Below, piece after piece: positions 1-64,000 of a stretch of DNA of 64,000 bases. Source of the DNA: an uncultured Candidatus Binatia bacterium (GTDB lineage: Bacteria; Desulfobacterota; Binatia; UBA9968; CAXXLF01). The translations under genes and the position numbers were made by a program. The notes below the pieces were generated by a model. The model was not told the DNA's origin. It worked only from the letters and a program-made list of their open reading frames with translations, and ran no database searches. The DNA lies in the NCBI GenBank assembly GCA_965218425.1, contig OZ244621.1, forward strand, positions 1,920,001-1,984,000, in the 5' to 3' direction. The stretch's first letter is position 1. The number at the start of each line of letters is the position of its first letter.

Positions 1-181
1 GAGACAGATGGAACCTGTCGTTCAGGCCGCTCTCCGGGTGGAACCGCAAGATGTCGCGGGATTCTATGTCCACCCAGAAGACCACCTTTTCACGGGGGTC
101 CCACACGGGCGATTCCCCGAGGATCGCTTGGCTTTTCAGAACGCACTCGACCCTGGCCTTATTTTGCGGTTGATTTGCCAT
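1..181 (-). CDS. SMP-30/gluconolactonase/LRE family protein, 5' part only (runs off the window)
   Basis: Minus-strand translation from ATG at 181: MANQPQNKARVECVLKSQAILGESPVWDPREKVVFWVDI; LGESPVW...WVDI is the family N-terminal motif. Confidence 0.8.
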   Translation of the reverse strand, partial: MANQPQNKARVECVLKSQAILGESPVWDPREKVVFWVDIESRDILRFHPESGLNDRFHLS

Positions 182-564
182 TTTGGTCCACTGGTTATGA
201 TAGGCGGCGCGGAGGGACGCCTTCATGCAGTCCCGTTCAAAAAAAGATTCCCGCCGGGCTCCCGTGTAGGCCCGCCGGGGGCGCCCCTGAAAGACCGTTT
301 ACTACCGGCGCCCGGATTGCCTGCATACCTCTAAGATAGCCTTCGGCAATCAGCCCATGGATTGCCCCTCGTTGCGGTGCGGGCTGAGCGGATTCCGGCG
401 CGGCCCTCTCTTCAAAGCCGTCGGCCTCTCTGAAGATGAAAAGCGCGCCGGCGGTTTGAGGAAACGACCACGGCGCGTTATAGTTCGTCGGGTCTATTGT
501 GCTATTTAACCGGCGTTTGGGCAACAGCTCGGCCGGACCCGGCCCCCGCGTTTAGGAATTTACC

Positions 565-1308
565 ATGGAGCAGGAACTCAAACCGGATAAGCTGGCGGTG
601 CTGATCGACGCCGATAACGCGTCGCCCGGCATTGTCACGGGCCTGATCTCGGAGATATCGAATTACGGGGTTCCATTGGTTAGTCGGGTCTACGGCGACT
701 GGACCCAGCCTCAGCTGAACTCGTGGAAACACGTGTTGCTTGGCCATGCGATACAACCCGTCCAGCAATTTCGATATACGGTTGGCAAGAACTCCACCGA
801 CAGCGCGATGATTATCGACGCCATGGACCTTCTATACTCGCGGCGGTTCCAGGGGTTCTGCCTTGTATCGAGCGACAGCGACTTTACCAGGCTCGCCTCT
901 CGAATTCGGGAAGAAGGACTTCGCGTTTACGGATTTGGCGAGAACAAGACACCGCGCGCCTTCGTGTCCGCATGCGACAAGTTCATATTCACGGAGATTC
1001 TCGTCCAGCCCGATAAATCGCAACCCGAGACCCGCCGAAAGACCACGGACCAGCTGAAACGCGATTCGAAGCTGATCGGACTGCTCAGCTCCGTTGTCGA
1101 AGCCGCCGCGGACGAGTCAGGCTGGGCTGATCATGGAACGGTCGCAAACCGGATCGCGCAGCGGTTTTCCGACTTCGATTCCCGTAATTACGGCTATGCG
1201 AAGCTGAGCGGGCTCATAGAAGCCACGCAGCTCTTTGACCTGGATAAGCGCGCAACGAGCGAAGAGGGTCACGTGCGGGTCCTGGTTCGAAAAAAGTCTG
1301 AAGACTGA
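565..1308 (+). CDS. NYN domain (LabA/DUF88, PIN-like) protein with C-terminal OST-HTH/LOTUS domain
   Basis: LAVLIDADN, RVYGDW, GKNSTDSAMIIDAMDLL, VSSDSDFTRLA, FDSRNYGYAKLS. Confidence 0.9.
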   Translation: MEQELKPDKLAVLIDADNASPGIVTGLISEISNYGVPLVSRVYGDWTQPQLNSWKHVLLGHAIQPVQQFRYTVGKNSTDSAMIIDAMDLLYSRRFQGFCLVSSDSDFTRLASRIREEGLRVYGFGENKTPRAFVSACDKFIFTEILVQPDKSQPETRRKTTDQLKRDSKLIGLLSSVVEAAADESGWADHGTVANRIAQRFSDFDSRNYGYAKLSGLIEATQLFDLDKRATSEEGHVRVLVRKKSED

Positions 1309-1375
1309 GCGTTCTGATTACCCCCCGGCGGCCCATGAGATCTGGATCGGCAAGAGTGTATATCGGCGGCGGTTC

Positions 1376-2395
1376 CTACTCGCCTTTCAGCATCCGGTCA
1401 AGTTTTTCCCGGTCTTTCTGGGACGGGTGCAGGAGTTTTCGCACGATGGGAAACGCCTCATCCGGCGAAAGGTAACCGATTACATATCCTTTTTTCTTGG
1501 CCTGATTCGTGAACTCGCGATCCCGTGTGACTTGCCTTAACGCCCACCTGAGGAACTCGACTCTTTCCTTCGGCACCCCTGGATTGGTTGCCATAAAGTA
1601 GCCTACTTCCCCGATTCTGATCCAGCTGTCCAACGGCTGAGGAATATTCTTGACGGTTTCATAGAGCGTGGGCGTATCAGGCGCCGCAGGGGCTCGCCTT
1701 TGTCCGATGTGCAATAACGGCACGACCAACCCGTCTTTGATGGCTGCGGCGTAAAGGTTCGCCCCATAGGCGGCCACGTCCACCTCTCCGCTCATCAGGG
1801 CCTGCCGCACCGAGGCGCTGCCCCGGTAGCCGGGAACGAACCTCACGTTGAGGCCCAACACCTCGCGTAGTGTGAGACCGATAAAATAATTGTTGCCGCC
1901 CAAGCGAGTCAGGCCCCATTGAAGGGGTTTATCGGCTCGCTTCAGATCCTGCAGCGATTTGAACCTCGGCTTATAAGCGAGAAGGGTGTTTTCCGTGGGG
2001 GCGACCACGCCGATCCAGTGCAATTTCTCCAGATCGTATTGAATACCCGCTCGCCCTGAAACCCTGCTGAGCGTTTGAGTCGAGCCGAGATGCCAACCCA
2101 CGGTCAATCCGTCCGGTCGGGTCCTGTTATAGAGATGATTGAACATGCCCACGCCGCTGCCCGCGGGCCGGTTCTGAAGCACGATTTTAGCGCCCGTATA
2201 CTTTTCGAAGAAAGGCGCGGTCAGCCGGGACGTTCCGTCCACGGATCCTCCCGGTGACGACCCGATCATCCAATTGATGGTCTTGCCGTTGTAAAAAGCC
2301 TTTGCCTTGGCCGGTTCTTTCTCGCCTGCGAAGCCTGCCTGTGCCGTGAGCAATGAAATCACGACCGCGATTACTGTCCCAGGTTTGCACTTCAT
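1376..2395 (-). CDS. Bug/TctC family tripartite tricarboxylate transporter substrate-binding protein
   Basis: Signal peptide; FYNGKTI..IGSSPGGSVD, NRPAGSG, PDGLT, GYRGS..VRQALMSGEVD. Confidence 0.88.
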   Translation of the reverse strand: MKCKPGTVIAVVISLLTAQAGFAGEKEPAKAKAFYNGKTINWMIGSSPGGSVDGTSRLTAPFFEKYTGAKIVLQNRPAGSGVGMFNHLYNRTRPDGLTVGWHLGSTQTLSRVSGRAGIQYDLEKLHWIGVVAPTENTLLAYKPRFKSLQDLKRADKPLQWGLTRLGGNNYFIGLTLREVLGLNVRFVPGYRGSASVRQALMSGEVDVAAYGANLYAAAIKDGLVVPLLHIGQRRAPAAPDTPTLYETVKNIPQPLDSWIRIGEVGYFMATNPGVPKERVEFLRWALRQVTRDREFTNQAKKKGYVIGYLSPDEAFPIVRKLLHPSQKDREKLDRMLKGE

Positions 2396-2703
2396 CCGAT
2401 TCTCCTTTCGGGAGCGGCCTTTGGCGGTATCCGTCCCCGGCGAGAGTAGGTTACTCGAATTGAGCGCCTCGAGTCAATCCTCTATGGAAGGTTGGAAGAC
2501 GCGTCATAGGGGTCGCCTTGAAAAATGCCGTATTCAAGGTGTTCGACCTTTCGCGCCCCGGTTTCGATTTAACGGCCCTTTCAGGGCCGTTTTTCGAGCC
2601 CTGAACGCCCCGGAAGAAGGTGGGATGTTCCAGGCTCGCACATGCGGCAAGGGGGGCGGCCGTATTGAAATTCCCTCCGTTGATTCGCCCGTCATGCCCC
2701 GGC

Positions 2704-2893
2704 TTTATCTGGTTCCTCTAAGACGGCCGGATCTATCTGGCCGACAACGCCGCCGAGCGGGCGCTGCAAGGTATTGCGCTCGGCAGAAAATCGCGGCTTC
2801 TCGCCGACTCCGATCACGGTATCGACGGTGCGGCCCTGGAAGGAGTGACGGTAGACGCCCAGGCCCTGTCGATATGGCGCGGTTGCGGCTTAC
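2704..2893 (+). pseudogene. IS66-family transposase (TnpC) remnant with possible right end
   Basis: 2722-2820 translates DGRIYLADNAAERALQGIALGRKSRLLADSDHG (IS66 NN.AERALR.IALGRK..LFAGSD.G motif); in-frame stop just before; segment ends ...CGGCTTAC at 2893, like IS66 GTAAG termini. Confidence 0.75.
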
Positions 2894-2930
2894 CGTTGCG
2901 CATGGCGGGACAGGTGGTAGATTGAAAAGC

Positions 2931-5381
2931 ATGGACAAGAAAAGCCTCAGCGAACGTGACATCTGCACCAAGTTCATCACACCCGCCCTGCGCAAAGCCG
3001 GATGGGACGAGATGGCGCAGATCCGCGAGGAGGTGAGCTTCACCAGGGGCCGCATCATCGTGCGCGGCAAGCTGGTCAGCAGGGGCGTGGGCAAGCGGGC
3101 CGACTACATCCTCTATTACAAGCCCAACATCCCCGTCGCCCTGATCGAGGCCAAGGACAACGCCCACGCCATCGGCGACGGCATGCAGCAGGGGCTGGAC
3201 TACGCCGAGGCCCTGCATATCCCCTTCGTGTTTTCCTCCAATGGCGACGGCTTCGTCTTCCACGACCGGACGGGCGCGGCTGCCGAGAGGGAAACCACCC
3301 TCGGCCTTGACGCCTTCCCATCGCCGGCAGACCTGTGGGCGCGCTACCGCGCCTGGAAGGAGCTCACGCCCGAGTCCGAGGCCGTCGTCCTCCAGGACTA
3401 CTTCGATGACAGCGGCGGCAAGGCCCCGCGCTACTACCAGGTCAATGCCGTCAACGCGGCCATCGAGGCCATCGCCAGGGGGCGCGAACGCATCCTTTTG
3501 GTCATGGCCACCGGCACCGGCAAGACCTATACGGCTTTTCAAATCATCTGGCGGCTTTGGAAGGCGGGCCGCAAGAAGCGCATCCTGTTTCTGGCCGACC
3601 GCAACGTGTTGATCGACCAGACCATGGTCAACGACTTCCGGCCTTTCGGCGCGGCAATGGCGAAGCTCTCGACGAAAGCCAAGACCATCGAACGCTTGGA
3701 CGGCTCTTCCGAGGACCTGACCAACGCCATCGACGGAAGACGGCGTATCGACACCGCCTACGAGGTCTATCTGGGTCTCTATCAGGCGATCACCGGGCCG
3801 GAGGAACATCAGAAGATTTTCCGCGAGTTCTCGCCCGGCTTCTTCGATCTCATCGTGATCGACGAGTGCCATCGGGGCAGCGCCGCCGAGGACTCCGCCT
3901 GGCGGGAGATCCTGGAGTACTTCTCGTCGGCCACGCAGATCGGCCTGACCGCCACCCCGAAGGAGACCAGATACGCCTCCAACATCCATTACTTCGGCGA
4001 GCCGGTCTATTCCTATTCCCTGAAGCAGGGCATCCAGGACGGTTTCCTCGCCCCCTACAAGGTCATCAAGGTACATATCGACCGTGATGTGGAAGGCTAC
4101 CGCCCGGAGAAGGGGCAGCTTGATCGAGACGGCATCGAAGTCGAGGACCGTCTCTACAACACCGGGGACTTCGACCGCACGCTGGTCCTGGACGAGCGGA
4201 CCAAGCTCGTGGCCCGGAAGGTCACGACGTTCCTGAAGGAAAGCGGAGACCGCTTCCAGAAAGCGATCGTCTTCTGCGTCGACCAGGAACACGCGGCCCG
4301 GATGCGTCAGGCTCTGATCAACGAGAACGCCGACCTGGTGGAAAAGGTCCACCGCTACGTGATGCGCATCACCGCCAACGATGCGGAAGGGCAGGGGCAG
4401 CTCGACAACTTCATCGACCCGGAATCGAGATACCCCGTGCTGGTCACCACATCGCGGCTCCTTTCCACCGGCGTCGACGTCCAGACCTGCCGGCTCATCG
4501 TGCTCGACCGAGAGGTGGGCTCCATGACCGAGTTCAAGCAGATCGTCGGGCGCGGCACCCGCGTGCATGAGGACACCCGCAAGCTCTACTTCACCCTGAT
4601 GGACTTTAGAGGCGCGACCGGCCATTTCGCCGATCCGGATTTCGACGGCGAACCGGTTCAGATTTACGAGCCTGGCAAAGACGATCCGATGACGCCGCCC
4701 GAAGATAATCCGCCTACGGACGACTGCGTTTACCCCATACAGTCGGAAACGGGTGATGACAACCCCGTCGTTAAAGACCCGCCCGACACCACCGCGCCGA
4801 ATACCGGCGGTGGCGTTCGCAAAGTCTATGTGGACGGTGTCGCCGCGATGATCATTGCCGAGCGGGTGGAATATCTCGACGAGAACGGCAAGCTCGTCAC
4901 CGAGTCCCTGCGCGACTTCACCAAAAAGGCGCTGAGGAAGCGCTTCGCCAGTCTGGACGACTTCCTGAGGCGCTGGAAAGCCGCCGAACGCAAGCAGGCG
5001 ATCGTCGAGGAACTGGCAGTCGAGGGCCTGCCGCTCGACATCATCACCGAAGAACTGGGCAATGACCTCGATCCCTTCGACCTCATCTGTCACGTCGCCT
5101 TCGACGCCAAGCCGCTGACCCGGCGCGAGCGAGCCGAGAACGTCAAGAAACGGGACGTGTTCAGCAAATACGGGGACCGGGCCCGCGCCGTGCTGGATGC
5201 TCTACTCGCCAAATACGCCGACGAGGGCGTGCTCAACTTGGATGACGCCAACGTGCTGCGCATCCCGCCCTTCACCCGACTCGGCACGCCGGTGCAGTTG
5301 ATCGGGGCCTTCGGCGGGCTGGAAGACTTCGTCGAGGCCGTCCACGAGCTTCAATCCGCCCTCTATCGAGAGTCCGCTTAG
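2931..5381 (+). CDS. hsdR: Type I restriction enzyme R subunit, EcoAI/EcoEI-like
   Basis: ATG at 2931 (MDKKSLSERDICTKFITPAL); ADYILY..IEAK nuclease motif, MATGTGKT Walker A, DECHRG, QIVGRGTR, EcoEI_R_C-like tail. Confidence 0.95.
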   Translation: MDKKSLSERDICTKFITPALRKAGWDEMAQIREEVSFTRGRIIVRGKLVSRGVGKRADYILYYKPNIPVALIEAKDNAHAIGDGMQQGLDYAEALHIPFVFSSNGDGFVFHDRTGAAAERETTLGLDAFPSPADLWARYRAWKELTPESEAVVLQDYFDDSGGKAPRYYQVNAVNAAIEAIARGRERILLVMATGTGKTYTAFQIIWRLWKAGRKKRILFLADRNVLIDQTMVNDFRPFGAAMAKLSTKAKTIERLDGSSEDLTNAIDGRRRIDTAYEVYLGLYQAITGPEEHQKIFREFSPGFFDLIVIDECHRGSAAEDSAWREILEYFSSATQIGLTATPKETRYASNIHYFGEPVYSYSLKQGIQDGFLAPYKVIKVHIDRDVEGYRPEKGQLDRDGIEVEDRLYNTGDFDRTLVLDERTKLVARKVTTFLKESGDRFQKAIVFCVDQEHAARMRQALINENADLVEKVHRYVMRITANDAEGQGQLDNFIDPESRYPVLVTTSRLLSTGVDVQTCRLIVLDREVGSMTEFKQIVGRGTRVHEDTRKLYFTLMDFRGATGHFADPDFDGEPVQIYEPGKDDPMTPPEDNPPTDDCVYPIQSETGDDNPVVKDPPDTTAPNTGGGVRKVYVDGVAAMIIAERVEYLDENGKLVTESLRDFTKKALRKRFASLDDFLRRWKAAERKQAIVEELAVEGLPLDIITEELGNDLDPFDLICHVAFDAKPLTRRERAENVKKRDVFSKYGDRARAVLDALLAKYADEGVLNLDDANVLRIPPFTRLGTPVQLIGAFGGLEDFVEAVHELQSALYRESA

Positions 5382-5384
5382 CCC

Positions 5385-6842
5385 ATGTCCGTCCGCACCC
5401 TCGTCAAATCCATCCAGAACATCATGCGCCAGGACACCGGCGTGGACGGCGACGCCCAGCGCATCAGCCAGTTGTGCTGGATGTTCTTCCTCAAGATCAT
5501 CGACGATCAGGACAGGGAACTGGAAGTGATGCAGGGCAATTACAGGTCTCCGATTCCAGAGAAGTTCCAGTGGCGCAAGTGGGCGGCGGACCCCGAGGGC
5601 GTCACCGGCGAAGAGCTGCTCGCTTTCGTTAACGACGACCTGTTCCCGGCCCTGAAGAACCTCCGGACGACGGGACATCCCGCCGACCGCCGCCGCGTCG
5701 TCGGCGGCGTGTTCGAGGACGCCCATAACTACATGAAGTCCGGCCAGTTGATGCGCCAGGTGGTCAACAAGATCAACGAGGTCGATTTCAACAACCTGAC
5801 CGAACGCCAGCATTTCGGCGACATCTACGAGCAGATCCTCAACGACCTGCAATCGGCGGGCAACGCCGGCGAGTACTACACGCCGCGCGCCGTCACCGCC
5901 TTCATGGTGGACCGCATCGACCCGAAACTTGGCGAGACCCTGTTCGACCCCGCCTGCGGCACCGGCGGCTTCCTCACCTGTTCGCTGCGCCACATGCGCG
6001 GGCGCTACGTGAAGCGGCCCGAGGATGAGCAGACCATGCAGGCAACGCTCCGCGCGGTGGAGAAGAAGCAGCTCCCGCACATGCTCTGCGTCACCAACAT
6101 GCTGCTGCACGGCATCGAGGACCCTGGGTTCGTGCGCCACGACAACACCCTGGCCCGCCCCTATATCGGCTGGGAGCAAAAGGACCGCGTGGACATCGTG
6201 CTCACCAACCCGCCCTTCGGCGGCAAGGAGGAGGACGGCATCGAGTCGAACTTCCCGCAACACTTCCGCACTCGCGAGACGGCGGACCTGTTCCTCGCTC
6301 TCATCATCCGCCTGCTGAAGCCGGGCGGGCGCGCCGCTGTGGTGCTGCCCGACGGATCGCTGTTCGGCGAGGGAGTAAAGACCCGCCTCAAGGAACACCT
6401 GATGGAGGAGTGCAACCTCCACACCATCGTCCGCCTGCCCAACTCCGTGTTCCGCCCTTATGCCTCCATCGGAACCAATTTGCTGTTCTTCGAGAAGGGC
6501 GAGCCGACCGGGGACATCTGGTTCTACGAGCACTTGGTGCCCGAGGGTCAGAAGGCCTACTCCATGACCAGGCCCATCCGCTTCGAGCATTTGCAAGGCT
6601 GCATCGACTGGTGGGGCGGGGCGGCGCGCAAGGGCCGGAAGGAGACCGAGCGGGCCTGGAAGGTGACGGCCGGCGAGGTCAAGGCGCGCGGCTACAACCT
6701 CGACATCAAGAACCCGCACACGCAAGGCGGCGACCACGGCGATCCCGACGAGCTTGTGAAGAAACTAAACGCCTCTGAGGGCGAAACGGCGTCCTTGCGC
6801 GATCGGTTGAAGGCGATCCTGGCCGAGGCGCTCATGCGATGA
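5385..6842 (+). CDS. hsdM: Type I RM N6-adenine methyltransferase subunit
   Basis: IMRQDTGVDGDAQR, GEYYTPR, DPACGTGGF, NPPF. Confidence 0.96.
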   Translation: MSVRTLVKSIQNIMRQDTGVDGDAQRISQLCWMFFLKIIDDQDRELEVMQGNYRSPIPEKFQWRKWAADPEGVTGEELLAFVNDDLFPALKNLRTTGHPADRRRVVGGVFEDAHNYMKSGQLMRQVVNKINEVDFNNLTERQHFGDIYEQILNDLQSAGNAGEYYTPRAVTAFMVDRIDPKLGETLFDPACGTGGFLTCSLRHMRGRYVKRPEDEQTMQATLRAVEKKQLPHMLCVTNMLLHGIEDPGFVRHDNTLARPYIGWEQKDRVDIVLTNPPFGGKEEDGIESNFPQHFRTRETADLFLALIIRLLKPGGRAAVVLPDGSLFGEGVKTRLKEHLMEECNLHTIVRLPNSVFRPYASIGTNLLFFEKGEPTGDIWFYEHLVPEGQKAYSMTRPIRFEHLQGCIDWWGGAARKGRKETERAWKVTAGEVKARGYNLDIKNPHTQGGDHGDPDELVKKLNASEGETASLRDRLKAILAEALMR

Positions 6843-8614
6843 ACGCCGAACGACTGCTGGCCCATTACGAAAGGATTGCCGATGCGCCTGATGCGATTGC
6901 GCGATTGCGTAGATTCATTCTCGACCTGGCCGTGCGGGGCAAGCTGGTGGAGCAGGACCCGAACGACGAACCGGCGTCGGAGCTGTTGAAGCGGATCGCG
7001 GCGGAAAAGGCGCGGTTGGTGAAAGCTGGGGAGATCAAAAAGATCGCAGTAGACCCTACTGATCTAAACAACGCGCCGTTTCACCTTCCACTTGATTGGA
7101 CTTGGTCAACTGTCGGAGAGCTTATGCACGTCGAGATGGGGCAGTCGCCTCCATCTGAACACTATAATCAATCAGGAGATGGCTTGCCGTTTTATCAGGG
7201 CAAGACGGATTTTGGTCCCCGACACCCTTCACCCAGATACTGGTGCACCCAACCAAGAAAGCTCGGGCTTTCAGGAGACATTTTGATCTCTGTACGTGCC
7301 CCTGTGGGTCCTACAAATCTAACCGAAAAAAAGTGCTGTATTGGACGTGGGTTGGCTGCCCTGAGACCATACGCTGGCGTGGACACAGACTTTGCCCTCA
7401 TCTCATTAAGGGCATTCGAACCGAGCATTGCGGCCATGGGATTCGGATCGACATTTGTTGCTATCAACAAGAGGCAATTAGCCCTTTTTCTATTCCCCCT
7501 CCCACCACTCGCCGAACAGCACTGCATCGTCGCCAAGGTCGATGAACTGATGGCCCTCTGCGACCGGTTGGAGGCGGAGCGGACGGAGCGGGAGGCCACG
7601 CGTGACAGACTTGCATCAGCAAGCCTCGCCCGTCTCGACACGCCCGATCCCGACCCGGTCACATTCCGAAACCACGCCGCCTTCGCCCTCGGCAACCTCA
7701 CCCCCCTCACCACCCGCCTCGACCAGCTCAAGGCCCTCCGCCAGACCATCCTCAATCTCGCCGTCCGCGGCAAGCTGGTGGAACAGGACCCGAACGACGA
7801 ACCGGCGTCGGAATTGTTGAAGCGGATCACGGTGGAACGAAACGATCTTGTGGCACAGAAAACCATCCGCCCAGAGAAACCCTCAGATGCAATTGATGCA
7901 GACGAGCCCCCGTTTAAGGTCCCGAGCGGATGGGAATGGTCACGCATCGGAAATGCGGTGCTTTTCAGCCAATACGGCACATCAACAAAGTCCTCCCCTT
8001 CGGAGCAAGGCGTTCCCGTGCTTACTATGGGCGATATCCAGGACGGCTTCGTCGTTTGGCGGAATGAAAAGAGGATTCCGTACTCGGCGGAAAAACTTCC
8101 CGCATTGTACCTGAAGCAGTTTGACTTGTTATATAACCGGACCAACAGTGCGGAACTTGTGGGGAAAACGGGCATCTACCTCGGCGAAGATGATTGTATG
8201 ACGTTTGCCTCTTATCTGATTCGCGTGAGGGTTTCCAGTGAGCACTTCTCCCCTCATTTCCTAAATTTGACAATGAACACACCTGAGTTTCGCGAAACCC
8301 AGATCGTGCCACTGATTAAGAAGCAAACGGGACAAGCGAACGTTAACGGGACTGCATTGAAGCATATGTTGGTTCCAGTTCCACCCCTCGCCGAGCAGCA
8401 CCGCATCGTCGCCAAGGTCGATGAACTGATGGCGCTTTGCGACCGACTAGAGGCGAGCCTCTCCACCGGCGACGACACCCGCCGCCGCCTGCTCGACGCC
8501 CTGCTGCACGAAGCGCTGGGATCGGGCGCAGAGAAAACCCAGCAGGATATCCCCATGATCGCTCAAAATACGTCTGCTCCCTCAAAAGTTAGGCAGACTC
8601 TACATTCATGCTGA
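6839..8614 (+). CDS. hsdS: Type I RM specificity subunit (two TRDs)
   Basis: ATGA overlap with hsdM; duplicated LAVRGKLVEQDPNDEPASELLKRI and PPLAEQH.IVAKVDELMALCDRLE blocks around two variable domains. Confidence 0.95.
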   Translation: MNAERLLAHYERIADAPDAIARLRRFILDLAVRGKLVEQDPNDEPASELLKRIAAEKARLVKAGEIKKIAVDPTDLNNAPFHLPLDWTWSTVGELMHVEMGQSPPSEHYNQSGDGLPFYQGKTDFGPRHPSPRYWCTQPRKLGLSGDILISVRAPVGPTNLTEKKCCIGRGLAALRPYAGVDTDFALISLRAFEPSIAAMGFGSTFVAINKRQLALFLFPLPPLAEQHCIVAKVDELMALCDRLEAERTEREATRDRLASASLARLDTPDPDPVTFRNHAAFALGNLTPLTTRLDQLKALRQTILNLAVRGKLVEQDPNDEPASELLKRITVERNDLVAQKTIRPEKPSDAIDADEPPFKVPSGWEWSRIGNAVLFSQYGTSTKSSPSEQGVPVLTMGDIQDGFVVWRNEKRIPYSAEKLPALYLKQFDLLYNRTNSAELVGKTGIYLGEDDCMTFASYLIRVRVSSEHFSPHFLNLTMNTPEFRETQIVPLIKKQTGQANVNGTALKHMLVPVPPLAEQHRIVAKVDELMALCDRLEASLSTGDDTRRRLLDALLHEALGSGAEKTQQDIPMIAQNTSAPSKVRQTLHSC

Positions 8615-8639
8615 GGGAGTTTCCGGGGGGCAAGTCAGA

Positions 8640-9221
8640 ATGAACACCATTAGTAGGCAGAAATACGTTGAGAGTCTTGAATCTGAAGTTCAAAGATACA
8701 AGGGAATTCTCGAAAACTTATTCGGTCCGTGTGATCCGAGATTCGTTTTCGGCACCATTCGGAAATCGGAGGACGACACGCCAAGAACATTTTTCCCCGC
8801 TAGGTACCACACCGAGGGCGGGTGCATTGTTGATATCCACATCTCCGATTTCCCTTGGGAACACTGCTCTCCCGATCAAGGAAAGTGGCAGGTTGCTCAT
8901 GAATGCGTGCATCTTCTAGATCCTGGGATTGGTGGTACCGCGAATTTTCTTGAAGAAGGCTTGGCGACGTGGTTTCAGAATGAACCACGGTTCCACGACG
9001 ATGCGGTCAGGCAATACATCGCACGGAATACCAGAACTCTCCTCTACGATGCAGCAAAAGACCTCGTTCTCCGCTGCATGCCGCAACTGACCACGGCAGT
9101 GAAGGAAATCAGGGAATCTAGCAAGAGGATCCGAGAGATTTCACCAGATGTGCTTGCTGCCCGTTTGCCGCATGTTGATAGGGAGACGGTCAATAGTCTG
9201 TGCGTTGCATTCCCAGCTTGA
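8640..9221 (+). CDS. Hypothetical zinc metallopeptidase-like protein (HExxH...EEG)
   Basis: WQVAHECVHLL followed by LEEGLATWF; starts 25 bp after hsdS. Confidence 0.7.
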   Translation: MNTISRQKYVESLESEVQRYKGILENLFGPCDPRFVFGTIRKSEDDTPRTFFPARYHTEGGCIVDIHISDFPWEHCSPDQGKWQVAHECVHLLDPGIGGTANFLEEGLATWFQNEPRFHDDAVRQYIARNTRTLLYDAAKDLVLRCMPQLTTAVKEIRESSKRIREISPDVLAARLPHVDRETVNSLCVAFPA

Positions 9222-9311
9222 TCAGGCCGGTTTCTTGTAACGAAGTGACTTCCCAAAGAGAGGCCGGACCAGCCGCACGGGTCGTCGAGCGTAATGGGGA
9301 TGTTCAGGCAC

Positions 9312-9490
9312 GCCTTCTTGCTATTCTGGGTTTCCTTCTATTTCGGATTCCAACTTGTATTGCACCAATTCTCTATTGGAATGTCCTGTTCATCTGGACG
9401 CGGTGTTCCAAAGCATGGGGTCTTCTCCTCTCAGGTTTCATGGCCCCTACAACCGCCATCCTGCCGGAGCTTGACGCCTTTGTCTTTGTT
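9312..9490 (-). repeat. Island repeat copy A (promoter module + IS110-type leader, end truncated)
   Basis: Aligns by eye with 12537-12722, 23241-23428 and 24968-25155. Confidence 0.9.
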
Positions 9491-9529
9491 CAATAACTTT
9501 TGAGAAGGCGAGATGAATCATGTCATGTG

Positions 9530-10366
9530 TCAAGGTCTGACCCCTACATCAAATTCTCGTCGGATCGTCGCGAGTACATCTCCGAAGGTTTCTTTTATCT
9601 TGCCTTTCGAGAAACGAAGCTGGTGAATGCCTGCAATGTTTGAGAAATCTTCCACGCCCTCCTCCAACAAGACAATCGCACGAGAAAACCCAAGGCAACC
9701 CTGAAAAAGCCCTGTTTCATGGACGACGTTCTGTCTAGCGCGATAAATGTTGTCGCCAACGGGGTCATCACACGTTAATACAAGCAAAGCAAACGCGCTC
9801 GTAGACATCATTTTCTGAATAATGTCTCTGATTGTATGTCCCGCACGGGCGCCAGTTTCATATGCCTGCACTGGGTAGCCGTGTTGCTCATGCAAATGGT
9901 CCTTTAGGTCTCTCCATGCTGCGCTATGCCCGTGGCCGATAAAAATAGTCGGAGCGATCTTTTCCTCCTCTTCCACAGGCTCTGGCAACCGCGAATCTAT
10001 AACGTACCTTTCAAATACCTCGAAAACGCTTTCGATTTGTTCTCGACTTGGCGCTGATACGGATACTTGCGTCCCATCTCTGTAGCTATACATGTTCAGA
10101 TGGAGGCTAAACCGACTTCTCGTGTTATTCACAGAGGCAGTCCCCCGTCTAACCATATATGCTCCGGTCGCTTGTCGATAAGCTGAAAGAAACTCGCTCA
10201 GATTTTCATACCCCCAATCCTGATCAGGAAAATACACCTGCAGGACACCTTCATTCGTATCAACCGCTCCACCAGCGGCAGCGATAACATTCTCGAACAC
10301 GGTAATGGCCTCTCGCAGAACGTCGGCACTGAAATGTGTGCGTTGGTACTCCTTTGTCTTGTTCAT
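9530..10366 (-). CDS. TIR-like (CAP12/Pycsar-effector-type) nucleotide-binding domain protein with unknown N-terminal domain
   Basis: IFIGHGHS..WRDLKDHL, FALLVLTCDD, RARQNVVHETGLFQG.LGF.RAIVLLEEG.E.FSNI.G; RBS AAAGGAG before ATG at 10366. Confidence 0.88.
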   Translation of the reverse strand: MNKTKEYQRTHFSADVLREAITVFENVIAAAGGAVDTNEGVLQVYFPDQDWGYENLSEFLSAYRQATGAYMVRRGTASVNNTRSRFSLHLNMYSYRDGTQVSVSAPSREQIESVFEVFERYVIDSRLPEPVEEEEKIAPTIFIGHGHSAAWRDLKDHLHEQHGYPVQAYETGARAGHTIRDIIQKMMSTSAFALLVLTCDDPVGDNIYRARQNVVHETGLFQGCLGFSRAIVLLEEGVEDFSNIAGIHQLRFSKGKIKETFGDVLATIRREFDVGVRP

Positions 10367-10480
10367 GTCGTCTCCTTTAAATTTGTTCAAAACACATATA
10401 TGCGGCGGTTTGAGGATATGACTCCGATTTCCTGTGCCCGAAATTCACTTAATACATTGATTTAATTTATATCATTTCTA

Positions 10481-10787
10481 GGGGCCGGGGTCAGGTAACA
10501 TGAAAATGGGCATTGTCAGACTAACTGGATAGGACCTGAAAAACCTACAATCGAGGACTCTCAGGATTCGAGTTGACGCCACCCGGCCGGGGCGGTGGCT
10601 CGGTCTTGTTTGAAAATGTCGCTATGACGCAATTCTTTCTCGTCAATGGCATTTACCAGGGCGTATCGCTTGTGATGGTCTAACCCGATGTAAAGCATGG
10701 GGTCTTTTCCTTTCAGGTCAGGTTTGATGGCTGTTACAACCGCCACCCTGCCGGAGCTTGACGCCTTTGTCTTTGTTGCCTGGCCCC
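10481..10787. mobile_element. MITE-like island repeat copy B carrying an IS110 transposase N-terminal stub
   Basis: Left end GGGGTCAGGTAACATGAAAA (10487); right end TGTTGCCTGGCCCC (10787); minus strand from ATG at 10698 reads MLYIGLDHHKRYALVNAIDEK. Confidence 0.8.
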
Positions 10788-11052
10788 CATTTCAGGTAAT
10801 TTGGAGTGAAGAGTCACGGTGCGGCGGGCCGGGCGTGCCACGGGATTCAATTAAAGCGTGGGGCGGATAGAAGATTTCGGAGGCGGCTGGAAAATCCGGA
10901 AGATGTTATTTGTCAACAAAAGATTTGAACCCTTTATATGGCCCCCTAACAATTGCTTACCGTAATAAAAACTCCTTGACCGCGCCCATGCAGATGTTCT
11001 TAACTGGAAAATAGCGAGTCAATCTTGAGATTAAGCGAGAGGCGCTTGGCTG

Positions 11053-12465
11053 ATGGCTTACTACACACCACCACGGGATCCGGAAGGCACACTGATCGTG
11101 GAGATTCGATCGCCGACCATCACGGAAGTCTTCTTCATTCCCGATGACGAACGTCTTAAGGCGGCAGATATCGACCCGGCTGAAGGCGCAAACCACCGGG
11201 TCCGACTGCTAACATTTAGTGCAGTTGACGGATTGATCACGATCGAACCTAAAAACACGCTTCCCGGACATGCTGACTTTTTGCGGCCCAAATACAGTCA
11301 GATAGAGCGCATTCGCATAGAGAAATCCGGCGGAGCCTTCGATTCTGGCGAAGGCTCGCCGGAAACGGTTGAGGATGTTTGCGAAGCTCTTTCTAACCTT
11401 CCGTCCGCATTTACAAAGAACCCCGATTACGGCTTAGGTCTGGCCAAGGACTACCGCTTCATCATCGATGCGGTTGAAAAGCTGTCGGATTGTACCGTGC
11501 TGGACATCACCAGCGACTGGGAAACGCGGATCGATACTGACGAAGGCGTCTTTTACATATCCGAGCGGGATTTCGACGATCTTCGCAGGACGATCAATAG
11601 CATTACCAATCTTGGACAGACCGCAGCGTCGTCCGTAAAGACGGCCACGGCCCACAACAAGCTTGCGGAAAAAGTCGGTGCGCCGACCATCGAGGTGAAT
11701 TCCGGACGCCATCCAGTGCGCCAGATGATCACGGCTAAAGCAATGGACCGAGAAGTCCTGGAAGAAGATGAGCAGAACGCCGTGATTCATATGCTCTCGC
11801 AGTCGGCGAAAGCGCTGAGCAAAAAGCAGACCGATAAACTCACCAAACTACAAGGCGACATTGAACTCGTTACTCTCGATGCTTTGATCGATCGATTTGA
11901 GGAGATGCTTGGCAAGAAGGTCGCGGAGGATCGTTGGCAAGAGTTTTTCAACGAAAACCCGTTTATTCTGAACATGGCCTTCGGCTATCCCGTCACAAAG
12001 GTTCAGGATCAAGCCTCTGTCGGGGGCCGCAAGCTTTCCGGCGCCGGGGAAAAGATCATTGACTTCCTTGTCAAAAACAGCTTGACAAACAACACTGCTA
12101 TTTTTGAGATCAAAACACCACACACACAAGTATTGAACAAGCTCCCGTTCCGCAACGGAGTCTATACGCCTTCGTCTGATCTGTCTGGTTCTATAAATCA
12201 GGCTCTGGACTACAAGCACCAGTTCCAGAAGCAAGTAGCGGCAATCAAAGACAATTCACAGCTCTACGACATCGAATCCTATGCCGTTCACTGCTGTCTG
12301 ATTATCGGGCAAACGCCGGACGGTGACGATCAGAAGAAATCGTTTGAGCTGTTCCGACGCAATTCCAAAGATGTCGAGATCATCACGTTTGACGAGCTAC
12401 TCGGAAAACTGAAGCAGCTCCGCTCATTCATTGCTGCAGAAGACGGGGATATGTCGGAATGCTGA
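11053..12465 (+). CDS. sduA: Shedu anti-phage nuclease (DUF4263)
   Basis: EDRWQEFFNENPFIL, IIDFLVKN, IFEIKTP, LSGSINQALDYK, LIIGQ, SFELFRRN..DVEIITFDELL. Confidence 0.88.
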   Translation: MAYYTPPRDPEGTLIVEIRSPTITEVFFIPDDERLKAADIDPAEGANHRVRLLTFSAVDGLITIEPKNTLPGHADFLRPKYSQIERIRIEKSGGAFDSGEGSPETVEDVCEALSNLPSAFTKNPDYGLGLAKDYRFIIDAVEKLSDCTVLDITSDWETRIDTDEGVFYISERDFDDLRRTINSITNLGQTAASSVKTATAHNKLAEKVGAPTIEVNSGRHPVRQMITAKAMDREVLEEDEQNAVIHMLSQSAKALSKKQTDKLTKLQGDIELVTLDALIDRFEEMLGKKVAEDRWQEFFNENPFILNMAFGYPVTKVQDQASVGGRKLSGAGEKIIDFLVKNSLTNNTAIFEIKTPHTQVLNKLPFRNGVYTPSSDLSGSINQALDYKHQFQKQVAAIKDNSQLYDIESYAVHCCLIIGQTPDGDDQKKSFELFRRNSKDVEIITFDELLGKLKQLRSFIAAEDGDMSEC

Positions 12466-12536
12466 GTGGATTTTTCGGTGGGGCAGATCAGAACTCTCCA
12501 AACAACCAGGACCAATACGGAACGGGTGTCATGCCC

Positions 12537-12722
12537 GCCTTCTTGCTATTTGGGTTTTCTTCCCTTTCGGATTCCAGTTTGTATTGTACCAATTCTCTTT
12601 TGGAATGTCCTGTCCATCTGGACGCGGTCCACCAAAGCATAGGGTCTTCTCCTTTCAGGTTTGATGGCCGCTACAACCACCATCCTGCTGAGCTTGCCCC
12701 CTTTTTTATGTTACCTGACCCC
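12537..12722 (-). repeat. Island repeat copy C (full: end + leader + promoter module)
   Basis: Ends TTATGTTACCTGACCCC at 12722; colinear with copies H and I. Confidence 0.92.
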
Positions 12723-12799
12723 GGTTCCAAATTCGGATCTCCGCGGCCGAGCGCAAGTGGCAGTCGGTCTAGCCCGTTTCGTTGATTGCCAACGATCTA

Positions 12800-13336
12800 T
12801 CACCCCTTTGCGTTCTTCCCGGCTGCAGCTGCCTTGCGTCCCTGCTGCGTGATCTTCCACTCCAATCCCGTATCGCTGTCGAGAAGACCTTCCTTCACCA
12901 TGTGTTTCCGAGCTCTGCGAATCATAACCTGCCAGCGCGCTCTGCCGTGGGCCATGATGCTCAGGTCGCCTTCAACAATACGATCCTTCATCAGGAGTTC
13001 GACTGCTGGCTCAATTTCAGCGATTCTGGCAGCCCCGTCGAAATCTACGAGGGACTGAAGGATCGGCTGGTAGTACTCCCAGAGCGGCGTTTGCGGCGCC
13101 TTGGCGGTACCTTGAGATCCGCCTTTGATCTCCTTCCAGCGCGTGTGGAGGCTCGCAACATCGACGCGGAATGTATCGACGGACTTCGCGACTTCAACGA
13201 GCGACTCAGCGCGCGCGTAGCTGCCCTTGGAGAGCAACATTCCTGCCTCCTGATTGACCCGGGCCAGACACTCCTTGAGACTTTTCTTGAGGCCCCCAAA
13301 CGATTTGCTGACGTTCGCTCCGCCGGGAACCTTCAT
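12800..13336 (-). CDS. Mrr N-terminal-like winged-helix protein without a nuclease domain
   Basis: YYQPILQSL..GAARI.EI...RW...IRRARKHMVKEGLL......WKITQQGR resembles Mrr_N; ATGA overlap with the upstream gene. Confidence 0.72.
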   Translation of the reverse strand: MKVPGGANVSKSFGGLKKSLKECLARVNQEAGMLLSKGSYARAESLVEVAKSVDTFRVDVASLHTRWKEIKGGSQGTAKAPQTPLWEYYQPILQSLVDFDGAARIAEIEPAVELLMKDRIVEGDLSIMAHGRARWQVMIRRARKHMVKEGLLDSDTGLEWKITQQGRKAAAAGKNAKG

Positions 13337-14973
13337 GGTCTCCTCCCTGAGCCTGATTCCTGCATCATATCTATGACGTTAATGGGTCCTGTGAAAACCT
13401 GAACGCCACCCGAACTCCTTCCTGTTCTGAAGACCTCCACCCAGAAATCTCGATTCTGCTTGGCACCGAAAACCGTGTTGCTGAGATTCTTGTCGATCCA
13501 CGCCGGCAGACCTGACAGACGGCGGAGAAAGGTCTCGACCCGGGCCCACACGTCTTCCGGAAACCGGTACTGCATCAACCGGTCCTTTTCGATCTGTTTG
13601 CCGGTCACAGCGAAATAGTGTTCGACCACGAGCCGGACGTATTTCATGGTCGTTGCTAGAATCTCCTCACGCGTAACGCGCCACGCCCGAAGGTGTTCCT
13701 CGGCGATGATTTCCCCTTTCTGGAGGCGGGCTTCCAGACGCCATCCGCCCAGGTCGGGATCCCACTGACCCACGAAGAAAATGTCAGCGTACAGACTCAT
13801 CAGCCGGACCAACTGGTCCCGCTCGATCATTCGCGGATTGTCTCCACGGTCCATGCCGAATGCGATCGGCTTGTCGAGTGCGTACTTGTAAAGGAATTCC
13901 GCGAAGAATGTTCGTTCCAGGGCCGTGTAAGCGAGCGGCCTATCTCCCTTCTTGCCAGCCCATTCCACATACTCCTTGAGGCGATTGTCCCGGTGGTAGT
14001 TCACCGAGTCCCGCACCCAGTCAACGATGTATTTCTGTACCTCTCTGTGCTCGCCGCGGAAGAACGCTACGAGGTCCGTCTCGCTGAAAGAATAGTCGTC
14101 ATCCGGGAGTCCCTTGAGCTCCTGGTACTGCTTGACCCGCTCGGCGTACAGGGTGCTGCCGAGGTGTCGCATGACCGCTGTGTCGAACGCAACCTGCCTC
14201 AGCTTGTCACCGGCGTTGGTGTTTGCCTGGAGCAGGACGTTGAGATCTGGTCCGACGAACACGCGCACCGGAAGCTTTCGGCTGCCAATGAGAATCTGGG
14301 CCGCTGCTTTGTGTTGTCCGTCAAACATCTTGATCTTTCCGGTGCCGTCCTCTTCTGGTGTCCACCATGCCAAGCCGACGTGCAGTTGGGGACGCTGCCG
14401 CAGAAACTCCACGATCAGCGGGCGGATGTTGCTCCCAATGGAACGCGGGTTGATACGGTCGTCGTGATGGATGTACTCCAGCGGAAACACGCTGAAGAAG
14501 TACCACATGTCGCACAGGGAATCTTGATACAGGGGAACACTCTGGATCGTTTCGTCACCGGCGGCCGACAGAGTGAATTCGATCCGGCCGCCTGACTTCT
14601 GGAGTCGAATGGCAGCCTTGGCCCCGCCATGCTTAGCAAGCACGTGTCCCAGGTTTGCTCCGCGTTCGCCACGCTCAAGAGCCTGCTGCTGGAGCTCCTC
14701 GAATTCCGCCATGCGGCGGGCCACTCGCAGGTCGGACGCGCCCTTGCTCCGATTGCAACTCGCATGAGTCAGAGCGAAGTTGTGTTCGTCGTCTGCTCCT
14801 TGCTCGGCCAGCGGGACGATATGGTCAACATCGAGTTGATCCTGGTGGAGTACAGGATCGATAGTGTCATCACAAATGAAGCATTTTCTGGACTGCTGTT
14901 CGAGCAGGCGACCTTCAAGCGCAGTGCGTTCCTCTAGTGTCAGGTTTGCCAAATACTCAGAGTGTATAGCCAT
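13333..14973 (-). CDS. HNH endonuclease fused to DGQH (ParB/DndB-like) domain
   Basis: CFIC..LDVDHIVPL..GADDEHNFALTHASCNRSKG at the N-terminus; KMFDGQHKAAAQIL centrally; start at 14973 or 14988. Confidence 0.8.
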   Translation of the reverse strand: MAIHSEYLANLTLEERTALEGRLLEQQSRKCFICDDTIDPVLHQDQLDVDHIVPLAEQGADDEHNFALTHASCNRSKGASDLRVARRMAEFEELQQQALERGERGANLGHVLAKHGGAKAAIRLQKSGGRIEFTLSAAGDETIQSVPLYQDSLCDMWYFFSVFPLEYIHHDDRINPRSIGSNIRPLIVEFLRQRPQLHVGLAWWTPEEDGTGKIKMFDGQHKAAAQILIGSRKLPVRVFVGPDLNVLLQANTNAGDKLRQVAFDTAVMRHLGSTLYAERVKQYQELKGLPDDDYSFSETDLVAFFRGEHREVQKYIVDWVRDSVNYHRDNRLKEYVEWAGKKGDRPLAYTALERTFFAEFLYKYALDKPIAFGMDRGDNPRMIERDQLVRLMSLYADIFFVGQWDPDLGGWRLEARLQKGEIIAEEHLRAWRVTREEILATTMKYVRLVVEHYFAVTGKQIEKDRLMQYRFPEDVWARVETFLRRLSGLPAWIDKNLSNTVFGAKQNRDFWVEVFRTGRSSGGVQVFTGPINVIDMMQESGSGRRP

Positions 14974-15035
14974 GTCGTCCCCCCCCATGACCGTCTATGA
15001 AATCTGACAAAGCACGCACTCTAGCTGCCAACACT

Positions 15036-15338
15036 GGGGTCACGTCTTTATCTTGTATCACGTATCACTCCTTTTTTGCCAACCGGCTGGCCGTAAAATA
15101 GTGCAGGCCCGGATAATCGGCTGCCTCTCTCTGGCCGTATCCGTCACCATCCACCGCACAGCCAATCAAACTGTCTCCCTCAGCCTTACCGAGCTTGCCT
15201 AATCGTCATCGAAGATATCCCCTCGGGCATTGCCGCAAGAAGTTATATGGTAAAGCGCTCCATCGAATTTAACTCTGAGAGGTCGGCCGTGACCAGGGAA
15301 ATGATCAAAACACCTTATCGACCACACAAGACGTGCCC
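15036..15338. mobile_element. Possible deleted derivative of a GGGGTCA-ended Y1/RAYT-like element
   Basis: GGGGTCACGTCTT at 15036 and inverted CAAGACGTGCCC at 15327-15338; a better copy CAAGACGTGACCCC lies at 18759-18772. Confidence 0.5.
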
Positions 15339-15385
15339 TTTTCTACTCGGGATGGTCGCGTTCTAATGAAGGGGGGATTCATGAG

Positions 15386-15656
15386 GCGCTGCCCGCCCCG
15401 ATTTAACGCCCCTTTCAGGGGCTTTGCATGGGCGATTTACGGGTCGTTTCGCCTTGGAGTTTCTCGGATTTTCCAGACCATTTTCAATTATTATTGATCC
15501 GCTACGCCGACGAGTACCTCGTCGATGGCATTTAGCCGGGCAGATCGTTTGTGATAGTCTAACCCGAAAGCATGGGGTCTTCTCCTGTCAGGTTTGACGG
15601 CCGCTACAACCACCATCCTGCTGGAGCTTGCCCCCTTTTTCATGTTATCCGACACC
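15386..15656 (-). repeat. Island repeat copy D (degenerate end + leader + IS110 stub + module Y)
   Basis: Inverted counterpart of 18322-18512 and 21394-21543. Confidence 0.88.
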
Positions 15657-15818
15657 GGTTACAAGATCGGACCTAGGACGATCTGGCTCGCAGCACCGGC
15701 GCGCGCCCATGTTGAAGTCACAACAGCTGGCTTTATCCCCCGGGCAGTTTGACAGGGACTCAGCATAGAATTGTTCAAACTGTTGTGGTAGTTCTCTTGA
15801 AACTTGGGAGGTGTTGCC

Positions 15819-16229
15819 ATGCTCGACTCGCTTAGCTTGAAGAGCGTTTTTGTTTTATTTTCGTCTTTTCTGCTCTTTGGGTGCGTATCCGCGCCCCAGC
15901 CTGTGACAGATAGGAATTCCAACCTGACCCAAGGGAATATCCAACTGAATTTAGAAGTAGGTAGAACCACAAAAGCTCAAGTGCTGGAGAAATTTGGTTC
16001 TCCAAACATCACAACTAGAGATGGAAGTGGTCGTGAAGTTTGGACATATCAAAGAAGCGCACAAGTGTCTCAGTCATCATCGCAATCCGGTTATTGGTCA
16101 ATCCTGATTGCTGGTCAATCCGCTGGAAGTTCCGGATTTGAGTCTACATCTCGGATGATTACGTTGATCATCAAGTTTGACAGCAACGATGTGGTTGTCG
16201 ATTTCAAGAGCAGAACCTCGAACTTCTAA
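15819..16229 (+). CDS. Lipoprotein, SmpA/BamE-like
   Basis: Lipobox LLFGC; GRTTKAQVLEKFGSP...GREVWTY...LIIKFDSNDVV. Confidence 0.8.
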   Translation: MLDSLSLKSVFVLFSSFLLFGCVSAPQPVTDRNSNLTQGNIQLNLEVGRTTKAQVLEKFGSPNITTRDGSGREVWTYQRSAQVSQSSSQSGYWSILIAGQSAGSSGFESTSRMITLIIKFDSNDVVVDFKSRTSNF

Positions 16230-16239
16230 GGAGATGGTC

Positions 16240-16710
16240 ATGTCAAAAATTTATCTCCTGACCTTTGCACTTACATTGGTGTTTGTTTCCGCTTGTAGCG
16301 TACCATTGAAAGTCATGACTCCCTTGGAGATACAGAGCTTACAGACCAGAGAGTATAAAACAAGCAAGAATGTCGTGTTTTCGAGCGTAATCTCGGTGTT
16401 TCAGGATTTGGGGTACACAATCACTAATGCTGATAAGGAAACGGGGCTAATTTCGGCTGAAAGTGCTGCACAAAGTAATACGGCGACGAAGATTCTGCTT
16501 GGAATCTCAACAGTCTCGCAAACCAAGGCAACGGGATTTGTAGAGAAAATCGGCAACGTTACCAGGGTAAGGCTGAATTTTGTCGAGATTAACCAAACTT
16601 CATCCATTTATGGACAAAGTGATAGGCAAGACACTCCGATTTTGGATGCAGTGCTTTATCAAAATGCATTTGAAAAAATAGAAGCTGCAATCTTTTTGCG
16701 TTCTAGTTGA
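16240..16710 (+). CDS. Hypothetical lipoprotein
   Basis: Lipobox VSAC; LEIQSLQTREY...VFQDLGYTI..ADKETGLI; RBS AAGGAG. Confidence 0.75.
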   Translation: MSKIYLLTFALTLVFVSACSVPLKVMTPLEIQSLQTREYKTSKNVVFSSVISVFQDLGYTITNADKETGLISAESAAQSNTATKILLGISTVSQTKATGFVEKIGNVTRVRLNFVEINQTSSIYGQSDRQDTPILDAVLYQNAFEKIEAAIFLRSS

Positions 16711-16798
16711 AATCAACGATGTCAATTTCCAGCCGCCTCCGAAATCTTCTATCCGCCTCACGCTTTAAGTGAATCCCGTGGGGCCGGTATCGGGCACA

Positions 16799-16897
16799 CC
16801 TTCTTGCTATTCTGGGTTCCCTCCCCTTTCGGATTCCGGCTTGTATCGTGCCAATTCTCTTGTGTAAATTCCTGTCCATTTGGACGCGGTGTTCCAA
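16799..16897 (-). repeat. Island repeat copy E (promoter module only, degenerate)
   Basis: CCTTCTTGCTATTCTGGG...TTTCGGATTCCGGCTTGTAT...TGGACGCGGTGTTCCAA matches copy A. Confidence 0.85.
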
Positions 16898-17211
16898 CCA
16901 GCCCAACCCACGGCTCATCGTTCCGGCAACACGACTGAAATGTCGGGCAACCTCATCGGATTGGCAGCCCTTGAAGGATCGAAAGGTAACGTTTCCGGTC
17001 ATCGTCATCGCGGAGGATGAGCCGGCCTAGGTTGCCCCGACTGACCTGCCTTGTCGGCAGACAGGTGGCGCGATAAAGGGCACCGGGAAAATGGACGCGG
17101 GGGTTTCTTGCCACGTCGTGTCTGTGTCATTGAGCGCATCAAATAGCAAAGGGGAAAGCCTGACCCGCATTACGAAGTAGTCAAAAATCAGGGGTGAGAG
17201 GAGCCACCCAA

Positions 17212-18291
17212 CTATTCTCGTCGAAGCAACAACCGCATGCCGACCGGAAAATGGTCAGACACACCGCGGCGACTTTTCGGATCAAAGCGGCGCGGTTCCA
17301 TGTAGCCGAGATCCTTTCCATCAGTCATCACCTGCTCCTGACTCACTACCAAGGTGCTGAAGCTGCCAAGATCCGCGAACCAGTTCTTGGTTGAGGGCCG
17401 CGATGGGCTTAGATGTGCCGACACCAATATCATGTCAAGGAACGACCATGTGTGATCGAAATTCTTTCTTGACCCCGGCGCTCCGCAACCGCTCTTCACC
17501 AACGGAGATGCATGCCAATATCCCCGTTTCAGCAAACGCGCAAATGCATCGGACGGTCCTTCCTTGCAGTTGATATTAAAATCACCTGCCGCCACCGCCA
17601 AACTCTCCTTCGGCAGTTTCTTGGCAAGCTGATTGAGTTTCTTAAAAGCGCGTATCCGGCAACTGAACGGGTTTCGGCCTGACGGGAAATGGACACCGAA
17701 CACGAAGAGAGTCTCGCCGTTGGGTAGCTCCAGTCCAACCCGCACAATGTCTCTGGTCTTCCCGCAGGTTTGGCTATCGCGCTTGATGTCCACGACAAAC
17801 GCTTCCGGTTTTCCCACAATCGGGAGTTTGGTAAGAATGCCGACATCAATGCCTCGGTTGTACGGCTGATCACTGGTGTCAAGCTGCACGATATGGAAAT
17901 TTTCAGAGCTTAAATGACGGGCGGTCAGATCCTCCAATACCTGCTTGTTTTCAGTTTCCGGAATCACCAGGACATCGGGCATCAACGGCATGGCTTTGAC
18001 GACGTCGGCATAGCGCTGCAACTTCATGCCGTATGTCGCTTCATCCCAATTCAATTTCTTGCATTGTTTTTCATAGAATTTGCTGGGATTGAACTTCTCG
18101 CAACGTTGATCGTGATCCGGTCTTTGCCGCTTGACGGATAGCGGCAGGTAGGTGTCATCGTGGGGATTGCCGGCGTCATCGATGGTATCGAAAAGGTTTT
18201 CGGCGTTGAAAGCTACGATCGAGATTGGTTTTGCGTGAGAGACGGAACAAATCGAGAACCATAGAAGTACGGCCAAGGCAAATCTATCCAT
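17212..18291 (-). CDS. Secreted endonuclease/exonuclease/phosphatase (EEP) family protein
   Basis: Signal peptide from ATG 18291; FNAENLFD, RGIDVG, HFPS, GDFN, GVSDHFPV. Confidence 0.88.
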   Translation of the reverse strand: MDRFALAVLLWFSICSVSHAKPISIVAFNAENLFDTIDDAGNPHDDTYLPLSVKRQRPDHDQRCEKFNPSKFYEKQCKKLNWDEATYGMKLQRYADVVKAMPLMPDVLVIPETENKQVLEDLTARHLSSENFHIVQLDTSDQPYNRGIDVGILTKLPIVGKPEAFVVDIKRDSQTCGKTRDIVRVGLELPNGETLFVFGVHFPSGRNPFSCRIRAFKKLNQLAKKLPKESLAVAAGDFNINCKEGPSDAFARLLKRGYWHASPLVKSGCGAPGSRKNFDHTWSFLDMILVSAHLSPSRPSTKNWFADLGSFSTLVVSQEQVMTDGKDLGYMEPRRFDPKSRRGVSDHFPVGMRLLLRRE

Positions 18292-18321
18292 ATCTTTTAT
18301 CTCCGTGAATTGGTCTGTCTC

Positions 18322-18772
18322 AGGGCCGGAGTCAGGTAAAAGGAGCAGGCCCCAAGCTTTACGTCGGAATAGACTATCACAAACGATACGTCCGGCTAAA
18401 TGCCATCGACGAGGTACCCATCGGCGGAGCGGATCGGAATAATTGAGAACGGCCGGGAAAATCTGGAGCAAAACGACCCGTAAACCGCCCATGCAAAGCC
18501 CCTTAAAGGGCCGTGCAACGACCGCGCCGGCGTGGTCGTCGGCGGGCGCGGATTCAGGATTACTTGATGGCGATAGCGCACAACATCGAGCCGTCGATTG
18601 ATCATGCACGGCCAAAGCCCACAGCGGTTATGGCTGCGGCAACGAACGGGGCCACGGCCTTCCAGCAAGCAGTGGGGGTTTGAGCAAACAAACTCGGAGC
18701 GGTTATAGATCGGTTGGATCTATTGCGCTATTTAACCGACGTTTGGGCAACAATCCGACAAGACGTGACCCC
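18322..18772 (+). repeat. Composite linker: repeat copy F (end + IS110 stub + module Y), module Z, module W, TGACCCC end
   Basis: GGAGTCAGGTAA at 18328; 18566-18697 matches 25637-25766; 18699-18752 matches 475-525; TGACCCC at 18766-18772. Confidence 0.85.
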
Positions 18773-18841
18773 ATATACTTGCCGCCCCAACCCCGGAGAC
18801 GACCGACTCGGGACGCGATGCGCCTTTTTTTCTTCGTTGAG

Positions 18842-20479
18842 TCAGAAGCGCCCCTCGTTCAGCCGCCACCAAACGTCGGTTCCCTTGAGGGCCGCGTTTC
18901 CTTGCGCCCAATCCCAAGGCGTCTTGCCGTTCTTGTCCCTCGCCTTGATGTCGGCTCCGCCGTCGATCAGCTTGGCAACGACGGCAGGATTTTTGTTGAA
19001 CCCTGCCACCAAGTGCAGAGGCGTCACGCCGCCCTCGCCCCTCGCTTTGATGTCGGCTCCGCCGTCGATCAGCTTGGCGATCATGGCAGGATTTTTGTTG
19101 AACCATGCCGCCCAGTGCAGGGGCGTCTTGCCGTTCTTGTTCCTCGCCTCGATGTCGGCTCCGCCGTCGATCAGCGCGGCGATCATGGCAGGATTTTTTT
19201 TATTGAACCCTACTGCCAGGTGCAGGGGGGTCTCGCCGTTCTTGGTTCTAGCCTTGATGTCGGCTCCGCTGTCGATCAGCGCGGCGACCATGGCAGGATT
19301 TTCGTTAAAACTTGCCGCCGCCAGGTGCAGGGGGGTCTTGCCGTTCTTGTCCCTCGCCTCGATGTCGGCTCCGCCGTCGATCAACGCGGCGATCATGGCT
19401 GGATTTTTGTTGAACCCTACTGCCAGGTGTAGGGGGGTCTTGCCGTACTTGTCCCTCGCCTCGATGTCGGCTCCGCCGTCGATCAGCGCGGCGATCATGG
19501 CAGGATTTTTGTTGAACCATGCCGCCCAGTGCAGGGCCGTGTCGCCGTTCTTGGTTCTAGTCTTGATGTCGGCTCCGCTGCCGATCAGCTTGGCGATCAT
19601 GGCAGGATTTTCGTTGAACCTTGCCGCCAGGTGCAGGGCCGTGTCGCCCTTACTGGTTCTAGCCTTGATGTCGGCTCCGCCGTCGATCAACTTGGCGATC
19701 ATGGCAGGATCTTTGTTGAACCCTGCCGCCAAGTGCAGGGGCGTCTCGCCGTTCTTGGTCCTAGCCTTGATATCGGCTCCGCCGTCGATCAACTTGGCGA
19801 AAACGGCAGGATTTTCGTTGAACCCTGCTGCAAAGTGTAGGGGGGTCTCGCCGTTCTTGGTTCTAGCCTTGATATCGGCTCCGCCGTCGATCAACTTGGC
19901 GAAAACGGCAGGATTTTCGTTGAACCCTGCCGCCACGTGCAGGGGCGTCTCGCCGTTCTTGGTTCTAGCCTTGATGTCGGCTCCGCTGCCGATCAACTTG
20001 GCGATCATGGCTGGATTTTTGTTGAACCCTGTTGCAAAGTGCAGGGGGGTCTCGCCGTTCTTGTCCCTCGCCTCGATGTCGGCTCCGCCGTCGATCAGCG
20101 CGGCGATCATGGCAGGATTTTTTTTATTGAACCCTGCCGCCAGGTGCAGGGCCGTGTCGCCCTTACTGGTTCTAGCCTTGATGTCGGCTCCGCTGCCAAT
20201 CAGTGTGGCGACGACGGCGGGATTGTCGTTGTCCCTTGCCGCAAAGTGCAGGGGCGTCCAGCTGTACTGGTCCCTCGCTTCGATGTCGGCTCCGGATGCC
20301 AGACAATCCCTGACCGTCATGGGCGTCGCCGTCTTGAAGAACTCCTCCGTGTTCCAGTCCCCGCAATCCGCCGCAATGGACGAACGGCCCCATGCGCCGA
20401 GGGCGAGGAACAAGACGCCAACAACCACCAGCCCGCCAAACCGGGCCGTCACATTGTCGGTGATTCGGTGTAATTCCAT
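18842..20479 (-). CDS. Exported ankyrin-repeat protein (13 complete repeats)
   Basis: Hydrophobic N-terminus; 13 x T(P/A)LH..A..N.NPA....LI..GADI.AR; ~102-105 bp DNA repeats. Confidence 0.95.
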   Translation of the reverse strand: MELHRITDNVTARFGGLVVVGVLFLALGAWGRSSIAADCGDWNTEEFFKTATPMTVRDCLASGADIEARDQYSWTPLHFAARDNDNPAVVATLIGSGADIKARTSKGDTALHLAAGFNKKNPAMIAALIDGGADIEARDKNGETPLHFATGFNKNPAMIAKLIGSGADIKARTKNGETPLHVAAGFNENPAVFAKLIDGGADIKARTKNGETPLHFAAGFNENPAVFAKLIDGGADIKARTKNGETPLHLAAGFNKDPAMIAKLIDGGADIKARTSKGDTALHLAARFNENPAMIAKLIGSGADIKTRTKNGDTALHWAAWFNKNPAMIAALIDGGADIEARDKYGKTPLHLAVGFNKNPAMIAALIDGGADIEARDKNGKTPLHLAAASFNENPAMVAALIDSGADIKARTKNGETPLHLAVGFNKKNPAMIAALIDGGADIEARNKNGKTPLHWAAWFNKNPAMIAKLIDGGADIKARGEGGVTPLHLVAGFNKNPAVVAKLIDGGADIKARDKNGKTPWDWAQGNAALKGTDVWWRLNEGRF

Positions 20480-20750
20480 CACTCTAACTCCCATAACTTT
20501 GCGAGCGCATCTCTTTGCCCGGCCGCGCGCCGATAGCCGTAACGTGCGTGGGACAACGGGACAAGCCATGACCGGATGACCCCGGGTGAGCATTACCATA
20601 TTTTTGAGAAGGTCTGCTAAACAAAAGGCGCGAAAGATGGAGGCGGGGCGCAATCCCCGTCAGGCTTGCTGACAGCGTCCTTGTCCCGTCACTCTTGTTC
20701 AAGATGTCGGCCGCGATGCTGTCGGCGGTCCGTGCCCCCGATGTCTATCC

Positions 20751-21289
20751 CTAAGCGAAATTGCAATTCTTCCTGCCGGCCATTTTTTCCGAAGTCGTCA
20801 TTCCAAAAACACATTCCCTGATGAATTCACCATCTCCGGAGCGGCCATACACCACGTCGCCATTCTCGTCATAGATGGTCTGGGTGATCGACACGACTTC
20901 GCCCCGATGGTGCTGAACGATGAGCACCTGCTCGTTCCCCAACTCCCCGACAAAAACATCGGTGAGGTATCTCTCCGTGCTCGTGCTCACGACGGGGACG
21001 GCGGCGTCTGCCAGGAAACTGACCTTTACGGTGTTGTCCCGATTCACCGTTACGGAACAGCTTTCCCCCGTCGTTTCAAAATCCACCATGAGTCTTTGCA
21101 TGAAGCCCCTCGCGGGTATGTGGACGCAACCATGGCGTGTTTCCGCCTTTAATTTTTCCTGGCTTCGAGGCGGGTGCAATAGAAGCTGCTTCACATAGCT
21201 TTTGGTCAAGGGCTGCTCGGCGGCGCTATTGCAGATTATTGCAAAGAGAAAAAAAGTGTAGAAATCAAAACAAATTTCATCTTTTTCAT
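20751..21289 (-). pseudogene. Exported hypothetical protein frameshifted in a T7 tract
   Basis: ATG at 21289 gives MKKMKFVLISTLFFSLQ*; one extra T at 21249-21255 fuses it to the downstream frame as MKKMKFVLISTLFFLFAIICNSAAEQP. Confidence 0.65.
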
Positions 21290-21393
21290 TCAACGCCCCT
21301 CATATGATATGGCAATCCACGTCACCATGTCATCGCAACGCCTGAAAATGGGCCGAAACGACTGTGCCCGGCTCCCTCACCCAAACCGTGGTT

Positions 21394-21715
21394 GGTGTCA
21401 GGTAACATGAAAAAGGGGTCAAGCCCCGGCAGGGTGGCGGTTGTAGAGGCCATCAAACATGAAAGGAAAAGACCCCATGCTTTAAGTCGGGATAGACTAT
21501 CACAGACGATACGTCCGGCTAAATGCCATCGACGGGAAAGGGAACCCCCGGGCTCACACTCGACTTTCCGACGACTTGAGTACGGTGGAGGACTTTTTCC
21601 GGTCCCTGAACGAGCCATGCAAAGCGGAAATGGGCCGGAAACCGGCCGGATTTTCCGGGGCGTTCAGGGCTCGGAAACTGAGCCTGAAAGGGCCTTTAAA
21701 TCGGGACGGGCAGCG
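21394..21715 (+). repeat. Island repeat copy G (end + leader + IS110 stub) plus module Y
   Basis: GGTGTCAGGTAACATGAAAAAGGGGTCAAG...GACCCCATG; 21655-21715 is the reverse complement of 2565-2615 and 15386-15420. Confidence 0.9.
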
Positions 21716-22043
21716 TCGATACGTTGCCGTTGTATCCGTATCGATCCTTAGACTTGCTGGTACACAAAATCACAATCCGCCGTCGGTGCCGCTGTTCGCA
21801 ACATGTGGTCCGCGCGAATTCGTTTCTCCGGATTGATCCCCGTGTAGAACAGCGCAGGCTGAGGAGGCGGATGATGACCCGTCATGGCTTTGCTCCCTGA
21901 ACACAGATAAAGCTCGGAGCATTATATCCATAGGACTTGCTTGACGCGCTAAAGATATCGATTCGGGCAGCAGCCAGTTTTGTTGACGAATAGTTTCGGA
22001 CGGAAAAAAACTCCGAAGAAACTCTATTCGTCCACCGGCATTT

Positions 22044-23123
22044 TCATACGGTGCACCACTCGACCATACTCTTCATGCGGCACTGGGCTCCGCCGGCGGC
22101 CAGGTCTTTCTCAAACATACGATGGATATCCCGGGCTTCATCCTCATACTCAATCTGTTGCCCCCCCTCTTCCTTCACGTCCTTACTTGTTTCCTTGGGA
22201 AATATAGCCGAGCTGATATAGTACTTGGTACCGGAATGCTTCAGGGCCATGTAGCGGACCGGCGTTGGCCCCGTATTGAAGTGCTGGTGGAACCACATCT
22301 GCGGGGGCACAAACATGCTCCCCGCCTGCCAGTCGACGCGGATCTTCTCCTTCCCCTCGGACCAGAACAGACTGAAGCCATGGCCGCTCAGTATGATCAC
22401 GTGGGCGCCGGGACCGTGCCGGTGAGCCTTTTTGTAGGTGCCCACGGGAAACTCGGATATAAAAGCGTCCATGAGATTATCCGCCAGTTCGAAGCCGGTG
22501 TGGGTCCCCCCGGCGCCCCGGCGCTCCGCGCCCGTGCACATCTGAAATTGCCTGACATCGGCAATGAAATTACTCTCCCAGTGTCCTTCCCACAGCCAAT
22601 CTCCCTTTCCGTTAAAATAGCCTTCCTGGCCCTGATAGCGGTCGGAAAAAACGTACGGGTTGCTGTAAACAAAATTCTTGCTGTGGAATAGATTCATGAC
22701 CAGCGGCGCATTCGTCACCGCCATGAATCGAGCCGGTTTGTCTCCTTGACCGTTGAAGTGCTGGTGGGAGGCATTCAACGGTATGGCAAACAGGCTGCCC
22801 TCCTGCCATTCGAAAGTCTGCTTGGCCCCGCTTTCAGACCACACGGAGGTGGCTCCCCGCCCCTGGAGCACGAAAACAAGCTCTTCAAAGAGGTGCCGGT
22901 CGGGCTGAAGACTTTCCCCGGGAGGGATCTCACTGACATAGGCATCGTCGCAGTCTCCCGTCCCTTCAAGGTTGATGTAGGCGCCCGACCCGCCGCGCCG
23001 CTTCCAGGGGCCCAGTTCTACGCTGTTCAAATCTTTGACATTTAACCCGCCATAGACCGGGAGCCCTTCCTCAGCCTGCCAGTCCCGGTAAGTATTGATC
23101 CGCGTTTTGTTATCGACTGCCAT
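22044..23123 (-). CDS. Bicupin domain protein (gentisate 1,2-dioxygenase-like fold)
   Basis: RBS AAGGAAGGAG; RHLFEELVFVLQGRG, HQHFN, KAHRHGPGAHVIILSGHG, WFHQHFN. Confidence 0.88.
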   Translation of the reverse strand: MAVDNKTRINTYRDWQAEEGLPVYGGLNVKDLNSVELGPWKRRGGSGAYINLEGTGDCDDAYVSEIPPGESLQPDRHLFEELVFVLQGRGATSVWSESGAKQTFEWQEGSLFAIPLNASHQHFNGQGDKPARFMAVTNAPLVMNLFHSKNFVYSNPYVFSDRYQGQEGYFNGKGDWLWEGHWESNFIADVRQFQMCTGAERRGAGGTHTGFELADNLMDAFISEFPVGTYKKAHRHGPGAHVIILSGHGFSLFWSEGKEKIRVDWQAGSMFVPPQMWFHQHFNTGPTPVRYMALKHSGTKYYISSAIFPKETSKDVKEEGGQQIEYEDEARDIHRMFEKDLAAGGAQCRMKSMVEWCTV

Positions 23124-23240
23124 CGTCAACTCCTTCCTTAGATGAGAAGCCGGGATTAAATCCCGGGCTTGCCACGCTTCCCGTTTGCCCGCTCCGACGT
23201 GGTTGTCAAAATACTCGAGTTTGAAGCCGGGCTCGGCTTT

Positions 23241-23428
23241 GCCTTCTTGCCATTCCGGGTACCCTTCCCTTTCGGATTCCGGCTTGTATTGTACCAGTTC
23301 TCCTTTGGAATGTCCTGTCCACATGGACGCGGTCCACCAAGGCATGGGGTCTTCTCCTTTCAGGTTTGATGGCCGCTACAACCGCCGTCCTGCTGGAGCT
23401 TGACCCCTTTTTCATGTTACCTGACCCC
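23241..23428 (-). repeat. Island repeat copy H (full)
   Basis: Ends TTTTCATGTTACCTGACCCC at 23428; near-identical to copy I. Confidence 0.93.
23288..23316 (-). promoter_or_regulatory. Putative sigma70 promoter inside repeat H, facing the cupin gene
   Basis: AGGACA-17 bp-TACAAT with TGn extension (copy I has TGGTATAAT). Confidence 0.55.
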
Positions 23429-23432
23429 CGCC

Positions 23433-23711
23433 CGGAGAGAGCCTACCGCATTCACGAAAGGTATGGTCCAGGGTAAGCGAGTGAGACTGGAGTATGACCA
23501 AGCTAACGCCCACATCGAACACAAAGACAGGTTAAGTAGGACCCTCGCCTATGTATTCCTAGGAGATGGCGCGTTCCTCCATGCAGAGATCATCAAGCAG
23601 GGGTATGGGTTTGCGTATACCCGGTTTCCGTTTAAGTACCTGGACGAGTTCAGGCGCTACGAACGAGAGGCGAGAGAGCAGCGTAGAGGGCTTTGGGGGG
23701 AGAGTAGGTAG
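23433..23711 (+). pseudogene. 5'-truncated thermonuclease (SNase) family gene
   Basis: AFTKGMVQGKRVRLEYD...KDRLSRTLAYVFL.DG.FL.AEIIKQGYG...EREAREQRRGLW; the N-terminal half is missing and the fragment begins at the repeat end. Confidence 0.82.
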
Positions 23712-24098
23712 CCACTGATCCTCAACAGTCCCAACTGTGTCACTTTCTTGTGTAGATCTGCTCCTGCAAAGTTCTCCATTGGATGATCTCCTTTCCTGCT
23801 ACTGGACTTGTCGTGTACAATACGACAAAACCTCGACCGAGGACCATTCCGTTTATGGGATCAATTAATGCGTCGATTAATTGCATCTTGTAATGATTGA
23901 CAACCTTTTCCCATGTGATAATGGTACCTTAGTAATAAGACAATAAGAGTCACCTCCAGCATTGAGAAGGTTTCTAGTGCAAGTGAGCCTCAACCAAAGA
24001 AGTGGGCTGACCAGTGGCTCTTTCGGGAATTCTTGGGTTCGTGTTGACCGCTCCTCAAATGCAGATTCCTATCATTTTCAAGCACGGAGGGACCTATC

Positions 24099-24671
24099 AT
24101 GGCTACATTCTCAATTCATCCGGACGTCGACAATGGCCTGAAGCCTGCCGGCCCCGACTTCGCCGGGGGCACTCTCAACTGTCATTGCTCCAGTGACAAG
24201 GTATCCGTCTCGATATCCGCGCAATGTGCCCACAACCATGTGTGCGGCTGCACCAAGTGCTGGAAACCGGAGGGCGCCCTGTTCTCGCAGATCTCCGTCG
24301 TCCCGCGCGAGAGCCTCAGTGTGACGGCCAACGAGGACAAGCTCCAGATCGTAGACAAGAACGTCGCCATTCACCGATATGCATGCAAGGGTTGCGGCGT
24401 GCACATGTATGGGCGCATCGAGAACAAGGACCACCCGCTCTACGGCCTCGATTTCATTCACACGGAGCTATCCGACGACGAAGGCTGGGCGCCGGCCGAG
24501 TTCGCCGCCTTCGTGTCGTCCATCATCGAGTCGGGCACCAACCCGAACGACATGGACGCCATACGCGCCAGGATCAGGGAACTCGGCCTCGAGCCGTACG
24601 ACTGCCTCTCGCCGCCGATCATGGATCTAATCGCGACTCACACCGCCAAGGCGTCGGGCTTGCTAAGCTGA
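24099..24671 (+). CDS. gfa: Glutathione-dependent formaldehyde-activating enzyme (S-(hydroxymethyl)glutathione synthase)
   Basis: [56 protein letters not shown]. Confidence 0.95.
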
Positions 24672-24743
24672 CGGATGAAGGTCAGGACCCATCCCTGAGT
24701 TGCCAATCACCAAAGGGGCTCAAGTGCCCCTCCACCCGATTCT

Positions 24744-24869
24744 AAGGAGTTAAAGAGGCGCTGGTCTTACTTTATCCGTATGGTGTACGAAACAGATCCT
24801 CTTATCTGTCCCATGCGTCACGGGGAGATGCGGATTATCAGCTTTATTGGCCAGCCCGAAGTCATTATT
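24744..24869 (+). pseudogene. IS91/ISCR-like (Y2) transposase C-terminal remnant
   Basis: RRWSYFIRMVYETDPLICPMRHGEMRIISFIGQPEVI resembles the W..LI.KVYE.DPL.CP.C.GEMRII.FI motif. Confidence 0.72.
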
Positions 24870-24967
24870 CACGCCAAATGCGCTTAATTAGCTCTTTAAA
24901 TTAATCCTGGCGGTCCAACCCTAAGCAAACCCAGGCCCAGAGCGGCTTTGAGGGTTGTGTCAGACTT

Positions 24968-25155
24968 GCCTTCTTGCTGTTCCAGGTTTCCTTCCCTTTC
25001 GGATTCCGGCTTGTATTATACCAGTTCTCTCTTGGAATGTCCTGTCCACTTGGGCGCGGTCCACCAAGGCATGGGGTCTTCTCCTTTCAGGTTTGATGGC
25101 CGCTACAACCGCCGTCCTGCTGGAGCTTGACCCCTTTTTCATGTTGCCTGACCCC
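24968..25155 (-). repeat. Island repeat copy I (full)
   Basis: Ends TTTTCATGTTGCCTGACCCC at 25155. Confidence 0.93.
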
Positions 25156-25636
25156 GGCCATTCCCTGCGGATGCGATCAATTCCGATCTGAACCGAGACT
25201 CTCACGCCGTGGGTAAACTTTCCGTATCGGGGCGAAGAAGATTATTGAGACAGGCAGACGGATGCGTGTAGCGCCCGTCTTATTATCACGTTTAATTGTC
25301 ACGCCGGCGGCGAAGCCGCTCGAACCTGATCCTACCCGACCGCATCTTCCACGAGCCTCGGCATCGTGCGCAGCAGCGTCGCCGGCTCCAGGCGTTCGGT
25401 GACCGCCTTGGCCGTGTAGCGCCTATGCTTGAGCGAAGCAGTGCATGGGCATTCTACTTTGTATAGGGTTATTCCTCCAAATTCGCGTACTTCCCCTCTT
25501 CTCCCCCCCAGGGCTTTGAAGGTCTGATTGTCCATCATGGCGTTATGTGCTGACCAACTATGCAGGTGTGCTCCCTCGGATCAATCGCGATACATCATAT
25601 TCCATGACCGTTTCCCCATGCTGGTTTCGAACCCGC

Positions 25637-25766
25637 TGACGATAGCGCAGAACATCGAGCTGTTGATTGATCGTGCACGGCCAAAGCCCGGAGGGGTTAT
25701 GGCTGCGGCAACGAACGCGGTTACGGCCTTGCGGCAAGCGGTGGGGGCTTGAGGGAACAAACACGA
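25637..25766 (+). repeat. Module Z, second copy
   Basis: Direct repeat of 18566-18697 (GATAGCGCA.AACATCGAGC...GGTTATGGCTGCGGCAACGAAC...GTGGGGG.TTGAG). Confidence 0.85.
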
Positions 25767-26143
25767 AACTGAAGGCGATGGTCGAAGCCTAATTCGCCGA
25801 TCTGGGGTGGGCGCGCGCGAAGCGCGACCGCAGCCTCGGAAAGGGGAAATCGAAACTGTTCGACCGGGCGCGTTCGGGGCCGGTCTAGGCGCGCCTGAGC
25901 ATCGGCATAGAGCGTTCGTCGGCGCGGAATTCGGAGCGCGGGCAGAAGGCGAAGGAGGCGCTTGCGCTGCGCCGGTTGCGGCATGCGCGGCGGAATTGCC
26001 GGAAAAAAGCGATGGGGTTGACCGCAGCCGCAAAATCCGGCAAATTAGGCACGTCCGCCACTTGGCTCACGGACCGGGGTTAAACAGCTCGTCTAGCCGG
26101 GAATCATTGGCATGTTGCATCATTACACGCACAGGAGGTGAAA

Positions 26144-27163
26144 ATGAAAAAAGCATATAGCGGACTAGCAGGGATGTTTTTGGGCATGGCGCTACTAGCC
26201 ACTCCCGTCTTGGCCATGGACTGCGGGTCAGTCGCGATGGCGACAATGAACTGGCCTTCGGCCCAACTCATGGCGAATGTCGATAAGATTATTCTTGAGA
26301 AGGGCTATGGTTGCAAGGTTGAGTTGGTTCCGGGAGATACTATGCCGACGTTCACGTCCATGAATGAAAAAGGCCAGCCGGATGTCGCCGGGGAACTTTG
26401 GATCAACGCCGTCCGCGAGCCGCTGGGAAAGGCAATGAAGGAAGGGCGTCTGCATTCCGTATTGAATGGCCCGATTACCCAACTTGGCGAAGGTTGGTGG
26501 GTTCCGCCGTATACACTCGAAAAAAACCCGGAGCTGAAAACCGTTCTGGATATTCTGAAGCGCCCTGATTTGTTTCCGCACCCGGAAGATTCCTCCAAAG
26601 GCGCTTTCTTCGGATGCCCGTCGGGCTGGGGATGCCAGCTTACGAACGCCAATCTGTTCCGCGCTTTCGATATGAAAAAGAAGGGATGGATACTGGTCGA
26701 TCCGGGCTCCGCAGCCGGTCTTGACGCAGCAATGGCAAAGGCCGTCGAACGCGGTAAAAACTGGTTCGGCTACTATTGGTCGCCAACAGTGATGATAGGC
26801 AAATACAACATGCAACTGGTGCCTTTCGGAGTTGAGTTCGTCGGATCTGAACACTGGGACGGCTGCATCGTAAAACCGGAACAGGAATGCGCTAAACCGA
26901 AGCCCTCTTCCTGGACGAAATCGGAAGTTCATACCGTCATTACCGATGCCTTAATGAAAAGAGGCGGCGGTGCCGTTGACTACCTGTCGAAACGAATCTT
27001 TCCCGGGCCGGTCATGAATGCAATGTTGGTCTACATGGGAAAGGAGCAGGCTAGCGGGGCCGATGCCGCCGTTCAGTTCTTGACCAAGCACGGGGACATC
27101 TGGACGGGATGGGTTTCAAAGGAAGTTGCCGAAAAAGTGAAGGCGACGCTTAAAAAAACTTGA
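26144..27163 (+). CDS. proX: Glycine betaine/proline ABC transporter substrate-binding protein
   Basis: Signal peptide; MNWPSA, GYGCKVELVPG, EGWWVP, GCPSGWGC, GYYWSP. Confidence 0.88.
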   Translation: MKKAYSGLAGMFLGMALLATPVLAMDCGSVAMATMNWPSAQLMANVDKIILEKGYGCKVELVPGDTMPTFTSMNEKGQPDVAGELWINAVREPLGKAMKEGRLHSVLNGPITQLGEGWWVPPYTLEKNPELKTVLDILKRPDLFPHPEDSSKGAFFGCPSGWGCQLTNANLFRAFDMKKKGWILVDPGSAAGLDAAMAKAVERGKNWFGYYWSPTVMIGKYNMQLVPFGVEFVGSEHWDGCIVKPEQECAKPKPSSWTKSEVHTVITDALMKRGGGAVDYLSKRIFPGPVMNAMLVYMGKEQASGADAAVQFLTKHGDIWTGWVSKEVAEKVKATLKKT

Positions 27164-27175
27164 ACTGATTTTCCT

Positions 27176-27212
27176 TGCCTGCCGACCGTGAGAGTCGGCA
27201 GGCATTTTTTTT
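27176..27212 (+). terminator. Intrinsic terminator/attenuator hairpin after proX
   Basis: TGCCTGCCGAC-CGTGAGA-GTCGGCAGGCA followed by T8. Confidence 0.85.
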
Positions 27213-27249
27213 AGGCATCCGCAATCACAAATATTTCCGGAGTTGACTC

Positions 27250-28140
27250 ATGAATTTCCTTGTCGAATTCCCCACAATGGAACGCCAGGCACTCCGTGAC
27301 CTAAAGAAAGGCATAGACGGTTCCTTTCGAGAATTTTCGCGCGAATACGGAGAATATTTGGAAAACCTGTTCTATCCGCTTCTTGTGTTTCTGAAGTGGT
27401 TTCAGGATCTTTTGGTGCAGACGCCCTGGCCAATCATGATCCTGGTGATCGGAGCGCTTGCTTGGGTCGGTTCCCGCAGCCGGTTGCTTGTAATTGGAAC
27501 GGTGGGATCGTTTTTGCTGATCGGTTATCTCGATATGTGGGCGGACGCGATGTCGACGCTGGCAATTGTGTCGGTAGCGACCGTTCTCTGCATTGCTTTT
27601 GGCATTCCGGTGGGCATCCTGATGGCGCGGAACAACCGGGTTCAAGCCGCCATTTTGCCCGTTCTCGACATTATGCAGACCATTCCGAGTTTCGTTTACC
27701 TTATACCAGTGGTCATGCTGCTCGGGATCGGAAAAGTTCCCGGCCTGATCGCCGTATGCATTTACGCGATTCCGCCGATCGTGCGATTGACCAATTTGGG
27801 TATCAGGCTTGTGGACGAGGAAGTCTTGGAAGCGGCGGTCGCCTTTGGGTCAAGTTACCGGGAAAAATTGTTCAATGTGCTGATTCCATTGGCTCTTCCG
27901 AATATTTTCGCAGGCGTAAACCAGACCATCATGATGTCTCTGGCCATGGTTGTTATCGCGGCCATGATAGGAGTTCCCGGATTGGGCGTTCCGGTCCTGC
28001 GCGCCGTTAACAACCAATACCTTGCGCTTGGCATGATGAACGGCCTCGCAATCGTTGCAATTGCGATAATTTTCGACAGGGTTTCACAAAGTTACGGTAG
28101 ACGTCTTCAAAAACATCGTGAAGGAAGACATGTCGTATGA
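27250..28140 (+). CDS. proW: Glycine betaine/proline ABC transporter permease
   Basis: LDIMQTIPSFVYLIP, RLTNLGIR.V..EVLEAA.AFG, GVNQTIMMSLAMVVIA. Confidence 0.92.
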   Translation: MNFLVEFPTMERQALRDLKKGIDGSFREFSREYGEYLENLFYPLLVFLKWFQDLLVQTPWPIMILVIGALAWVGSRSRLLVIGTVGSFLLIGYLDMWADAMSTLAIVSVATVLCIAFGIPVGILMARNNRVQAAILPVLDIMQTIPSFVYLIPVVMLLGIGKVPGLIAVCIYAIPPIVRLTNLGIRLVDEEVLEAAVAFGSSYREKLFNVLIPLALPNIFAGVNQTIMMSLAMVVIAAMIGVPGLGVPVLRAVNNQYLALGMMNGLAIVAIAIIFDRVSQSYGRRLQKHREGRHVV

Positions 28141-29176
28141 TTTAAAAATCTCCATAAAAAATCTATACAAAATCTTTGGACCGCGCCCAAAACAAATGAT
28201 CAAATTTGTTGAGGACGGCGGCGGAAAGAAAGAACTCCTGGTCGAGCACGGACACGTGCTCGGCCTGAACAATGTCAACGTCGACATTGAAGCGCGATGT
28301 GTCCAGGTCATCATGGGCCTGTCAGGATCCGGCAAATCCACGTTGATCCGACATATCAACCGTCTCATCGAACCGACATCTGGAGAAATTATTGTCGATG
28401 ACCAAAACGTTTTGGCGATGTCCGATAACGACCTGAGAGATTTTCGCCGTTTCAGGGCATCTATGGTATTCCAGAAGTTTGCTCTTCTTCCCCACCGTAC
28501 GATTTTTGACAATGTGTTTTATGGACTGAAGATTCAAAAAGTGGAAAGGGACGAGGCCAATGAACGGGTGCGGCGGTGGATCGATCGTGTAGGCCTTACG
28601 GGATTTGAATCGCATTATCCGTCCCAGTTGTCGGGCGGAATGCAGCAGCGCGTAGGCCTCGCACGCGCTTTGGCGACGGATGCGGAAATTCTGTTGATGG
28701 ATGAGGCTTTTTCCGCGCTCGACCCGCTTATCCGGACGGACATGCAGGAGGTGCTTATGGACCTCCAGCAGGAACTGCACAAGACCATTATCTTCATTAC
28801 TCACGACTTGGATGAAGCCTTGAAAATCGGCGATTCCATCGTGATTCTACGCGATGGCGCAGTCGTTCAAAAAGGCACTCCGCAGGAAATAGTCCTGAAG
28901 CCCGCCGATGAGTACGTCTTCGACTTCATACAGGATATCAACCGTTCACGGGTTCTGCGCGTTGATTCGGTCATGGACGCGAAAAAAATCGATAACGGAC
29001 CGGTAATCGACGCCGCGACGAAAATCGAAGACGCGCTTCAAGCGCTAAATAGCGCAAACGTTTACGAAGCTGCAATTTCAAAAGAGGGCAAGATTATCGG
29101 ATCGGTGTCCCTCGATCGGATGATCGAAGCAATCGCTCGTCCCGATGTCGAGAGAAAAGAAAAAGAATACCGCTAA
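28130..29176 (+). CDS. proV: Glycine betaine/proline ABC transporter ATPase
   Basis: MGLSGSGKST, LSGGMQQRVGLARAL, LLMDEAFSALDPLIR; CBS-like tail. Confidence 0.93.
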   Translation: MSYDLKISIKNLYKIFGPRPKQMIKFVEDGGGKKELLVEHGHVLGLNNVNVDIEARCVQVIMGLSGSGKSTLIRHINRLIEPTSGEIIVDDQNVLAMSDNDLRDFRRFRASMVFQKFALLPHRTIFDNVFYGLKIQKVERDEANERVRRWIDRVGLTGFESHYPSQLSGGMQQRVGLARALATDAEILLMDEAFSALDPLIRTDMQEVLMDLQQELHKTIIFITHDLDEALKIGDSIVILRDGAVVQKGTPQEIVLKPADEYVFDFIQDINRSRVLRVDSVMDAKKIDNGPVIDAATKIEDALQALNSANVYEAAISKEGKIIGSVSLDRMIEAIARPDVERKEKEYR

Positions 29177-29289
29177 TTGCCGGTTGCCGACCATCGAGTC
29201 TCGGGTTTCATGATGTCTCCTGTCGACAGTTTAGCGACACGGAAGTCAAGGCGGCATATGAGGGATAAGTGCGCCCGGATATCGGAGAA

Positions 29290-29415
29290 TCAGGCCTGAA
29301 CAGCCTGAAATCCACCCCCAAAAAAGCCCCTGCACAGCAACAGCTCGAGAAAATCCTTCCCCTAAACCCTTCTGTGAACCAATCCCTTCAAATTGTGGCG
29401 TTATGCAGAGGTCTC
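29290..29415. mobile_element. Possible orphan IS5-family end
   Basis: Ends TTATGCAGAGGTCTC (reverse complement GAGACCTCTGCATAA, IS1106-like IR); no transposase present. Confidence 0.45.
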
Positions 29416-29578
29416 CTTATATAATTTGATCCACCCTTGCCGATTGACAAGGGTCCGCCGCGTTGATATGCCACGCAGGAAGGCAGGTTTTCGCATCCCC
29501 GACTTCGATTAATCAGCCTTTGCGTCGTAAGGTGCCTCACTGGTTTTTGGTGGTGGGACTATTGGCTTACTTAACAGG

Positions 29579-29866
29579 GTGCCCCATCCCAATGCAGCCA
29601 AGCTTTTTATCAACTGGTTTCTGTCTCGCAAGGGACAACAGGCTGCTTGTGCGGCTATGCTTCAAGATGGAGGCTATGTTAGTGAGTCTAGACGAGTAGA
29701 TCTACCGACAAATAAAGTCTTACCCTATAATCGCGTGGGGACTGTCAAGTATTTGGATCTCAGCACTCCCGGATTGGAATGGACGCCTGTGCGGAAGGTT
29801 TTTGAACAATCCCTAAGGAGAGCCGGCAAAATTAAATGGGAAGTTCTATTCGCACGGTGCCGTTAG
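29579..29866 (+). pseudogene. C-terminal fragment of an ABC extracellular solute-binding protein
   Basis: PHPNAAKLFINWFLSRKGQ matches PHPNAAKLFVNWILSKEGQ in the gene at 63132-64000; no N-terminus. Confidence 0.75.
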
Positions 29867-29990
29867 GACAAATTTTATCCTGCGCCGGGCGTTCAGAGGT
29901 AAATGGAGAGCCGGTAATGCCGGGGATTTATAAATAACGCAGGATTTTTCTGCTTCGGGTAAATGCCCGTAACTATTGTGAGATTGAGGT

Positions 29991-32093
29991 ATGGATTACG
30001 TTGTAGGCGTAGATATAGGCGGTACCTTCACGGACTGTGTTGTCGTAGACGATAAGGGAGCCATCACTGTCGGTAAGGCCCTTTCAACGCCAACGGATTT
30101 TTCAGTTGGGGCCGTCGAGGCGGTCCGGGATGCGGCGGAGAAGCTTGGTTTAAAAACTGAGGACGAGCTGCTCCGTTTAACAAAGTTCTTCTTTCACGCC
30201 TGTACCGTAGCGGACAACACCCTGATCACCCGCTCTGGTGCTAAAACAGGTCTCATTACAACTAAGGGATTCGCGGATACCCTGCTGATCATGCGGGGTA
30301 AAGTAACAGACGGCCTTACTGAAACGGAGGCCGCTCATGTATCCGCGATCACGAAGCCCGACCCGTTCGTCCCGAAGTCTTTGATTGAAGAGGTAGATGA
30401 ACGGATTGACTATACGGGGTCGGTTCTGATCCGGTTGGATTGTGCGCAAGCTCAACGAGCGATCGATGATCTCGTGGCTAAAGGGGTGGAGGCGGTCGCC
30501 GTATGCCTGCTCTGGTCGATCTCCAATGATTGCCACGAGCGAGCCTTAAAAGACATCTTGAAGAAGAATCATCCCTCGGTGTTTGCAACGCTTTCCAGCG
30601 AAGTAGCGCCACTCCTTGGGGAATACGAGCGAACGACCACGACTGTTTTTAATGCATACATTGGCCCGCGGATCTCCTCATATTTGTTGAACTTACAGGG
30701 CGTTCTGAAAATGAAAGGGCTTGCCGGAGAACCTTTAATAATGCAGGCCTATGGGGGGGTGCTGGGAATAGAAGCAACTTGTAAAAACGCGGTCGGGACT
30801 ATTGAATCCGGTCCGGCCTCCGGGGTGGCTGGAAGTAAATTCTTGGGCGAGTTGATCGACGAATCTAATATGTTGGCTACGGACATGGGGGGGACGACCT
30901 TCAAGGTCAGTGTGATTCGAGACGGCGTAATCGAGAAAGACTTCAACCCGGTTTTTATGCGCCACAGTCTCTTGGCGACAAAGATCTGGGTAGAGTCCAT
31001 TGGAGCAGGTGGAGGCAGTATAGCATGGATTGAAAGGGAATCAGGTCTCCTTAAAGTTGGTCCTCAGGGAGCGGGAGCCAAGCCGGGGCCGGTTTGTTAT
31101 GGCTCTGGAGGAACTGATCCGACAGTTTCGGATGCCGATCTCGTATTGGGGTACCTTAATGAGAACTATTTTTTGGGTGGAAGGATAGGGTTGGATAAAG
31201 AAGGAGCACTGCGGGCGATAGAACAGAAGATCGCGAAACCTATGGGAATGAGTGTAGCACAAGCGGCAAGCGGTATATATCGGATCGCAAACTCGCACAT
31301 GAGCGATCTTATCAGGAAAGCGACTGTGGAAAGGGGCCACGACCCGAGGGACTTTACCCTTTTTGCTTTTGGCGGCGCGGGCCCGGTACATGCAAGTAGA
31401 TACGCTTCGGAGCTTGGGATCAAGCAGGTGGTCATCCCTTTGACGGCCTCAGTCCACGGGGCCACGGGTCTTATCAGTTCTGATGTCATTTATCAGTACG
31501 GAAAGTCCGAGCACCTTCTTGTGCCTGCGGAAGTCAGCAGGATCAATGCTAACTTTTCAGTCCTTATGGAAAAGGCGTTTGCTGATCTTCGTTCTGCCGG
31601 CTTTGGAAAGGAAGAAATTGAGATTTTGAGAAGCGTGGATATGAGGTATCGGTACCAGGTCCATGAGTTGAACGTTCCTTTATCCATCGGGTCTTCCCAA
31701 ATTTCGGACAAAGAGATGGAAGATCTCTATATCCGTTTCGACGACTTATATGAAAAGTCCTATGGCGCAGGCTCTGGATATAGTGAAGCGGGGAAAGAAA
31801 TGCTTGTCTTTAGAGTGACTGCAATAGGCAGATTAAGGAAGCCTCAGATCCTAGGACGCCCCATCGAGCGGACCGACTCCGAGCATGCACTGAAAGAGGA
31901 AAGGCCGGTTTACTTTGAAGAAAATGGAGACTTTGTTCCCACAGGAATCTACGATTTCGAGCGGATAACTCCGGGAACCGAGATCTCGGGTCCAGCGATT
32001 ATTGAAACCCCCGTTACGACCATTGTGGTTAACCCTAAAGACCGTGCGGTCATGGATGAATTTCGCAGCATTAAGGTTTCTATCGCATCATAG
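29991..32093 (+). CDS. Hydantoinase A/oxoprolinase family subunit
   Basis: GVDIGGTFTD, EYERTTTT.FNAY, SGPASG, DMGGTTF, IGAGGGSIA, FGGAGP. Confidence 0.95.
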   Translation: MDYVVGVDIGGTFTDCVVVDDKGAITVGKALSTPTDFSVGAVEAVRDAAEKLGLKTEDELLRLTKFFFHACTVADNTLITRSGAKTGLITTKGFADTLLIMRGKVTDGLTETEAAHVSAITKPDPFVPKSLIEEVDERIDYTGSVLIRLDCAQAQRAIDDLVAKGVEAVAVCLLWSISNDCHERALKDILKKNHPSVFATLSSEVAPLLGEYERTTTTVFNAYIGPRISSYLLNLQGVLKMKGLAGEPLIMQAYGGVLGIEATCKNAVGTIESGPASGVAGSKFLGELIDESNMLATDMGGTTFKVSVIRDGVIEKDFNPVFMRHSLLATKIWVESIGAGGGSIAWIERESGLLKVGPQGAGAKPGPVCYGSGGTDPTVSDADLVLGYLNENYFLGGRIGLDKEGALRAIEQKIAKPMGMSVAQAASGIYRIANSHMSDLIRKATVERGHDPRDFTLFAFGGAGPVHASRYASELGIKQVVIPLTASVHGATGLISSDVIYQYGKSEHLLVPAEVSRINANFSVLMEKAFADLRSAGFGKEEIEILRSVDMRYRYQVHELNVPLSIGSSQISDKEMEDLYIRFDDLYEKSYGAGSGYSEAGKEMLVFRVTAIGRLRKPQILGRPIERTDSEHALKEERPVYFEENGDFVPTGIYDFERITPGTEISGPAIIETPVTTIVVNPKDRAVMDEFRSIKVSIAS

Positions 32094-32102
32094 GAGAGTA
32101 TC

Positions 32103-34262
32103 ATGGAGGATCCGGTCATCAAGGTTGATCCGATCATTTTTGAGATTTTATCTCACAGGCTTCACCAGATCACGATGGAGATGGGAAGTACTCTGGAGCG
32201 TGTTGGCGGTACCGCCAACACGACTCAGATGCACGATTATATGGCGTCCTTATATCGTGCCAACGGCGATGTGTTGGCTGCCGGCGAGTCCATGGGTTGG
32301 CACGTTGCCTGCGCAGGCTTTGCCGTGAAAAGGATTATCGAGCAATTTGAAAAAGAGGGAATCTATCCTGATGACATCTTCTTGATCAATGACCCCTATC
32401 TCGCGGCGATCCACCAATCGGACGTATATATCATCTCCCCGATCCACCATGACGGCCGGCTTGTAGGCTGGAGTGCCACTTTTGTGCACGTCATGGACAT
32501 TGGGGCTCTGTCTCCAGGAGGCAACTCGCCCGGGGCTACTGAAATCTGCCATGAGGGGTTGAGAATACCTGGAATCAAGTTAGTAGAGCGGGGCCGGCTT
32601 AGGAAGGACGTATTTAATACCATTATTAACATGACGCGTCAGCCCGTCATGGTGGGACTCGATCTCAAATGTGAGATCGCAGCGAACAATGTCGCCAAGT
32701 CGAGAATGCAAGCCCTCTATGACCAGTATGGGTCCGAGTTGGTTGATGCAGTATCTTTAGACATGATTCGCTACTCAGAGTCTATTTTGAGGAAACGGCT
32801 GGTGGAAATACCGGATGGCACTTGGAAAGACACCGTTCTCATCGGGGATCAAGAGACTTGGAAGATGGTCTTGACGCTTCGCAAGGAGCATGATTGTTTG
32901 CATTTTGATTTTACTGGGACCGATAAACAGGCCAGGACGGGAATCAATCTTCCCTATCACGCTACCTTTGGTTCATGTTTTGAGGTCGTCCTCTCTTGCC
33001 TGGGGTATGATATACCAAAAAATCATGGGACATTCCTTCCGATAAAAGTCATAGCTCCAGAAGGGACGGTAGTGAATGTTCAGTACCCGGGTCCCGTGTC
33101 CATGAACACCACTTCGGGAGGTTCAATGGCTAAGTATTTGGCGGCGTCGACTCTGATACAAATGCTGGCCACTAGCGAAAATTGGCTTCAAGAAGTCATG
33201 GCTCACAACCTTGGCGGCCGCTTCCCTAGACACGCGGGTGTTAATCAATATGGTCGGTATTATGTCTCCACCCTGCTCGAGGTGAATGGGACGGGTGCCG
33301 TGTCTTACCAGGATGGCGTTAATACGGGGGGTCGCCTGAGCTGTCACAATGTCGAATGGGCTGAACTGAACTTTCCTCTGCTCTACCTTTTCCGGCGTCA
33401 CATAACAGATGGCGGAGGGGTTGGAAAGTATCGAGGAGGGGTTGGAGCAGAAGCCGCCCTTACCGTCCACAAGGCGCCGGAGGGAAAAATCAAAGGTGTG
33501 GCTTTGGGTGTCGCGGGATTGAAGAACTCCGGTCAGGGAATTTTAGGTGGGTACCCGGCCGCATCCAGCCATCTCGTCCTATTTGAAAACACCAAGGTGG
33601 GTGAATTCATTGCCAATAATAGACCGCCGGAAAATCTGGAGGAGCTTGGCGGTCATGCAAAGTCATTGTCCTACTGTGATTTTGATTTCAGCAATGGCGA
33701 TGTTCTCTACATCAGGCCGGGGAGTGGGGGAGGTTGTGGTGATCCCCTTGAAAGAGCCCCCCAAATGGTTGTGGACGATATACGAAATGGACTGGTTTCG
33801 AAAGAGGTCGCTCACCGGATCTATGGCGTTGTACTTGATGAGCAAGCGTCCACAGTAAACTTGGATGCTACTAAGAGTCTGCGAGACGTCCTGCGGACAG
33901 GGAGATTGAAGGTGGCGGCCGTAGAGAATTCCGAGGCTTCACGAGAAGAGGATCATGGTGAATCAAACTATCCTCCTCGTGAGATATTGGAGGTCCATAG
34001 CAATGGGGCGATAAAAAAGGTTCGATGCGCGAGATGCCGGTGTGAACTTTGTGAGCTTGGAACTGATTGGAAAAAGGTTTGTAGGGTGGCTCTCTTGCCG
34101 CCAACAAGTGCCGGGCCCTTGCTGAACGAATTGACAGGGCATTTTTTGCTTCAGCAACGTTATTGCCCATCTTGTGGGACCCTGTTGCAAACAGACCTAG
34201 TGGAAGACGCGGGGAAAGGTGTAATCAAACGGACTGAGTTGCATGACGCGCAAGCCGAGTAA
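32103..34262 (+). CDS. Hydantoinase B/oxoprolinase family subunit with C-terminal acetone carboxylase gamma-like Zn domain
   Basis: NDPY..IHQSD, HVMDIG, EGLRIP, DGGGVGKYRGG, GGGCGDPLER; tail CARC...YCPSCGTLL. Confidence 0.92.
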   Translation: MEDPVIKVDPIIFEILSHRLHQITMEMGSTLERVGGTANTTQMHDYMASLYRANGDVLAAGESMGWHVACAGFAVKRIIEQFEKEGIYPDDIFLINDPYLAAIHQSDVYIISPIHHDGRLVGWSATFVHVMDIGALSPGGNSPGATEICHEGLRIPGIKLVERGRLRKDVFNTIINMTRQPVMVGLDLKCEIAANNVAKSRMQALYDQYGSELVDAVSLDMIRYSESILRKRLVEIPDGTWKDTVLIGDQETWKMVLTLRKEHDCLHFDFTGTDKQARTGINLPYHATFGSCFEVVLSCLGYDIPKNHGTFLPIKVIAPEGTVVNVQYPGPVSMNTTSGGSMAKYLAASTLIQMLATSENWLQEVMAHNLGGRFPRHAGVNQYGRYYVSTLLEVNGTGAVSYQDGVNTGGRLSCHNVEWAELNFPLLYLFRRHITDGGGVGKYRGGVGAEAALTVHKAPEGKIKGVALGVAGLKNSGQGILGGYPAASSHLVLFENTKVGEFIANNRPPENLEELGGHAKSLSYCDFDFSNGDVLYIRPGSGGGCGDPLERAPQMVVDDIRNGLVSKEVAHRIYGVVLDEQASTVNLDATKSLRDVLRTGRLKVAAVENSEASREEDHGESNYPPREILEVHSNGAIKKVRCARCRCELCELGTDWKKVCRVALLPPTSAGPLLNELTGHFLLQQRYCPSCGTLLQTDLVEDAGKGVIKRTELHDAQAE

Positions 34263-34393
34263 TCCAAGGCTATGACTATAGAGGCAATAGGTGTGAGCAG
34301 ATTGAAAGTTATACACACCGTATACATATAAGAAAGATTCTGACCGATCAATCGAGTGAGTCGCTTTTAGAATTGAAACAGGGAAGGAAGGGC

Positions 34394-35872
34394 TCAGGGG
34401 CGATGGGGCTTGCCCACAAACCCAGGCCCGAAACCGGCCTCTTGGGCCGCTGTTGCACCGGCCACACGGCCGCTAAAGATGGAAGGGCCGAGCATGGTCC
34501 CTTCTAGGCCCGCGCGCCCATTGATATGCCCTCCGGCCATACCGGACACCTCTCCTGCGGCAAAAAGCCCCGCAATGACGTCAAAGTGGATGTCCGATAC
34601 TCGGCATCTGAGGTCCGTTTTGATCCCGCCTAAGTTCTTTCGCGCCAGGGGAAAGAGCTGAATGGCGTAATAAGGGGGCGTGTCGAATCTTTTCGAGTCT
34701 TTTAGAACCTTGCCAAACTCCGGTTCTCGCTCCAGTCCGCTCTCGCAGGCTCGGTTGTATTTCTCCACTGCGGATTGAAAGTTTGAGAGGTCCACCTCCA
34801 TCTTCCGTCCTAGTTCTGCGAGAGAGTTAGCCTTGCGGACGTAAGGTGAATTGTCCAGCAAGGTCTGAACGTTTTTTCGTATATCTTTGTCTCCCTGTCG
34901 GTAATGAGGATCGGCGATGCCCAGTTTGGCCGCCATGGCTGTATCGATGACGGCCCAGGCATGAGGCGGATCCTGAGCCATCACTGCCGGTGTAGCTGAG
35001 GCGCCACCGCTACGGGATTCGTCGTGGAAGCGTCGGCCCTGTTGATTCACCCAGATGTAGCCTGGAGTTCCGCGAAAGACCAAACCTCGTCTGCCGGTCG
35101 GATCGAGATAGTCCGGAGTGGCGAATACATAAAACCAGATATGATCCATATGGGTTAGGTAGGCGCCCATCTCCCGAGCCATTTTGTGGCCTGACCCGGT
35201 TGCCCCTCGGCCCCCCCCTTCCATAATTTTGAAGTTCTTGAGATCCGGCCGAATCTCCCGGATCATATCCAGGTTTGAGTTAAAGCCCCCCGTGGCCACC
35301 ACAACGGTTTGACTTCGGATCTCCACAGGGTCGCCGCTCTTTGTGTTGAATCCGTCTAAACCACACGCCTTACCATTTTGTGTGAGGATCTTGGTGACCT
35401 CGGTGGACGCGAGAATGTCCGTTACCCCGCAGGCCTTGACCGCTTCAATGAGGACGGTTGTGACCCCCAGCCCGCCCCGTTCGGGCCTGTGCCAACGGAG
35501 CACGCGGTTTCCCTCTTGATAATTCAATCCAACCCATTTGATACCTAGGCCCTCTGCCCATAGGTAAAGGTCGTTACGTGAGTTCTCAAGATAGAACCTG
35601 GCCCATGGTTCGTCTGCGGAGCCTCCTCCCCACTTGACCCAATCTTCAAAAGCCTGATCGGGGTCGTCATGGATGCCATTAGCCTCCTGAAGCGGAGTTC
35701 CGGCCATGCAGCAGCCGCCACCGGAAATGATGGAAGCCCCTCCGAGGGTTTCCGCCCTTTCCACCATAGCCACCTTTGCCCCGACCTTACGGGCCTCGAT
35801 GGCGGCAGCAAGGCCGGCTCCACCGCAACCAATGACGGTGACATCCGTTGCAATTCGCTTTGGCTCTGCCAT
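34394..35872 (-). CDS. FAD-dependent oxidoreductase (flavocytochrome c/fumarate reductase flavoprotein-like)
   Basis: VIGCGGAGLAAA, GGASIISGG, VVATGGF, GGIKTD, GLFAAGE. Confidence 0.9.
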   Translation of the reverse strand: MAEPKRIATDVTVIGCGGAGLAAAIEARKVGAKVAMVERAETLGGASIISGGGCCMAGTPLQEANGIHDDPDQAFEDWVKWGGGSADEPWARFYLENSRNDLYLWAEGLGIKWVGLNYQEGNRVLRWHRPERGGLGVTTVLIEAVKACGVTDILASTEVTKILTQNGKACGLDGFNTKSGDPVEIRSQTVVVATGGFNSNLDMIREIRPDLKNFKIMEGGGRGATGSGHKMAREMGAYLTHMDHIWFYVFATPDYLDPTGRRGLVFRGTPGYIWVNQQGRRFHDESRSGGASATPAVMAQDPPHAWAVIDTAMAAKLGIADPHYRQGDKDIRKNVQTLLDNSPYVRKANSLAELGRKMEVDLSNFQSAVEKYNRACESGLEREPEFGKVLKDSKRFDTPPYYAIQLFPLARKNLGGIKTDLRCRVSDIHFDVIAGLFAAGEVSGMAGGHINGRAGLEGTMLGPSIFSGRVAGATAAQEAGFGPGFVGKPHRP

Positions 35873-36407
35873 AAGTAATCCGGCCAAAATCGATTCGTCT
35901 AAAATTCTCCGCCCAAGAGACCCTTCCAGGAATTCATCCGCGTCTGCTCCTTCCCTGTTCCTGGCTTTAGGATCTCGATCTCAATGCCTTCGTTGCCCAT
36001 GTTCACGTCTACTTCGAGGTCCACCCTTCCCACGGGCGCATCAATCTGTTCGCGGTCAGGCGCATCAAGGGCCTGAATGGGGGGTTAGTCCTTTGATATG
36101 GTCAGAAGCAAACTTTACCCGTAGGCCCAACCCGATTTCAGTGAAAGGTACAAGAAAATTATCACGGCTCACAACTCCCCGTGCCAGTGCTATGGTTTTC
36201 CCTTATATTCAATTATCATTTCAACGCCTTACACTCCGCGGAGCCTACCCTAATTCGATACCGGTCGCAAGAATTCCGAGAATTGAAGGGTCCTTAAGGG
36301 GGGTGATTGACCCTAACAGACCTGAATGGTCAGCAACACAAGGGGCTTCGTCAATAAATCATGAGTAAAATCGCTGATATCAATAGAGAGACATTGAGGT
36401 TTCGCTG

Positions 36408-36570
36408 GTGAATTCTTTCCTCGATGCCCTGTCCGGTCATGTGGCGGTTCTCGATAGGTCCGGCACTATCTTGAACGTCAACCAGGCATGGCGCTCCTTC
36501 GCCGATGCCAATGGACTTCACCTGACGAATTACGGATTGGGGGCAAATTACTTTGAGGTTTTCGTATCAT
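36408..36570 (+). pseudogene. PAS-domain fragment
   Basis: LDALSGHVAVLDRSGTILNVNQAWRSFADANG...GANYFEV, then the similarity ends. Confidence 0.65.
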
Positions 36571-36705
36571 GCCGCAGGTGTGGTGCTCGCCTTGGTTTGG
36601 TACTTCGAGCATAGAGAAAGCCCCGGTTTTACTAACTGTGCTGTATTCTTTTTGATCCTTATTTTGTTTTTCTTCTCAATCCCATCTGATGGTTTAGAAC
36701 GTCTG

Positions 36706-36950
36706 TTATTTCTCGATCAAGGGGAGCTGAGCTGCAATGTCGAAATTGATGATTGTCCTGATTTTGTTTCCAATCTGGAGGTAACGTGCCACTTTTATGG
36801 CCGGGAGTACTTTGTTCAATTTTAGTGCAAAGGAGGCGTTCAGATCCGCTTCCGCTTTCTCGATGGACACAAGCTCTTCAATGAGTTTTTGTGCTTTCGC
36901 ATCGGTGAGGGTCCGGTTGTTATGGTCCCCAGCGTAGCTCTCCAGGAGCG
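36706..36950 (-). pseudogene. C-terminal fragment of a conserved helical hypothetical protein
   Basis: LTDAKAQKLIEE...LNKVLPAIKVARYLQIGNKIR...AAQLPLIE; no credible start. Confidence 0.5.
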
Positions 36951-37613
36951 CATTCCCGGTACCCATGGTGGAGATTCCCACCTGTGCTTTGCAACTGATT
37001 CACGGAAGGTAACCCATCCTGAATCCGCCAGCTTCCGGCAAGTCGGATCTGCAGCGTATCGTCATGGAGACGGCTGAAACTCATTTCGCAAGCCTCGGAT
37101 ATCTAAGTTACCAATTCATTGGTCTGTTAACTGCAATCATCGGCATACTGAGGCGCAATCACTTTGTCGAGCCATGCCAACCTGAACAGGTGGTACTGTG
37201 TCGGGTCGGATAGGTACGGGGGGGTGAAGCTCAATTTTGGAGTATGCCCAGTGTTAATTCGCGGCAGATTTGCATGACCTCTCTGTGGAAGGGCCCACAA
37301 TCGGGGCATACCCTGATGGGGAAGGTCATGGAGTTGGTATGAATCACTCCTGCAGTGGGAAGGTGGTCGCAATGCTGACCGCAGATGCCACAGAGATAGG
37401 CTATTTCGTTAGACTCGGTCATGTGGTTCCAGAAGATTAGCACTCAGAAGGGCCCTGGCAACTCGTAAAACTACTGATTTTCAGGTCAAAACGTACCGGT
37501 TTTTTATAGGAGAACTGGCCCTTTGTGAAAAACTCTATATATTAAGGCGGGGAAAAAGGTCCTTCAAGGGGTTTAGGTTAAGGAAACATTAATTTATCTG
37601 TGAGGTGATTAAA

Positions 37614-38297
37614 ATGGACCAGCACCAATTGGTTTTCCTTATCGACGTGGACAACACTCTCCTTGACAATGACCGGGTGATCGCTGACCTGATGAAGCAC
37701 CTTGACCACCAGGTAGGTCGCGACTGTCAGAAGAGGTACTGGGCCATCTTCGAGGAACTGCGAACGGAGCTTGGCTATGCGGACTATCTGGGGGCGCTTC
37801 AGCGCTACCGGGTGGAGCATCCACGGGATCTCCGGATCCTCACGGTATCGTCCTTTCTCACCAATTATCCATTTTCCGACCGCCTCTTCCCAAACTCTCT
37901 TGACGTCATTCGTCGACTCAGGAGGTGGGGGTTGACCGTCATCCTTTCGGATGGGGATGTGGTTTTCCAACCACGTAAGATTGAACGTTCAGGTCTTTTT
38001 GAAGCGGTGGGGAAAAACGTTCTGGTTTATATTCATAAAGAGCTTGAGCTTGACGACGTGGAGCATCGTTACCCGGCCAAGCATTACATTTTGATCGATG
38101 ACAAGATCCGAATCTTGTCGGCGGTTAAGAACGTTTGGGGAAACCGGGTCACCACCGTCTTTCCCCGTCAGGGCCACTATGCCCATGACCGGGAGAATCT
38201 TGCCAAGTTCCCGCCAGCGGATCTCAGTGTTGAACGGATTGGGGAGCTACGAGATTATGGTTTGCCGGCTCTGCTCAATGCGGGCCGTGGCAATTGA
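37614..38297 (+). CDS. HAD superfamily hydrolase
   Basis: FLIDVDNTLLDND, ILSDGDVVFQPRKIERSG, LIDDK. Confidence 0.9.
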   Translation: MDQHQLVFLIDVDNTLLDNDRVIADLMKHLDHQVGRDCQKRYWAIFEELRTELGYADYLGALQRYRVEHPRDLRILTVSSFLTNYPFSDRLFPNSLDVIRRLRRWGLTVILSDGDVVFQPRKIERSGLFEAVGKNVLVYIHKELELDDVEHRYPAKHYILIDDKIRILSAVKNVWGNRVTTVFPRQGHYAHDRENLAKFPPADLSVERIGELRDYGLPALLNAGRGN

Positions 38298-38650
38298 AGC
38301 GTTAACCCCCATCCGACATTCGTTGCCGGTGGATGTCATTTCTGACGCCCACGGGAACAAAGCCGCCCACACGGGGTGGCATGAATGAGAATTCACCTCA
38401 GGTGACGTTCGGAATCCGTCATCCATAGGGCTGCAAACCCGTGCTCTGTCCAATCCTGAAGATTTCCCGTGGAGTCGGTTTTTGTCGGATCGGGGCTAAG
38501 AGTCCGCCGCGCCGTCACTCGTGGCATCTCGTCGATGGAATTTACCTTCCAATCCGAACCAACATTTCCATTTTGAATTCGTTACCGTCTCTATTTGCAG
38601 TTTCAGAGGAGGAACAGAACACAAACCGTGTTAAAAAGAATGAAATAGTC

Positions 38651-38679
38651 TTGACAGGTTAACCTGCAGAGATTATTCT
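38651..38679 (+). promoter_or_regulatory. sigma70 promoter of speA
   Basis: TTGACA-17 bp-TATTCT; palindrome CAGGTTAACCTG overlaps the -35/spacer. Confidence 0.6.
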
Positions 38680-38738
38680 AATAAACTTTAGAAGATCCCT
38701 GGATGTAAGTTCGGGGAAATTTACTTTTTAAGAAAGAA

Positions 38739-40706
38739 GTGAAGATCGAACCGTTTGAAAAAGGCGATTTGTCCACGTGGCGCACCTGGGGTCAGGACTA
38801 CGTGAACGTCAACGACGCAGGTCATCTCGAAATTCTTCCGACGAGCGACGGTGTGGGAAGAGTTGACCTTTATGATCTTGCGAGCGCGCTACACAAACAA
38901 TCCCAGAGTCTCCCCGTTCTCGTGCGCTTCCCGCAGATAATCGATTCCCAAATTGAAAAATTGCACGAGGCCTTCCAAAGCGCCATGAGGACGTTCAACT
39001 ACAACTCCTCATACACTGCGGTGTATCCCCTTAAGGTGAACCATAGCCCAGCCACCCTGTCACGACTTTGTAAAACCGGTAGCAAGTACAGCTTGGGACT
39101 TGAGGTGGGAACCAAGGCGGAGCTCTGTGTGGCTCTTTCGCTTCTTAAGAAGGAGCAGGGCCCGATCATCTGCAACGGTTTTAAAGACTCATCTTACCTT
39201 GAGCTGGCCTCAGTGGCGGCCGGTGCCGGTTATGAAGTGGTGGTGTTGGTGGAAAGGGTACGCGAGTTTGAGCTGATCTGTGATTTGATTGCGCGGGGCT
39301 CTACTGCTCCTGTCCTGGGAGCGAGGGTAAAACTCCATGCCAGTGGCACGGGACGCTGGGAGGATTCTTCCGGGTATCTTTCCAAATTCGGGCTAACGGT
39401 TTCTGAGATCTTTGATGTTACCCGTGTGCTCCGTGATGCAAAACTGCTCAACGCCCTACAGGTTTTACATTTCCATCTGGGGTCACAGATCACCAACATC
39501 CGAAAATTCAAACAGGCTTTGCAGGAGGCCCTAAGATTCTACGTAGAGCTTAAAAAGATGGGAGTTCCTCTCAGGAGTCTGGATGTGGGTGGGGGTCTCG
39601 GCATCGACTACGACGGGAGCAACAGCTCCTCGGATTCCAGTGTCAACTATAACGTTCAAGAATACGCCAACGATATCGTCTACACGAGTAAAGAACTTGC
39701 AGAAAAAGCGCGCATTGAGGAACCCAACATTATTTCTGAGACGGGACGTTTCCTCGTGGCTCACCACGCAGTACTGTTGATCGATCCTCTGGAGCTTCCA
39801 CAGCGCAACCAAAAACCCCACCGCGCCAGGGGACGGACCTCCAGCGTGGATGCCGTCAACGAGTTGGAAGACTTGGCGGTGGAGATCAACAGCAAGAACT
39901 GGCGTGAGTACCTGCACGACGCCTACCAGAAGAAAGACGAGATGCTATCCGCCTTCTCCCTTGGATTTCTCTCTTTGGAACAGAGAGCCCAGGCGGAGTC
40001 CGCTTTTGCCAGGGTAGTGGAGTTGGCTAGCCGCTATGCACGAACGGGCCGGTTCGACAAATCAGAACAGGTGGCGTTGGAGAGGATTTCTTCCACCATT
40101 TTCCCCTTCAATTTTTCTCTGTTCAAGTCTATTCCGGACTGTTGGATCCTAGACCAGCTTTTCCCTATCATGCCGATCTCTAGATTGAGGGAGGTCCCTT
40201 CCATAAAGGCCATCATCGCAGATCTGACCTGCGACTCGGATGGAGTCATCGACAAGTTTGCTCATCCTCGTGAGATCAAGTCGGCCATTGAGCTCCACAG
40301 TGAACCCTGGTCAGATTACTATTCCCTTGCCATCCTTTTCGTGGGTGCCTATCAGGAGGCACTGGGGAGCAGTCACAATCTGTTCGGCACGCCAGCTGAG
40401 GTGGTGGTGGAGGCGGATACCAAAGGCGGATTTAAGATTCTCGATATCAAAAAAGCCCAGACCTGCCGCGAAATACTGATCGAGTGGGGGTTTAACGGCC
40501 AGATGCCCTCTAAAACATCCAGGTCTCGACCCCAAATTGTTGCTGCAGGGAAGGGCAACAACAATGTTCCTTCGGAGGCGGATGAAAGACTGAGAACGGC
40601 TCTGAACGAACTCCTGGATGGCAGCACCTATCTGAATCAGCCCACTGCTGCGGATGAAGCCGGGCTTGCCGTGCCGCAAGGCAAGGTAGTGGGAAAAGCC
40701 AGATAA
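38739..40706 (+). CDS. speA: Biosynthetic arginine decarboxylase
   Basis: VYPLKVNH, CNGFKD, SKFGL, HFHLGSQI, DVGGGLGIDYDG, NFSLFKSIPD.W..DQLFPIMP, DLTCDSDG, GAYQE.LG..HNLFG. Confidence 0.93.
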   Translation: MKIEPFEKGDLSTWRTWGQDYVNVNDAGHLEILPTSDGVGRVDLYDLASALHKQSQSLPVLVRFPQIIDSQIEKLHEAFQSAMRTFNYNSSYTAVYPLKVNHSPATLSRLCKTGSKYSLGLEVGTKAELCVALSLLKKEQGPIICNGFKDSSYLELASVAAGAGYEVVVLVERVREFELICDLIARGSTAPVLGARVKLHASGTGRWEDSSGYLSKFGLTVSEIFDVTRVLRDAKLLNALQVLHFHLGSQITNIRKFKQALQEALRFYVELKKMGVPLRSLDVGGGLGIDYDGSNSSSDSSVNYNVQEYANDIVYTSKELAEKARIEEPNIISETGRFLVAHHAVLLIDPLELPQRNQKPHRARGRTSSVDAVNELEDLAVEINSKNWREYLHDAYQKKDEMLSAFSLGFLSLEQRAQAESAFARVVELASRYARTGRFDKSEQVALERISSTIFPFNFSLFKSIPDCWILDQLFPIMPISRLREVPSIKAIIADLTCDSDGVIDKFAHPREIKSAIELHSEPWSDYYSLAILFVGAYQEALGSSHNLFGTPAEVVVEADTKGGFKILDIKKAQTCREILIEWGFNGQMPSKTSRSRPQIVAAGKGNNNVPSEADERLRTALNELLDGSTYLNQPTAADEAGLAVPQGKVVGKAR

Positions 40707-40952
40707 TATCTGACCCCCAAACCCCTCCACTGAAATCTCTAAGTTGACCCCGCTTCGAACAAAATTAGCAAGCCACGTTCTGTCCTAGTCCGGTCGTTGC
40801 AACTGCCGCAGGCATTTGGGTTGCAAGTCCGCAACTACACCCCAGGTGAGTCATCGAACCGTGGTACAGGCGGAACTGAAGCGCCATCTGATGTTGACTG
40901 TTGATGCTTTTCTCCGACCGATTAATGTCGGATCGGGATTGACTCCCCCTAG

Positions 40953-41144
40953 CGGGTTATTGATAAAAGCTGTTTGCAGGCCGGTCAAAAAGATCTCAGA
41001 GGCGAGACGCGTGAAGAATCGACGAGCGTAGGCGTACTCAAGTGGTACCTTGGAGCGGAAATGATTCCCGTAGCGATCGAGCGCAGCTATCCTAAACGCC
41101 TGCCGGGGCAAGCTGGTGGCATATGAGTCTTTTTCAGCAGCCTG
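40953..41144. mobile_element. MITE with imperfect TIRs, flanked by CTAG
   Basis: CTAG at 40949-40952 and 41145-41148; left CGGGTTATTGATAAAAG vs right (reverse complement) CAGGCTGCTGAAAAAG. Confidence 0.6.
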
Positions 41145-41792
41145 CTAGAGGACTTTCTCCTCTAGCCAACTGGAAAGATCCCTCAAGGTAGGTGGGTTTA
41201 TCTCATGGCCCATTGGGTATTCCTGATAAGTTACCGGGATATTCAAGCGGCTAAGGGCGTCCGCCGCCTCGCGGCCTCGGGCCACTTCAATGGTTTGATC
41301 GTGGGTACCGTGCTGGATCAGTGTCGGTAGGCTTTGGGCCGAAGAAGCGCAAGGCGTGCGATCCAACAACTCGGGAGACAGACGGGAGCTCATGGCCACC
41401 AGTGCCGCGAAACGCTCGGGCCGGTCAAGGGCTAGACTGTAAGCCATGACTCCGCCCTGGCTAAAGCCGAGGGCAACGAGCTTGTGTGGATCTATCTGAA
41501 AGGAGCCAAGGCAGGCATCGATAAATTCCTTCAAATGATCCCGAACGGAAAGGAGCGCTTGGAGATCGGGATTGCCGGGAATCGCCGAAGAGTACCAGGC
41601 GTATCCCGTAGCTCCAGGCCCAATGGAAACTTCATGCGGGGCCTGAGGGCAGATCACCAGAAAGCGCCCGTTACAGATATACGGAGCCAGTCCGAGCAGG
41701 TCCAAAGCATTGGCTCCACGGCCATGCATTGCGACGATGGTTGGGTGGGGACCTTTTCCGCTAGGTTGAAAAACCGTGTGAATGAGGTTCAT
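41145..41792 (-). CDS. Phospholipase/carboxylesterase (alpha/beta hydrolase)
   Basis: MHGRG, GFSQGG, HGTHD, MGHEI. Confidence 0.92.
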   Translation of the reverse strand: MNLIHTVFQPSGKGPHPTIVAMHGRGANALDLLGLAPYICNGRFLVICPQAPHEVSIGPGATGYAWYSSAIPGNPDLQALLSVRDHLKEFIDACLGSFQIDPHKLVALGFSQGGVMAYSLALDRPERFAALVAMSSRLSPELLDRTPCASSAQSLPTLIQHGTHDQTIEVARGREAADALSRLNIPVTYQEYPMGHEINPPTLRDLSSWLEEKVL

Positions 41793-41795
41793 AGC

Positions 41796-43460
41796 TCATT
41801 TCTCCAACGAGGACTTTTTGTACTCGGTCCTCATCTCTGACGAGAGGCGGCCAAGGCGATAAGTCTTCCAGTCGATAAACTTTGCATAGGTTGCCAGGGT
41901 AGGATGGATCTCTCCTATCTTGCGCCACATCTCTTGAGTGATGAATCTGTAGTCTGGATGGCCCTGTGGCATGGTACGAAGCTCGCCGATGTGCACCGCT
42001 TCTCGCAGATTCATCTTCATATACCACCGGATCTTGTATGCGAAAGGGACCACATACTGCGCCTCGTAGGGGAGGATTCGAAAAATGTCTTCATAGAGTC
42101 TTGAGGCCTTTTCCATACAGCGGTCAAATTGGGGTTTGAATCCGGCCTCTTCGATCTCCGCAGGGGTGTCATATCCGTGAACGGTAGTATAGTCCTGTCT
42201 CTCCTGAGTGAGTATTCGGTGCCGCTGCAGGTCCCGATAGAGTCCAAGGTTTCCTAAGACATCGAAAGTATAATAAACCTGTTCCAAGGCCCGTCCCGGA
42301 CGGTCCCGTCGGTGGCCCCGTCGCTTTAAATACTCGTCCAAGATTTTTTTTCGCTCATTTTCTGGCATCCGTTCCACCAAGGCTCGTAACTGGTGGAGAG
42401 GGTGTCGGGAATGTGGGTAGAGGATAGCAGAGATGACCCTTTCCTCTGCTTCCCGATCGTAGTCCACCAACAGGACAGGATCGCTCCGACTCACCGGCGA
42501 GTCCATAGTCACCTGCTCAGCCACGGTCCGTGTTGCAGCGTTGGTTTCGGCAACATATTGGTTGAACCTGGCCCGCTTCACAAATGATGGAATGAGCTCG
42601 TTGAGCGCACCATGGGTGCTGGCCGCTAATTCCCTGAGTTCGGTTAACTCACGGGAGTATAGCTTGGTGATCATGTACTCAAAGGCCTGGCCGTTTCCGA
42701 AGAAGCCAGCGTTGGTTAGCGTTGCTGCGGGCAGGTAGGAACGCAGGATGTCGCAGGCCTGGGCCCTGACCGTGGAGCGATAAGCGGTCTCGGCCCACTT
42801 CTTGAGCTTCTCGTCTTTCTGAGCGTCCTTATACGACAGGGTCCCGCCCCCTTGGGGGTTTCTCAACTCCACCTCCTCAATGGGCAGCGACCTCTTGACG
42901 AACTCAATCATAGGATCGATTTGACTGGAGTATGTTTCAAAAAGAAGCTTCATTAACTCCATATAGGCCTGGCCGTGGGATGAGGCCATAATCTTGGGCT
43001 CACGGTAAAAGGGGTATTCACCCCTTACGTCCTTCTGGTCGAAGCGGACGTAGCGGGTTGACTTCTCCAGCGGAGCAATACCGATGCGCGCGTCTTCAAG
43101 AAACTTCACGGCCACGTTGGAAATGGCCTCACAGGCAATGTGGGCACCGCCAAGCTGCGCCACGGAGTCATCTCCATAGCCCACGAGGACCCTCTCATAA
43201 AAAGCCCTGGCCTTCTTAAGGGCCGCGCTTTGGTCACCGCCGGACCACCGCCCTCCCAAGAGGTCTTTCAGGGCGAGCTCCGGGTCACCGAGGAATTCAT
43301 CTAAAAAAGTGCGCCTGAGACTTTTTGTGGAACGACTGTAGCGGGAGAAAAGGGCCCCGGCAATTTCTTGGGGGAGCTTGAGTCCAAAGACCGGTTCAGT
43401 GATGTTGGTAAAAAAGGGAGCGAGACTTTTTTGCTCAGTTTCGGTGAACGTTTCGTTCAT
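41796..43460 (-). CDS. thyX: FAD-dependent thymidylate synthase, long two-domain form
   Basis: ALFSRYSRS, GYGDDSVAQL, EKSTRYV, YRDLQRHR, ELRT.PQGHPDYR. Confidence 0.88.
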   Translation of the reverse strand: MNETFTETEQKSLAPFFTNITEPVFGLKLPQEIAGALFSRYSRSTKSLRRTFLDEFLGDPELALKDLLGGRWSGGDQSAALKKARAFYERVLVGYGDDSVAQLGGAHIACEAISNVAVKFLEDARIGIAPLEKSTRYVRFDQKDVRGEYPFYREPKIMASSHGQAYMELMKLLFETYSSQIDPMIEFVKRSLPIEEVELRNPQGGGTLSYKDAQKDEKLKKWAETAYRSTVRAQACDILRSYLPAATLTNAGFFGNGQAFEYMITKLYSRELTELRELAASTHGALNELIPSFVKRARFNQYVAETNAATRTVAEQVTMDSPVSRSDPVLLVDYDREAEERVISAILYPHSRHPLHQLRALVERMPENERKKILDEYLKRRGHRRDRPGRALEQVYYTFDVLGNLGLYRDLQRHRILTQERQDYTTVHGYDTPAEIEEAGFKPQFDRCMEKASRLYEDIFRILPYEAQYVVPFAYKIRWYMKMNLREAVHIGELRTMPQGHPDYRFITQEMWRKIGEIHPTLATYAKFIDWKTYRLGRLSSEMRTEYKKSSLEK

Positions 43461-43690
43461 GCTTCTAACCCGGATCCGACATTAATCGGTTGAGGGTATT
43501 ATTCATACGGAGCACCGGCCATACCGAAAAGTAGTTTGGACCAGGTCGTGTGAAACCGACGATCAGTGAAGTTACAGATCAACCTTCCATACGGCGAAAG
43601 CTTTTGCAACATGCGGTCCACGGTCGCTCATATCATGGCTTTTTTGTCGAACAGAGGCTAATCCGGGAGAGAAAATGCCAATCTCATGGT

Positions 43691-43730
43691 GAAACGAAAA
43701 CGGGCCCCCTTGTCGGAAAGAGAGCCCGTT
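43691..43730 (-). terminator. Intrinsic terminator
   Basis: Minus strand AACGGGCUCUCUU-UCCGAC-AAGGGGGCCCGUU then UUCGUUUC. Confidence 0.75.
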
Positions 43731-44075
43731 CGTGGCGCTAAAGCGTCAAAATAATTTTACCAGTGATTTGGCATTGATTGCCGCCGGTTGGCAGGATTTG
43801 CAACACTTCCGTTCATGCCGCGGCCGCCTTAAACCATCAGGTCCGTTAAGGCCTTCCTTTGAAATGCTCGCCGCAGCGAACCCGTACCTTCAGGCACTGG
43901 AGTTGAGGCTTAGCGGAGGCAGCTCGTAGCCGGGCTCGTGTTGCCCGCAGCCAGCGGGCGATAACAGCCTGGTGGAGTCAATCCTTCCATCGCCAGTACC
44001 TCCTGTCTCCTAAAACGGGATGTTCGGAAGTTCTGACCGAACTCCCCACGCCTATGGGAGACTCAAGGCGTAATT
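43691..44075 (-). ncRNA. Candidate structured non-coding RNA of unknown family (~390 nt)
   Basis: TTGACA at 44106-44101 with a weak -10 at 17 bp; several hairpins, a pseudoknot, a long-range stem and a terminator; no long ORF. Confidence 0.55.
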
Positions 44076-44226
44076 CTCCCTTACACTGCGGAAATTAAGT
44101 TGTCAATATTAAATTGGTCATCCGTGGCACGGGCCGGTGCGAGATGTCTTTTTAAACCTTATCTCCTCGTAGGAAGCCTTGATCACTGACGCACTAGCGG
44201 GCTCGGGAGCCTGCCCCCCAGCGGGA

Positions 44227-44412
44227 TCATGTGTTGGAGTTCAGTTGCGGATTGTTTTTTACTGCAAAACGATCCAGGCAGTTGAGCAAGCCGCGGTATG
44301 CCCCGAGATAGCGGTTGATGGTCCTGAGATTGGTGAGGGTCTCCTCCAATAGGGAATCGGCATTCCCTGGGAGATCCATCATCTCTTTATCCAGGCTGCG
44401 TTGCATTGCCAT
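44227..44412 (-). pseudogene. Truncated methyltransferase (N-terminus only)
   Basis: MQRSLDKEMMDLPG....LEETLTNLRTINRYLG; ends before any SAM-binding motif; overlaps the fabF stop. Confidence 0.6.
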
Positions 44413-45682
44413 TTCCCCTACCCACCACCAGCGCGGAGTTTTTGGAGCCAAAGCCGATGCAGTTGCACAGCGCGACCTCCACTTCTTTAGCCACGCCGTG
44501 GTTGGGGAGGTAGTCTAGGTCGCACTCAGGGTCGGGTTCCTCGTAATTTATGGTCGGGGGAAGGTAACCATCGTTCATCGCGAGGATGGCCGCTGACACT
44601 CCCGCCGCACCTGAAGCACCCTGGGGGTGCCCCACCATGGACTTGATGGAACTCATGGGAATGTCATAGGCCCGGCGATTGAAACAGAGACGGGCGGCTC
44701 GGGTCTCGGTCTTGTCGTTCAACACAGTGGATGTTCCGTGCAGGGCTATATATCCCACCTCATCCTTGGCCAGGCCCGCATCTTGAATGGCCAGGGTCAT
44801 GGCCCGCGAGGGCTCCTCGCCGTTAGGATCCAGTCGCACGGCATGATAGGCATCGCAGGTGGACTGGTAGCCCAAAACCTCCGCTAGGACAGATGCGCCG
44901 CGCTCCAACGCCCGGTCCCTCTCCTCGAGGATCAAGATCCAGGCCCCCTCGCCAAGAACAAAACCATCGCGGCGCCGGTCAAAGGGACGGGAAGCCTGTT
45001 TGGGATCGTCGTTGTGTGATACGGACACCGCGCGCATGATGACAAATCCGTTCATGATGGCCGGGGTGATGGTAGCGTCTACACCGCCGGTGACCAGTCG
45101 GTCGGCCGTCCCGAAACGGATGAGATTGAATGCGTAACCCATGGCATCCGTGGAACTGGTGCACCCGGTGGAGATGACATGACTGGGTCCTTTGAGATCG
45201 AAATGAAGGGAGATCTCGCTCGATAGGGAACCCAAAGTTGAGCTAGAGACGTTATAGGCGCTGGTTTTGCGAAGTTGGTCGGAGAAAAAGAGTCGATACT
45301 GTTCCTCGGTGAAGTCCGGCGCACCTCCCCCGCTGCCGAGCAGCACACCCCAGGACCGCCTTTCATCCAGTGTCATGCAATCCGGCTCCACCCCCGCCGA
45401 CTGGAGTGCTTCGGTTGCGGCTGCGATCGCTAGCGGGACGGATCGGCCCACCCGCCTCAAATCCTTGGTGGAGAGATAGGCTTCAGGGTGGAAATCCTTC
45501 ACCTCCCCGGCAATCTGGCATGCAAGAGCCGAGGGGTCGAAGAGACTGATCTGGTCCACACCGCTTACTCCGTGTTTAGTGGCCCGCCAAAAGGCCTTGG
45601 TCCCACTACCGTTGGGGCTCAGTACGCCTATGCCGGTAACCACAACCCTGCGGCGTGAAACCTGTCCATTATTCGAATTCAC
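44387..45682 (-). CDS. fabF: Beta-ketoacyl-ACP synthase II family protein
   Basis: RRVVVTGIG, STGCTSS (catalytic Cys), SRPFDRRRDGFVLGEGA, HGTST, KSMVGH, GFGSKN. Confidence 0.88.
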   Translation of the reverse strand: MNSNNGQVSRRRVVVTGIGVLSPNGSGTKAFWRATKHGVSGVDQISLFDPSALACQIAGEVKDFHPEAYLSTKDLRRVGRSVPLAIAAATEALQSAGVEPDCMTLDERRSWGVLLGSGGGAPDFTEEQYRLFFSDQLRKTSAYNVSSSTLGSLSSEISLHFDLKGPSHVISTGCTSSTDAMGYAFNLIRFGTADRLVTGGVDATITPAIMNGFVIMRAVSVSHNDDPKQASRPFDRRRDGFVLGEGAWILILEERDRALERGASVLAEVLGYQSTCDAYHAVRLDPNGEEPSRAMTLAIQDAGLAKDEVGYIALHGTSTVLNDKTETRAARLCFNRRAYDIPMSSIKSMVGHPQGASGAAGVSAAILAMNDGYLPPTINYEEPDPECDLDYLPNHGVAKEVEVALCNCIGFGSKNSALVVGRGNGNATQPG

Positions 45683-45741
45683 CTTGAACCTTATTTAGCT
45701 TTTTACCGATAGAATGTTCAACAGAACCATTTCAACTAAGA

Positions 45742-46062
45742 TTTTCGCGCCAAGACGCCACCGAATTGCAATCCGAAATCCCAAGCTCGAAATCCCAAAC
45801 AAACGGAAGTACTCAAATTTAAATATCGAAACTCAAAACGAGGTCAATTAAAAGTTTATGATTTTGATAATTTGGATTTGTTTCGTATTGCGGATTTCGA
45901 GTTTCGAATTTGTTATGCTTGGCGTCCTTTACCCTTCGACAAGCTCAAGGCCCCGAGCCCAGTCGAGGGACGTCTCTGCGGTGGTGCATGGTTGTTCTGC
46001 GATAATCTACGTGATTCTGCGGTTAATAGCTCCTAACGCTTTGCGCCATGCGCTTCGCGCAT
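45742..46062. repeat. Nested REP-like palindromic mosaic
   Basis: CGCGCCAAGACGCCA...CTTGGCGTC encloses CTCGAAATCCCAAACAAAC...TTTGTTTCGTATTGCGGATTTCGAG; also CCCTTCGAC...GTCGAGGG hairpin. Confidence 0.75.
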
Positions 46063-46184
46063 TTTCTTTGACTATTTTGGGTAGCTTTTTTAGTCAAACC
46101 GCGAAACTGGTAAGTCTACTAGTTTTTAGTGAAGGGATTTGAGGCTATAATTTCCCCCAAAGGCGTAGTTTGGACGGTAACATC

Positions 46185-47135
46185 ATGGTTTCGAAGCCTC
46201 GCATAGGTATCAGTAGCTGTCTCCTGGGAAATAAGGTGCGCCACGATGGCGGGCACAAGCATGAACCCTATATCACTCAAACTCTTGGTCGGCACGTGGA
46301 GTGGGTCCCGGTCTGTCCCGAGTTGGAGGTGGGCATGGGCGTCCCACGAGAGACGGTCCGTTTAGTGGGTAGTCCGGCCAATCCGAGGATGATCGCTGAC
46401 AAGTCAGACAAGGACTGGACACTGGAAATGCAAAGTTATGCACAGGAGCGGGTCCGAAGGCTCGAGGGGATGAACCTCTCCGGATATATTCTCAAGAAGA
46501 ACTCCCCTAGTTGCGGCATGGAACGGGTCCGGATTTATGGATCGAAAGGAACGCCCAACCGACAGGGACGCGGGCTTTTTGCCCAGACCCTCATGACAAA
46601 ACTCCCCCTATTACCCGTGGAAGAGGAGGGCCGCCTCTGTGATCCGGGGCTTAGGGAAAACTTTATCGAAAGGGTCTTTGGCTATTACCGGTGGCATAGC
46701 TTCGTCTCTAACGGCAGGTCCATTAAAAGACTGGTGGATTTTCACAGCCGGGAAAAGCTCTTTATTTTCGCCCACAGTGAAATCCACATGCGCCAGCTCG
46801 GCAAAATCGTGGCACAGGCTAAGAAAATGAGTTTCGGCGCTGTAGTGGAAGAGTACGGGCGCCTCTTCATGGAGACCCTGGGTCATCGGGCCACGGCGCG
46901 TAAGAATACCAATGTCCTGAGGCATGTGATGGGTTGCTTCTCAAAGCAGCTTTCTTCAGACGAGCGGAAAGAGCTCCTGAGCGTCATTGGGGATTACCAT
47001 GGAAGCCTGGTTCCTCTGGTGGTCCCAGTGACCCTCATTCGCCATTACGTGGATAAGTATGATGTCAGCTACCTTCGAGATCAGACCTATATGCAGTCTC
47101 ATGCAAAGGAACTGATACTTCGCAACCATGCTTGA
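46185..47135 (+). CDS. DUF523/DUF1722 (YbgA-like, 2-thiouracil desulfurase family) protein
   Basis: IGISSCLLG.KVRHDGGHK, VCPELEVGMGVPRE, KKNSPSCG, EEEGRL.D..LRENFIERVF, EL.LRNH. Confidence 0.92.
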   Translation: MVSKPRIGISSCLLGNKVRHDGGHKHEPYITQTLGRHVEWVPVCPELEVGMGVPRETVRLVGSPANPRMIADKSDKDWTLEMQSYAQERVRRLEGMNLSGYILKKNSPSCGMERVRIYGSKGTPNRQGRGLFAQTLMTKLPLLPVEEEGRLCDPGLRENFIERVFGYYRWHSFVSNGRSIKRLVDFHSREKLFIFAHSEIHMRQLGKIVAQAKKMSFGAVVEEYGRLFMETLGHRATARKNTNVLRHVMGCFSKQLSSDERKELLSVIGDYHGSLVPLVVPVTLIRHYVDKYDVSYLRDQTYMQSHAKELILRNHA

Positions 47136-47155
47136 GTTTTGGCGGCTGAAAGTAT

Positions 47156-49102
47156 CTAACGGCGCCTGGTCTGCAGTGGACGGTCAATGCCGGATTCGAG
47201 GTCCTTGGATGATGCCTTTTTTCTTCTTTGCTCTTGCGTCATCTGGATGGCGGTTTGTGCAATGGATTCGGTATCGATGCCGCAAATTTTTCTCAGTTCA
47301 GGTTGCGTGCCGTGGACGATAAATTGATCCGGGAGCCCAAGGCATTTCACCTTGAGACCGGTGATACCTTCTACGGCTAGAAGTTCCAGCACGGAACTGC
47401 CAAAACCGCCCTGCAGCACGTGGTCCTCCACCGTGATTATCATCGGCACCCGCTGGGCCAGGTCCAGGAGTAATTCCTTGTCCAGGGGTTTGACGAAACG
47501 AGCGTTGACTACTGCTGCATCAATTCCCAGTTTGGAAAGGTCGTTGGCCGCGTTCAATGCGGGGATCACCGTGTTGCCGATCCCCACAATCCCAAGGTCC
47601 TTCCCTGGGCGCAACAGCTCTCCCTTGCCAATTTCCAAGGCACGCATCTCACCGTCCGTCTCGACTCCCCATCCTTCCCCTCGGGGGTAGCGTAGAGCTA
47701 TGGGTCCATTGTGGTAGACAGCCGTAGCAAGCATATGCTGTAACTCGTTCTCGTTCTTTGGTGCCATGACCACCATATTAGGTATGGATCGCATGTAGGA
47801 GAAATCAAAGGCCCCGTGATGAGTAGGCCCATCGGTTCCCACCAGACCTCCTCGATCCAAGGCAAAAACTACGTGGAGGTTCTGGAGGCAAACGTCATGC
47901 AGGATCTGGTCATAGGCTCTTTGCATAAAGGTGGAATAGATTGCCACCACGGGAACAAGTCCCTCAGCAGCCATGCCTGCTGCAAAGGTCACCGCGTGTT
48001 GCTCGGCCAGTCCCACATCGTAGACTCGGTCGGGTATTTCCTTGGACATCTTATCCAAACCGGTTCCACTCCCCATGGCCGCGGTAATTCCGATGACCTT
48101 TGGGTTTTGTTTGGCCAGCTCGATCAAGGAACGACCGAAAACCTCAGTGTAGGTGGATACCGGGCTTTTCGCCTTCTTTGGCTTGCCCGTGAGCATGTAG
48201 AATGGCGTGACGCTATGGTATCGGATGGGATCCTTCTCTGCGGGTTCATATCCTTTGCCCTTCTGGGTAAGCACGTGAACCAGGGTGGGGCGCTTCAGCT
48301 TCTTTACGTTGTCGAAGGTCTGAACCAATTCCCCGATGCTATGACCGTCGATTGGCCCAACGTACTGAAAGCCCAAGGCCTCGAATAAAATTCCAGGGGT
48401 CACGAGTCCTATAAAGGATTCCTTGATCTTCTTGGCTACGTGGTAAATGTCTCCACTCCTGGGGAGGATCCGAACAATTGAGGTGAGGTGTTTTTCGATC
48501 CTGACCGCGAGATCCGTGGTGAGTTGCTTGCTGAGAAAGGATGATATGGCCCCTACACGCGGATCAATAAAGTGGGCGTTGTCATTGAGGACGACGATCA
48601 AGTCCTTGTCTGAATTTCCGGCCTGGTTCAGTCCTTCAAAGTTGAGGCCTGCGGTCAGGCCACCGTCACTGATCACGGCGACGACTTTGTGGTGGGAGTT
48701 TTCAAATGATTTTGCCTCCACCATGCCGAGGGCCGCGGAAACGGAGGTGCCGGCATGGCCAGCGCCAAAGACATCGTAGACGCTTTCCTCGCGACTCAGA
48801 AAACCGCTGATACCCCCCAGCTGGCGGATGGTGGAGAGCTTCTCACGGCGGCCACAGATGATCTTGTGGGCGTAAGCCTGGTGCCCCGTGTCCCAGATGA
48901 GTCTATCCTTGGGTGTCTCGAAGCTGTAATGGAGTGCCAGGGTGAGTTCCACGGCACCTAGGGTGGATGCAAAATGACCACCCACCTCGGAAACCACTGA
49001 AATGACTTCCTGGCGAAGCTCATCGGCAAGAACATCGAGCTCATCGAGTTTGAGACGCCGCACATCGACTGGATTGTTGATCTTATCTAGAAATTTGCTC
49101 AT
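47156..49102 (-). CDS. dxs: 1-deoxy-D-xylulose-5-phosphate synthase
   Basis: GGHFASTLGAVELT, WDTGHQAYAHK, GHAGTS, GPIDGH, AEQHAVT, DRGGLVGTDGPTHHG. Confidence 0.97.
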   Translation of the reverse strand: MSKFLDKINNPVDVRRLKLDELDVLADELRQEVISVVSEVGGHFASTLGAVELTLALHYSFETPKDRLIWDTGHQAYAHKIICGRREKLSTIRQLGGISGFLSREESVYDVFGAGHAGTSVSAALGMVEAKSFENSHHKVVAVISDGGLTAGLNFEGLNQAGNSDKDLIVVLNDNAHFIDPRVGAISSFLSKQLTTDLAVRIEKHLTSIVRILPRSGDIYHVAKKIKESFIGLVTPGILFEALGFQYVGPIDGHSIGELVQTFDNVKKLKRPTLVHVLTQKGKGYEPAEKDPIRYHSVTPFYMLTGKPKKAKSPVSTYTEVFGRSLIELAKQNPKVIGITAAMGSGTGLDKMSKEIPDRVYDVGLAEQHAVTFAAGMAAEGLVPVVAIYSTFMQRAYDQILHDVCLQNLHVVFALDRGGLVGTDGPTHHGAFDFSYMRSIPNMVVMAPKNENELQHMLATAVYHNGPIALRYPRGEGWGVETDGEMRALEIGKGELLRPGKDLGIVGIGNTVIPALNAANDLSKLGIDAAVVNARFVKPLDKELLLDLAQRVPMIITVEDHVLQGGFGSSVLELLAVEGITGLKVKCLGLPDQFIVHGTQPELRKICGIDTESIAQTAIQMTQEQRRKKASSKDLESGIDRPLQTRRR

Positions 49103-49124
49103 GAAGTCATTGCCTCCTCTCTTT

Positions 49125-49146
49125 ATTTGTTCAATATTTGTTCAAT
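49125..49146. promoter_or_regulatory. Tandem 11-bp direct repeat, CarH-type operator candidate
   Basis: ATTTGTTCAAT twice, just upstream of the dxs RBS. Confidence 0.45.
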
Positions 49147-49356
49147 GAGCAGCTGAAAATTTCTGCACCCTTCCCATGGTCACCCTGGACCATGGGTTTT
49201 GGACCCGCCCAGGGATAGAGCCTAGCACTTGAAGCATGCCTCACGCCACAGCGTAGAGTTTCCTCCCCCTGCGGACATTGGTTCGATCATCCCCAAAACT
49301 ACCTCCTTTTATAATATCAGATTTCCTATCTCTGAGTATACCTGTCGGGCCGAAAA

Positions 49357-49890
49357 ATGACACGGAAATTCAGCGGCATCCTAATTAAAGTCGTGGCCCA
49401 ACGGGCTGGAATTACCCTTGACGCCCTGAGAGCTTGGGAAAAGAGATACGGGGCAGTGGCCCCTGGTCGCTCCACAACCAATCGCCGCCTTTACTCAGAC
49501 GCCGATGTCGAAAGGTTAATTCTTCTTCGTAAGGCAACCATGGCGGGCCGCAGCATTGGCCGGGTAGCGCAGTTGTCTGCCGGGGAACTTGAGGCGCTCG
49601 TGACCGAGGATAAAGCGGCCATCGCTCTCAGCCGTACGGTCCTGATCGAACAGCTCATGGTTCCCTTAATGCACAAGGTTGGGGATTTTTGGGGTGTGGG
49701 TTCATTGAGGATTGCCCAGGAACACATGGCTTCGGCCATCGTGCGTAACGTCCTGGGAAATATGAACGGTACCTTTGAGACCCCCGGCGCCGCGCCGCAC
49801 CTTATAGTAACAACCCCATCGGGACAGAGGCATGAGTTCGGCGCTCTGATTGCGGTGACCACCGCTGCTGCGCTAAGTTGGAGGCATTGA
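49357..49890 (+). pseudogene. MerR-family CarH/LitR-like regulator, internally deleted and truncated
   Basis: LRAWEKRYGAV.P.RS..NRRLYS HTH; W..GSLRIAQEHMAS; HEFGAL then a stop early in the B12 Rossmann domain. Confidence 0.72.
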
Positions 49891-49996
49891 GATTCTAGTA
49901 CCCGGGGACACTTGCCATGTTACTTGCCGTGGGGAATCATTTCACGGTGGACCATACAGGAGTTAACATTTCGAGCCCTCGTCAGGAGGAGGAAAC

Positions 49997-50902
49997 ATGA
50001 AGAAGATTGCGATTACCGGAGCGACCGGTTTTATAGGATCGGCCCTGTGCGATCGGCTGACGGAGTTGGGCCATTCTCTGGTTTTGATTTCGAGCCGGCC
50101 CGCTCCAACGCAACTCCCGCCGAAAAGAGAGTGGGTCACATGGCAACCCGGCCAGCCGGGCCCATGGGAGCAGGCCGTTGACGGTGCAGATGCCGTAATC
50201 AATCTTGCCGGGGAGCCCATTCCGGCAAAGCGGTGGACCCGGGCCCAAAAGGAAAAGATTCGTTCCAGCCGGATCAACACCACTAGAGCGCTGGTGGTGG
50301 CCATGGGCAAGGCCAAGAAGAAACCCGGTCTCCTAATCAATTCATCCGCCATTGGTTTCTACGGACCCCGGGGCGATGAGTCCATCGACGAGGAAACCGA
50401 GCCCGGTAACGATTTCGTTTCCCTGGTCTGCGTTGAGTGGGAGGAGGAGGCTCAAAAGGCAGAGAGTGTAGGTGTCAGGGTGGTATGCCTCCGTACTGGC
50501 ATTGTCCTGGGGAAGGGGGGTGGAGCCCTCAAAAAGATGGCCCTGCCATTTAAACTATTCGCCGGTGGTCCCATAGGGAGTGGGAGCCAATGGGTATCCT
50601 GGATTCAATTGGAAGACGAGGTGGGACTGATTGTGCACCTGCTCCTAAAGGAAGACATCTCGGGAGCGGTCAATGCTACGGCCCCCGCTCCTGTGACCAT
50701 GAAAGTACTGTGTAAAACCCTCGGAAAGGTTTTGCACCGGCCCTCCTGGACGCCGGTTCCAGCCTTTGCCCTACGCGTGCTGATGGGGGAAATGGCAGAC
50801 GTTGTAGTTACCGGCCAGCGGGTGCTACCGGCAAAAGCCCAGCAGTTGGGATACACTTTTAAATACCCTGACCTCACCGAAGCCTTGCGGGCCTCTATTT
50901 AA
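49997..50902 (+). CDS. TIGR01777 family NAD-dependent epimerase/oxidoreductase
   Basis: ITGATGFIG, VINLAGEPI..RWT..QKEKIRSSRI, GSGSQWVSWI, GQRVLP. Confidence 0.93.
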   Translation: MKKIAITGATGFIGSALCDRLTELGHSLVLISSRPAPTQLPPKREWVTWQPGQPGPWEQAVDGADAVINLAGEPIPAKRWTRAQKEKIRSSRINTTRALVVAMGKAKKKPGLLINSSAIGFYGPRGDESIDEETEPGNDFVSLVCVEWEEEAQKAESVGVRVVCLRTGIVLGKGGGALKKMALPFKLFAGGPIGSGSQWVSWIQLEDEVGLIVHLLLKEDISGAVNATAPAPVTMKVLCKTLGKVLHRPSWTPVPAFALRVLMGEMADVVVTGQRVLPAKAQQLGYTFKYPDLTEALRASI

Positions 50903-50927
50903 TATTCAGGTCCACGCCTTTGTTATA

Positions 50928-51920
50928 GGGGTCAGGCCTGGGTATCTTGACAATTATTTAAGACAGGTGATATTAGATCAATGGCTCGCCGTCCTAGGCT
51001 TTTCGCCCCAGGCATTTTGTACCACGTGATTGTCCGTGGCAACCACAAACAAAAAACCTTCCTCTCCCCTCAGGACTACGAAGTTTACTGTGAACGCCTT
51101 GCGCGGTACCAAAACAAATTTCATGTAAGTCTCCATGCCTTCTGTTTCATGCCCAACCACGTTCACCTGTTGCTGGAATGTGGTGAACAGCCATTATCAA
51201 AGTTTATGCAAGGCATCCAGCAATCATATACTCAGTACTTCAATCTTAAAGTACAAAAAAGTAGGTCATCTGTTCCAGGGAAGATACAAGGCGATTATTT
51301 GTGACAAAGATGAGTATCTTTTAGTGCTGGTTCGCTACATTCATCTCAATCCAGTACGGTCGAAACTGGTTAAGAGTCCTGAGCAATATAGGCACAGTAG
51401 CCATGTGCTATACCTCAAGGGAAAGCCGGGCAATGTGGTGGATCCAACCTTTGTCCTCAAGTTGATGGGCGGTCGTAAATCGTATAGGAGATTTGTGCGT
51501 GATGGCGTTGGTGAAGGGCACAAAGACGAATACTATGAATTACGTGACCAGCAGATTCTAGGAACGGATGAATTCGAGCAGAAGTTGAAGGAAGAATCCG
51601 GGAAAAGCTACGAAGCGCCGAAGAAGAAATCGCTAGGAGAGGTCATCAAGCTAGTGGCTCAGCGGATGGGAGTTAACCCACAAGTTCTGAGGGGGCCAGA
51701 TCGAAGTTGGAAGGTTTCAAAGATCAGGACTCTCATCGTCTATGTATTGATAAGACGCTTTGGATTTGGAGTTAAAGAGGTTGCTGATTACTTGAATCGG
51801 GACCCTACGACCTTAACCACTCTGGTTAGCCGCCAATCCAACCGCTATCAGAAGGAAAGGGTGCTACAAGAAGAAGTCGAGAGAATCGCAAAGATTGTTT
51901 AGATATCCAGGCCTGACCTC
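50928..51920 (+). mobile_element. Y1 HUH (RAYT/TnpA-REP-like) element with GGGGTCAGG inverted ends
   Basis: IRs 50928-50955 and 51893-51920 match at 23/28 positions. Confidence 0.85.
50981..51902 (+). pseudogene. Y1 HUH transposase with C-terminal DnaA-like HTH, one frameshift near 51250
   Basis: MARRPR..PGILYHVIVRGN, MPNHVHLL (HUH), YFNLK / YKKVGHLFQGRYKA, RYIHLNPV split over two frames by one extra base. Confidence 0.85.
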
Positions 51921-52029
51921 AATCCACCACAATCCAATTCCCCCAATTCCATAGGTGGCTTTTATTCTCATCCCAAGTCAAACGAACAAGTTGACAGTGC
52001 ATTCATAAATGTGCAAAAGCTAGACCAGC

Positions 52030-52250
52030 GTAAAGCGCTTCTCAGTACTGACTACTGAACAACAGAAAAACAGCAAGCAGTGCGCAGGAAGAAGTGACAA
52101 ATGGTGTAAAGTGTTAAGCGGGAGTGGAAAATTGAATTCAAAAACCGATGGTAATCGATTCTTAACACTGGAGACTTAACACTTCTTGATTGAGAGCTGA
52201 ACACTTTTAACGCTAAGCCTTTTGCGTTATGCGCTTAGCGATTTAGCTTT
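52030..52250. repeat. REP-like 7-mer/palindrome mosaic
   Basis: CTCAGTACT, CAGCAAGCAGT, AAGTGTTAAG...CTTAACACTT, TTGCGTTATGCGCT shared with the 54, 58 and 46 kb spacers. Confidence 0.65.
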
Positions 52251-52279
52251 ATCGGTCTGTGAAAAGAGGGGTAAATACC

Positions 52280-53953
52280 ATGGCCTATGATTTGGTGATT
52301 CGAAACGGTACGGTTATTGACGGCACCGGGAGCCCAGCCTATGAAGCGGATGTTGCGGTGGAGGGGAGTAAAATTGCGGCCATTGGAAAGCAGCTGGGAG
52401 GTGGCCGCACAGAGATTGATGCCCGCGGCAAGGTGGTCTCACCGGGGTTCATCGATCCTCACACCCACATGGACCTCTTTCTTGTCTTGTATCCCCATGG
52501 AAATCCCGTGGTGAATTTTGGTGTGACCACAGTGGTCATTGGCGACTGTGGCGCCTCGGTGGCCCCTGTGCCATCGGGGGACGAGCCGGTCAAGGTCCTA
52601 GTAAAGTATTTGCGCCGTGTACTTGACGACTACATTGATGACAAAGAGTGGAAGTGGAAGACCTTCCCTGAATATTTGGACTATTTTAAAGGGAAGGTTG
52701 GGATTAATGTTGGAGCCTTCGTCCCCCATTCGCCAGTGCGGCTATCGGTAATGGGTGAGGCGGCCTATGCGAGAGAAGCCAGCCCCGATGAACTCGAAGC
52801 CATGAAGAAAATGGTGCGGGAAGGGCTTGATGCCGGGGCCATTGGTTTTTCTTCGAGTCCACGGGGAGGCCCGGCGGTGCACGCCGGAACACCCAGCACC
52901 TTTGCCAATCGTCAGGAGATCGCGGAGCTCGGAAACCTTGCAGGGGAGTACGGTGGCTGTTTTCAGTTCAATGGATTTGGCAATCTCCTCAATCCGGAAA
53001 GCGGCATGACCGATCTGGTAAATCAGATCAACACTAACATGATCGGCAATGAGTTCAGGCTGCATCCAGGAGTAGCTGATGAAGGAACTCGTGCCCTTGA
53101 GTACCTGGAAAAAGCCAAGCAGAGAGGGAAGGACATTACAGGAATCGTCATTCCCTACCAGCATATCAGGCGATTTGGGATCGATGACTGCTTCTTTCTT
53201 GATGGCTTGCCAACATGGGAATCCGTTAAGAAGTCTTCCGAGGGGCTATCCCACCACCTGAAAGACAGAAACGTGAGGGCTAGGCTGGAGAAGGAAAGGA
53301 TCGAAGGCGCCGGTAAACCGGCCTTTCCCGAGTGGCTAGGTTGGGGGAGTATGATTTTTGATCGCATGGAAGACGAGAGTCTCAAATCCTTGGAGACCAA
53401 GACCGTGGAAGAGGTGGCTCGGGCCACTGGAAAGTCTCCGGTGGATACTTTTTTTGACACGTGGCTCCAAGACGGGCTCCGTTCACGCTTCCTGTACAAG
53501 GGCTTGGCCAACGGCAATATGGAGATCCTGGCCGATATGATCAAGTCCCCGCAGGGGCTCATCGGGACCGATGCAGGGGCCCACCTAAATCGCTTTTTCT
53601 GGCATGGGACGCCGGCGCGTATCCTTGGTTACTGGTGTCGGGAGAAGAAGCTCTTTCCATTAGAGGAGGCGGTATGGAAATTGACCGGTCATCCTGCCTC
53701 GAAGCTCAGGCTCAATCGTGGAAACCTCAAGTTGGGGTGGCCCGCCGACATCACGGTCTTTGATGCAGATCAGATTAAAGATCTTGTGAGCGATCGTCTC
53801 CCCGAGAAGGTGGATGACCATGAGGTCTATCGTCATCCCCCCGGAATAGGAGCGGTGGTGGTCAATGGTGAGGTAGTGGTGGAAGAGGGGAAATGTCTGG
53901 ATGCTTTCCCAGGGAAGGTGACCCGACAAGAGCTCTGCATGCCGGGTCTTTAA
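52280..53953 (+). CDS. N-acyl-D-amino-acid deacylase family amidohydrolase
   Basis: DLVIRNGTVIDGTG, PGFIDPHTH, GTDAGAH, LEEAVWKLT..PA, ADITVFD. Confidence 0.92.
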   Translation: MAYDLVIRNGTVIDGTGSPAYEADVAVEGSKIAAIGKQLGGGRTEIDARGKVVSPGFIDPHTHMDLFLVLYPHGNPVVNFGVTTVVIGDCGASVAPVPSGDEPVKVLVKYLRRVLDDYIDDKEWKWKTFPEYLDYFKGKVGINVGAFVPHSPVRLSVMGEAAYAREASPDELEAMKKMVREGLDAGAIGFSSSPRGGPAVHAGTPSTFANRQEIAELGNLAGEYGGCFQFNGFGNLLNPESGMTDLVNQINTNMIGNEFRLHPGVADEGTRALEYLEKAKQRGKDITGIVIPYQHIRRFGIDDCFFLDGLPTWESVKKSSEGLSHHLKDRNVRARLEKERIEGAGKPAFPEWLGWGSMIFDRMEDESLKSLETKTVEEVARATGKSPVDTFFDTWLQDGLRSRFLYKGLANGNMEILADMIKSPQGLIGTDAGAHLNRFFWHGTPARILGYWCREKKLFPLEEAVWKLTGHPASKLRLNRGNLKLGWPADITVFDADQIKDLVSDRLPEKVDDHEVYRHPPGIGAVVVNGEVVVEEGKCLDAFPGKVTRQELCMPGL

Positions 53954-53959
53954 ACTTGT

Positions 53960-54358
53960 TTCTCGCGCCGGCAATTGCAAAGAGCAGAGCGCGATTAGTT
54001 CTGAGTAATATCTAGCTATCAGCGCCGGAAAGGAAGCAGTGGGGAGGAAGCAGCAAGAAATGAAGACAGAAAAGGCGACTCGCGCAAAGCCGCAAAGGGC
54101 GCTCAGTTTGGAGGACCACAGAATTCGTTAAGAATATAACCGCAGATTTGCGCGGGTTATCGCAGAAGAAGAGTTATTTACCGCCGAGACGCAGAGGAGG
54201 TAGAGAGAAATCAGAGATCAGATGTCAGCTAAGAGAATCCGCTTTAACACTGAGAACTAAACACTGAATTGTCGTCTGCGCCGCTGCGGTGATAATCTTT
54301 GCGAGCTTGGCTTAGTCCAAGGCTGATCCGTCCTCTGGCGGAGTCTTGGCACGAAAAA
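53960..54358. repeat. Nested REP-like palindromic mosaic between convergent genes
   Basis: CTCGCGCAAAGCCGCAAAG...CTTTGCGAGCTTGGC; TTACCGCCGAGACGCAGA...TCTGCGCCGCTGCGGTGA; AACCGCAGA..TTATCGCAGA. Confidence 0.75.
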
Positions 54359-54365
54359 CTTTAGT

Positions 54366-55757
54366 CTAAATGGAAGGCCGCTGCTCGTAGTGTTTGGCGT
54401 GTTGCTGATAAGTGTAGGCGGCCTTGATGAGCATGGGCTCGTCAAAAGGCTTTCCCACCATCTGGAGGGCCGTGGGCAGGTGATTGCCGTTAAACCCGCA
54501 GGGAACGCACATGGCTGGAAGTCCGGCCAGATTGAATGGCCCTACAAAGTCAGGCGCCAGGTTTCGATACAGTGTGGCCAGGGGGTCAGCCCCTTCAATA
54601 AGCGGCGCCGGCTGGGGCTGACCTGGCAGGGCCAGGAGGTCTACTTGGCGGAATGTCTTGGCAAGCTCCCGCTTGAGTCGGCTTCGAATCCGTTGAGCCT
54701 GGACGTAGTCGGCTGCACCTGACAGCGCCCCTAAATAGAGCCTGGCCCGTCGTGAAGCAGCGGATGATGCCATCACGGCTGGCAGATCTTTCTTGTGGCC
54801 TGCGAAAAATTCGTTGCTGTAAATCACGGCATTCGCAAGGGTAGCGTAGGAGAGGCTCGGGACGCTGACCTCTTCCAAATGAGCCCCCAGATGCTGCATC
54901 GACTTGAAGGCATCTTCTACCAGCGCCACGATCTCCGGATCAGACCCGTCCGCGCATTCGTTGATGTAATCGCGGGGAATTCCAATTACGACACCCTTAA
55001 GACCTTCACGCAGTGACGCTGAGTAGTGGGGGACGGGAACCCGAATGGAGGTTGGGTCCTTGGAGTCATAGCCAGCTATTGCCTGAAGCATATGGGCGGT
55101 ATCCTCCACAACCCAGGTCATGGGACCGGAATGATCCAAGGACCAGCTCAAGGGGGCAAGACCGTGCCGGCTGACGCGACCGTAGGTGGGCTTGAGCCCC
55201 ACAAGACCGGACAATGAAGCAGGATTTCTAATGGAGCCGGCAGTATCCTCCCCCATGGCGGCCATACAGAGTCCCGCTACGACGGCGGCACCGGGTCCGG
55301 TGCTGGATCCTCCCGTGGCATGATCCAAGTTCCAGGGATTCCGAGATTGCGGGACATCGGGAAGTCCACTCATCATAAGCTTGCCCAACACAACCGCGCC
55401 CGCGTCTTTTAACTTTGCGACCACCGTAGCGTCCACAGTCGTCTCCCGCTCTTCAGCATTTCTAATCCTGATGGCAGCAGGAATACCTTGGAGATCGAAC
55501 TGGTCTTTGACTGCCACGGGAATACCGTGGAGGGGGCCCCTGTAGTGCCCTTGCAGAATCTCGGCCTCGGCAAGGCGTGCCTCCGCCAGTGCAGCCTCCT
55601 CCCTTAGAACATAATAGGCATGGAGCCGCCCATCGACGGCTTCAATGCGATTCAGATAGGCCCGGGTCAGCTCCACGGGAGAAATGGCCCCGCTCTGGAT
55701 GAGACGATGGGAATCGTGGATAGTGAGGTAATGTAGATCTTTGTGATCCGTAGTCAT
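54366..55757 (-). CDS. Amidase signature family protein (GatA/AtzE-like)
   Basis: GPLHGIPVAVKD, NPWNL...GGSSTG, GEDTAGSIRNPA, GLKPTYGRVS. Confidence 0.93.
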   Translation of the reverse strand: MTTDHKDLHYLTIHDSHRLIQSGAISPVELTRAYLNRIEAVDGRLHAYYVLREEAALAEARLAEAEILQGHYRGPLHGIPVAVKDQFDLQGIPAAIRIRNAEERETTVDATVVAKLKDAGAVVLGKLMMSGLPDVPQSRNPWNLDHATGGSSTGPGAAVVAGLCMAAMGEDTAGSIRNPASLSGLVGLKPTYGRVSRHGLAPLSWSLDHSGPMTWVVEDTAHMLQAIAGYDSKDPTSIRVPVPHYSASLREGLKGVVIGIPRDYINECADGSDPEIVALVEDAFKSMQHLGAHLEEVSVPSLSYATLANAVIYSNEFFAGHKKDLPAVMASSAASRRARLYLGALSGAADYVQAQRIRSRLKRELAKTFRQVDLLALPGQPQPAPLIEGADPLATLYRNLAPDFVGPFNLAGLPAMCVPCGFNGNHLPTALQMVGKPFDEPMLIKAAYTYQQHAKHYEQRPSI

Positions 55758-55765
55758 GGCGCACC

Positions 55766-56524
55766 TCAAACTTTCAAGTTCCACTCCGGATGAAAGCTCG
55801 GGGCAATTTCTTCATCATGGAGGTCCACAGAGTGAAGGACCTTGAGCCTCTCCCGGTAGAGTTCCAGCAAAGGTCTAAATTGCTCTATGTCTTTTTCACT
55901 AGGTTCAATACCAGCTTGCCTGAGAAGAACCATTAGAGGGTCACTTTTCGTTCCCGCCCTTTCTCCTTGCCACGCCTGGTCTCCGTTGCCGCTGACCACG
56001 GACGGAAACCAGCCACCGTGCCTGATAAAACCTCGCAGGTATTCTATCTGGCCGGCGTGTCGCATGTTATCGGCAACGATGCTCACGAGCCGGACGGCGA
56101 CAGTGGGCAGGGGTTGATACCTGGGTTCATCCAGGGTCCTCTCGAGATCCTGTGAAGTCAGGGAAGACAGGAAGTCTTTAGTCCGCTCAAAAACCGCATC
56201 AAGGTAACCCAGAAGGATCTGCGGGTCAGGTGCCGCAAAGGAGTCCACCTGTTCAGGTGTCTGCCTATGGCCGCTTGCATAGTCCTTGGGCTCGGGAGGC
56301 ATTCCAAATCGACCATGCCATCCATCGGCAATCCAAATCTGTTGGTGCCCGGATAGTTCAGCGATATTGTGGTCCTGGACACGGGCCATGTGCCAGGCCA
56401 GCCACGCAATATGCGGCTTCGGGCCAGCGAGGAGCTCCCGGAGAGAAAGGTCTTTAACGGCGGCGTGAACAACACCTCGAGCCCGGTCGAGGGCATCGGT
56501 GATCATGCTGGCAGGGCTATCCAT
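55766..56524 (-). CDS. DinB-family protein with a C-terminal extension resembling small amidase partner subunits
   Basis: IAWLAWHMARVQD, RHAGQIEYLRG; tail LLRQAGIEPSEKDIEQFRPL...LHSVDL.DEEIAPSFHP. Confidence 0.8.
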   Translation of the reverse strand: MDSPASMITDALDRARGVVHAAVKDLSLRELLAGPKPHIAWLAWHMARVQDHNIAELSGHQQIWIADGWHGRFGMPPEPKDYASGHRQTPEQVDSFAAPDPQILLGYLDAVFERTKDFLSSLTSQDLERTLDEPRYQPLPTVAVRLVSIVADNMRHAGQIEYLRGFIRHGGWFPSVVSGNGDQAWQGERAGTKSDPLMVLLRQAGIEPSEKDIEQFRPLLELYRERLKVLHSVDLHDEEIAPSFHPEWNLKV

Positions 56525-56627
56525 AACTCCACCTTCCTAACTGCGAATCTGGTTCGCCACTGTCTTATGGGGTTAGCCTCAAGGCGAAGGTAGTCTAGAC
56601 CAATTTCGTTCAATGGGCAAAGGGGCG

Positions 56628-58069
56628 TATTGCGCCATGTATAATCTAACCCTAAGGCCATTCGTTGCGCCATTTGTAATTCTAACCCTCCAAGGGCTCA
56701 TTTTAGGGCTCAAAGAGGGCAACCATGGAAGGATTCATCATGGCACGACGATCCAAGCGGGAGTATTTACGATCCATCTATGACCGCTACCAGCACGCAC
56801 CACGGGCGGAGAAGGGGATGATCCTGGAGCAATTCTGCAAGGTTTGCGGCTACAACCGTAAATATGCCATCTGGCTGTTAAACCGCCCTGTGCCCGAAGT
56901 AGCCGTACGCAAACGAAGTGTATCTCGCTCGCCTGCATACAGTCAGGCGATGGTAAGGATTTTGGCAAAGGTGTGGGAGGCCTCGGGGTATCTGTGCTCC
57001 CAACGTCTGAAGGCCGCCCTGGTGCACTGGCCGCCCTGGATAAGGCAACACTTCGAGCTGAGCCAACCGTTAGAGATCCAGCTATTGGCTATCAGTGCCC
57101 GTCAGATGGATCGGCGCCTGAGGGCAACCAAGCACAGGGCGAAACGGCGAGTCTATGGCACCACCCGGCCCGGATCACTGCTAAAGCAGATGATTCCCAT
57201 CAAGACCGATCATTGGGACGTGAACACTCCGGGCTATCTGGAGATTGACCTGGTGTTACACTCAGGGGCCTCAGCGGTTGGGGAGTTTATTCATAGCCTG
57301 GACTGCGTGGACATTACCACCTGCTGGGTACAGCGCAAGGCTGTCATGGGTAAGGGCAGCCTCGGTATCTTGAATGCGGTCACCGAGATCGAACACCAAC
57401 TTCCTTTCCCCCTCAAGGGGATCGACTCCGACAACGGCAGCGAGTTCATCAACAACCAACTTCTTACCTTGTGTCAACAACGCCCATCTGGCCGCGTCAT
57501 CCAGTTCACCCGCTCACGCCCCTACAAAAAGGACGACAACGCCCACATCGAGCAGAAAAACTGGACCCATGTCAGAAAGCTTATAGGCTGGGACCGCTAC
57601 GACACGGCAAAGGCCTTAGAGGTTACCAACCGACTCTATGATGAGCTTAGGATCTTCCACAATCTGTTCCAGCCCTCGATGAAGCTACAATGTAAAATCC
57701 GTAAAGGCTCTCGACTGATTCGCCGCTATGACATGCCCCGTAGCCCCCTTGAGCGAGTGGTGGAGTCCCGAAAGGGAGATCCCAAAAAGCTGGCAGCCCT
57801 CAGTCACACGCTTAAGACAACCGATCCCTTTGAACTCTGTGGCCGAATCGATGAGCAACTTCAGGGGCTCTACAAGCTGGCCAGCCATTCAGACAGAGCA
57901 CCGCGGGAAAGGCCGCCTCTGAAACACACGCCGTGGAGGGAGTGGACGTTTAGCAAGAAACTGCAGGGCCAGCAACAGGAGATGAAACGACAGATGTCAC
58001 AGAAGTTCGGTTAGATTTTGTCATGACGCAACGAACCCGGCTAGGGTTAGATTATTTGATGGCTTGACA
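56628..58069 (+). mobile_element. Insertion sequence with rve integrase-type transposase (ISNCY-like)
   Basis: Subterminal IRs 56641-56687 and 58009-58055 match at 35/47 with internal TCTAACC repeats; right end ...TTGACA. Confidence 0.85.
56740..58014 (+). CDS. DDE transposase/integrase (rve)
   Basis: GYNRKYAI.LL, PGYLEIDLV.H.G, GIDSDNGSEFIN, FTRSRPYKKDDNAHIEQKNW. Confidence 0.92.
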   Translation: MARRSKREYLRSIYDRYQHAPRAEKGMILEQFCKVCGYNRKYAIWLLNRPVPEVAVRKRSVSRSPAYSQAMVRILAKVWEASGYLCSQRLKAALVHWPPWIRQHFELSQPLEIQLLAISARQMDRRLRATKHRAKRRVYGTTRPGSLLKQMIPIKTDHWDVNTPGYLEIDLVLHSGASAVGEFIHSLDCVDITTCWVQRKAVMGKGSLGILNAVTEIEHQLPFPLKGIDSDNGSEFINNQLLTLCQQRPSGRVIQFTRSRPYKKDDNAHIEQKNWTHVRKLIGWDRYDTAKALEVTNRLYDELRIFHNLFQPSMKLQCKIRKGSRLIRRYDMPRSPLERVVESRKGDPKKLAALSHTLKTTDPFELCGRIDEQLQGLYKLASHSDRAPRERPPLKHTPWREWTFSKKLQGQQQEMKRQMSQKFG

Positions 58070-58081
58070 GGAGGGGAACCG

Positions 58082-58400
58082 GTAGGCAGACAGCAGCAAG
58101 CAGTATGCGGAAAACAGCGATGTCAGGGTTAGGTGTTGAGCGAAATAGGCTGTCAGCCATCGGCTTTCATCTATTAGCCTCGGAAGGGATTAGAAAACCA
58201 AAATGCTAAGGAGAGCTAATTTTTTTGGCCAGAATGGCCAGATAACGATCTGCGATAATCGGCGAAAATCTGCGGTTAATTCTCCTCTTTCATGTTGCTA
58301 TCTTCGATCTTCGACTCTCATCCCGCCCCACTCAGTACTCGTTACTCAGTACTAATCTGCGCTCTGCGCTAAGCTGCCTGCTGCTCACTGCATACTGCCT
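58082..58400. repeat. REP-like palindromic mosaic
   Basis: AGGCAG...CAGCAAGCAGTATGC at the left, GCTGCCTGCTGCTCACTGCATACTGCCT at the right; TCTGCGATAATC..TCTGCGGTTAAT inside. Confidence 0.72.
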
Positions 58401-58982
58401 CTAGGGTTTAGAAACAAAGACGTTGTCACGGATGAGGAACCGCCATGGCTTGTCCTTCCATGGACCGGCATAATCCACACCCACACGCGGGCGTGCCACG
58501 ATGGACGGTGCATGCTCTTTTCGATCTTCCACGTAGATGAGATTCCCGCAAGCGTCAGCGCCGTTCAACGAGCGATCAATGGCGAAGGCCTGACAGATTT
58601 TTCCCGGTCCGGATGAGAGGTTGTGAAAGTCTTCGGTCCGCCTCCTGGCACTCATCAAATCCATCCCCGTCACCGGCTCGAGGGCGCGGATCAGCACGGC
58701 CGCTGGGTAGCCTAAGCGCTCCGTTACAAAATTCAGGCAGTGGTAAAAACCATAGATCAGGTAAACGTAAGCGAAACCGGCGGGTCCGAACATGATTTCA
58801 GTGCGCGCCGTTCTCCCCTTTGAGGCATGGCACGCTTTATCCCTGGGTCCCACGTAGGCTTCGGTCTCCACAATTCTGCCGACAGTGATTCCTTTGAGGT
58901 GCTCCCGCACCAGGTACTTCCCTAGCAACTGCCGAGCGACCTTGACAGTAGGCTGCCGATAAAATCGCCGCGAGAGCTTCAA
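58401..58982 (-). CDS. mpg: DNA-3-methyladenine glycosylase (AAG/MPG family)
   Basis: VARQLLGK, GRIVETEAY, YVYLIYG..HCLN, AVLIRALEP, GPGK, PWRF. Confidence 0.93.
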   Translation of the reverse strand: MKLSRRFYRQPTVKVARQLLGKYLVREHLKGITVGRIVETEAYVGPRDKACHASKGRTARTEIMFGPAGFAYVYLIYGFYHCLNFVTERLGYPAAVLIRALEPVTGMDLMSARRRTEDFHNLSSGPGKICQAFAIDRSLNGADACGNLIYVEDRKEHAPSIVARPRVGVDYAGPWKDKPWRFLIRDNVFVSKP

Positions 58983-59013
58983 TGCCTGACAGGGCCTTTC
59001 CGTACCATGGTCA

Positions 59014-59889
59014 TTACAACTCGATCCCGGCCATGGCCTCTTTGAAACGGCGGATCGCTGCGATGTGAGCTGATGGGCCAGGCAAATTCGATTTCATGGT
59101 GTTAATGCTAATATGAGTGGCACCGAGGTCTTTCCACTTGTTAGCTTCTTCAAGCCATTGGTCCGCTACACCATTACCGTACATGATACGGCCTTCGACG
59201 CCCACTGCGGCGGGATCACGTCCCGCCTCGCCGCTGTATTGTCGTATTTTTTGGATCATCGCACTGCATTTGTCGTTGGGTGGAAGAAGCGGAAACCAGC
59301 CGTCACCCAATTGACCGACACGCTTCATCACTGGCTCGGCGTTACCTCCAAACCAGATCGGAATAGTCCGCCTGACGGGCAGCGGATTGATACCGGCATC
59401 AAAAACCTTATGCCACTTACCTTCGAAGTTTACGAGTTCCGCGCTCCATAGAAGGCGGAGAAGCGCTACCTGTTCCTCTGAGCGACGGCCGCGATTGTGG
59501 AAATTCTCTCCGAGGGTCCCATATTCAACTGGATTCCAGCCGATACCAATACCCAATCGCAATCGACCATTGCTTAGCACGTCTACTTCTGCCGCTTGCT
59601 TCGCAACCAACACAGTTTGCCTTTGCGGAAGAATCACGATGCCTGTGACAAGTTCTACTTTCACGGTTACGGCGGCGAGGTAGCCGAACAGAACAAAGGG
59701 CTCGTGGAAAAGGCTCTTGTGATCATAGGGTGGTTGCCATCCTGGACGGCTGGCAGGATTGGCCCCTACGACATGGTCGTAAACAACCAGATGATCGTAT
59801 CCAGCTTCTTCAGCCGCTACCGCATAGTCCCGGACGATCATTGGATCAGTTCCTATTTCCGTCTGTGGAAATATGACGCCAATTTTCAT
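59014..59889 (-). CDS. LLM class F420-dependent oxidoreductase
   Basis: FPQTEIG, YDHVVG, FHEPFVLFGYLA, LPQRQT.LVAKQAAEVD.LS.GRLRLGIG.GWN. Confidence 0.92.
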   Translation of the reverse strand: MKIGVIFPQTEIGTDPMIVRDYAVAAEEAGYDHLVVYDHVVGANPASRPGWQPPYDHKSLFHEPFVLFGYLAAVTVKVELVTGIVILPQRQTVLVAKQAAEVDVLSNGRLRLGIGIGWNPVEYGTLGENFHNRGRRSEEQVALLRLLWSAELVNFEGKWHKVFDAGINPLPVRRTIPIWFGGNAEPVMKRVGQLGDGWFPLLPPNDKCSAMIQKIRQYSGEAGRDPAAVGVEGRIMYGNGVADQWLEEANKWKDLGATHISINTMKSNLPGPSAHIAAIRRFKEAMAGIEL

Positions 59890-60417
59890 AAAGCCTCCAC
59901 GGGTTTACACTCTTGGCATCCTTCTTTCGACGGAATTCCCCGAAGCACCCACCCTCGCCAAGGCTACGACCGGTCCAACCATCGCATTCTCATCCACAGG
60001 CTAACGCCCATGGTTTTCTGCAAGGAGGATGAACATTCTCCATCTGCTTCTATGGTTTAATGATTAGATTTAATGGTCATGGTGACTCTGTAGTATAACC
60101 GCGTAGTGACGACCTGGAAATGGAAAATTCAAGCCTCAGTCCCTTTTTACCTAACGGCTAATATGCCCCCTGCGCAGACAAAATTTGCCGCAAGACTGGC
60201 CGAGAAACGCCTTTAGGACCACTGCAATTACCTAAATCTCCAAACCTTTGCATCTCAAGGCCACGTAGTTCCCTAAACCATTAGGCTATTGACTGGTACA
60301 ACCATGGCCCTAAGGCGCGCCAACCCGCTAAAATTCAAGGCAATTATCACCGACTGGCGTTCTCGATCCCGCCATATCCCAGCAGCATAGAGAAAATACC
60401 CGACACCCTATCCGCTG

Positions 60418-60505
60418 GAACGCTATACGCTATTCTCCATGCGCCTAGCGCTTTCGCCTCTGCGGTAATAATCCTTGCGAGCTTGGCGTCTTGGCGCGAG
60501 AATCT
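60418..60505. repeat. REP-like mosaic, partial
   Basis: CTGCGGTAATAATCCTTGCGAGCTTGGCGTCTTGGCGCGAG matches 54284-54311. Confidence 0.7.
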
Positions 60506-60545
60506 TCGTTGAAGTTGTTCTGTTGAACTCTCTGCCAGAAGGGAT

Positions 60546-60929
60546 CTAACCATCCAACACAGCGACGGCCTGGATCTCCACGAGCATTTCGGGTCGAGCC
60601 AGTCCCGCAACGGTGATGAGGGCGCTGCACGGATAGTTCTCACCAAAGAACTCCCCGCGAATCTTCACAAACTCATCGCCATAACGTGCGTCAGTGATAA
60701 ATACGGTCATCGTGGTGATATCGTCGAGTTTGCCTCCCGCATCGGCCAGGTTCTGCCGTATGCGGCCGAATGCGTTGCGCGTCTGACTCGCGAAGTCGAG
60801 GGAACCACCCGCAGGACCCGATGCACCGCCCACACCCGCCAGATAAACCGTGGTGCCACTTTTTACCTTAACCGCACGCGAGTATGAGCGCTGCTTTTCC
60901 CGCTCCCCAGAAATGTATTCGCGACTCAT
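60546..60929 (-). CDS. RidA/YjgF family protein
   Basis: YSRAVKV, VYLAG, R.EFFG..YPCS.LI.V.GLA.PEMLVEIQAVA. Confidence 0.9.
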   Translation of the reverse strand: MSREYISGEREKQRSYSRAVKVKSGTTVYLAGVGGASGPAGGSLDFASQTRNAFGRIRQNLADAGGKLDDITTMTVFITDARYGDEFVKIRGEFFGENYPCSALITVAGLARPEMLVEIQAVAVLDG

Positions 60930-61025
60930 GGGCTTGTCCTTCTCACATGGAAAAAAGACCCGCTGGACCTCTCAAACCGATCCAGCAGATCATTAAAACT
61001 CCAGGTAAGATCAGTGAGGCGAATT

Positions 61026-62048
61026 TCAACTCAGCTTGTAGAGACGCCGCGCGTTTTCTCGCAAAATATTCTGCTTCGCCTCTCGACTGAGATCCTCTCT
61101 CCGCCAAATCAGGACTGCCGAGTCCGGCCAGCTCATATCCCAGTGAGGGTAGTCAGATGCATACATGATGCGCTCGGAGCCAATCTCTCCAACCACGTAT
61201 CCAATGGATTTTTCTTCGGGCTCACAGCCATAATAGATCTGTCCATGGGAGAGATACTCACTTGGTCGTTTTTTACACAGGGGCGCCTCTGCCTTTCCCC
61301 GTTTCTCCCATTCCTCATCCATGCGCTCCATCCAATAGGGCAGCCAACCGCATCCTATCTCCAGGAACGCCAGCTTGAGCTTTGGGAATAGTTCCGGGAT
61401 GCCGCCGAAGATCATCCCCGTGAGCTGCCGCAACACAGGAAAGGGGTGGCCTGTGGTGTGAATGCAGATAAACTGATCGAAGATCTCACTTCCGGCCTCA
61501 TCCCCGCCAAAGGCATGGATAGCTAGGGGCGCACCCAGGCGCTGGGCCTCCTCGTACAGTGGATAAAACTCCTTGCTGCCGAAGTTCTTGTTATGGGCCT
61601 GGGCTGCAAGCATGGCGCCTGCTAGAGCCAACTTCGTGACGGACCGGTTCAATTCCTTCGCCGCTTCCTCTGGATTTCCAACGGGAAGATTGGCCACCGC
61701 TTTAAGACGCGGAGACGCCTTACAGTAATCAGCTATGAAGTCGTTGTACGCGCGACACAAGGCCTCCTGGTAGGCCTGCTCCCGAACCCGTCCAATACCC
61801 AGGCCGGATGTGGGATAGAGGACAGCGGTATCGATTTCCTGGGTATCCATGGCGCTCAGTCTCTCTTCGGGTTTGGTGGCCCGATGTCCTAACGTTCCGC
61901 CAAGATTTCTGTCGTAGATCTCTCGGGGCATAAATCCAGGAGTCCGGCTGCGAAAGGGCTCCGGCAAATACGGCCTGAGCAATTCGTCCAGATCACGGGC
62001 ATGCGCATCCGAATCAATCACCTTAACGGCATTTCCCAACTGTTCCAT
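61026..62048 (-). CDS. Amidohydrolase 2 family protein
   Basis: IDSDAH, CRAYNDF, LAIH, LEIGCGWLP, ASDYPHWD. Confidence 0.92.
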   Translation of the reverse strand: MEQLGNAVKVIDSDAHARDLDELLRPYLPEPFRSRTPGFMPREIYDRNLGGTLGHRATKPEERLSAMDTQEIDTAVLYPTSGLGIGRVREQAYQEALCRAYNDFIADYCKASPRLKAVANLPVGNPEEAAKELNRSVTKLALAGAMLAAQAHNKNFGSKEFYPLYEEAQRLGAPLAIHAFGGDEAGSEIFDQFICIHTTGHPFPVLRQLTGMIFGGIPELFPKLKLAFLEIGCGWLPYWMERMDEEWEKRGKAEAPLCKKRPSEYLSHGQIYYGCEPEEKSIGYVVGEIGSERIMYASDYPHWDMSWPDSAVLIWRREDLSREAKQNILRENARRLYKLS

Positions 62049-62165
62049 AGTCGCCTCCTTCTATTTTATGGCTCGAAAATACCACGGAAAAGACACAAGT
62101 CAACCGAAATGGAAAAGGCCTGAGTCGATGCTGCGCCCAAAACATTTATAACATTGAAGCAATGG

Positions 62166-62816
62166 TTATCTGGAGTTGGCGGGGGAAACCCCTCTAGCCT
62201 TGTTGATCATTTCCAACACCTGGTCTGTGGTGCGAACACGACCCATTCGAGGAAATACGAAATCCATGAGCATATCGTGAACTTTAGCGCTGTGACTCGA
62301 TCCACAAGCATCGCGAGCGATGATGAAGTTGTAATCCATGTCCCTACCACCAAACACCGTGGCTGTAATGCCAATTTCCGTGGATCCGCCAGAGATGATT
62401 ACGGTGTCGATCCCACGGGCACGAAACGCCACATCAAGGTACGTTTGATAAAATGCGTTCCATCGGTACTTAGGGACGTAATAATCGTTGGGCCGAGGAT
62501 CTAGCTCCGGTATTACCTCAGAGCTGCTATCGCCAGCGAAAACGGAGGGCCTCCCATTAGCCCAACCCATTTTTTGTGGTTTCCCATTAGGCCACGGCTC
62601 AAGGCGAATGTTGGTATCCGTGAGTAGGATAGAGCCTGTGGCGCTGTCTGAACGGCTGTTCATTTTCGCAAAAAATATCGGAATGTTAGCATCGCGTCCT
62701 GCTTTCGCTAAACGTGAACCATTGGTTACCATCTCCTCTGAGTGGCTGAAGCCTCTCACCATGTCAAAGAACAATAGACCCGTTTTACCCAATTGTATTT
62801 CGTCTAGTTCCATCAT
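62166..62816 (-). CDS. Isochorismatase-like cysteine hydrolase family protein
   Basis: LLFFDM, KYRWNAFYQT.LD..RARGIDT.II, ARDAC; the usual catalytic Cys position reads TEIGI. Confidence 0.85.
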   Translation of the reverse strand: MMELDEIQLGKTGLLFFDMVRGFSHSEEMVTNGSRLAKAGRDANIPIFFAKMNSRSDSATGSILLTDTNIRLEPWPNGKPQKMGWANGRPSVFAGDSSSEVIPELDPRPNDYYVPKYRWNAFYQTYLDVAFRARGIDTVIISGGSTEIGITATVFGGRDMDYNFIIARDACGSSHSAKVHDMLMDFVFPRMGRVRTTDQVLEMINKARGVSPANSR

Positions 62817-63131
62817 GCCCCCTTGTGGATTTTAAAAATACAAAAACTTGCTTCGAATTTCCCAAGCATCCGCCCATGACCCATCGTGGGATCAAAACCT
62901 CAGGTCAGCGAAACCTCATTAATGATGGGGACGCACTTACGAGGGCAGCTCTATCACATGGTAGTAGGCTGTCAAGGAGGCCCATGTTTCAGTTCAGGAT
63001 GCATTAATCGATGCTTTAATTGCTTTTGGCACCATCTGCCTGCGGGTTGTATAGCTTTTGGGGCTTGTATGCTCAAGTGCTCGGTCCAAAAGCGGACGGT
63101 GAGCGAAGCACTCGTTTGTCTGCGGATGACT

Positions 63132-64000
63132 CTATTTACCCCGTAGCTTCCGGTAAAGGTCCCGCGACCACTTTAACCCCTTGAGCTGTTCCTTTAGCAC
63201 TGCCGGGTCATGCGCCAGTGTTACATACTCAATCCCCGGCTTACGCATCTCTAACTCACTTACTTTGCCCATCTCCGTGATGTCCACGCGGAACGATTGG
63301 TCCGGTGTCCGCTCACTCATGGTGTGTATCGCAGTCTGGCCCTCCTTTGAGAGGATCCAGTTAACGAAAAGCTTCGCGGCGTTCGGATGCGGCCGCTTAT
63401 TGACCACCATGATGCTGTTGGAAGACCCGGTTCCCTGCAGTGTGGGCCGCTCTTTCACGGGATGTCCAATAATATCCCCGAAGTTGGCGACGGGGAGACC
63501 CCGCCTGCCAAGCCTGTCGATATCGCGCCCCGCCGCACCCACGAAAATGGCCATGGTCCACTTCCCCCTGGCGACCCCATCAGATATCTGTCGAAAGTCG
63601 GCGCTGAACGACACGTTTAGCTCCGGGTCAAAGAAACGTCTTAAGTACTCTTTCCCCAGGTCCGGATGGAACGGGACGAGAGAATAGCTCCCGGTGGCCC
63701 CGGCAGCCGTCGGCGGCAGGGAGACGATCTGGCCGGCGAACCGCTTCTTGTCCAGGAACTCCCACACGGAGTCAATCTTCTTTGCCTCCTTAACGGACAA
63801 TTTCTTGGTATTGAAGCGCATGGCAACAGGTGTAAGATCAGCGCCGCCCGAGAAAGAAAAGATGTACTGCCCCTTCGGATCGCTGTAGCTGTGTTTCCCT
63901 CTGTACCACAAGGACTGGTCCGCCACCTCGGGCAGGAACAAGACTGGTCGGATGGGGTCAACGGCACCGCTGGGCAGGAGTCGACCACTTCCGAGGGTGC
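63132..64000 (-). CDS. ABC transporter extracellular solute-binding protein, 3' part (5' end outside the window)
   Basis: LPEVADQSLW..GKH.YSD, PHPNAAKLFVNWILSKEGQ; the frame appears open to the window edge. Confidence 0.85.
   Translation of the reverse strand, partial: TLGSGRLLPSGAVDPIRPVLFLPEVADQSLWYRGKHSYSDPKGQYIFSFSGGADLTPVAMRFNTKKLSVKEAKKIDSVWEFLDKKRFAGQIVSLPPTAAGATGSYSLVPFHPDLGKEYLRRFFDPELNVSFSADFRQISDGVARGKWTMAIFVGAAGRDIDRLGRRGLPVANFGDIIGHPVKERPTLQGTGSSNSIMVVNKRPHPNAAKLFVNWILSKEGQTAIHTMSERTPDQSFRVDITEMGKVSELEMRKPGIEYVTLAHDPAVLKEQLKGLKWSRDLYRKLRGK

What the first reader, a model, noticed from the sequence alone, without database searches (positions are those of the whole stretch)
475..25766. 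Cassette-array-like island: cargo genes punctuated by a family of GGGGTCA-ended non-coding modules
SEEN: at least nine diverged copies of one module, in both orientations: A 9312, B 10481, C 12537, D 15386, E 16799, F 18322, G 21394, H 23241, I 24968. None was seen beyond 25.8 kb. Full copies read GGGGTCAGGTAACATGAAAAAGGGGTCAAGCTCC.GCAGG..GGCGGTTGTAGCGGCCATCAAACCTGAAAGGAGAAGACCCCATG. Nearly every 1-2 gene block of unrelated origin (TIR, Shedu, HNH+wHTH, lipoproteins, EEP nuclease, ankyrin, cupin, gfa) is separated from the next by one. INFERENCE: this looks like an integron-like accretion platform for defence and accessory genes, but with no IntI or recognisable attC sites. Each acquisition would leave a decaying copy of the same element end.
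Basis: partly seen in the sequence, partly recalled or inferred. Interest (0 to 1): 0.85.

Follow-up and report, generated by a model that had tools for sequence, protein, structure and literature searches.

The report
Transposon-end repeats joining island cargo genes
The repeat between the defence and accessory genes is a miniature, gene-less remnant of a little-studied single-strand transposon, and its ends are repeatedly joined to foreign DNA at a nearly fixed spot, which may be how such gene islands are trimmed and rearranged.

Summary
The repeat is real, but it is neither confined to this island nor an integron site. It is a 200-274 bp chimera: a GGGGTCAG terminal inverted repeat (TIR), the leader and first 0-60 codons of an IS110 transposase, the 3' end of a Y1-HUH transposase gene (TIRYT) and its TIR. 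An intact TIRYT of that type lies elsewhere in the genome. There are 65 loci (8 in this window), clustered in about 10 islands, while young IS families are dispersed. In the window, cargo genes lie outside alternating inward TIR pairs. No integron integrase, attC excess, consistent target duplication or empty site was found. Beyond debris, there is one rule: duplicated DNA stops 2-5 nt outside a TIR at 25 of 152 TIR ends (13 independent events) versus 21 of 1500 random points. The same roughly 5-nt boundary appears in two related genomes and in metagenome contigs. Best reading: TIRtron-derived mini-elements whose ends are cut and rejoined one at a time, trimming and importing neighbours, plus recombination between copies. 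The enzyme is inferred, not shown. This scan reached 'TIRtron debris' before on two other islands of this genome.

The parts
476..546 (.). IS1182-like end remnant followed by a degenerate TIR; left edge of the island
   Evidence: 476-527, 87% to an intact IS1182-like copy; TIR read by eye
565..2395 (.). Cargo: NYN-domain gene (+, 565-1308) and TctC-like gene (-, 1376-2395); 469-2611 is duplicated at 98.5% in another island
2931..8614 (+). Cargo: type I restriction-modification R, M, S
   Evidence: start read from sequence
9300..9544 (-). Unit A: T1-type TIR at 9300, TIRYT 3' end (9304-9398), IS110 leader (9410-9484), T2-type TIR at 9544
9530..10366 (-). Cargo: CAP12/Pycsar-type TIR-domain gene; its stop codon lies inside the T2-type TIR
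10487..10932 (.). Unit B: 24-nt module head (+), integrase-downstream fragment, left part with 20-codon IS110 stub (10638-10787, -), Y-type TIR at 10932
11053..12465 (+). Cargo: Shedu SduA
12525..12722 (-). Unit C: complete 198-bp module
12800..14988 (-). Cargo: HNH gene and Mrr_N-domain gene
15036..15656 (.). Unit D: Z-type TIR at 15036, repeat X, left part with IS110 stub (15518-15656, -)
15804..16710 (+).
16786..17167 (-). Unit E: internally deleted T1 TIRtron (5' and 3' ends of the TIRYT gene between both TIRs)
   Evidence: left TIR read by eye
17212..18291 (-). Cargo: EEP nuclease; 16955-20893 is duplicated (87-91%) in another island, where it is cut off at a Y-type TIR
18328..18772 (.). 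Unit F: shortened left part with IS110 stub, repeat X, IS1182-like remnant, Z-type TIR at 18772
18842..20653 (-). Cargo: ankyrin-repeat gene
20751..21388 (-). Cargo: ORF 20751-21293 without Pfam match; the 97% copy of 20761-21388 elsewhere in the genome stops 5 nt before the TIR of unit G
21394..21986 (+). Unit G: TIR, IS110 leader, about 50 codons of IS110 stub with a stop, repeat X, IS1182-like end; no partner TIR found
22044..23123 (-). Cargo: double-cupin gene
   Evidence: start read from sequence
23229..23428 (-). Unit H: complete 199-bp module; IS110 leader hairpin at 23342-23419
23400..24671 (+). Cargo: SNase fragment and gfa (24099-24671)
24956..25155 (-). Unit I: complete 199-bp module
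25295..25765 (.). Repeated remnants including an IS1182-like piece; right edge of the island
50928..51920 (+). Separate T3-type TIRtron: TIRYT gene in two frames between GGGGTCAG TIRs, outside the island

Best explanation
The module is a non-autonomous derivative of a TIRtron (a Y1-HUH transposase gene between GGGGTCAG inverted repeats). Shown: its right part is the 3' end and TIR of a T1-type TIRYT gene, and its left part is a TIR head plus the leader and stub of an IS110. Inferred: the IS110 inserted into the TIR, and deletions between short direct repeats then gave the 274, about 240-255 and 200 bp forms, which multiplied. Shown: foreign DNA is joined to TIR ends 2-5 nt (mode 5) outside GGGG, one end at a time, with no consistent target duplication, sometimes inside a gene. 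Inferred: TIRYT acting in trans nicks single-stranded DNA just outside a TIR and joins that end to other DNA. This deletes or trims neighbours and sometimes brings in a copied segment. Homologous recombination between the many copies and horizontal transfer then move unit-plus-cargo blocks between islands, and selection leaves whole genes tightly bracketed by TIR pairs. It works like IS-end-driven accretion (adjacent deletion, one-ended transposition), not like an integron.
For: Parents: intact 325-aa Y1_Tnp + Bac_DnaA_C-like protein with about 26-bp TIRs, 77-80% identical to the right parts; IS110 stub 82% identical to L042, whose leader also follows GGGGTCAGG, while L043/L044/L045/L047 have other flanks there. 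Clustering against 81 copies of 7 young IS families, 4 of them in islands covering 6.7% of the genome. Junction rule: 25 of 152 TIR anchors against 21 of 1500 random island anchors, 13 non-redundant events; 9 of 62 segment ends within 12 nt of a TIR end against 1.2% expected. A 3.9-kb, 99% copy of non-island DNA ends inside a gene 2 nt from a T2 TIR. G001/G002 flanks stop 2-5 nt before TIRs in 6 distinct cases. One metagenome TIR end is joined to 3 unrelated flanks sharing about 5-6 outer nt. At an orthologous TIRtron site both flanks differ by 24 and 12 nt right at the outer 5 nt. Junctions at the left-part end also fall at -2 to -5, not at the IS110 boundary. Mosaic copies: 446 of 666 site pairs four-gamete incompatible. 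HUH chemistry joins a 3'-OH to the 5' end at the cut (PMC8266576, passages).
Against: No activity of any TIRYT is shown here or in the papers found. 53 of 62 breakpoints are not at TIR ends, and 98 of 160 TIR flanks have no second copy to test. Only one clear case imports DNA from outside an island as a multi-gene copy, and its other end is 854 nt from any TIR. The direction of events (capture versus insertion followed by deletion) cannot be read from junctions. No empty site (0 of 32 units), circle or excised form was seen. The IS110 parent was not found complete. Why the islands sit where they do is unexplained: 1 of 10 is within 10 kb of a tRNA/tmRNA against 33% at random. Recurrent mutation could explain part of the mosaic signal (30 of 37 sites are transitions).
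Confidence: 0.62

Rival explanations
1. Passive mobile-element graveyard: mini-TIRtrons simply insert (two-ended) into dispensable islands, and later deletions, other IS elements and homologous recombination scramble the flanks. TIR ends do not capture or trim genes.
For: 53 of 62 breakpoints lie elsewhere, several inside repeat interiors; copies are mosaic; IS1182-like, IS66-like and integrase fragments lie in the same islands; two earlier scan notes read it so (unchecked).
Against: An insertion also puts a junction at the TIR end, but it should leave both halves of the target. 0 of 32 units had contiguous flanks in G000 or the fetched loci; in 7 of 12 donors the continuation is single-copy; orthologous flanks shorten from the outer 5 nt.
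Confidence: 0.22
2. A dedicated integron-like platform: each cargo block is a cassette added at a fixed site, leaving one decaying module per acquisition.
For: Regular alternation of inward TIR pairs and cargo, with gene ends mostly 35-165 nt from a TIR; defence-rich cargo; strong clustering.
Against: No IntI over cut-off in the genome; attC-like core pairs 2 against 3.6 in shuffles; cargo on both strands; junctions cut inside genes; duplicated blocks rarely have TIRs at both ends; about 10 islands.
Confidence: 0.07
3. The joins are made by a tyrosine recombinase that binds the TIR and carries a 5-nt coupling sequence (as recalled for Tn916/Tn554-type elements), not by TIRYT.
For: The outer 5 nt are TIR-type-specific, variable, and only partly match the donor.
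Against: TIRs directly bound TIRYT genes. Of 5 PF00589 matches, none is in this window, 2 look like housekeeping Xer-size proteins, and the 2 in islands are broken.
Confidence: 0.04
4. An IS110 bridge recombinase uses the module's left part as its recombination site and shuffles cargo.
For: IS110 leader with a conserved hairpin in 41 copies; IS110 elements are described as RNA-guided recombinases (listing only).
Against: Breakpoints lie outside the TIR, not at the IS110 boundary; TIR types without any IS110 part behave the same; no matching IS110 right end or intact parent found, and the two intact IS110 are another family.
Confidence: 0.03
5. Repeat-driven misassembly of a metagenome bin.
For: Repeat-rich bin; no contig spans the whole stretch; the best run may be the source sample.
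Against: Contigs bridge module-cargo joins without differences in X1 (e.g. 9496-10747, 21011-23357, 23401-25012) and with 0-1 differences in X2 of another study (15618-16740, 22054-23296, 23757-25012); copies are 10-19% diverged; shared junctions recur in G001/G002.
Confidence: 0.02

Closest known systems
TIRtron / TIRYT (Di Nocera et al. 2013, PMC3733652); TnpA-Y1 subclass 2.1.2 (Quentin et al. 2018, PMC6006769); RAYT group 1 (Bertels et al. 2017, PMC5581495)
   Same: Y1-HUH transposase with C-terminal Bac_DnaA_C-like HTH, flanked by TIRs fitting GGGGWSAS; TIRs form repeat families with dimers and clusters.
   Different: The passages read describe TIR repeats and genes only. They do not describe 200-600 bp TIR-bounded derivatives with an IS110 stub, clustering in defence islands, or a junction position about 5 nt outside the TIR. 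They show no activity.
REP/REPIN with TnpA-REP (PMC8266576)
   Same: Non-autonomous repeats tied to an HUH transposase in trans; cleavage near the repeat and joining of a 3'-OH to the cut end.
   Different: No CT cut site or uniform GTAG foot was seen; the whole module does not fold as one hairpin (z -0.77); copies cluster in islands rather than spreading through intergenic space.
IS110 elements that target REP repeats (IS621, ISPpu9; listing and abstract start only)
   Same: An IS110 leader sits directly behind a palindromic-repeat head (GGGGTCAGG), in G000 and in L042.
   Different: The target is a TIRtron TIR; only a stub remains and it travels as a passenger.
Integrons / CALINs (recalled)
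   Same: Short defence and accessory gene blocks separated by repeats.
   Different: No IntI, no attC excess, both orientations, junctions inside genes.
IS-mediated adjacent deletion and one-ended transposition, including ISCR/IS91-type capture (recalled)
   Same: One fixed element end joined to variable points; nested truncation of neighbours.
   Different: Symmetric TIRs, several TIR types, and a variable 5-nt word carried outside the TIR.

Membership tests
TIRtron/TIRYT (parent element) | Y1_Tnp HUH domain with Y---NP motif | tested here: met
   PF01797 E 2.7e-17, over cut-off; HVH and Y-IHL-NP motifs in the sequence
TIRtron/TIRYT (parent element) | C-terminal HTH (Bac_DnaA_C, HTH_23 or HTH_28) | tested here: met
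   PF08299 E 1e-5, 25.9 bits, under the 31.5 cut-off
TIRtron/TIRYT (parent element) | Gene flanked by TIRs fitting GGGGWSAS | tested here: met
   T2 fits at both ends; T3 fits at one end and has one mismatch at the other; T1 has one mismatch at each end of a 26-bp TIR
TIRtron/TIRYT (parent element) | Phylogenetic placement in subclass 2.1 / RAYT group 1 | not tested
   No tree built; assigned from domain and TIR features only
TIRtron/TIRYT (parent element) | Transposase acts on the TIRs | not testable with these tools
   Needs biochemistry
MITE | Short, TIR-bounded, no coding capacity, multicopy | tested here: met
   25 joined modules of 198-275 bp; only stubs of genes
MITE | Target-site duplication and empty sites | tested here: not met
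   20 of 32 units with no direct repeat, the rest 2-4 nt at free offsets, no null run; 0 of 32 empty sites
Integron | Integron integrase IntI | tested here: not met
   TIGR02249 best 93 bits against cut-off 265
Integron | attC sites | tested here: not met
   Simple core-motif scan: 2 against 3.6 +/- 2.7 in shuffles; IntegronFinder could not be run
Integron | Cassettes in one orientation | tested here: not met
   Cargo on both strands
IS110 | DEDD N-terminal domain | tested here: met
   Stub PF01548 E 0.005; relatives L042 E 1e-4 and L043 E 2e-17
IS110 | Complete transposase with PF02371 and a right end | tested here: not met
   Only 2 full IS110 in G000, both a different family
IS110 | Bridge RNA | tested here: inconclusive
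   Leader hairpin z -3.1 to -5.7 in 5 of 5 leaders; consensus fold failed on the alignment; no Rfam match

The most novel reading that the evidence does not exclude
TIRYT transposases (subclass 2.1, reported in 14.9% of strains with no activity shown) drive an HUH-based gene-capture system. TIR ends are cut 5 nt outside GGGG and joined to almost any DNA, so TIR-pair units act as portable junction sites that import, trim and reorder defence genes. That would be a functional analogue of integrons built on single-strand chemistry.
Probability: 0.25. Interest if true: 0.8.

Novelty: new variant of a known kind. Interest (0 to 1): 0.48.

Why it matters
TIRYT-type genes are the second largest subclass of Y1 transposases (PMC6006769), yet the papers found give no substrate, cut site or evidence of mobility. 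The junction rule seen here names a substrate (the TIR plus 5 outer nt) and a predicted cut position, so the enzyme can be tested directly. If it holds, it explains how defence and accessory islands without integrase or tRNA anchor are assembled and trimmed. If only the passive reading holds, the finding is a well-described pile of mini-transposons.

Tried and rejected
The two intact IS110 copies are not the parent. No full-length parent IS110 among 9 loci from genome contigs; the closest are truncated or frameshifted. The left part was found in 0 of 300 genomes drawn from the phylum and in 2 of 40 relatives. The G001 island edge at L053 had no adjoining continuation to test. tRNA anchoring: 1 of 10 islands; no clear replichore bias. 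Left-right distance correlation among 22 modules was negative (Mantel r -0.36) and is not interpreted; one truncated right part may distort it. Consensus RNA fold failed; Rfam found nothing in 1-30000. Plasmid search gave 3 distant records only. An ungapped mismatch count was out of register and was redone. Loose ends in the read call were dominated by hsdS and ankyrin repeats, with 448 rows hidden, so strain variation at TIRs could not be counted. A look-up of earlier findings by sequence gave nothing.
Full report
OBSERVATION. The window is G000:1920001-1984000 of a 4.46-Mb single-contig genome; related loci are titled Candidatus Binatia. All nine sites hold parts of the repeat, in both orientations. 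C, H and I are complete units of 198-199 bp. A has another head, B is a 24-nt stub with a second copy at 10638-10787, D, F and G are left parts, and E is a right part. The family is genome-wide: 41 left and 50 right parts merge into 65 loci, 8 of them here. They are clustered: median nearest neighbour 2.0 kb against 24 kb at random, 0 of 10000 simulations, with 10 groups of two or more. As a control, 7 young IS families (81 copies) put only 4 copies into those spans, which cover 6.7% of the genome.

WHAT THE MODULE IS. The left part runs from GGGGTCAGG through a 75-nt leader into an ATG. The longest stub gives 60 codons with a weak PF01548 match (E 0.005), 82% identical to the IS110 in L042. 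In four more distant IS110 loci the leader starts at the same point behind different flanks; in L042 it follows GGGGTCAGG. So the IS110 begins after the TIR head, and the TIR was probably its target (inference). The leader folds as a hairpin covering the ribosome-binding region in 5 of 5 leaders (z -3.1 to -5.7), which explains the second GGGGTCA. The right part is the last codons of a Y1 transposase whose stop codon lies in the closing TIR. An intact 325-aa gene of this type lies at 2583264-2584241, with PF01797 over cut-off, a sub-cut-off Bac_DnaA_C hit and 26-bp TIRs; window right parts are 77-80% identical to it. The 25 joined modules fall into size classes of about 200, 235-257 and 274 bp; the 200-bp class can be derived from the 274-bp class by deletion between short direct repeats (inference). 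The two intact IS110 genes of the genome are another family.

ARCHITECTURE. The module is one of several TIR types (T1, T2, T3, Y, Z; my labels). A scan found 119 ends at up to 5 mismatches, 100 in or near islands, and none in 1.5 Mb of shuffled DNA. In the window the ends alternate: 9300/9544, 10487/10932, 12525/12722, 15036/15656, about 16786/17167, about 18328/18772, 21394 unpaired, 23229/23428, 24956/25155 (two ends read by eye). Debris of TIRYT, IS110 and an IS1182-like element (DUF772 + DDE_Tnp_1_6) lies inside the pairs, and cargo genes lie outside. Genome-wide, 35 inward pairs have a median of 273 bp, 34 outward gaps a median of 2.4 kb, and 61 neighbours point the same way, so other islands are less regular than this one.

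JUNCTION RULE. Of 62 ends of low-copy duplicated segments, 9 lie within 12 nt of an outward TIR end, against 1.2% expected; 53 do not, and the segments are partly redundant. With TIR ends as anchors, 25 of 152 have a paralogous alignment ending at -8 to +2, against 21 of 1500 random island anchors. The peak is at -5 (14 counts, 9 from one duplicated junction). The 25 reduce to 13 events, still enriched (Fisher about 1e-6). Examples: window 20761-21388 has a 97% copy that parts 5 nt before unit G. A 3.9-kb, 99% copy of non-island DNA (1795494-1799364) ends inside a gene 2 nt from a T2 TIR, though its other end is 854 nt from any TIR. In fetched parts of G001 and G002 (76 TIR ends in overlapping loci, most without a G000 match), six distinct flanks stop 2-5 nt before a TIR and one at 9 nt. 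A metagenome scan with the T2 TIR gave 26 stretches: three share one inner end joined to unrelated flanks, with about 5-6 outer nt in common. At the orthologous rsmI-modA site, L162 and G000 carry the same TIRtron, but L162 is 24 nt shorter right after the outer 5 nt on one side and 12 nt shorter on the other; G001 has a 352-aa gene in place of the element. The outer 5 nt are TIR-type-specific yet variable and match the donor over only 0-3 nt. Events look one-ended: 0 of 32 units had an empty site in G000 or the fetched loci, and no consistent target duplication appeared. In 7 of 12 donors the continuation is single-copy; in the other 5 the extra hits are paralogues, orthologues or module interiors, one of which was not followed up. 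Copies are mosaic, with 446 of 666 informative pairs incompatible, although 30 of 37 sites are transitions.

ASSEMBLY. Six runs of two studies hold parts of the stretch. Contigs of X1 bridge module-cargo joins without differences (for example 9496-10747, 21011-23357, 23401-25012), and X2 of the second study does so at 15618-16740, 22054-23296 and 23757-25012 with 0-1 differences. None spans the whole stretch, and X1 may be the source sample. One X4 contig matches 21083-21388 exactly and then leaves; the genome's own paralogue has 8 mismatches there, so this may be a strain variant breaking at unit G. It is a single record.

MECHANISM. Shown: composition, parent types, clustering, the position of junctions. 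Inferred: TIRYT in trans nicks single-stranded DNA just outside the TIR and joins that end to other DNA, as HUH enzymes join a 3'-OH to the tyrosine-linked 5' end (PMC8266576, passages). Repeated one-ended events trim or replace neighbours, recombination between copies moves blocks, and selection keeps whole genes. Confidence 0.62. The main rival (0.22) is plain insertion followed by unrelated decay, since an insertion also leaves a junction at the TIR. The missing second halves and the flanks shortened from the outer 5 nt argue against it, but direction cannot be proven from junctions. An integron-like platform fails on IntI, attC and orientation. IS110 action is unlikely because breaks fall outside the TIR and TIR types without IS110 behave alike. 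Island position is unexplained: 1 of 10 is near a tRNA.

KNOWN SYSTEMS. TIRtrons and TIRYTs with GGGGWSAS TIRs were named by Di Nocera et al. (PMC3733652, passages) and equated with subclass 2.1 by Quentin et al. (PMC6006769, passages); Bertels et al. call these RAYT group 1 and find them the most IS-like of the true RAYT groups (PMC5581495, passages). IS110 papers were seen as listing and abstract start only. 'TIRYT' occurs in only two works of the library. Searches found no paper on TIRtron-derived mini-elements in islands or on their junction position. The library lacks most subscription papers, and no supplements were read; those of the two TIRYT papers may bear on this. Integron, Tn916 and ISCR comparisons are recalled. 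Two earlier notes of this scan read other islands of this genome as TIRtron debris; I had reached the family before looking, and the junction tests here go against their 'nothing shows capture' only in part.

VERDICT. Real repeat, known family, new variant: an IS110-bearing mini-TIRtron, with a testable junction rule. Interest 0.48. The boldest reading, an HUH-based gene-capture system, has probability 0.25 and would deserve 0.8.

Noticed in passing
window 50928-51920: A T3-type TIRtron with its gene in two frames; G001 keeps only a single TIR remnant at the same site.
   Followed up: partly
G000 1404076-1405066 (L065) and L162: A T2 TIRtron stands in place of a 352-aa HTH-type gene between rsmI and modA. 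The rsmI stop overlaps one TIR in G000 and the other TIR offers an in-frame ATG for modA.
   Followed up: partly
window 23342-23419 (-); L042, L043, L045, L047 leaders: Conserved long hairpin in this IS110 family's leader that covers the ribosome-binding region; a translational brake or part of a bridge RNA.
   Followed up: partly
G000 695014 and 729740; L116-L118, L124: IS1182-like elements start 15 nt inside TIR heads of several types; 2 of 4 intact G000 copies have such a head at one end.
   Followed up: partly
L051:13032, L117:16205, L118:7431 and 9778, L125:3100, L127:13364: One identical 15-nt flank, probably another IS end, replaces the first two G of TIRs of four types in G001: a third element that targets TIRs.
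   Followed up: no
L062 versus L055 and L059: Module-bearing stretches of 1.9-4.0 kb are 99.5-99.7% identical between G001 and G002, which are listed as different genera: recent transfer or a binning artefact.
   Followed up: no
window 2565-2615, 15387-15480, 18440-18515, 21628-21716: Repeat X (about 90-150 nt, 17 copies in G000) joins IS110 stubs, TIRYT ends and IS1182-like ends; its origin was not found.
   Followed up: partly
window 10506-10622: Piece also found just downstream of a 450-aa phage-type integrase next to the tmRNA gene (G000 2538095-2538208); a possible attachment-site remnant.
   Followed up: partly
L148:731-809, L149:347-425; L150; G000 205642-205657: 79-bp TIR-dimer hairpins like REPINs, and tandem duplication of the 7-nt TIR head in two unrelated places.
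   Followed up: no
G000 1-5096 and 4446398-4459497 versus 3289962-3306887: Both contig ends together repeat an internal 17-kb stretch at over 99.9% in inverted orientation; a real duplication or an assembly overlap.
   Followed up: no
window 2720-2830: Short piece that reads like an IS66 transposase C-terminal fragment (by eye) just before the type I RM operon.
   Followed up: no
window 24038-24671: gfa is 94% identical to a gene present twice in G001, inside an 8-kb duplicated block with other flanks.
   Followed up: partly
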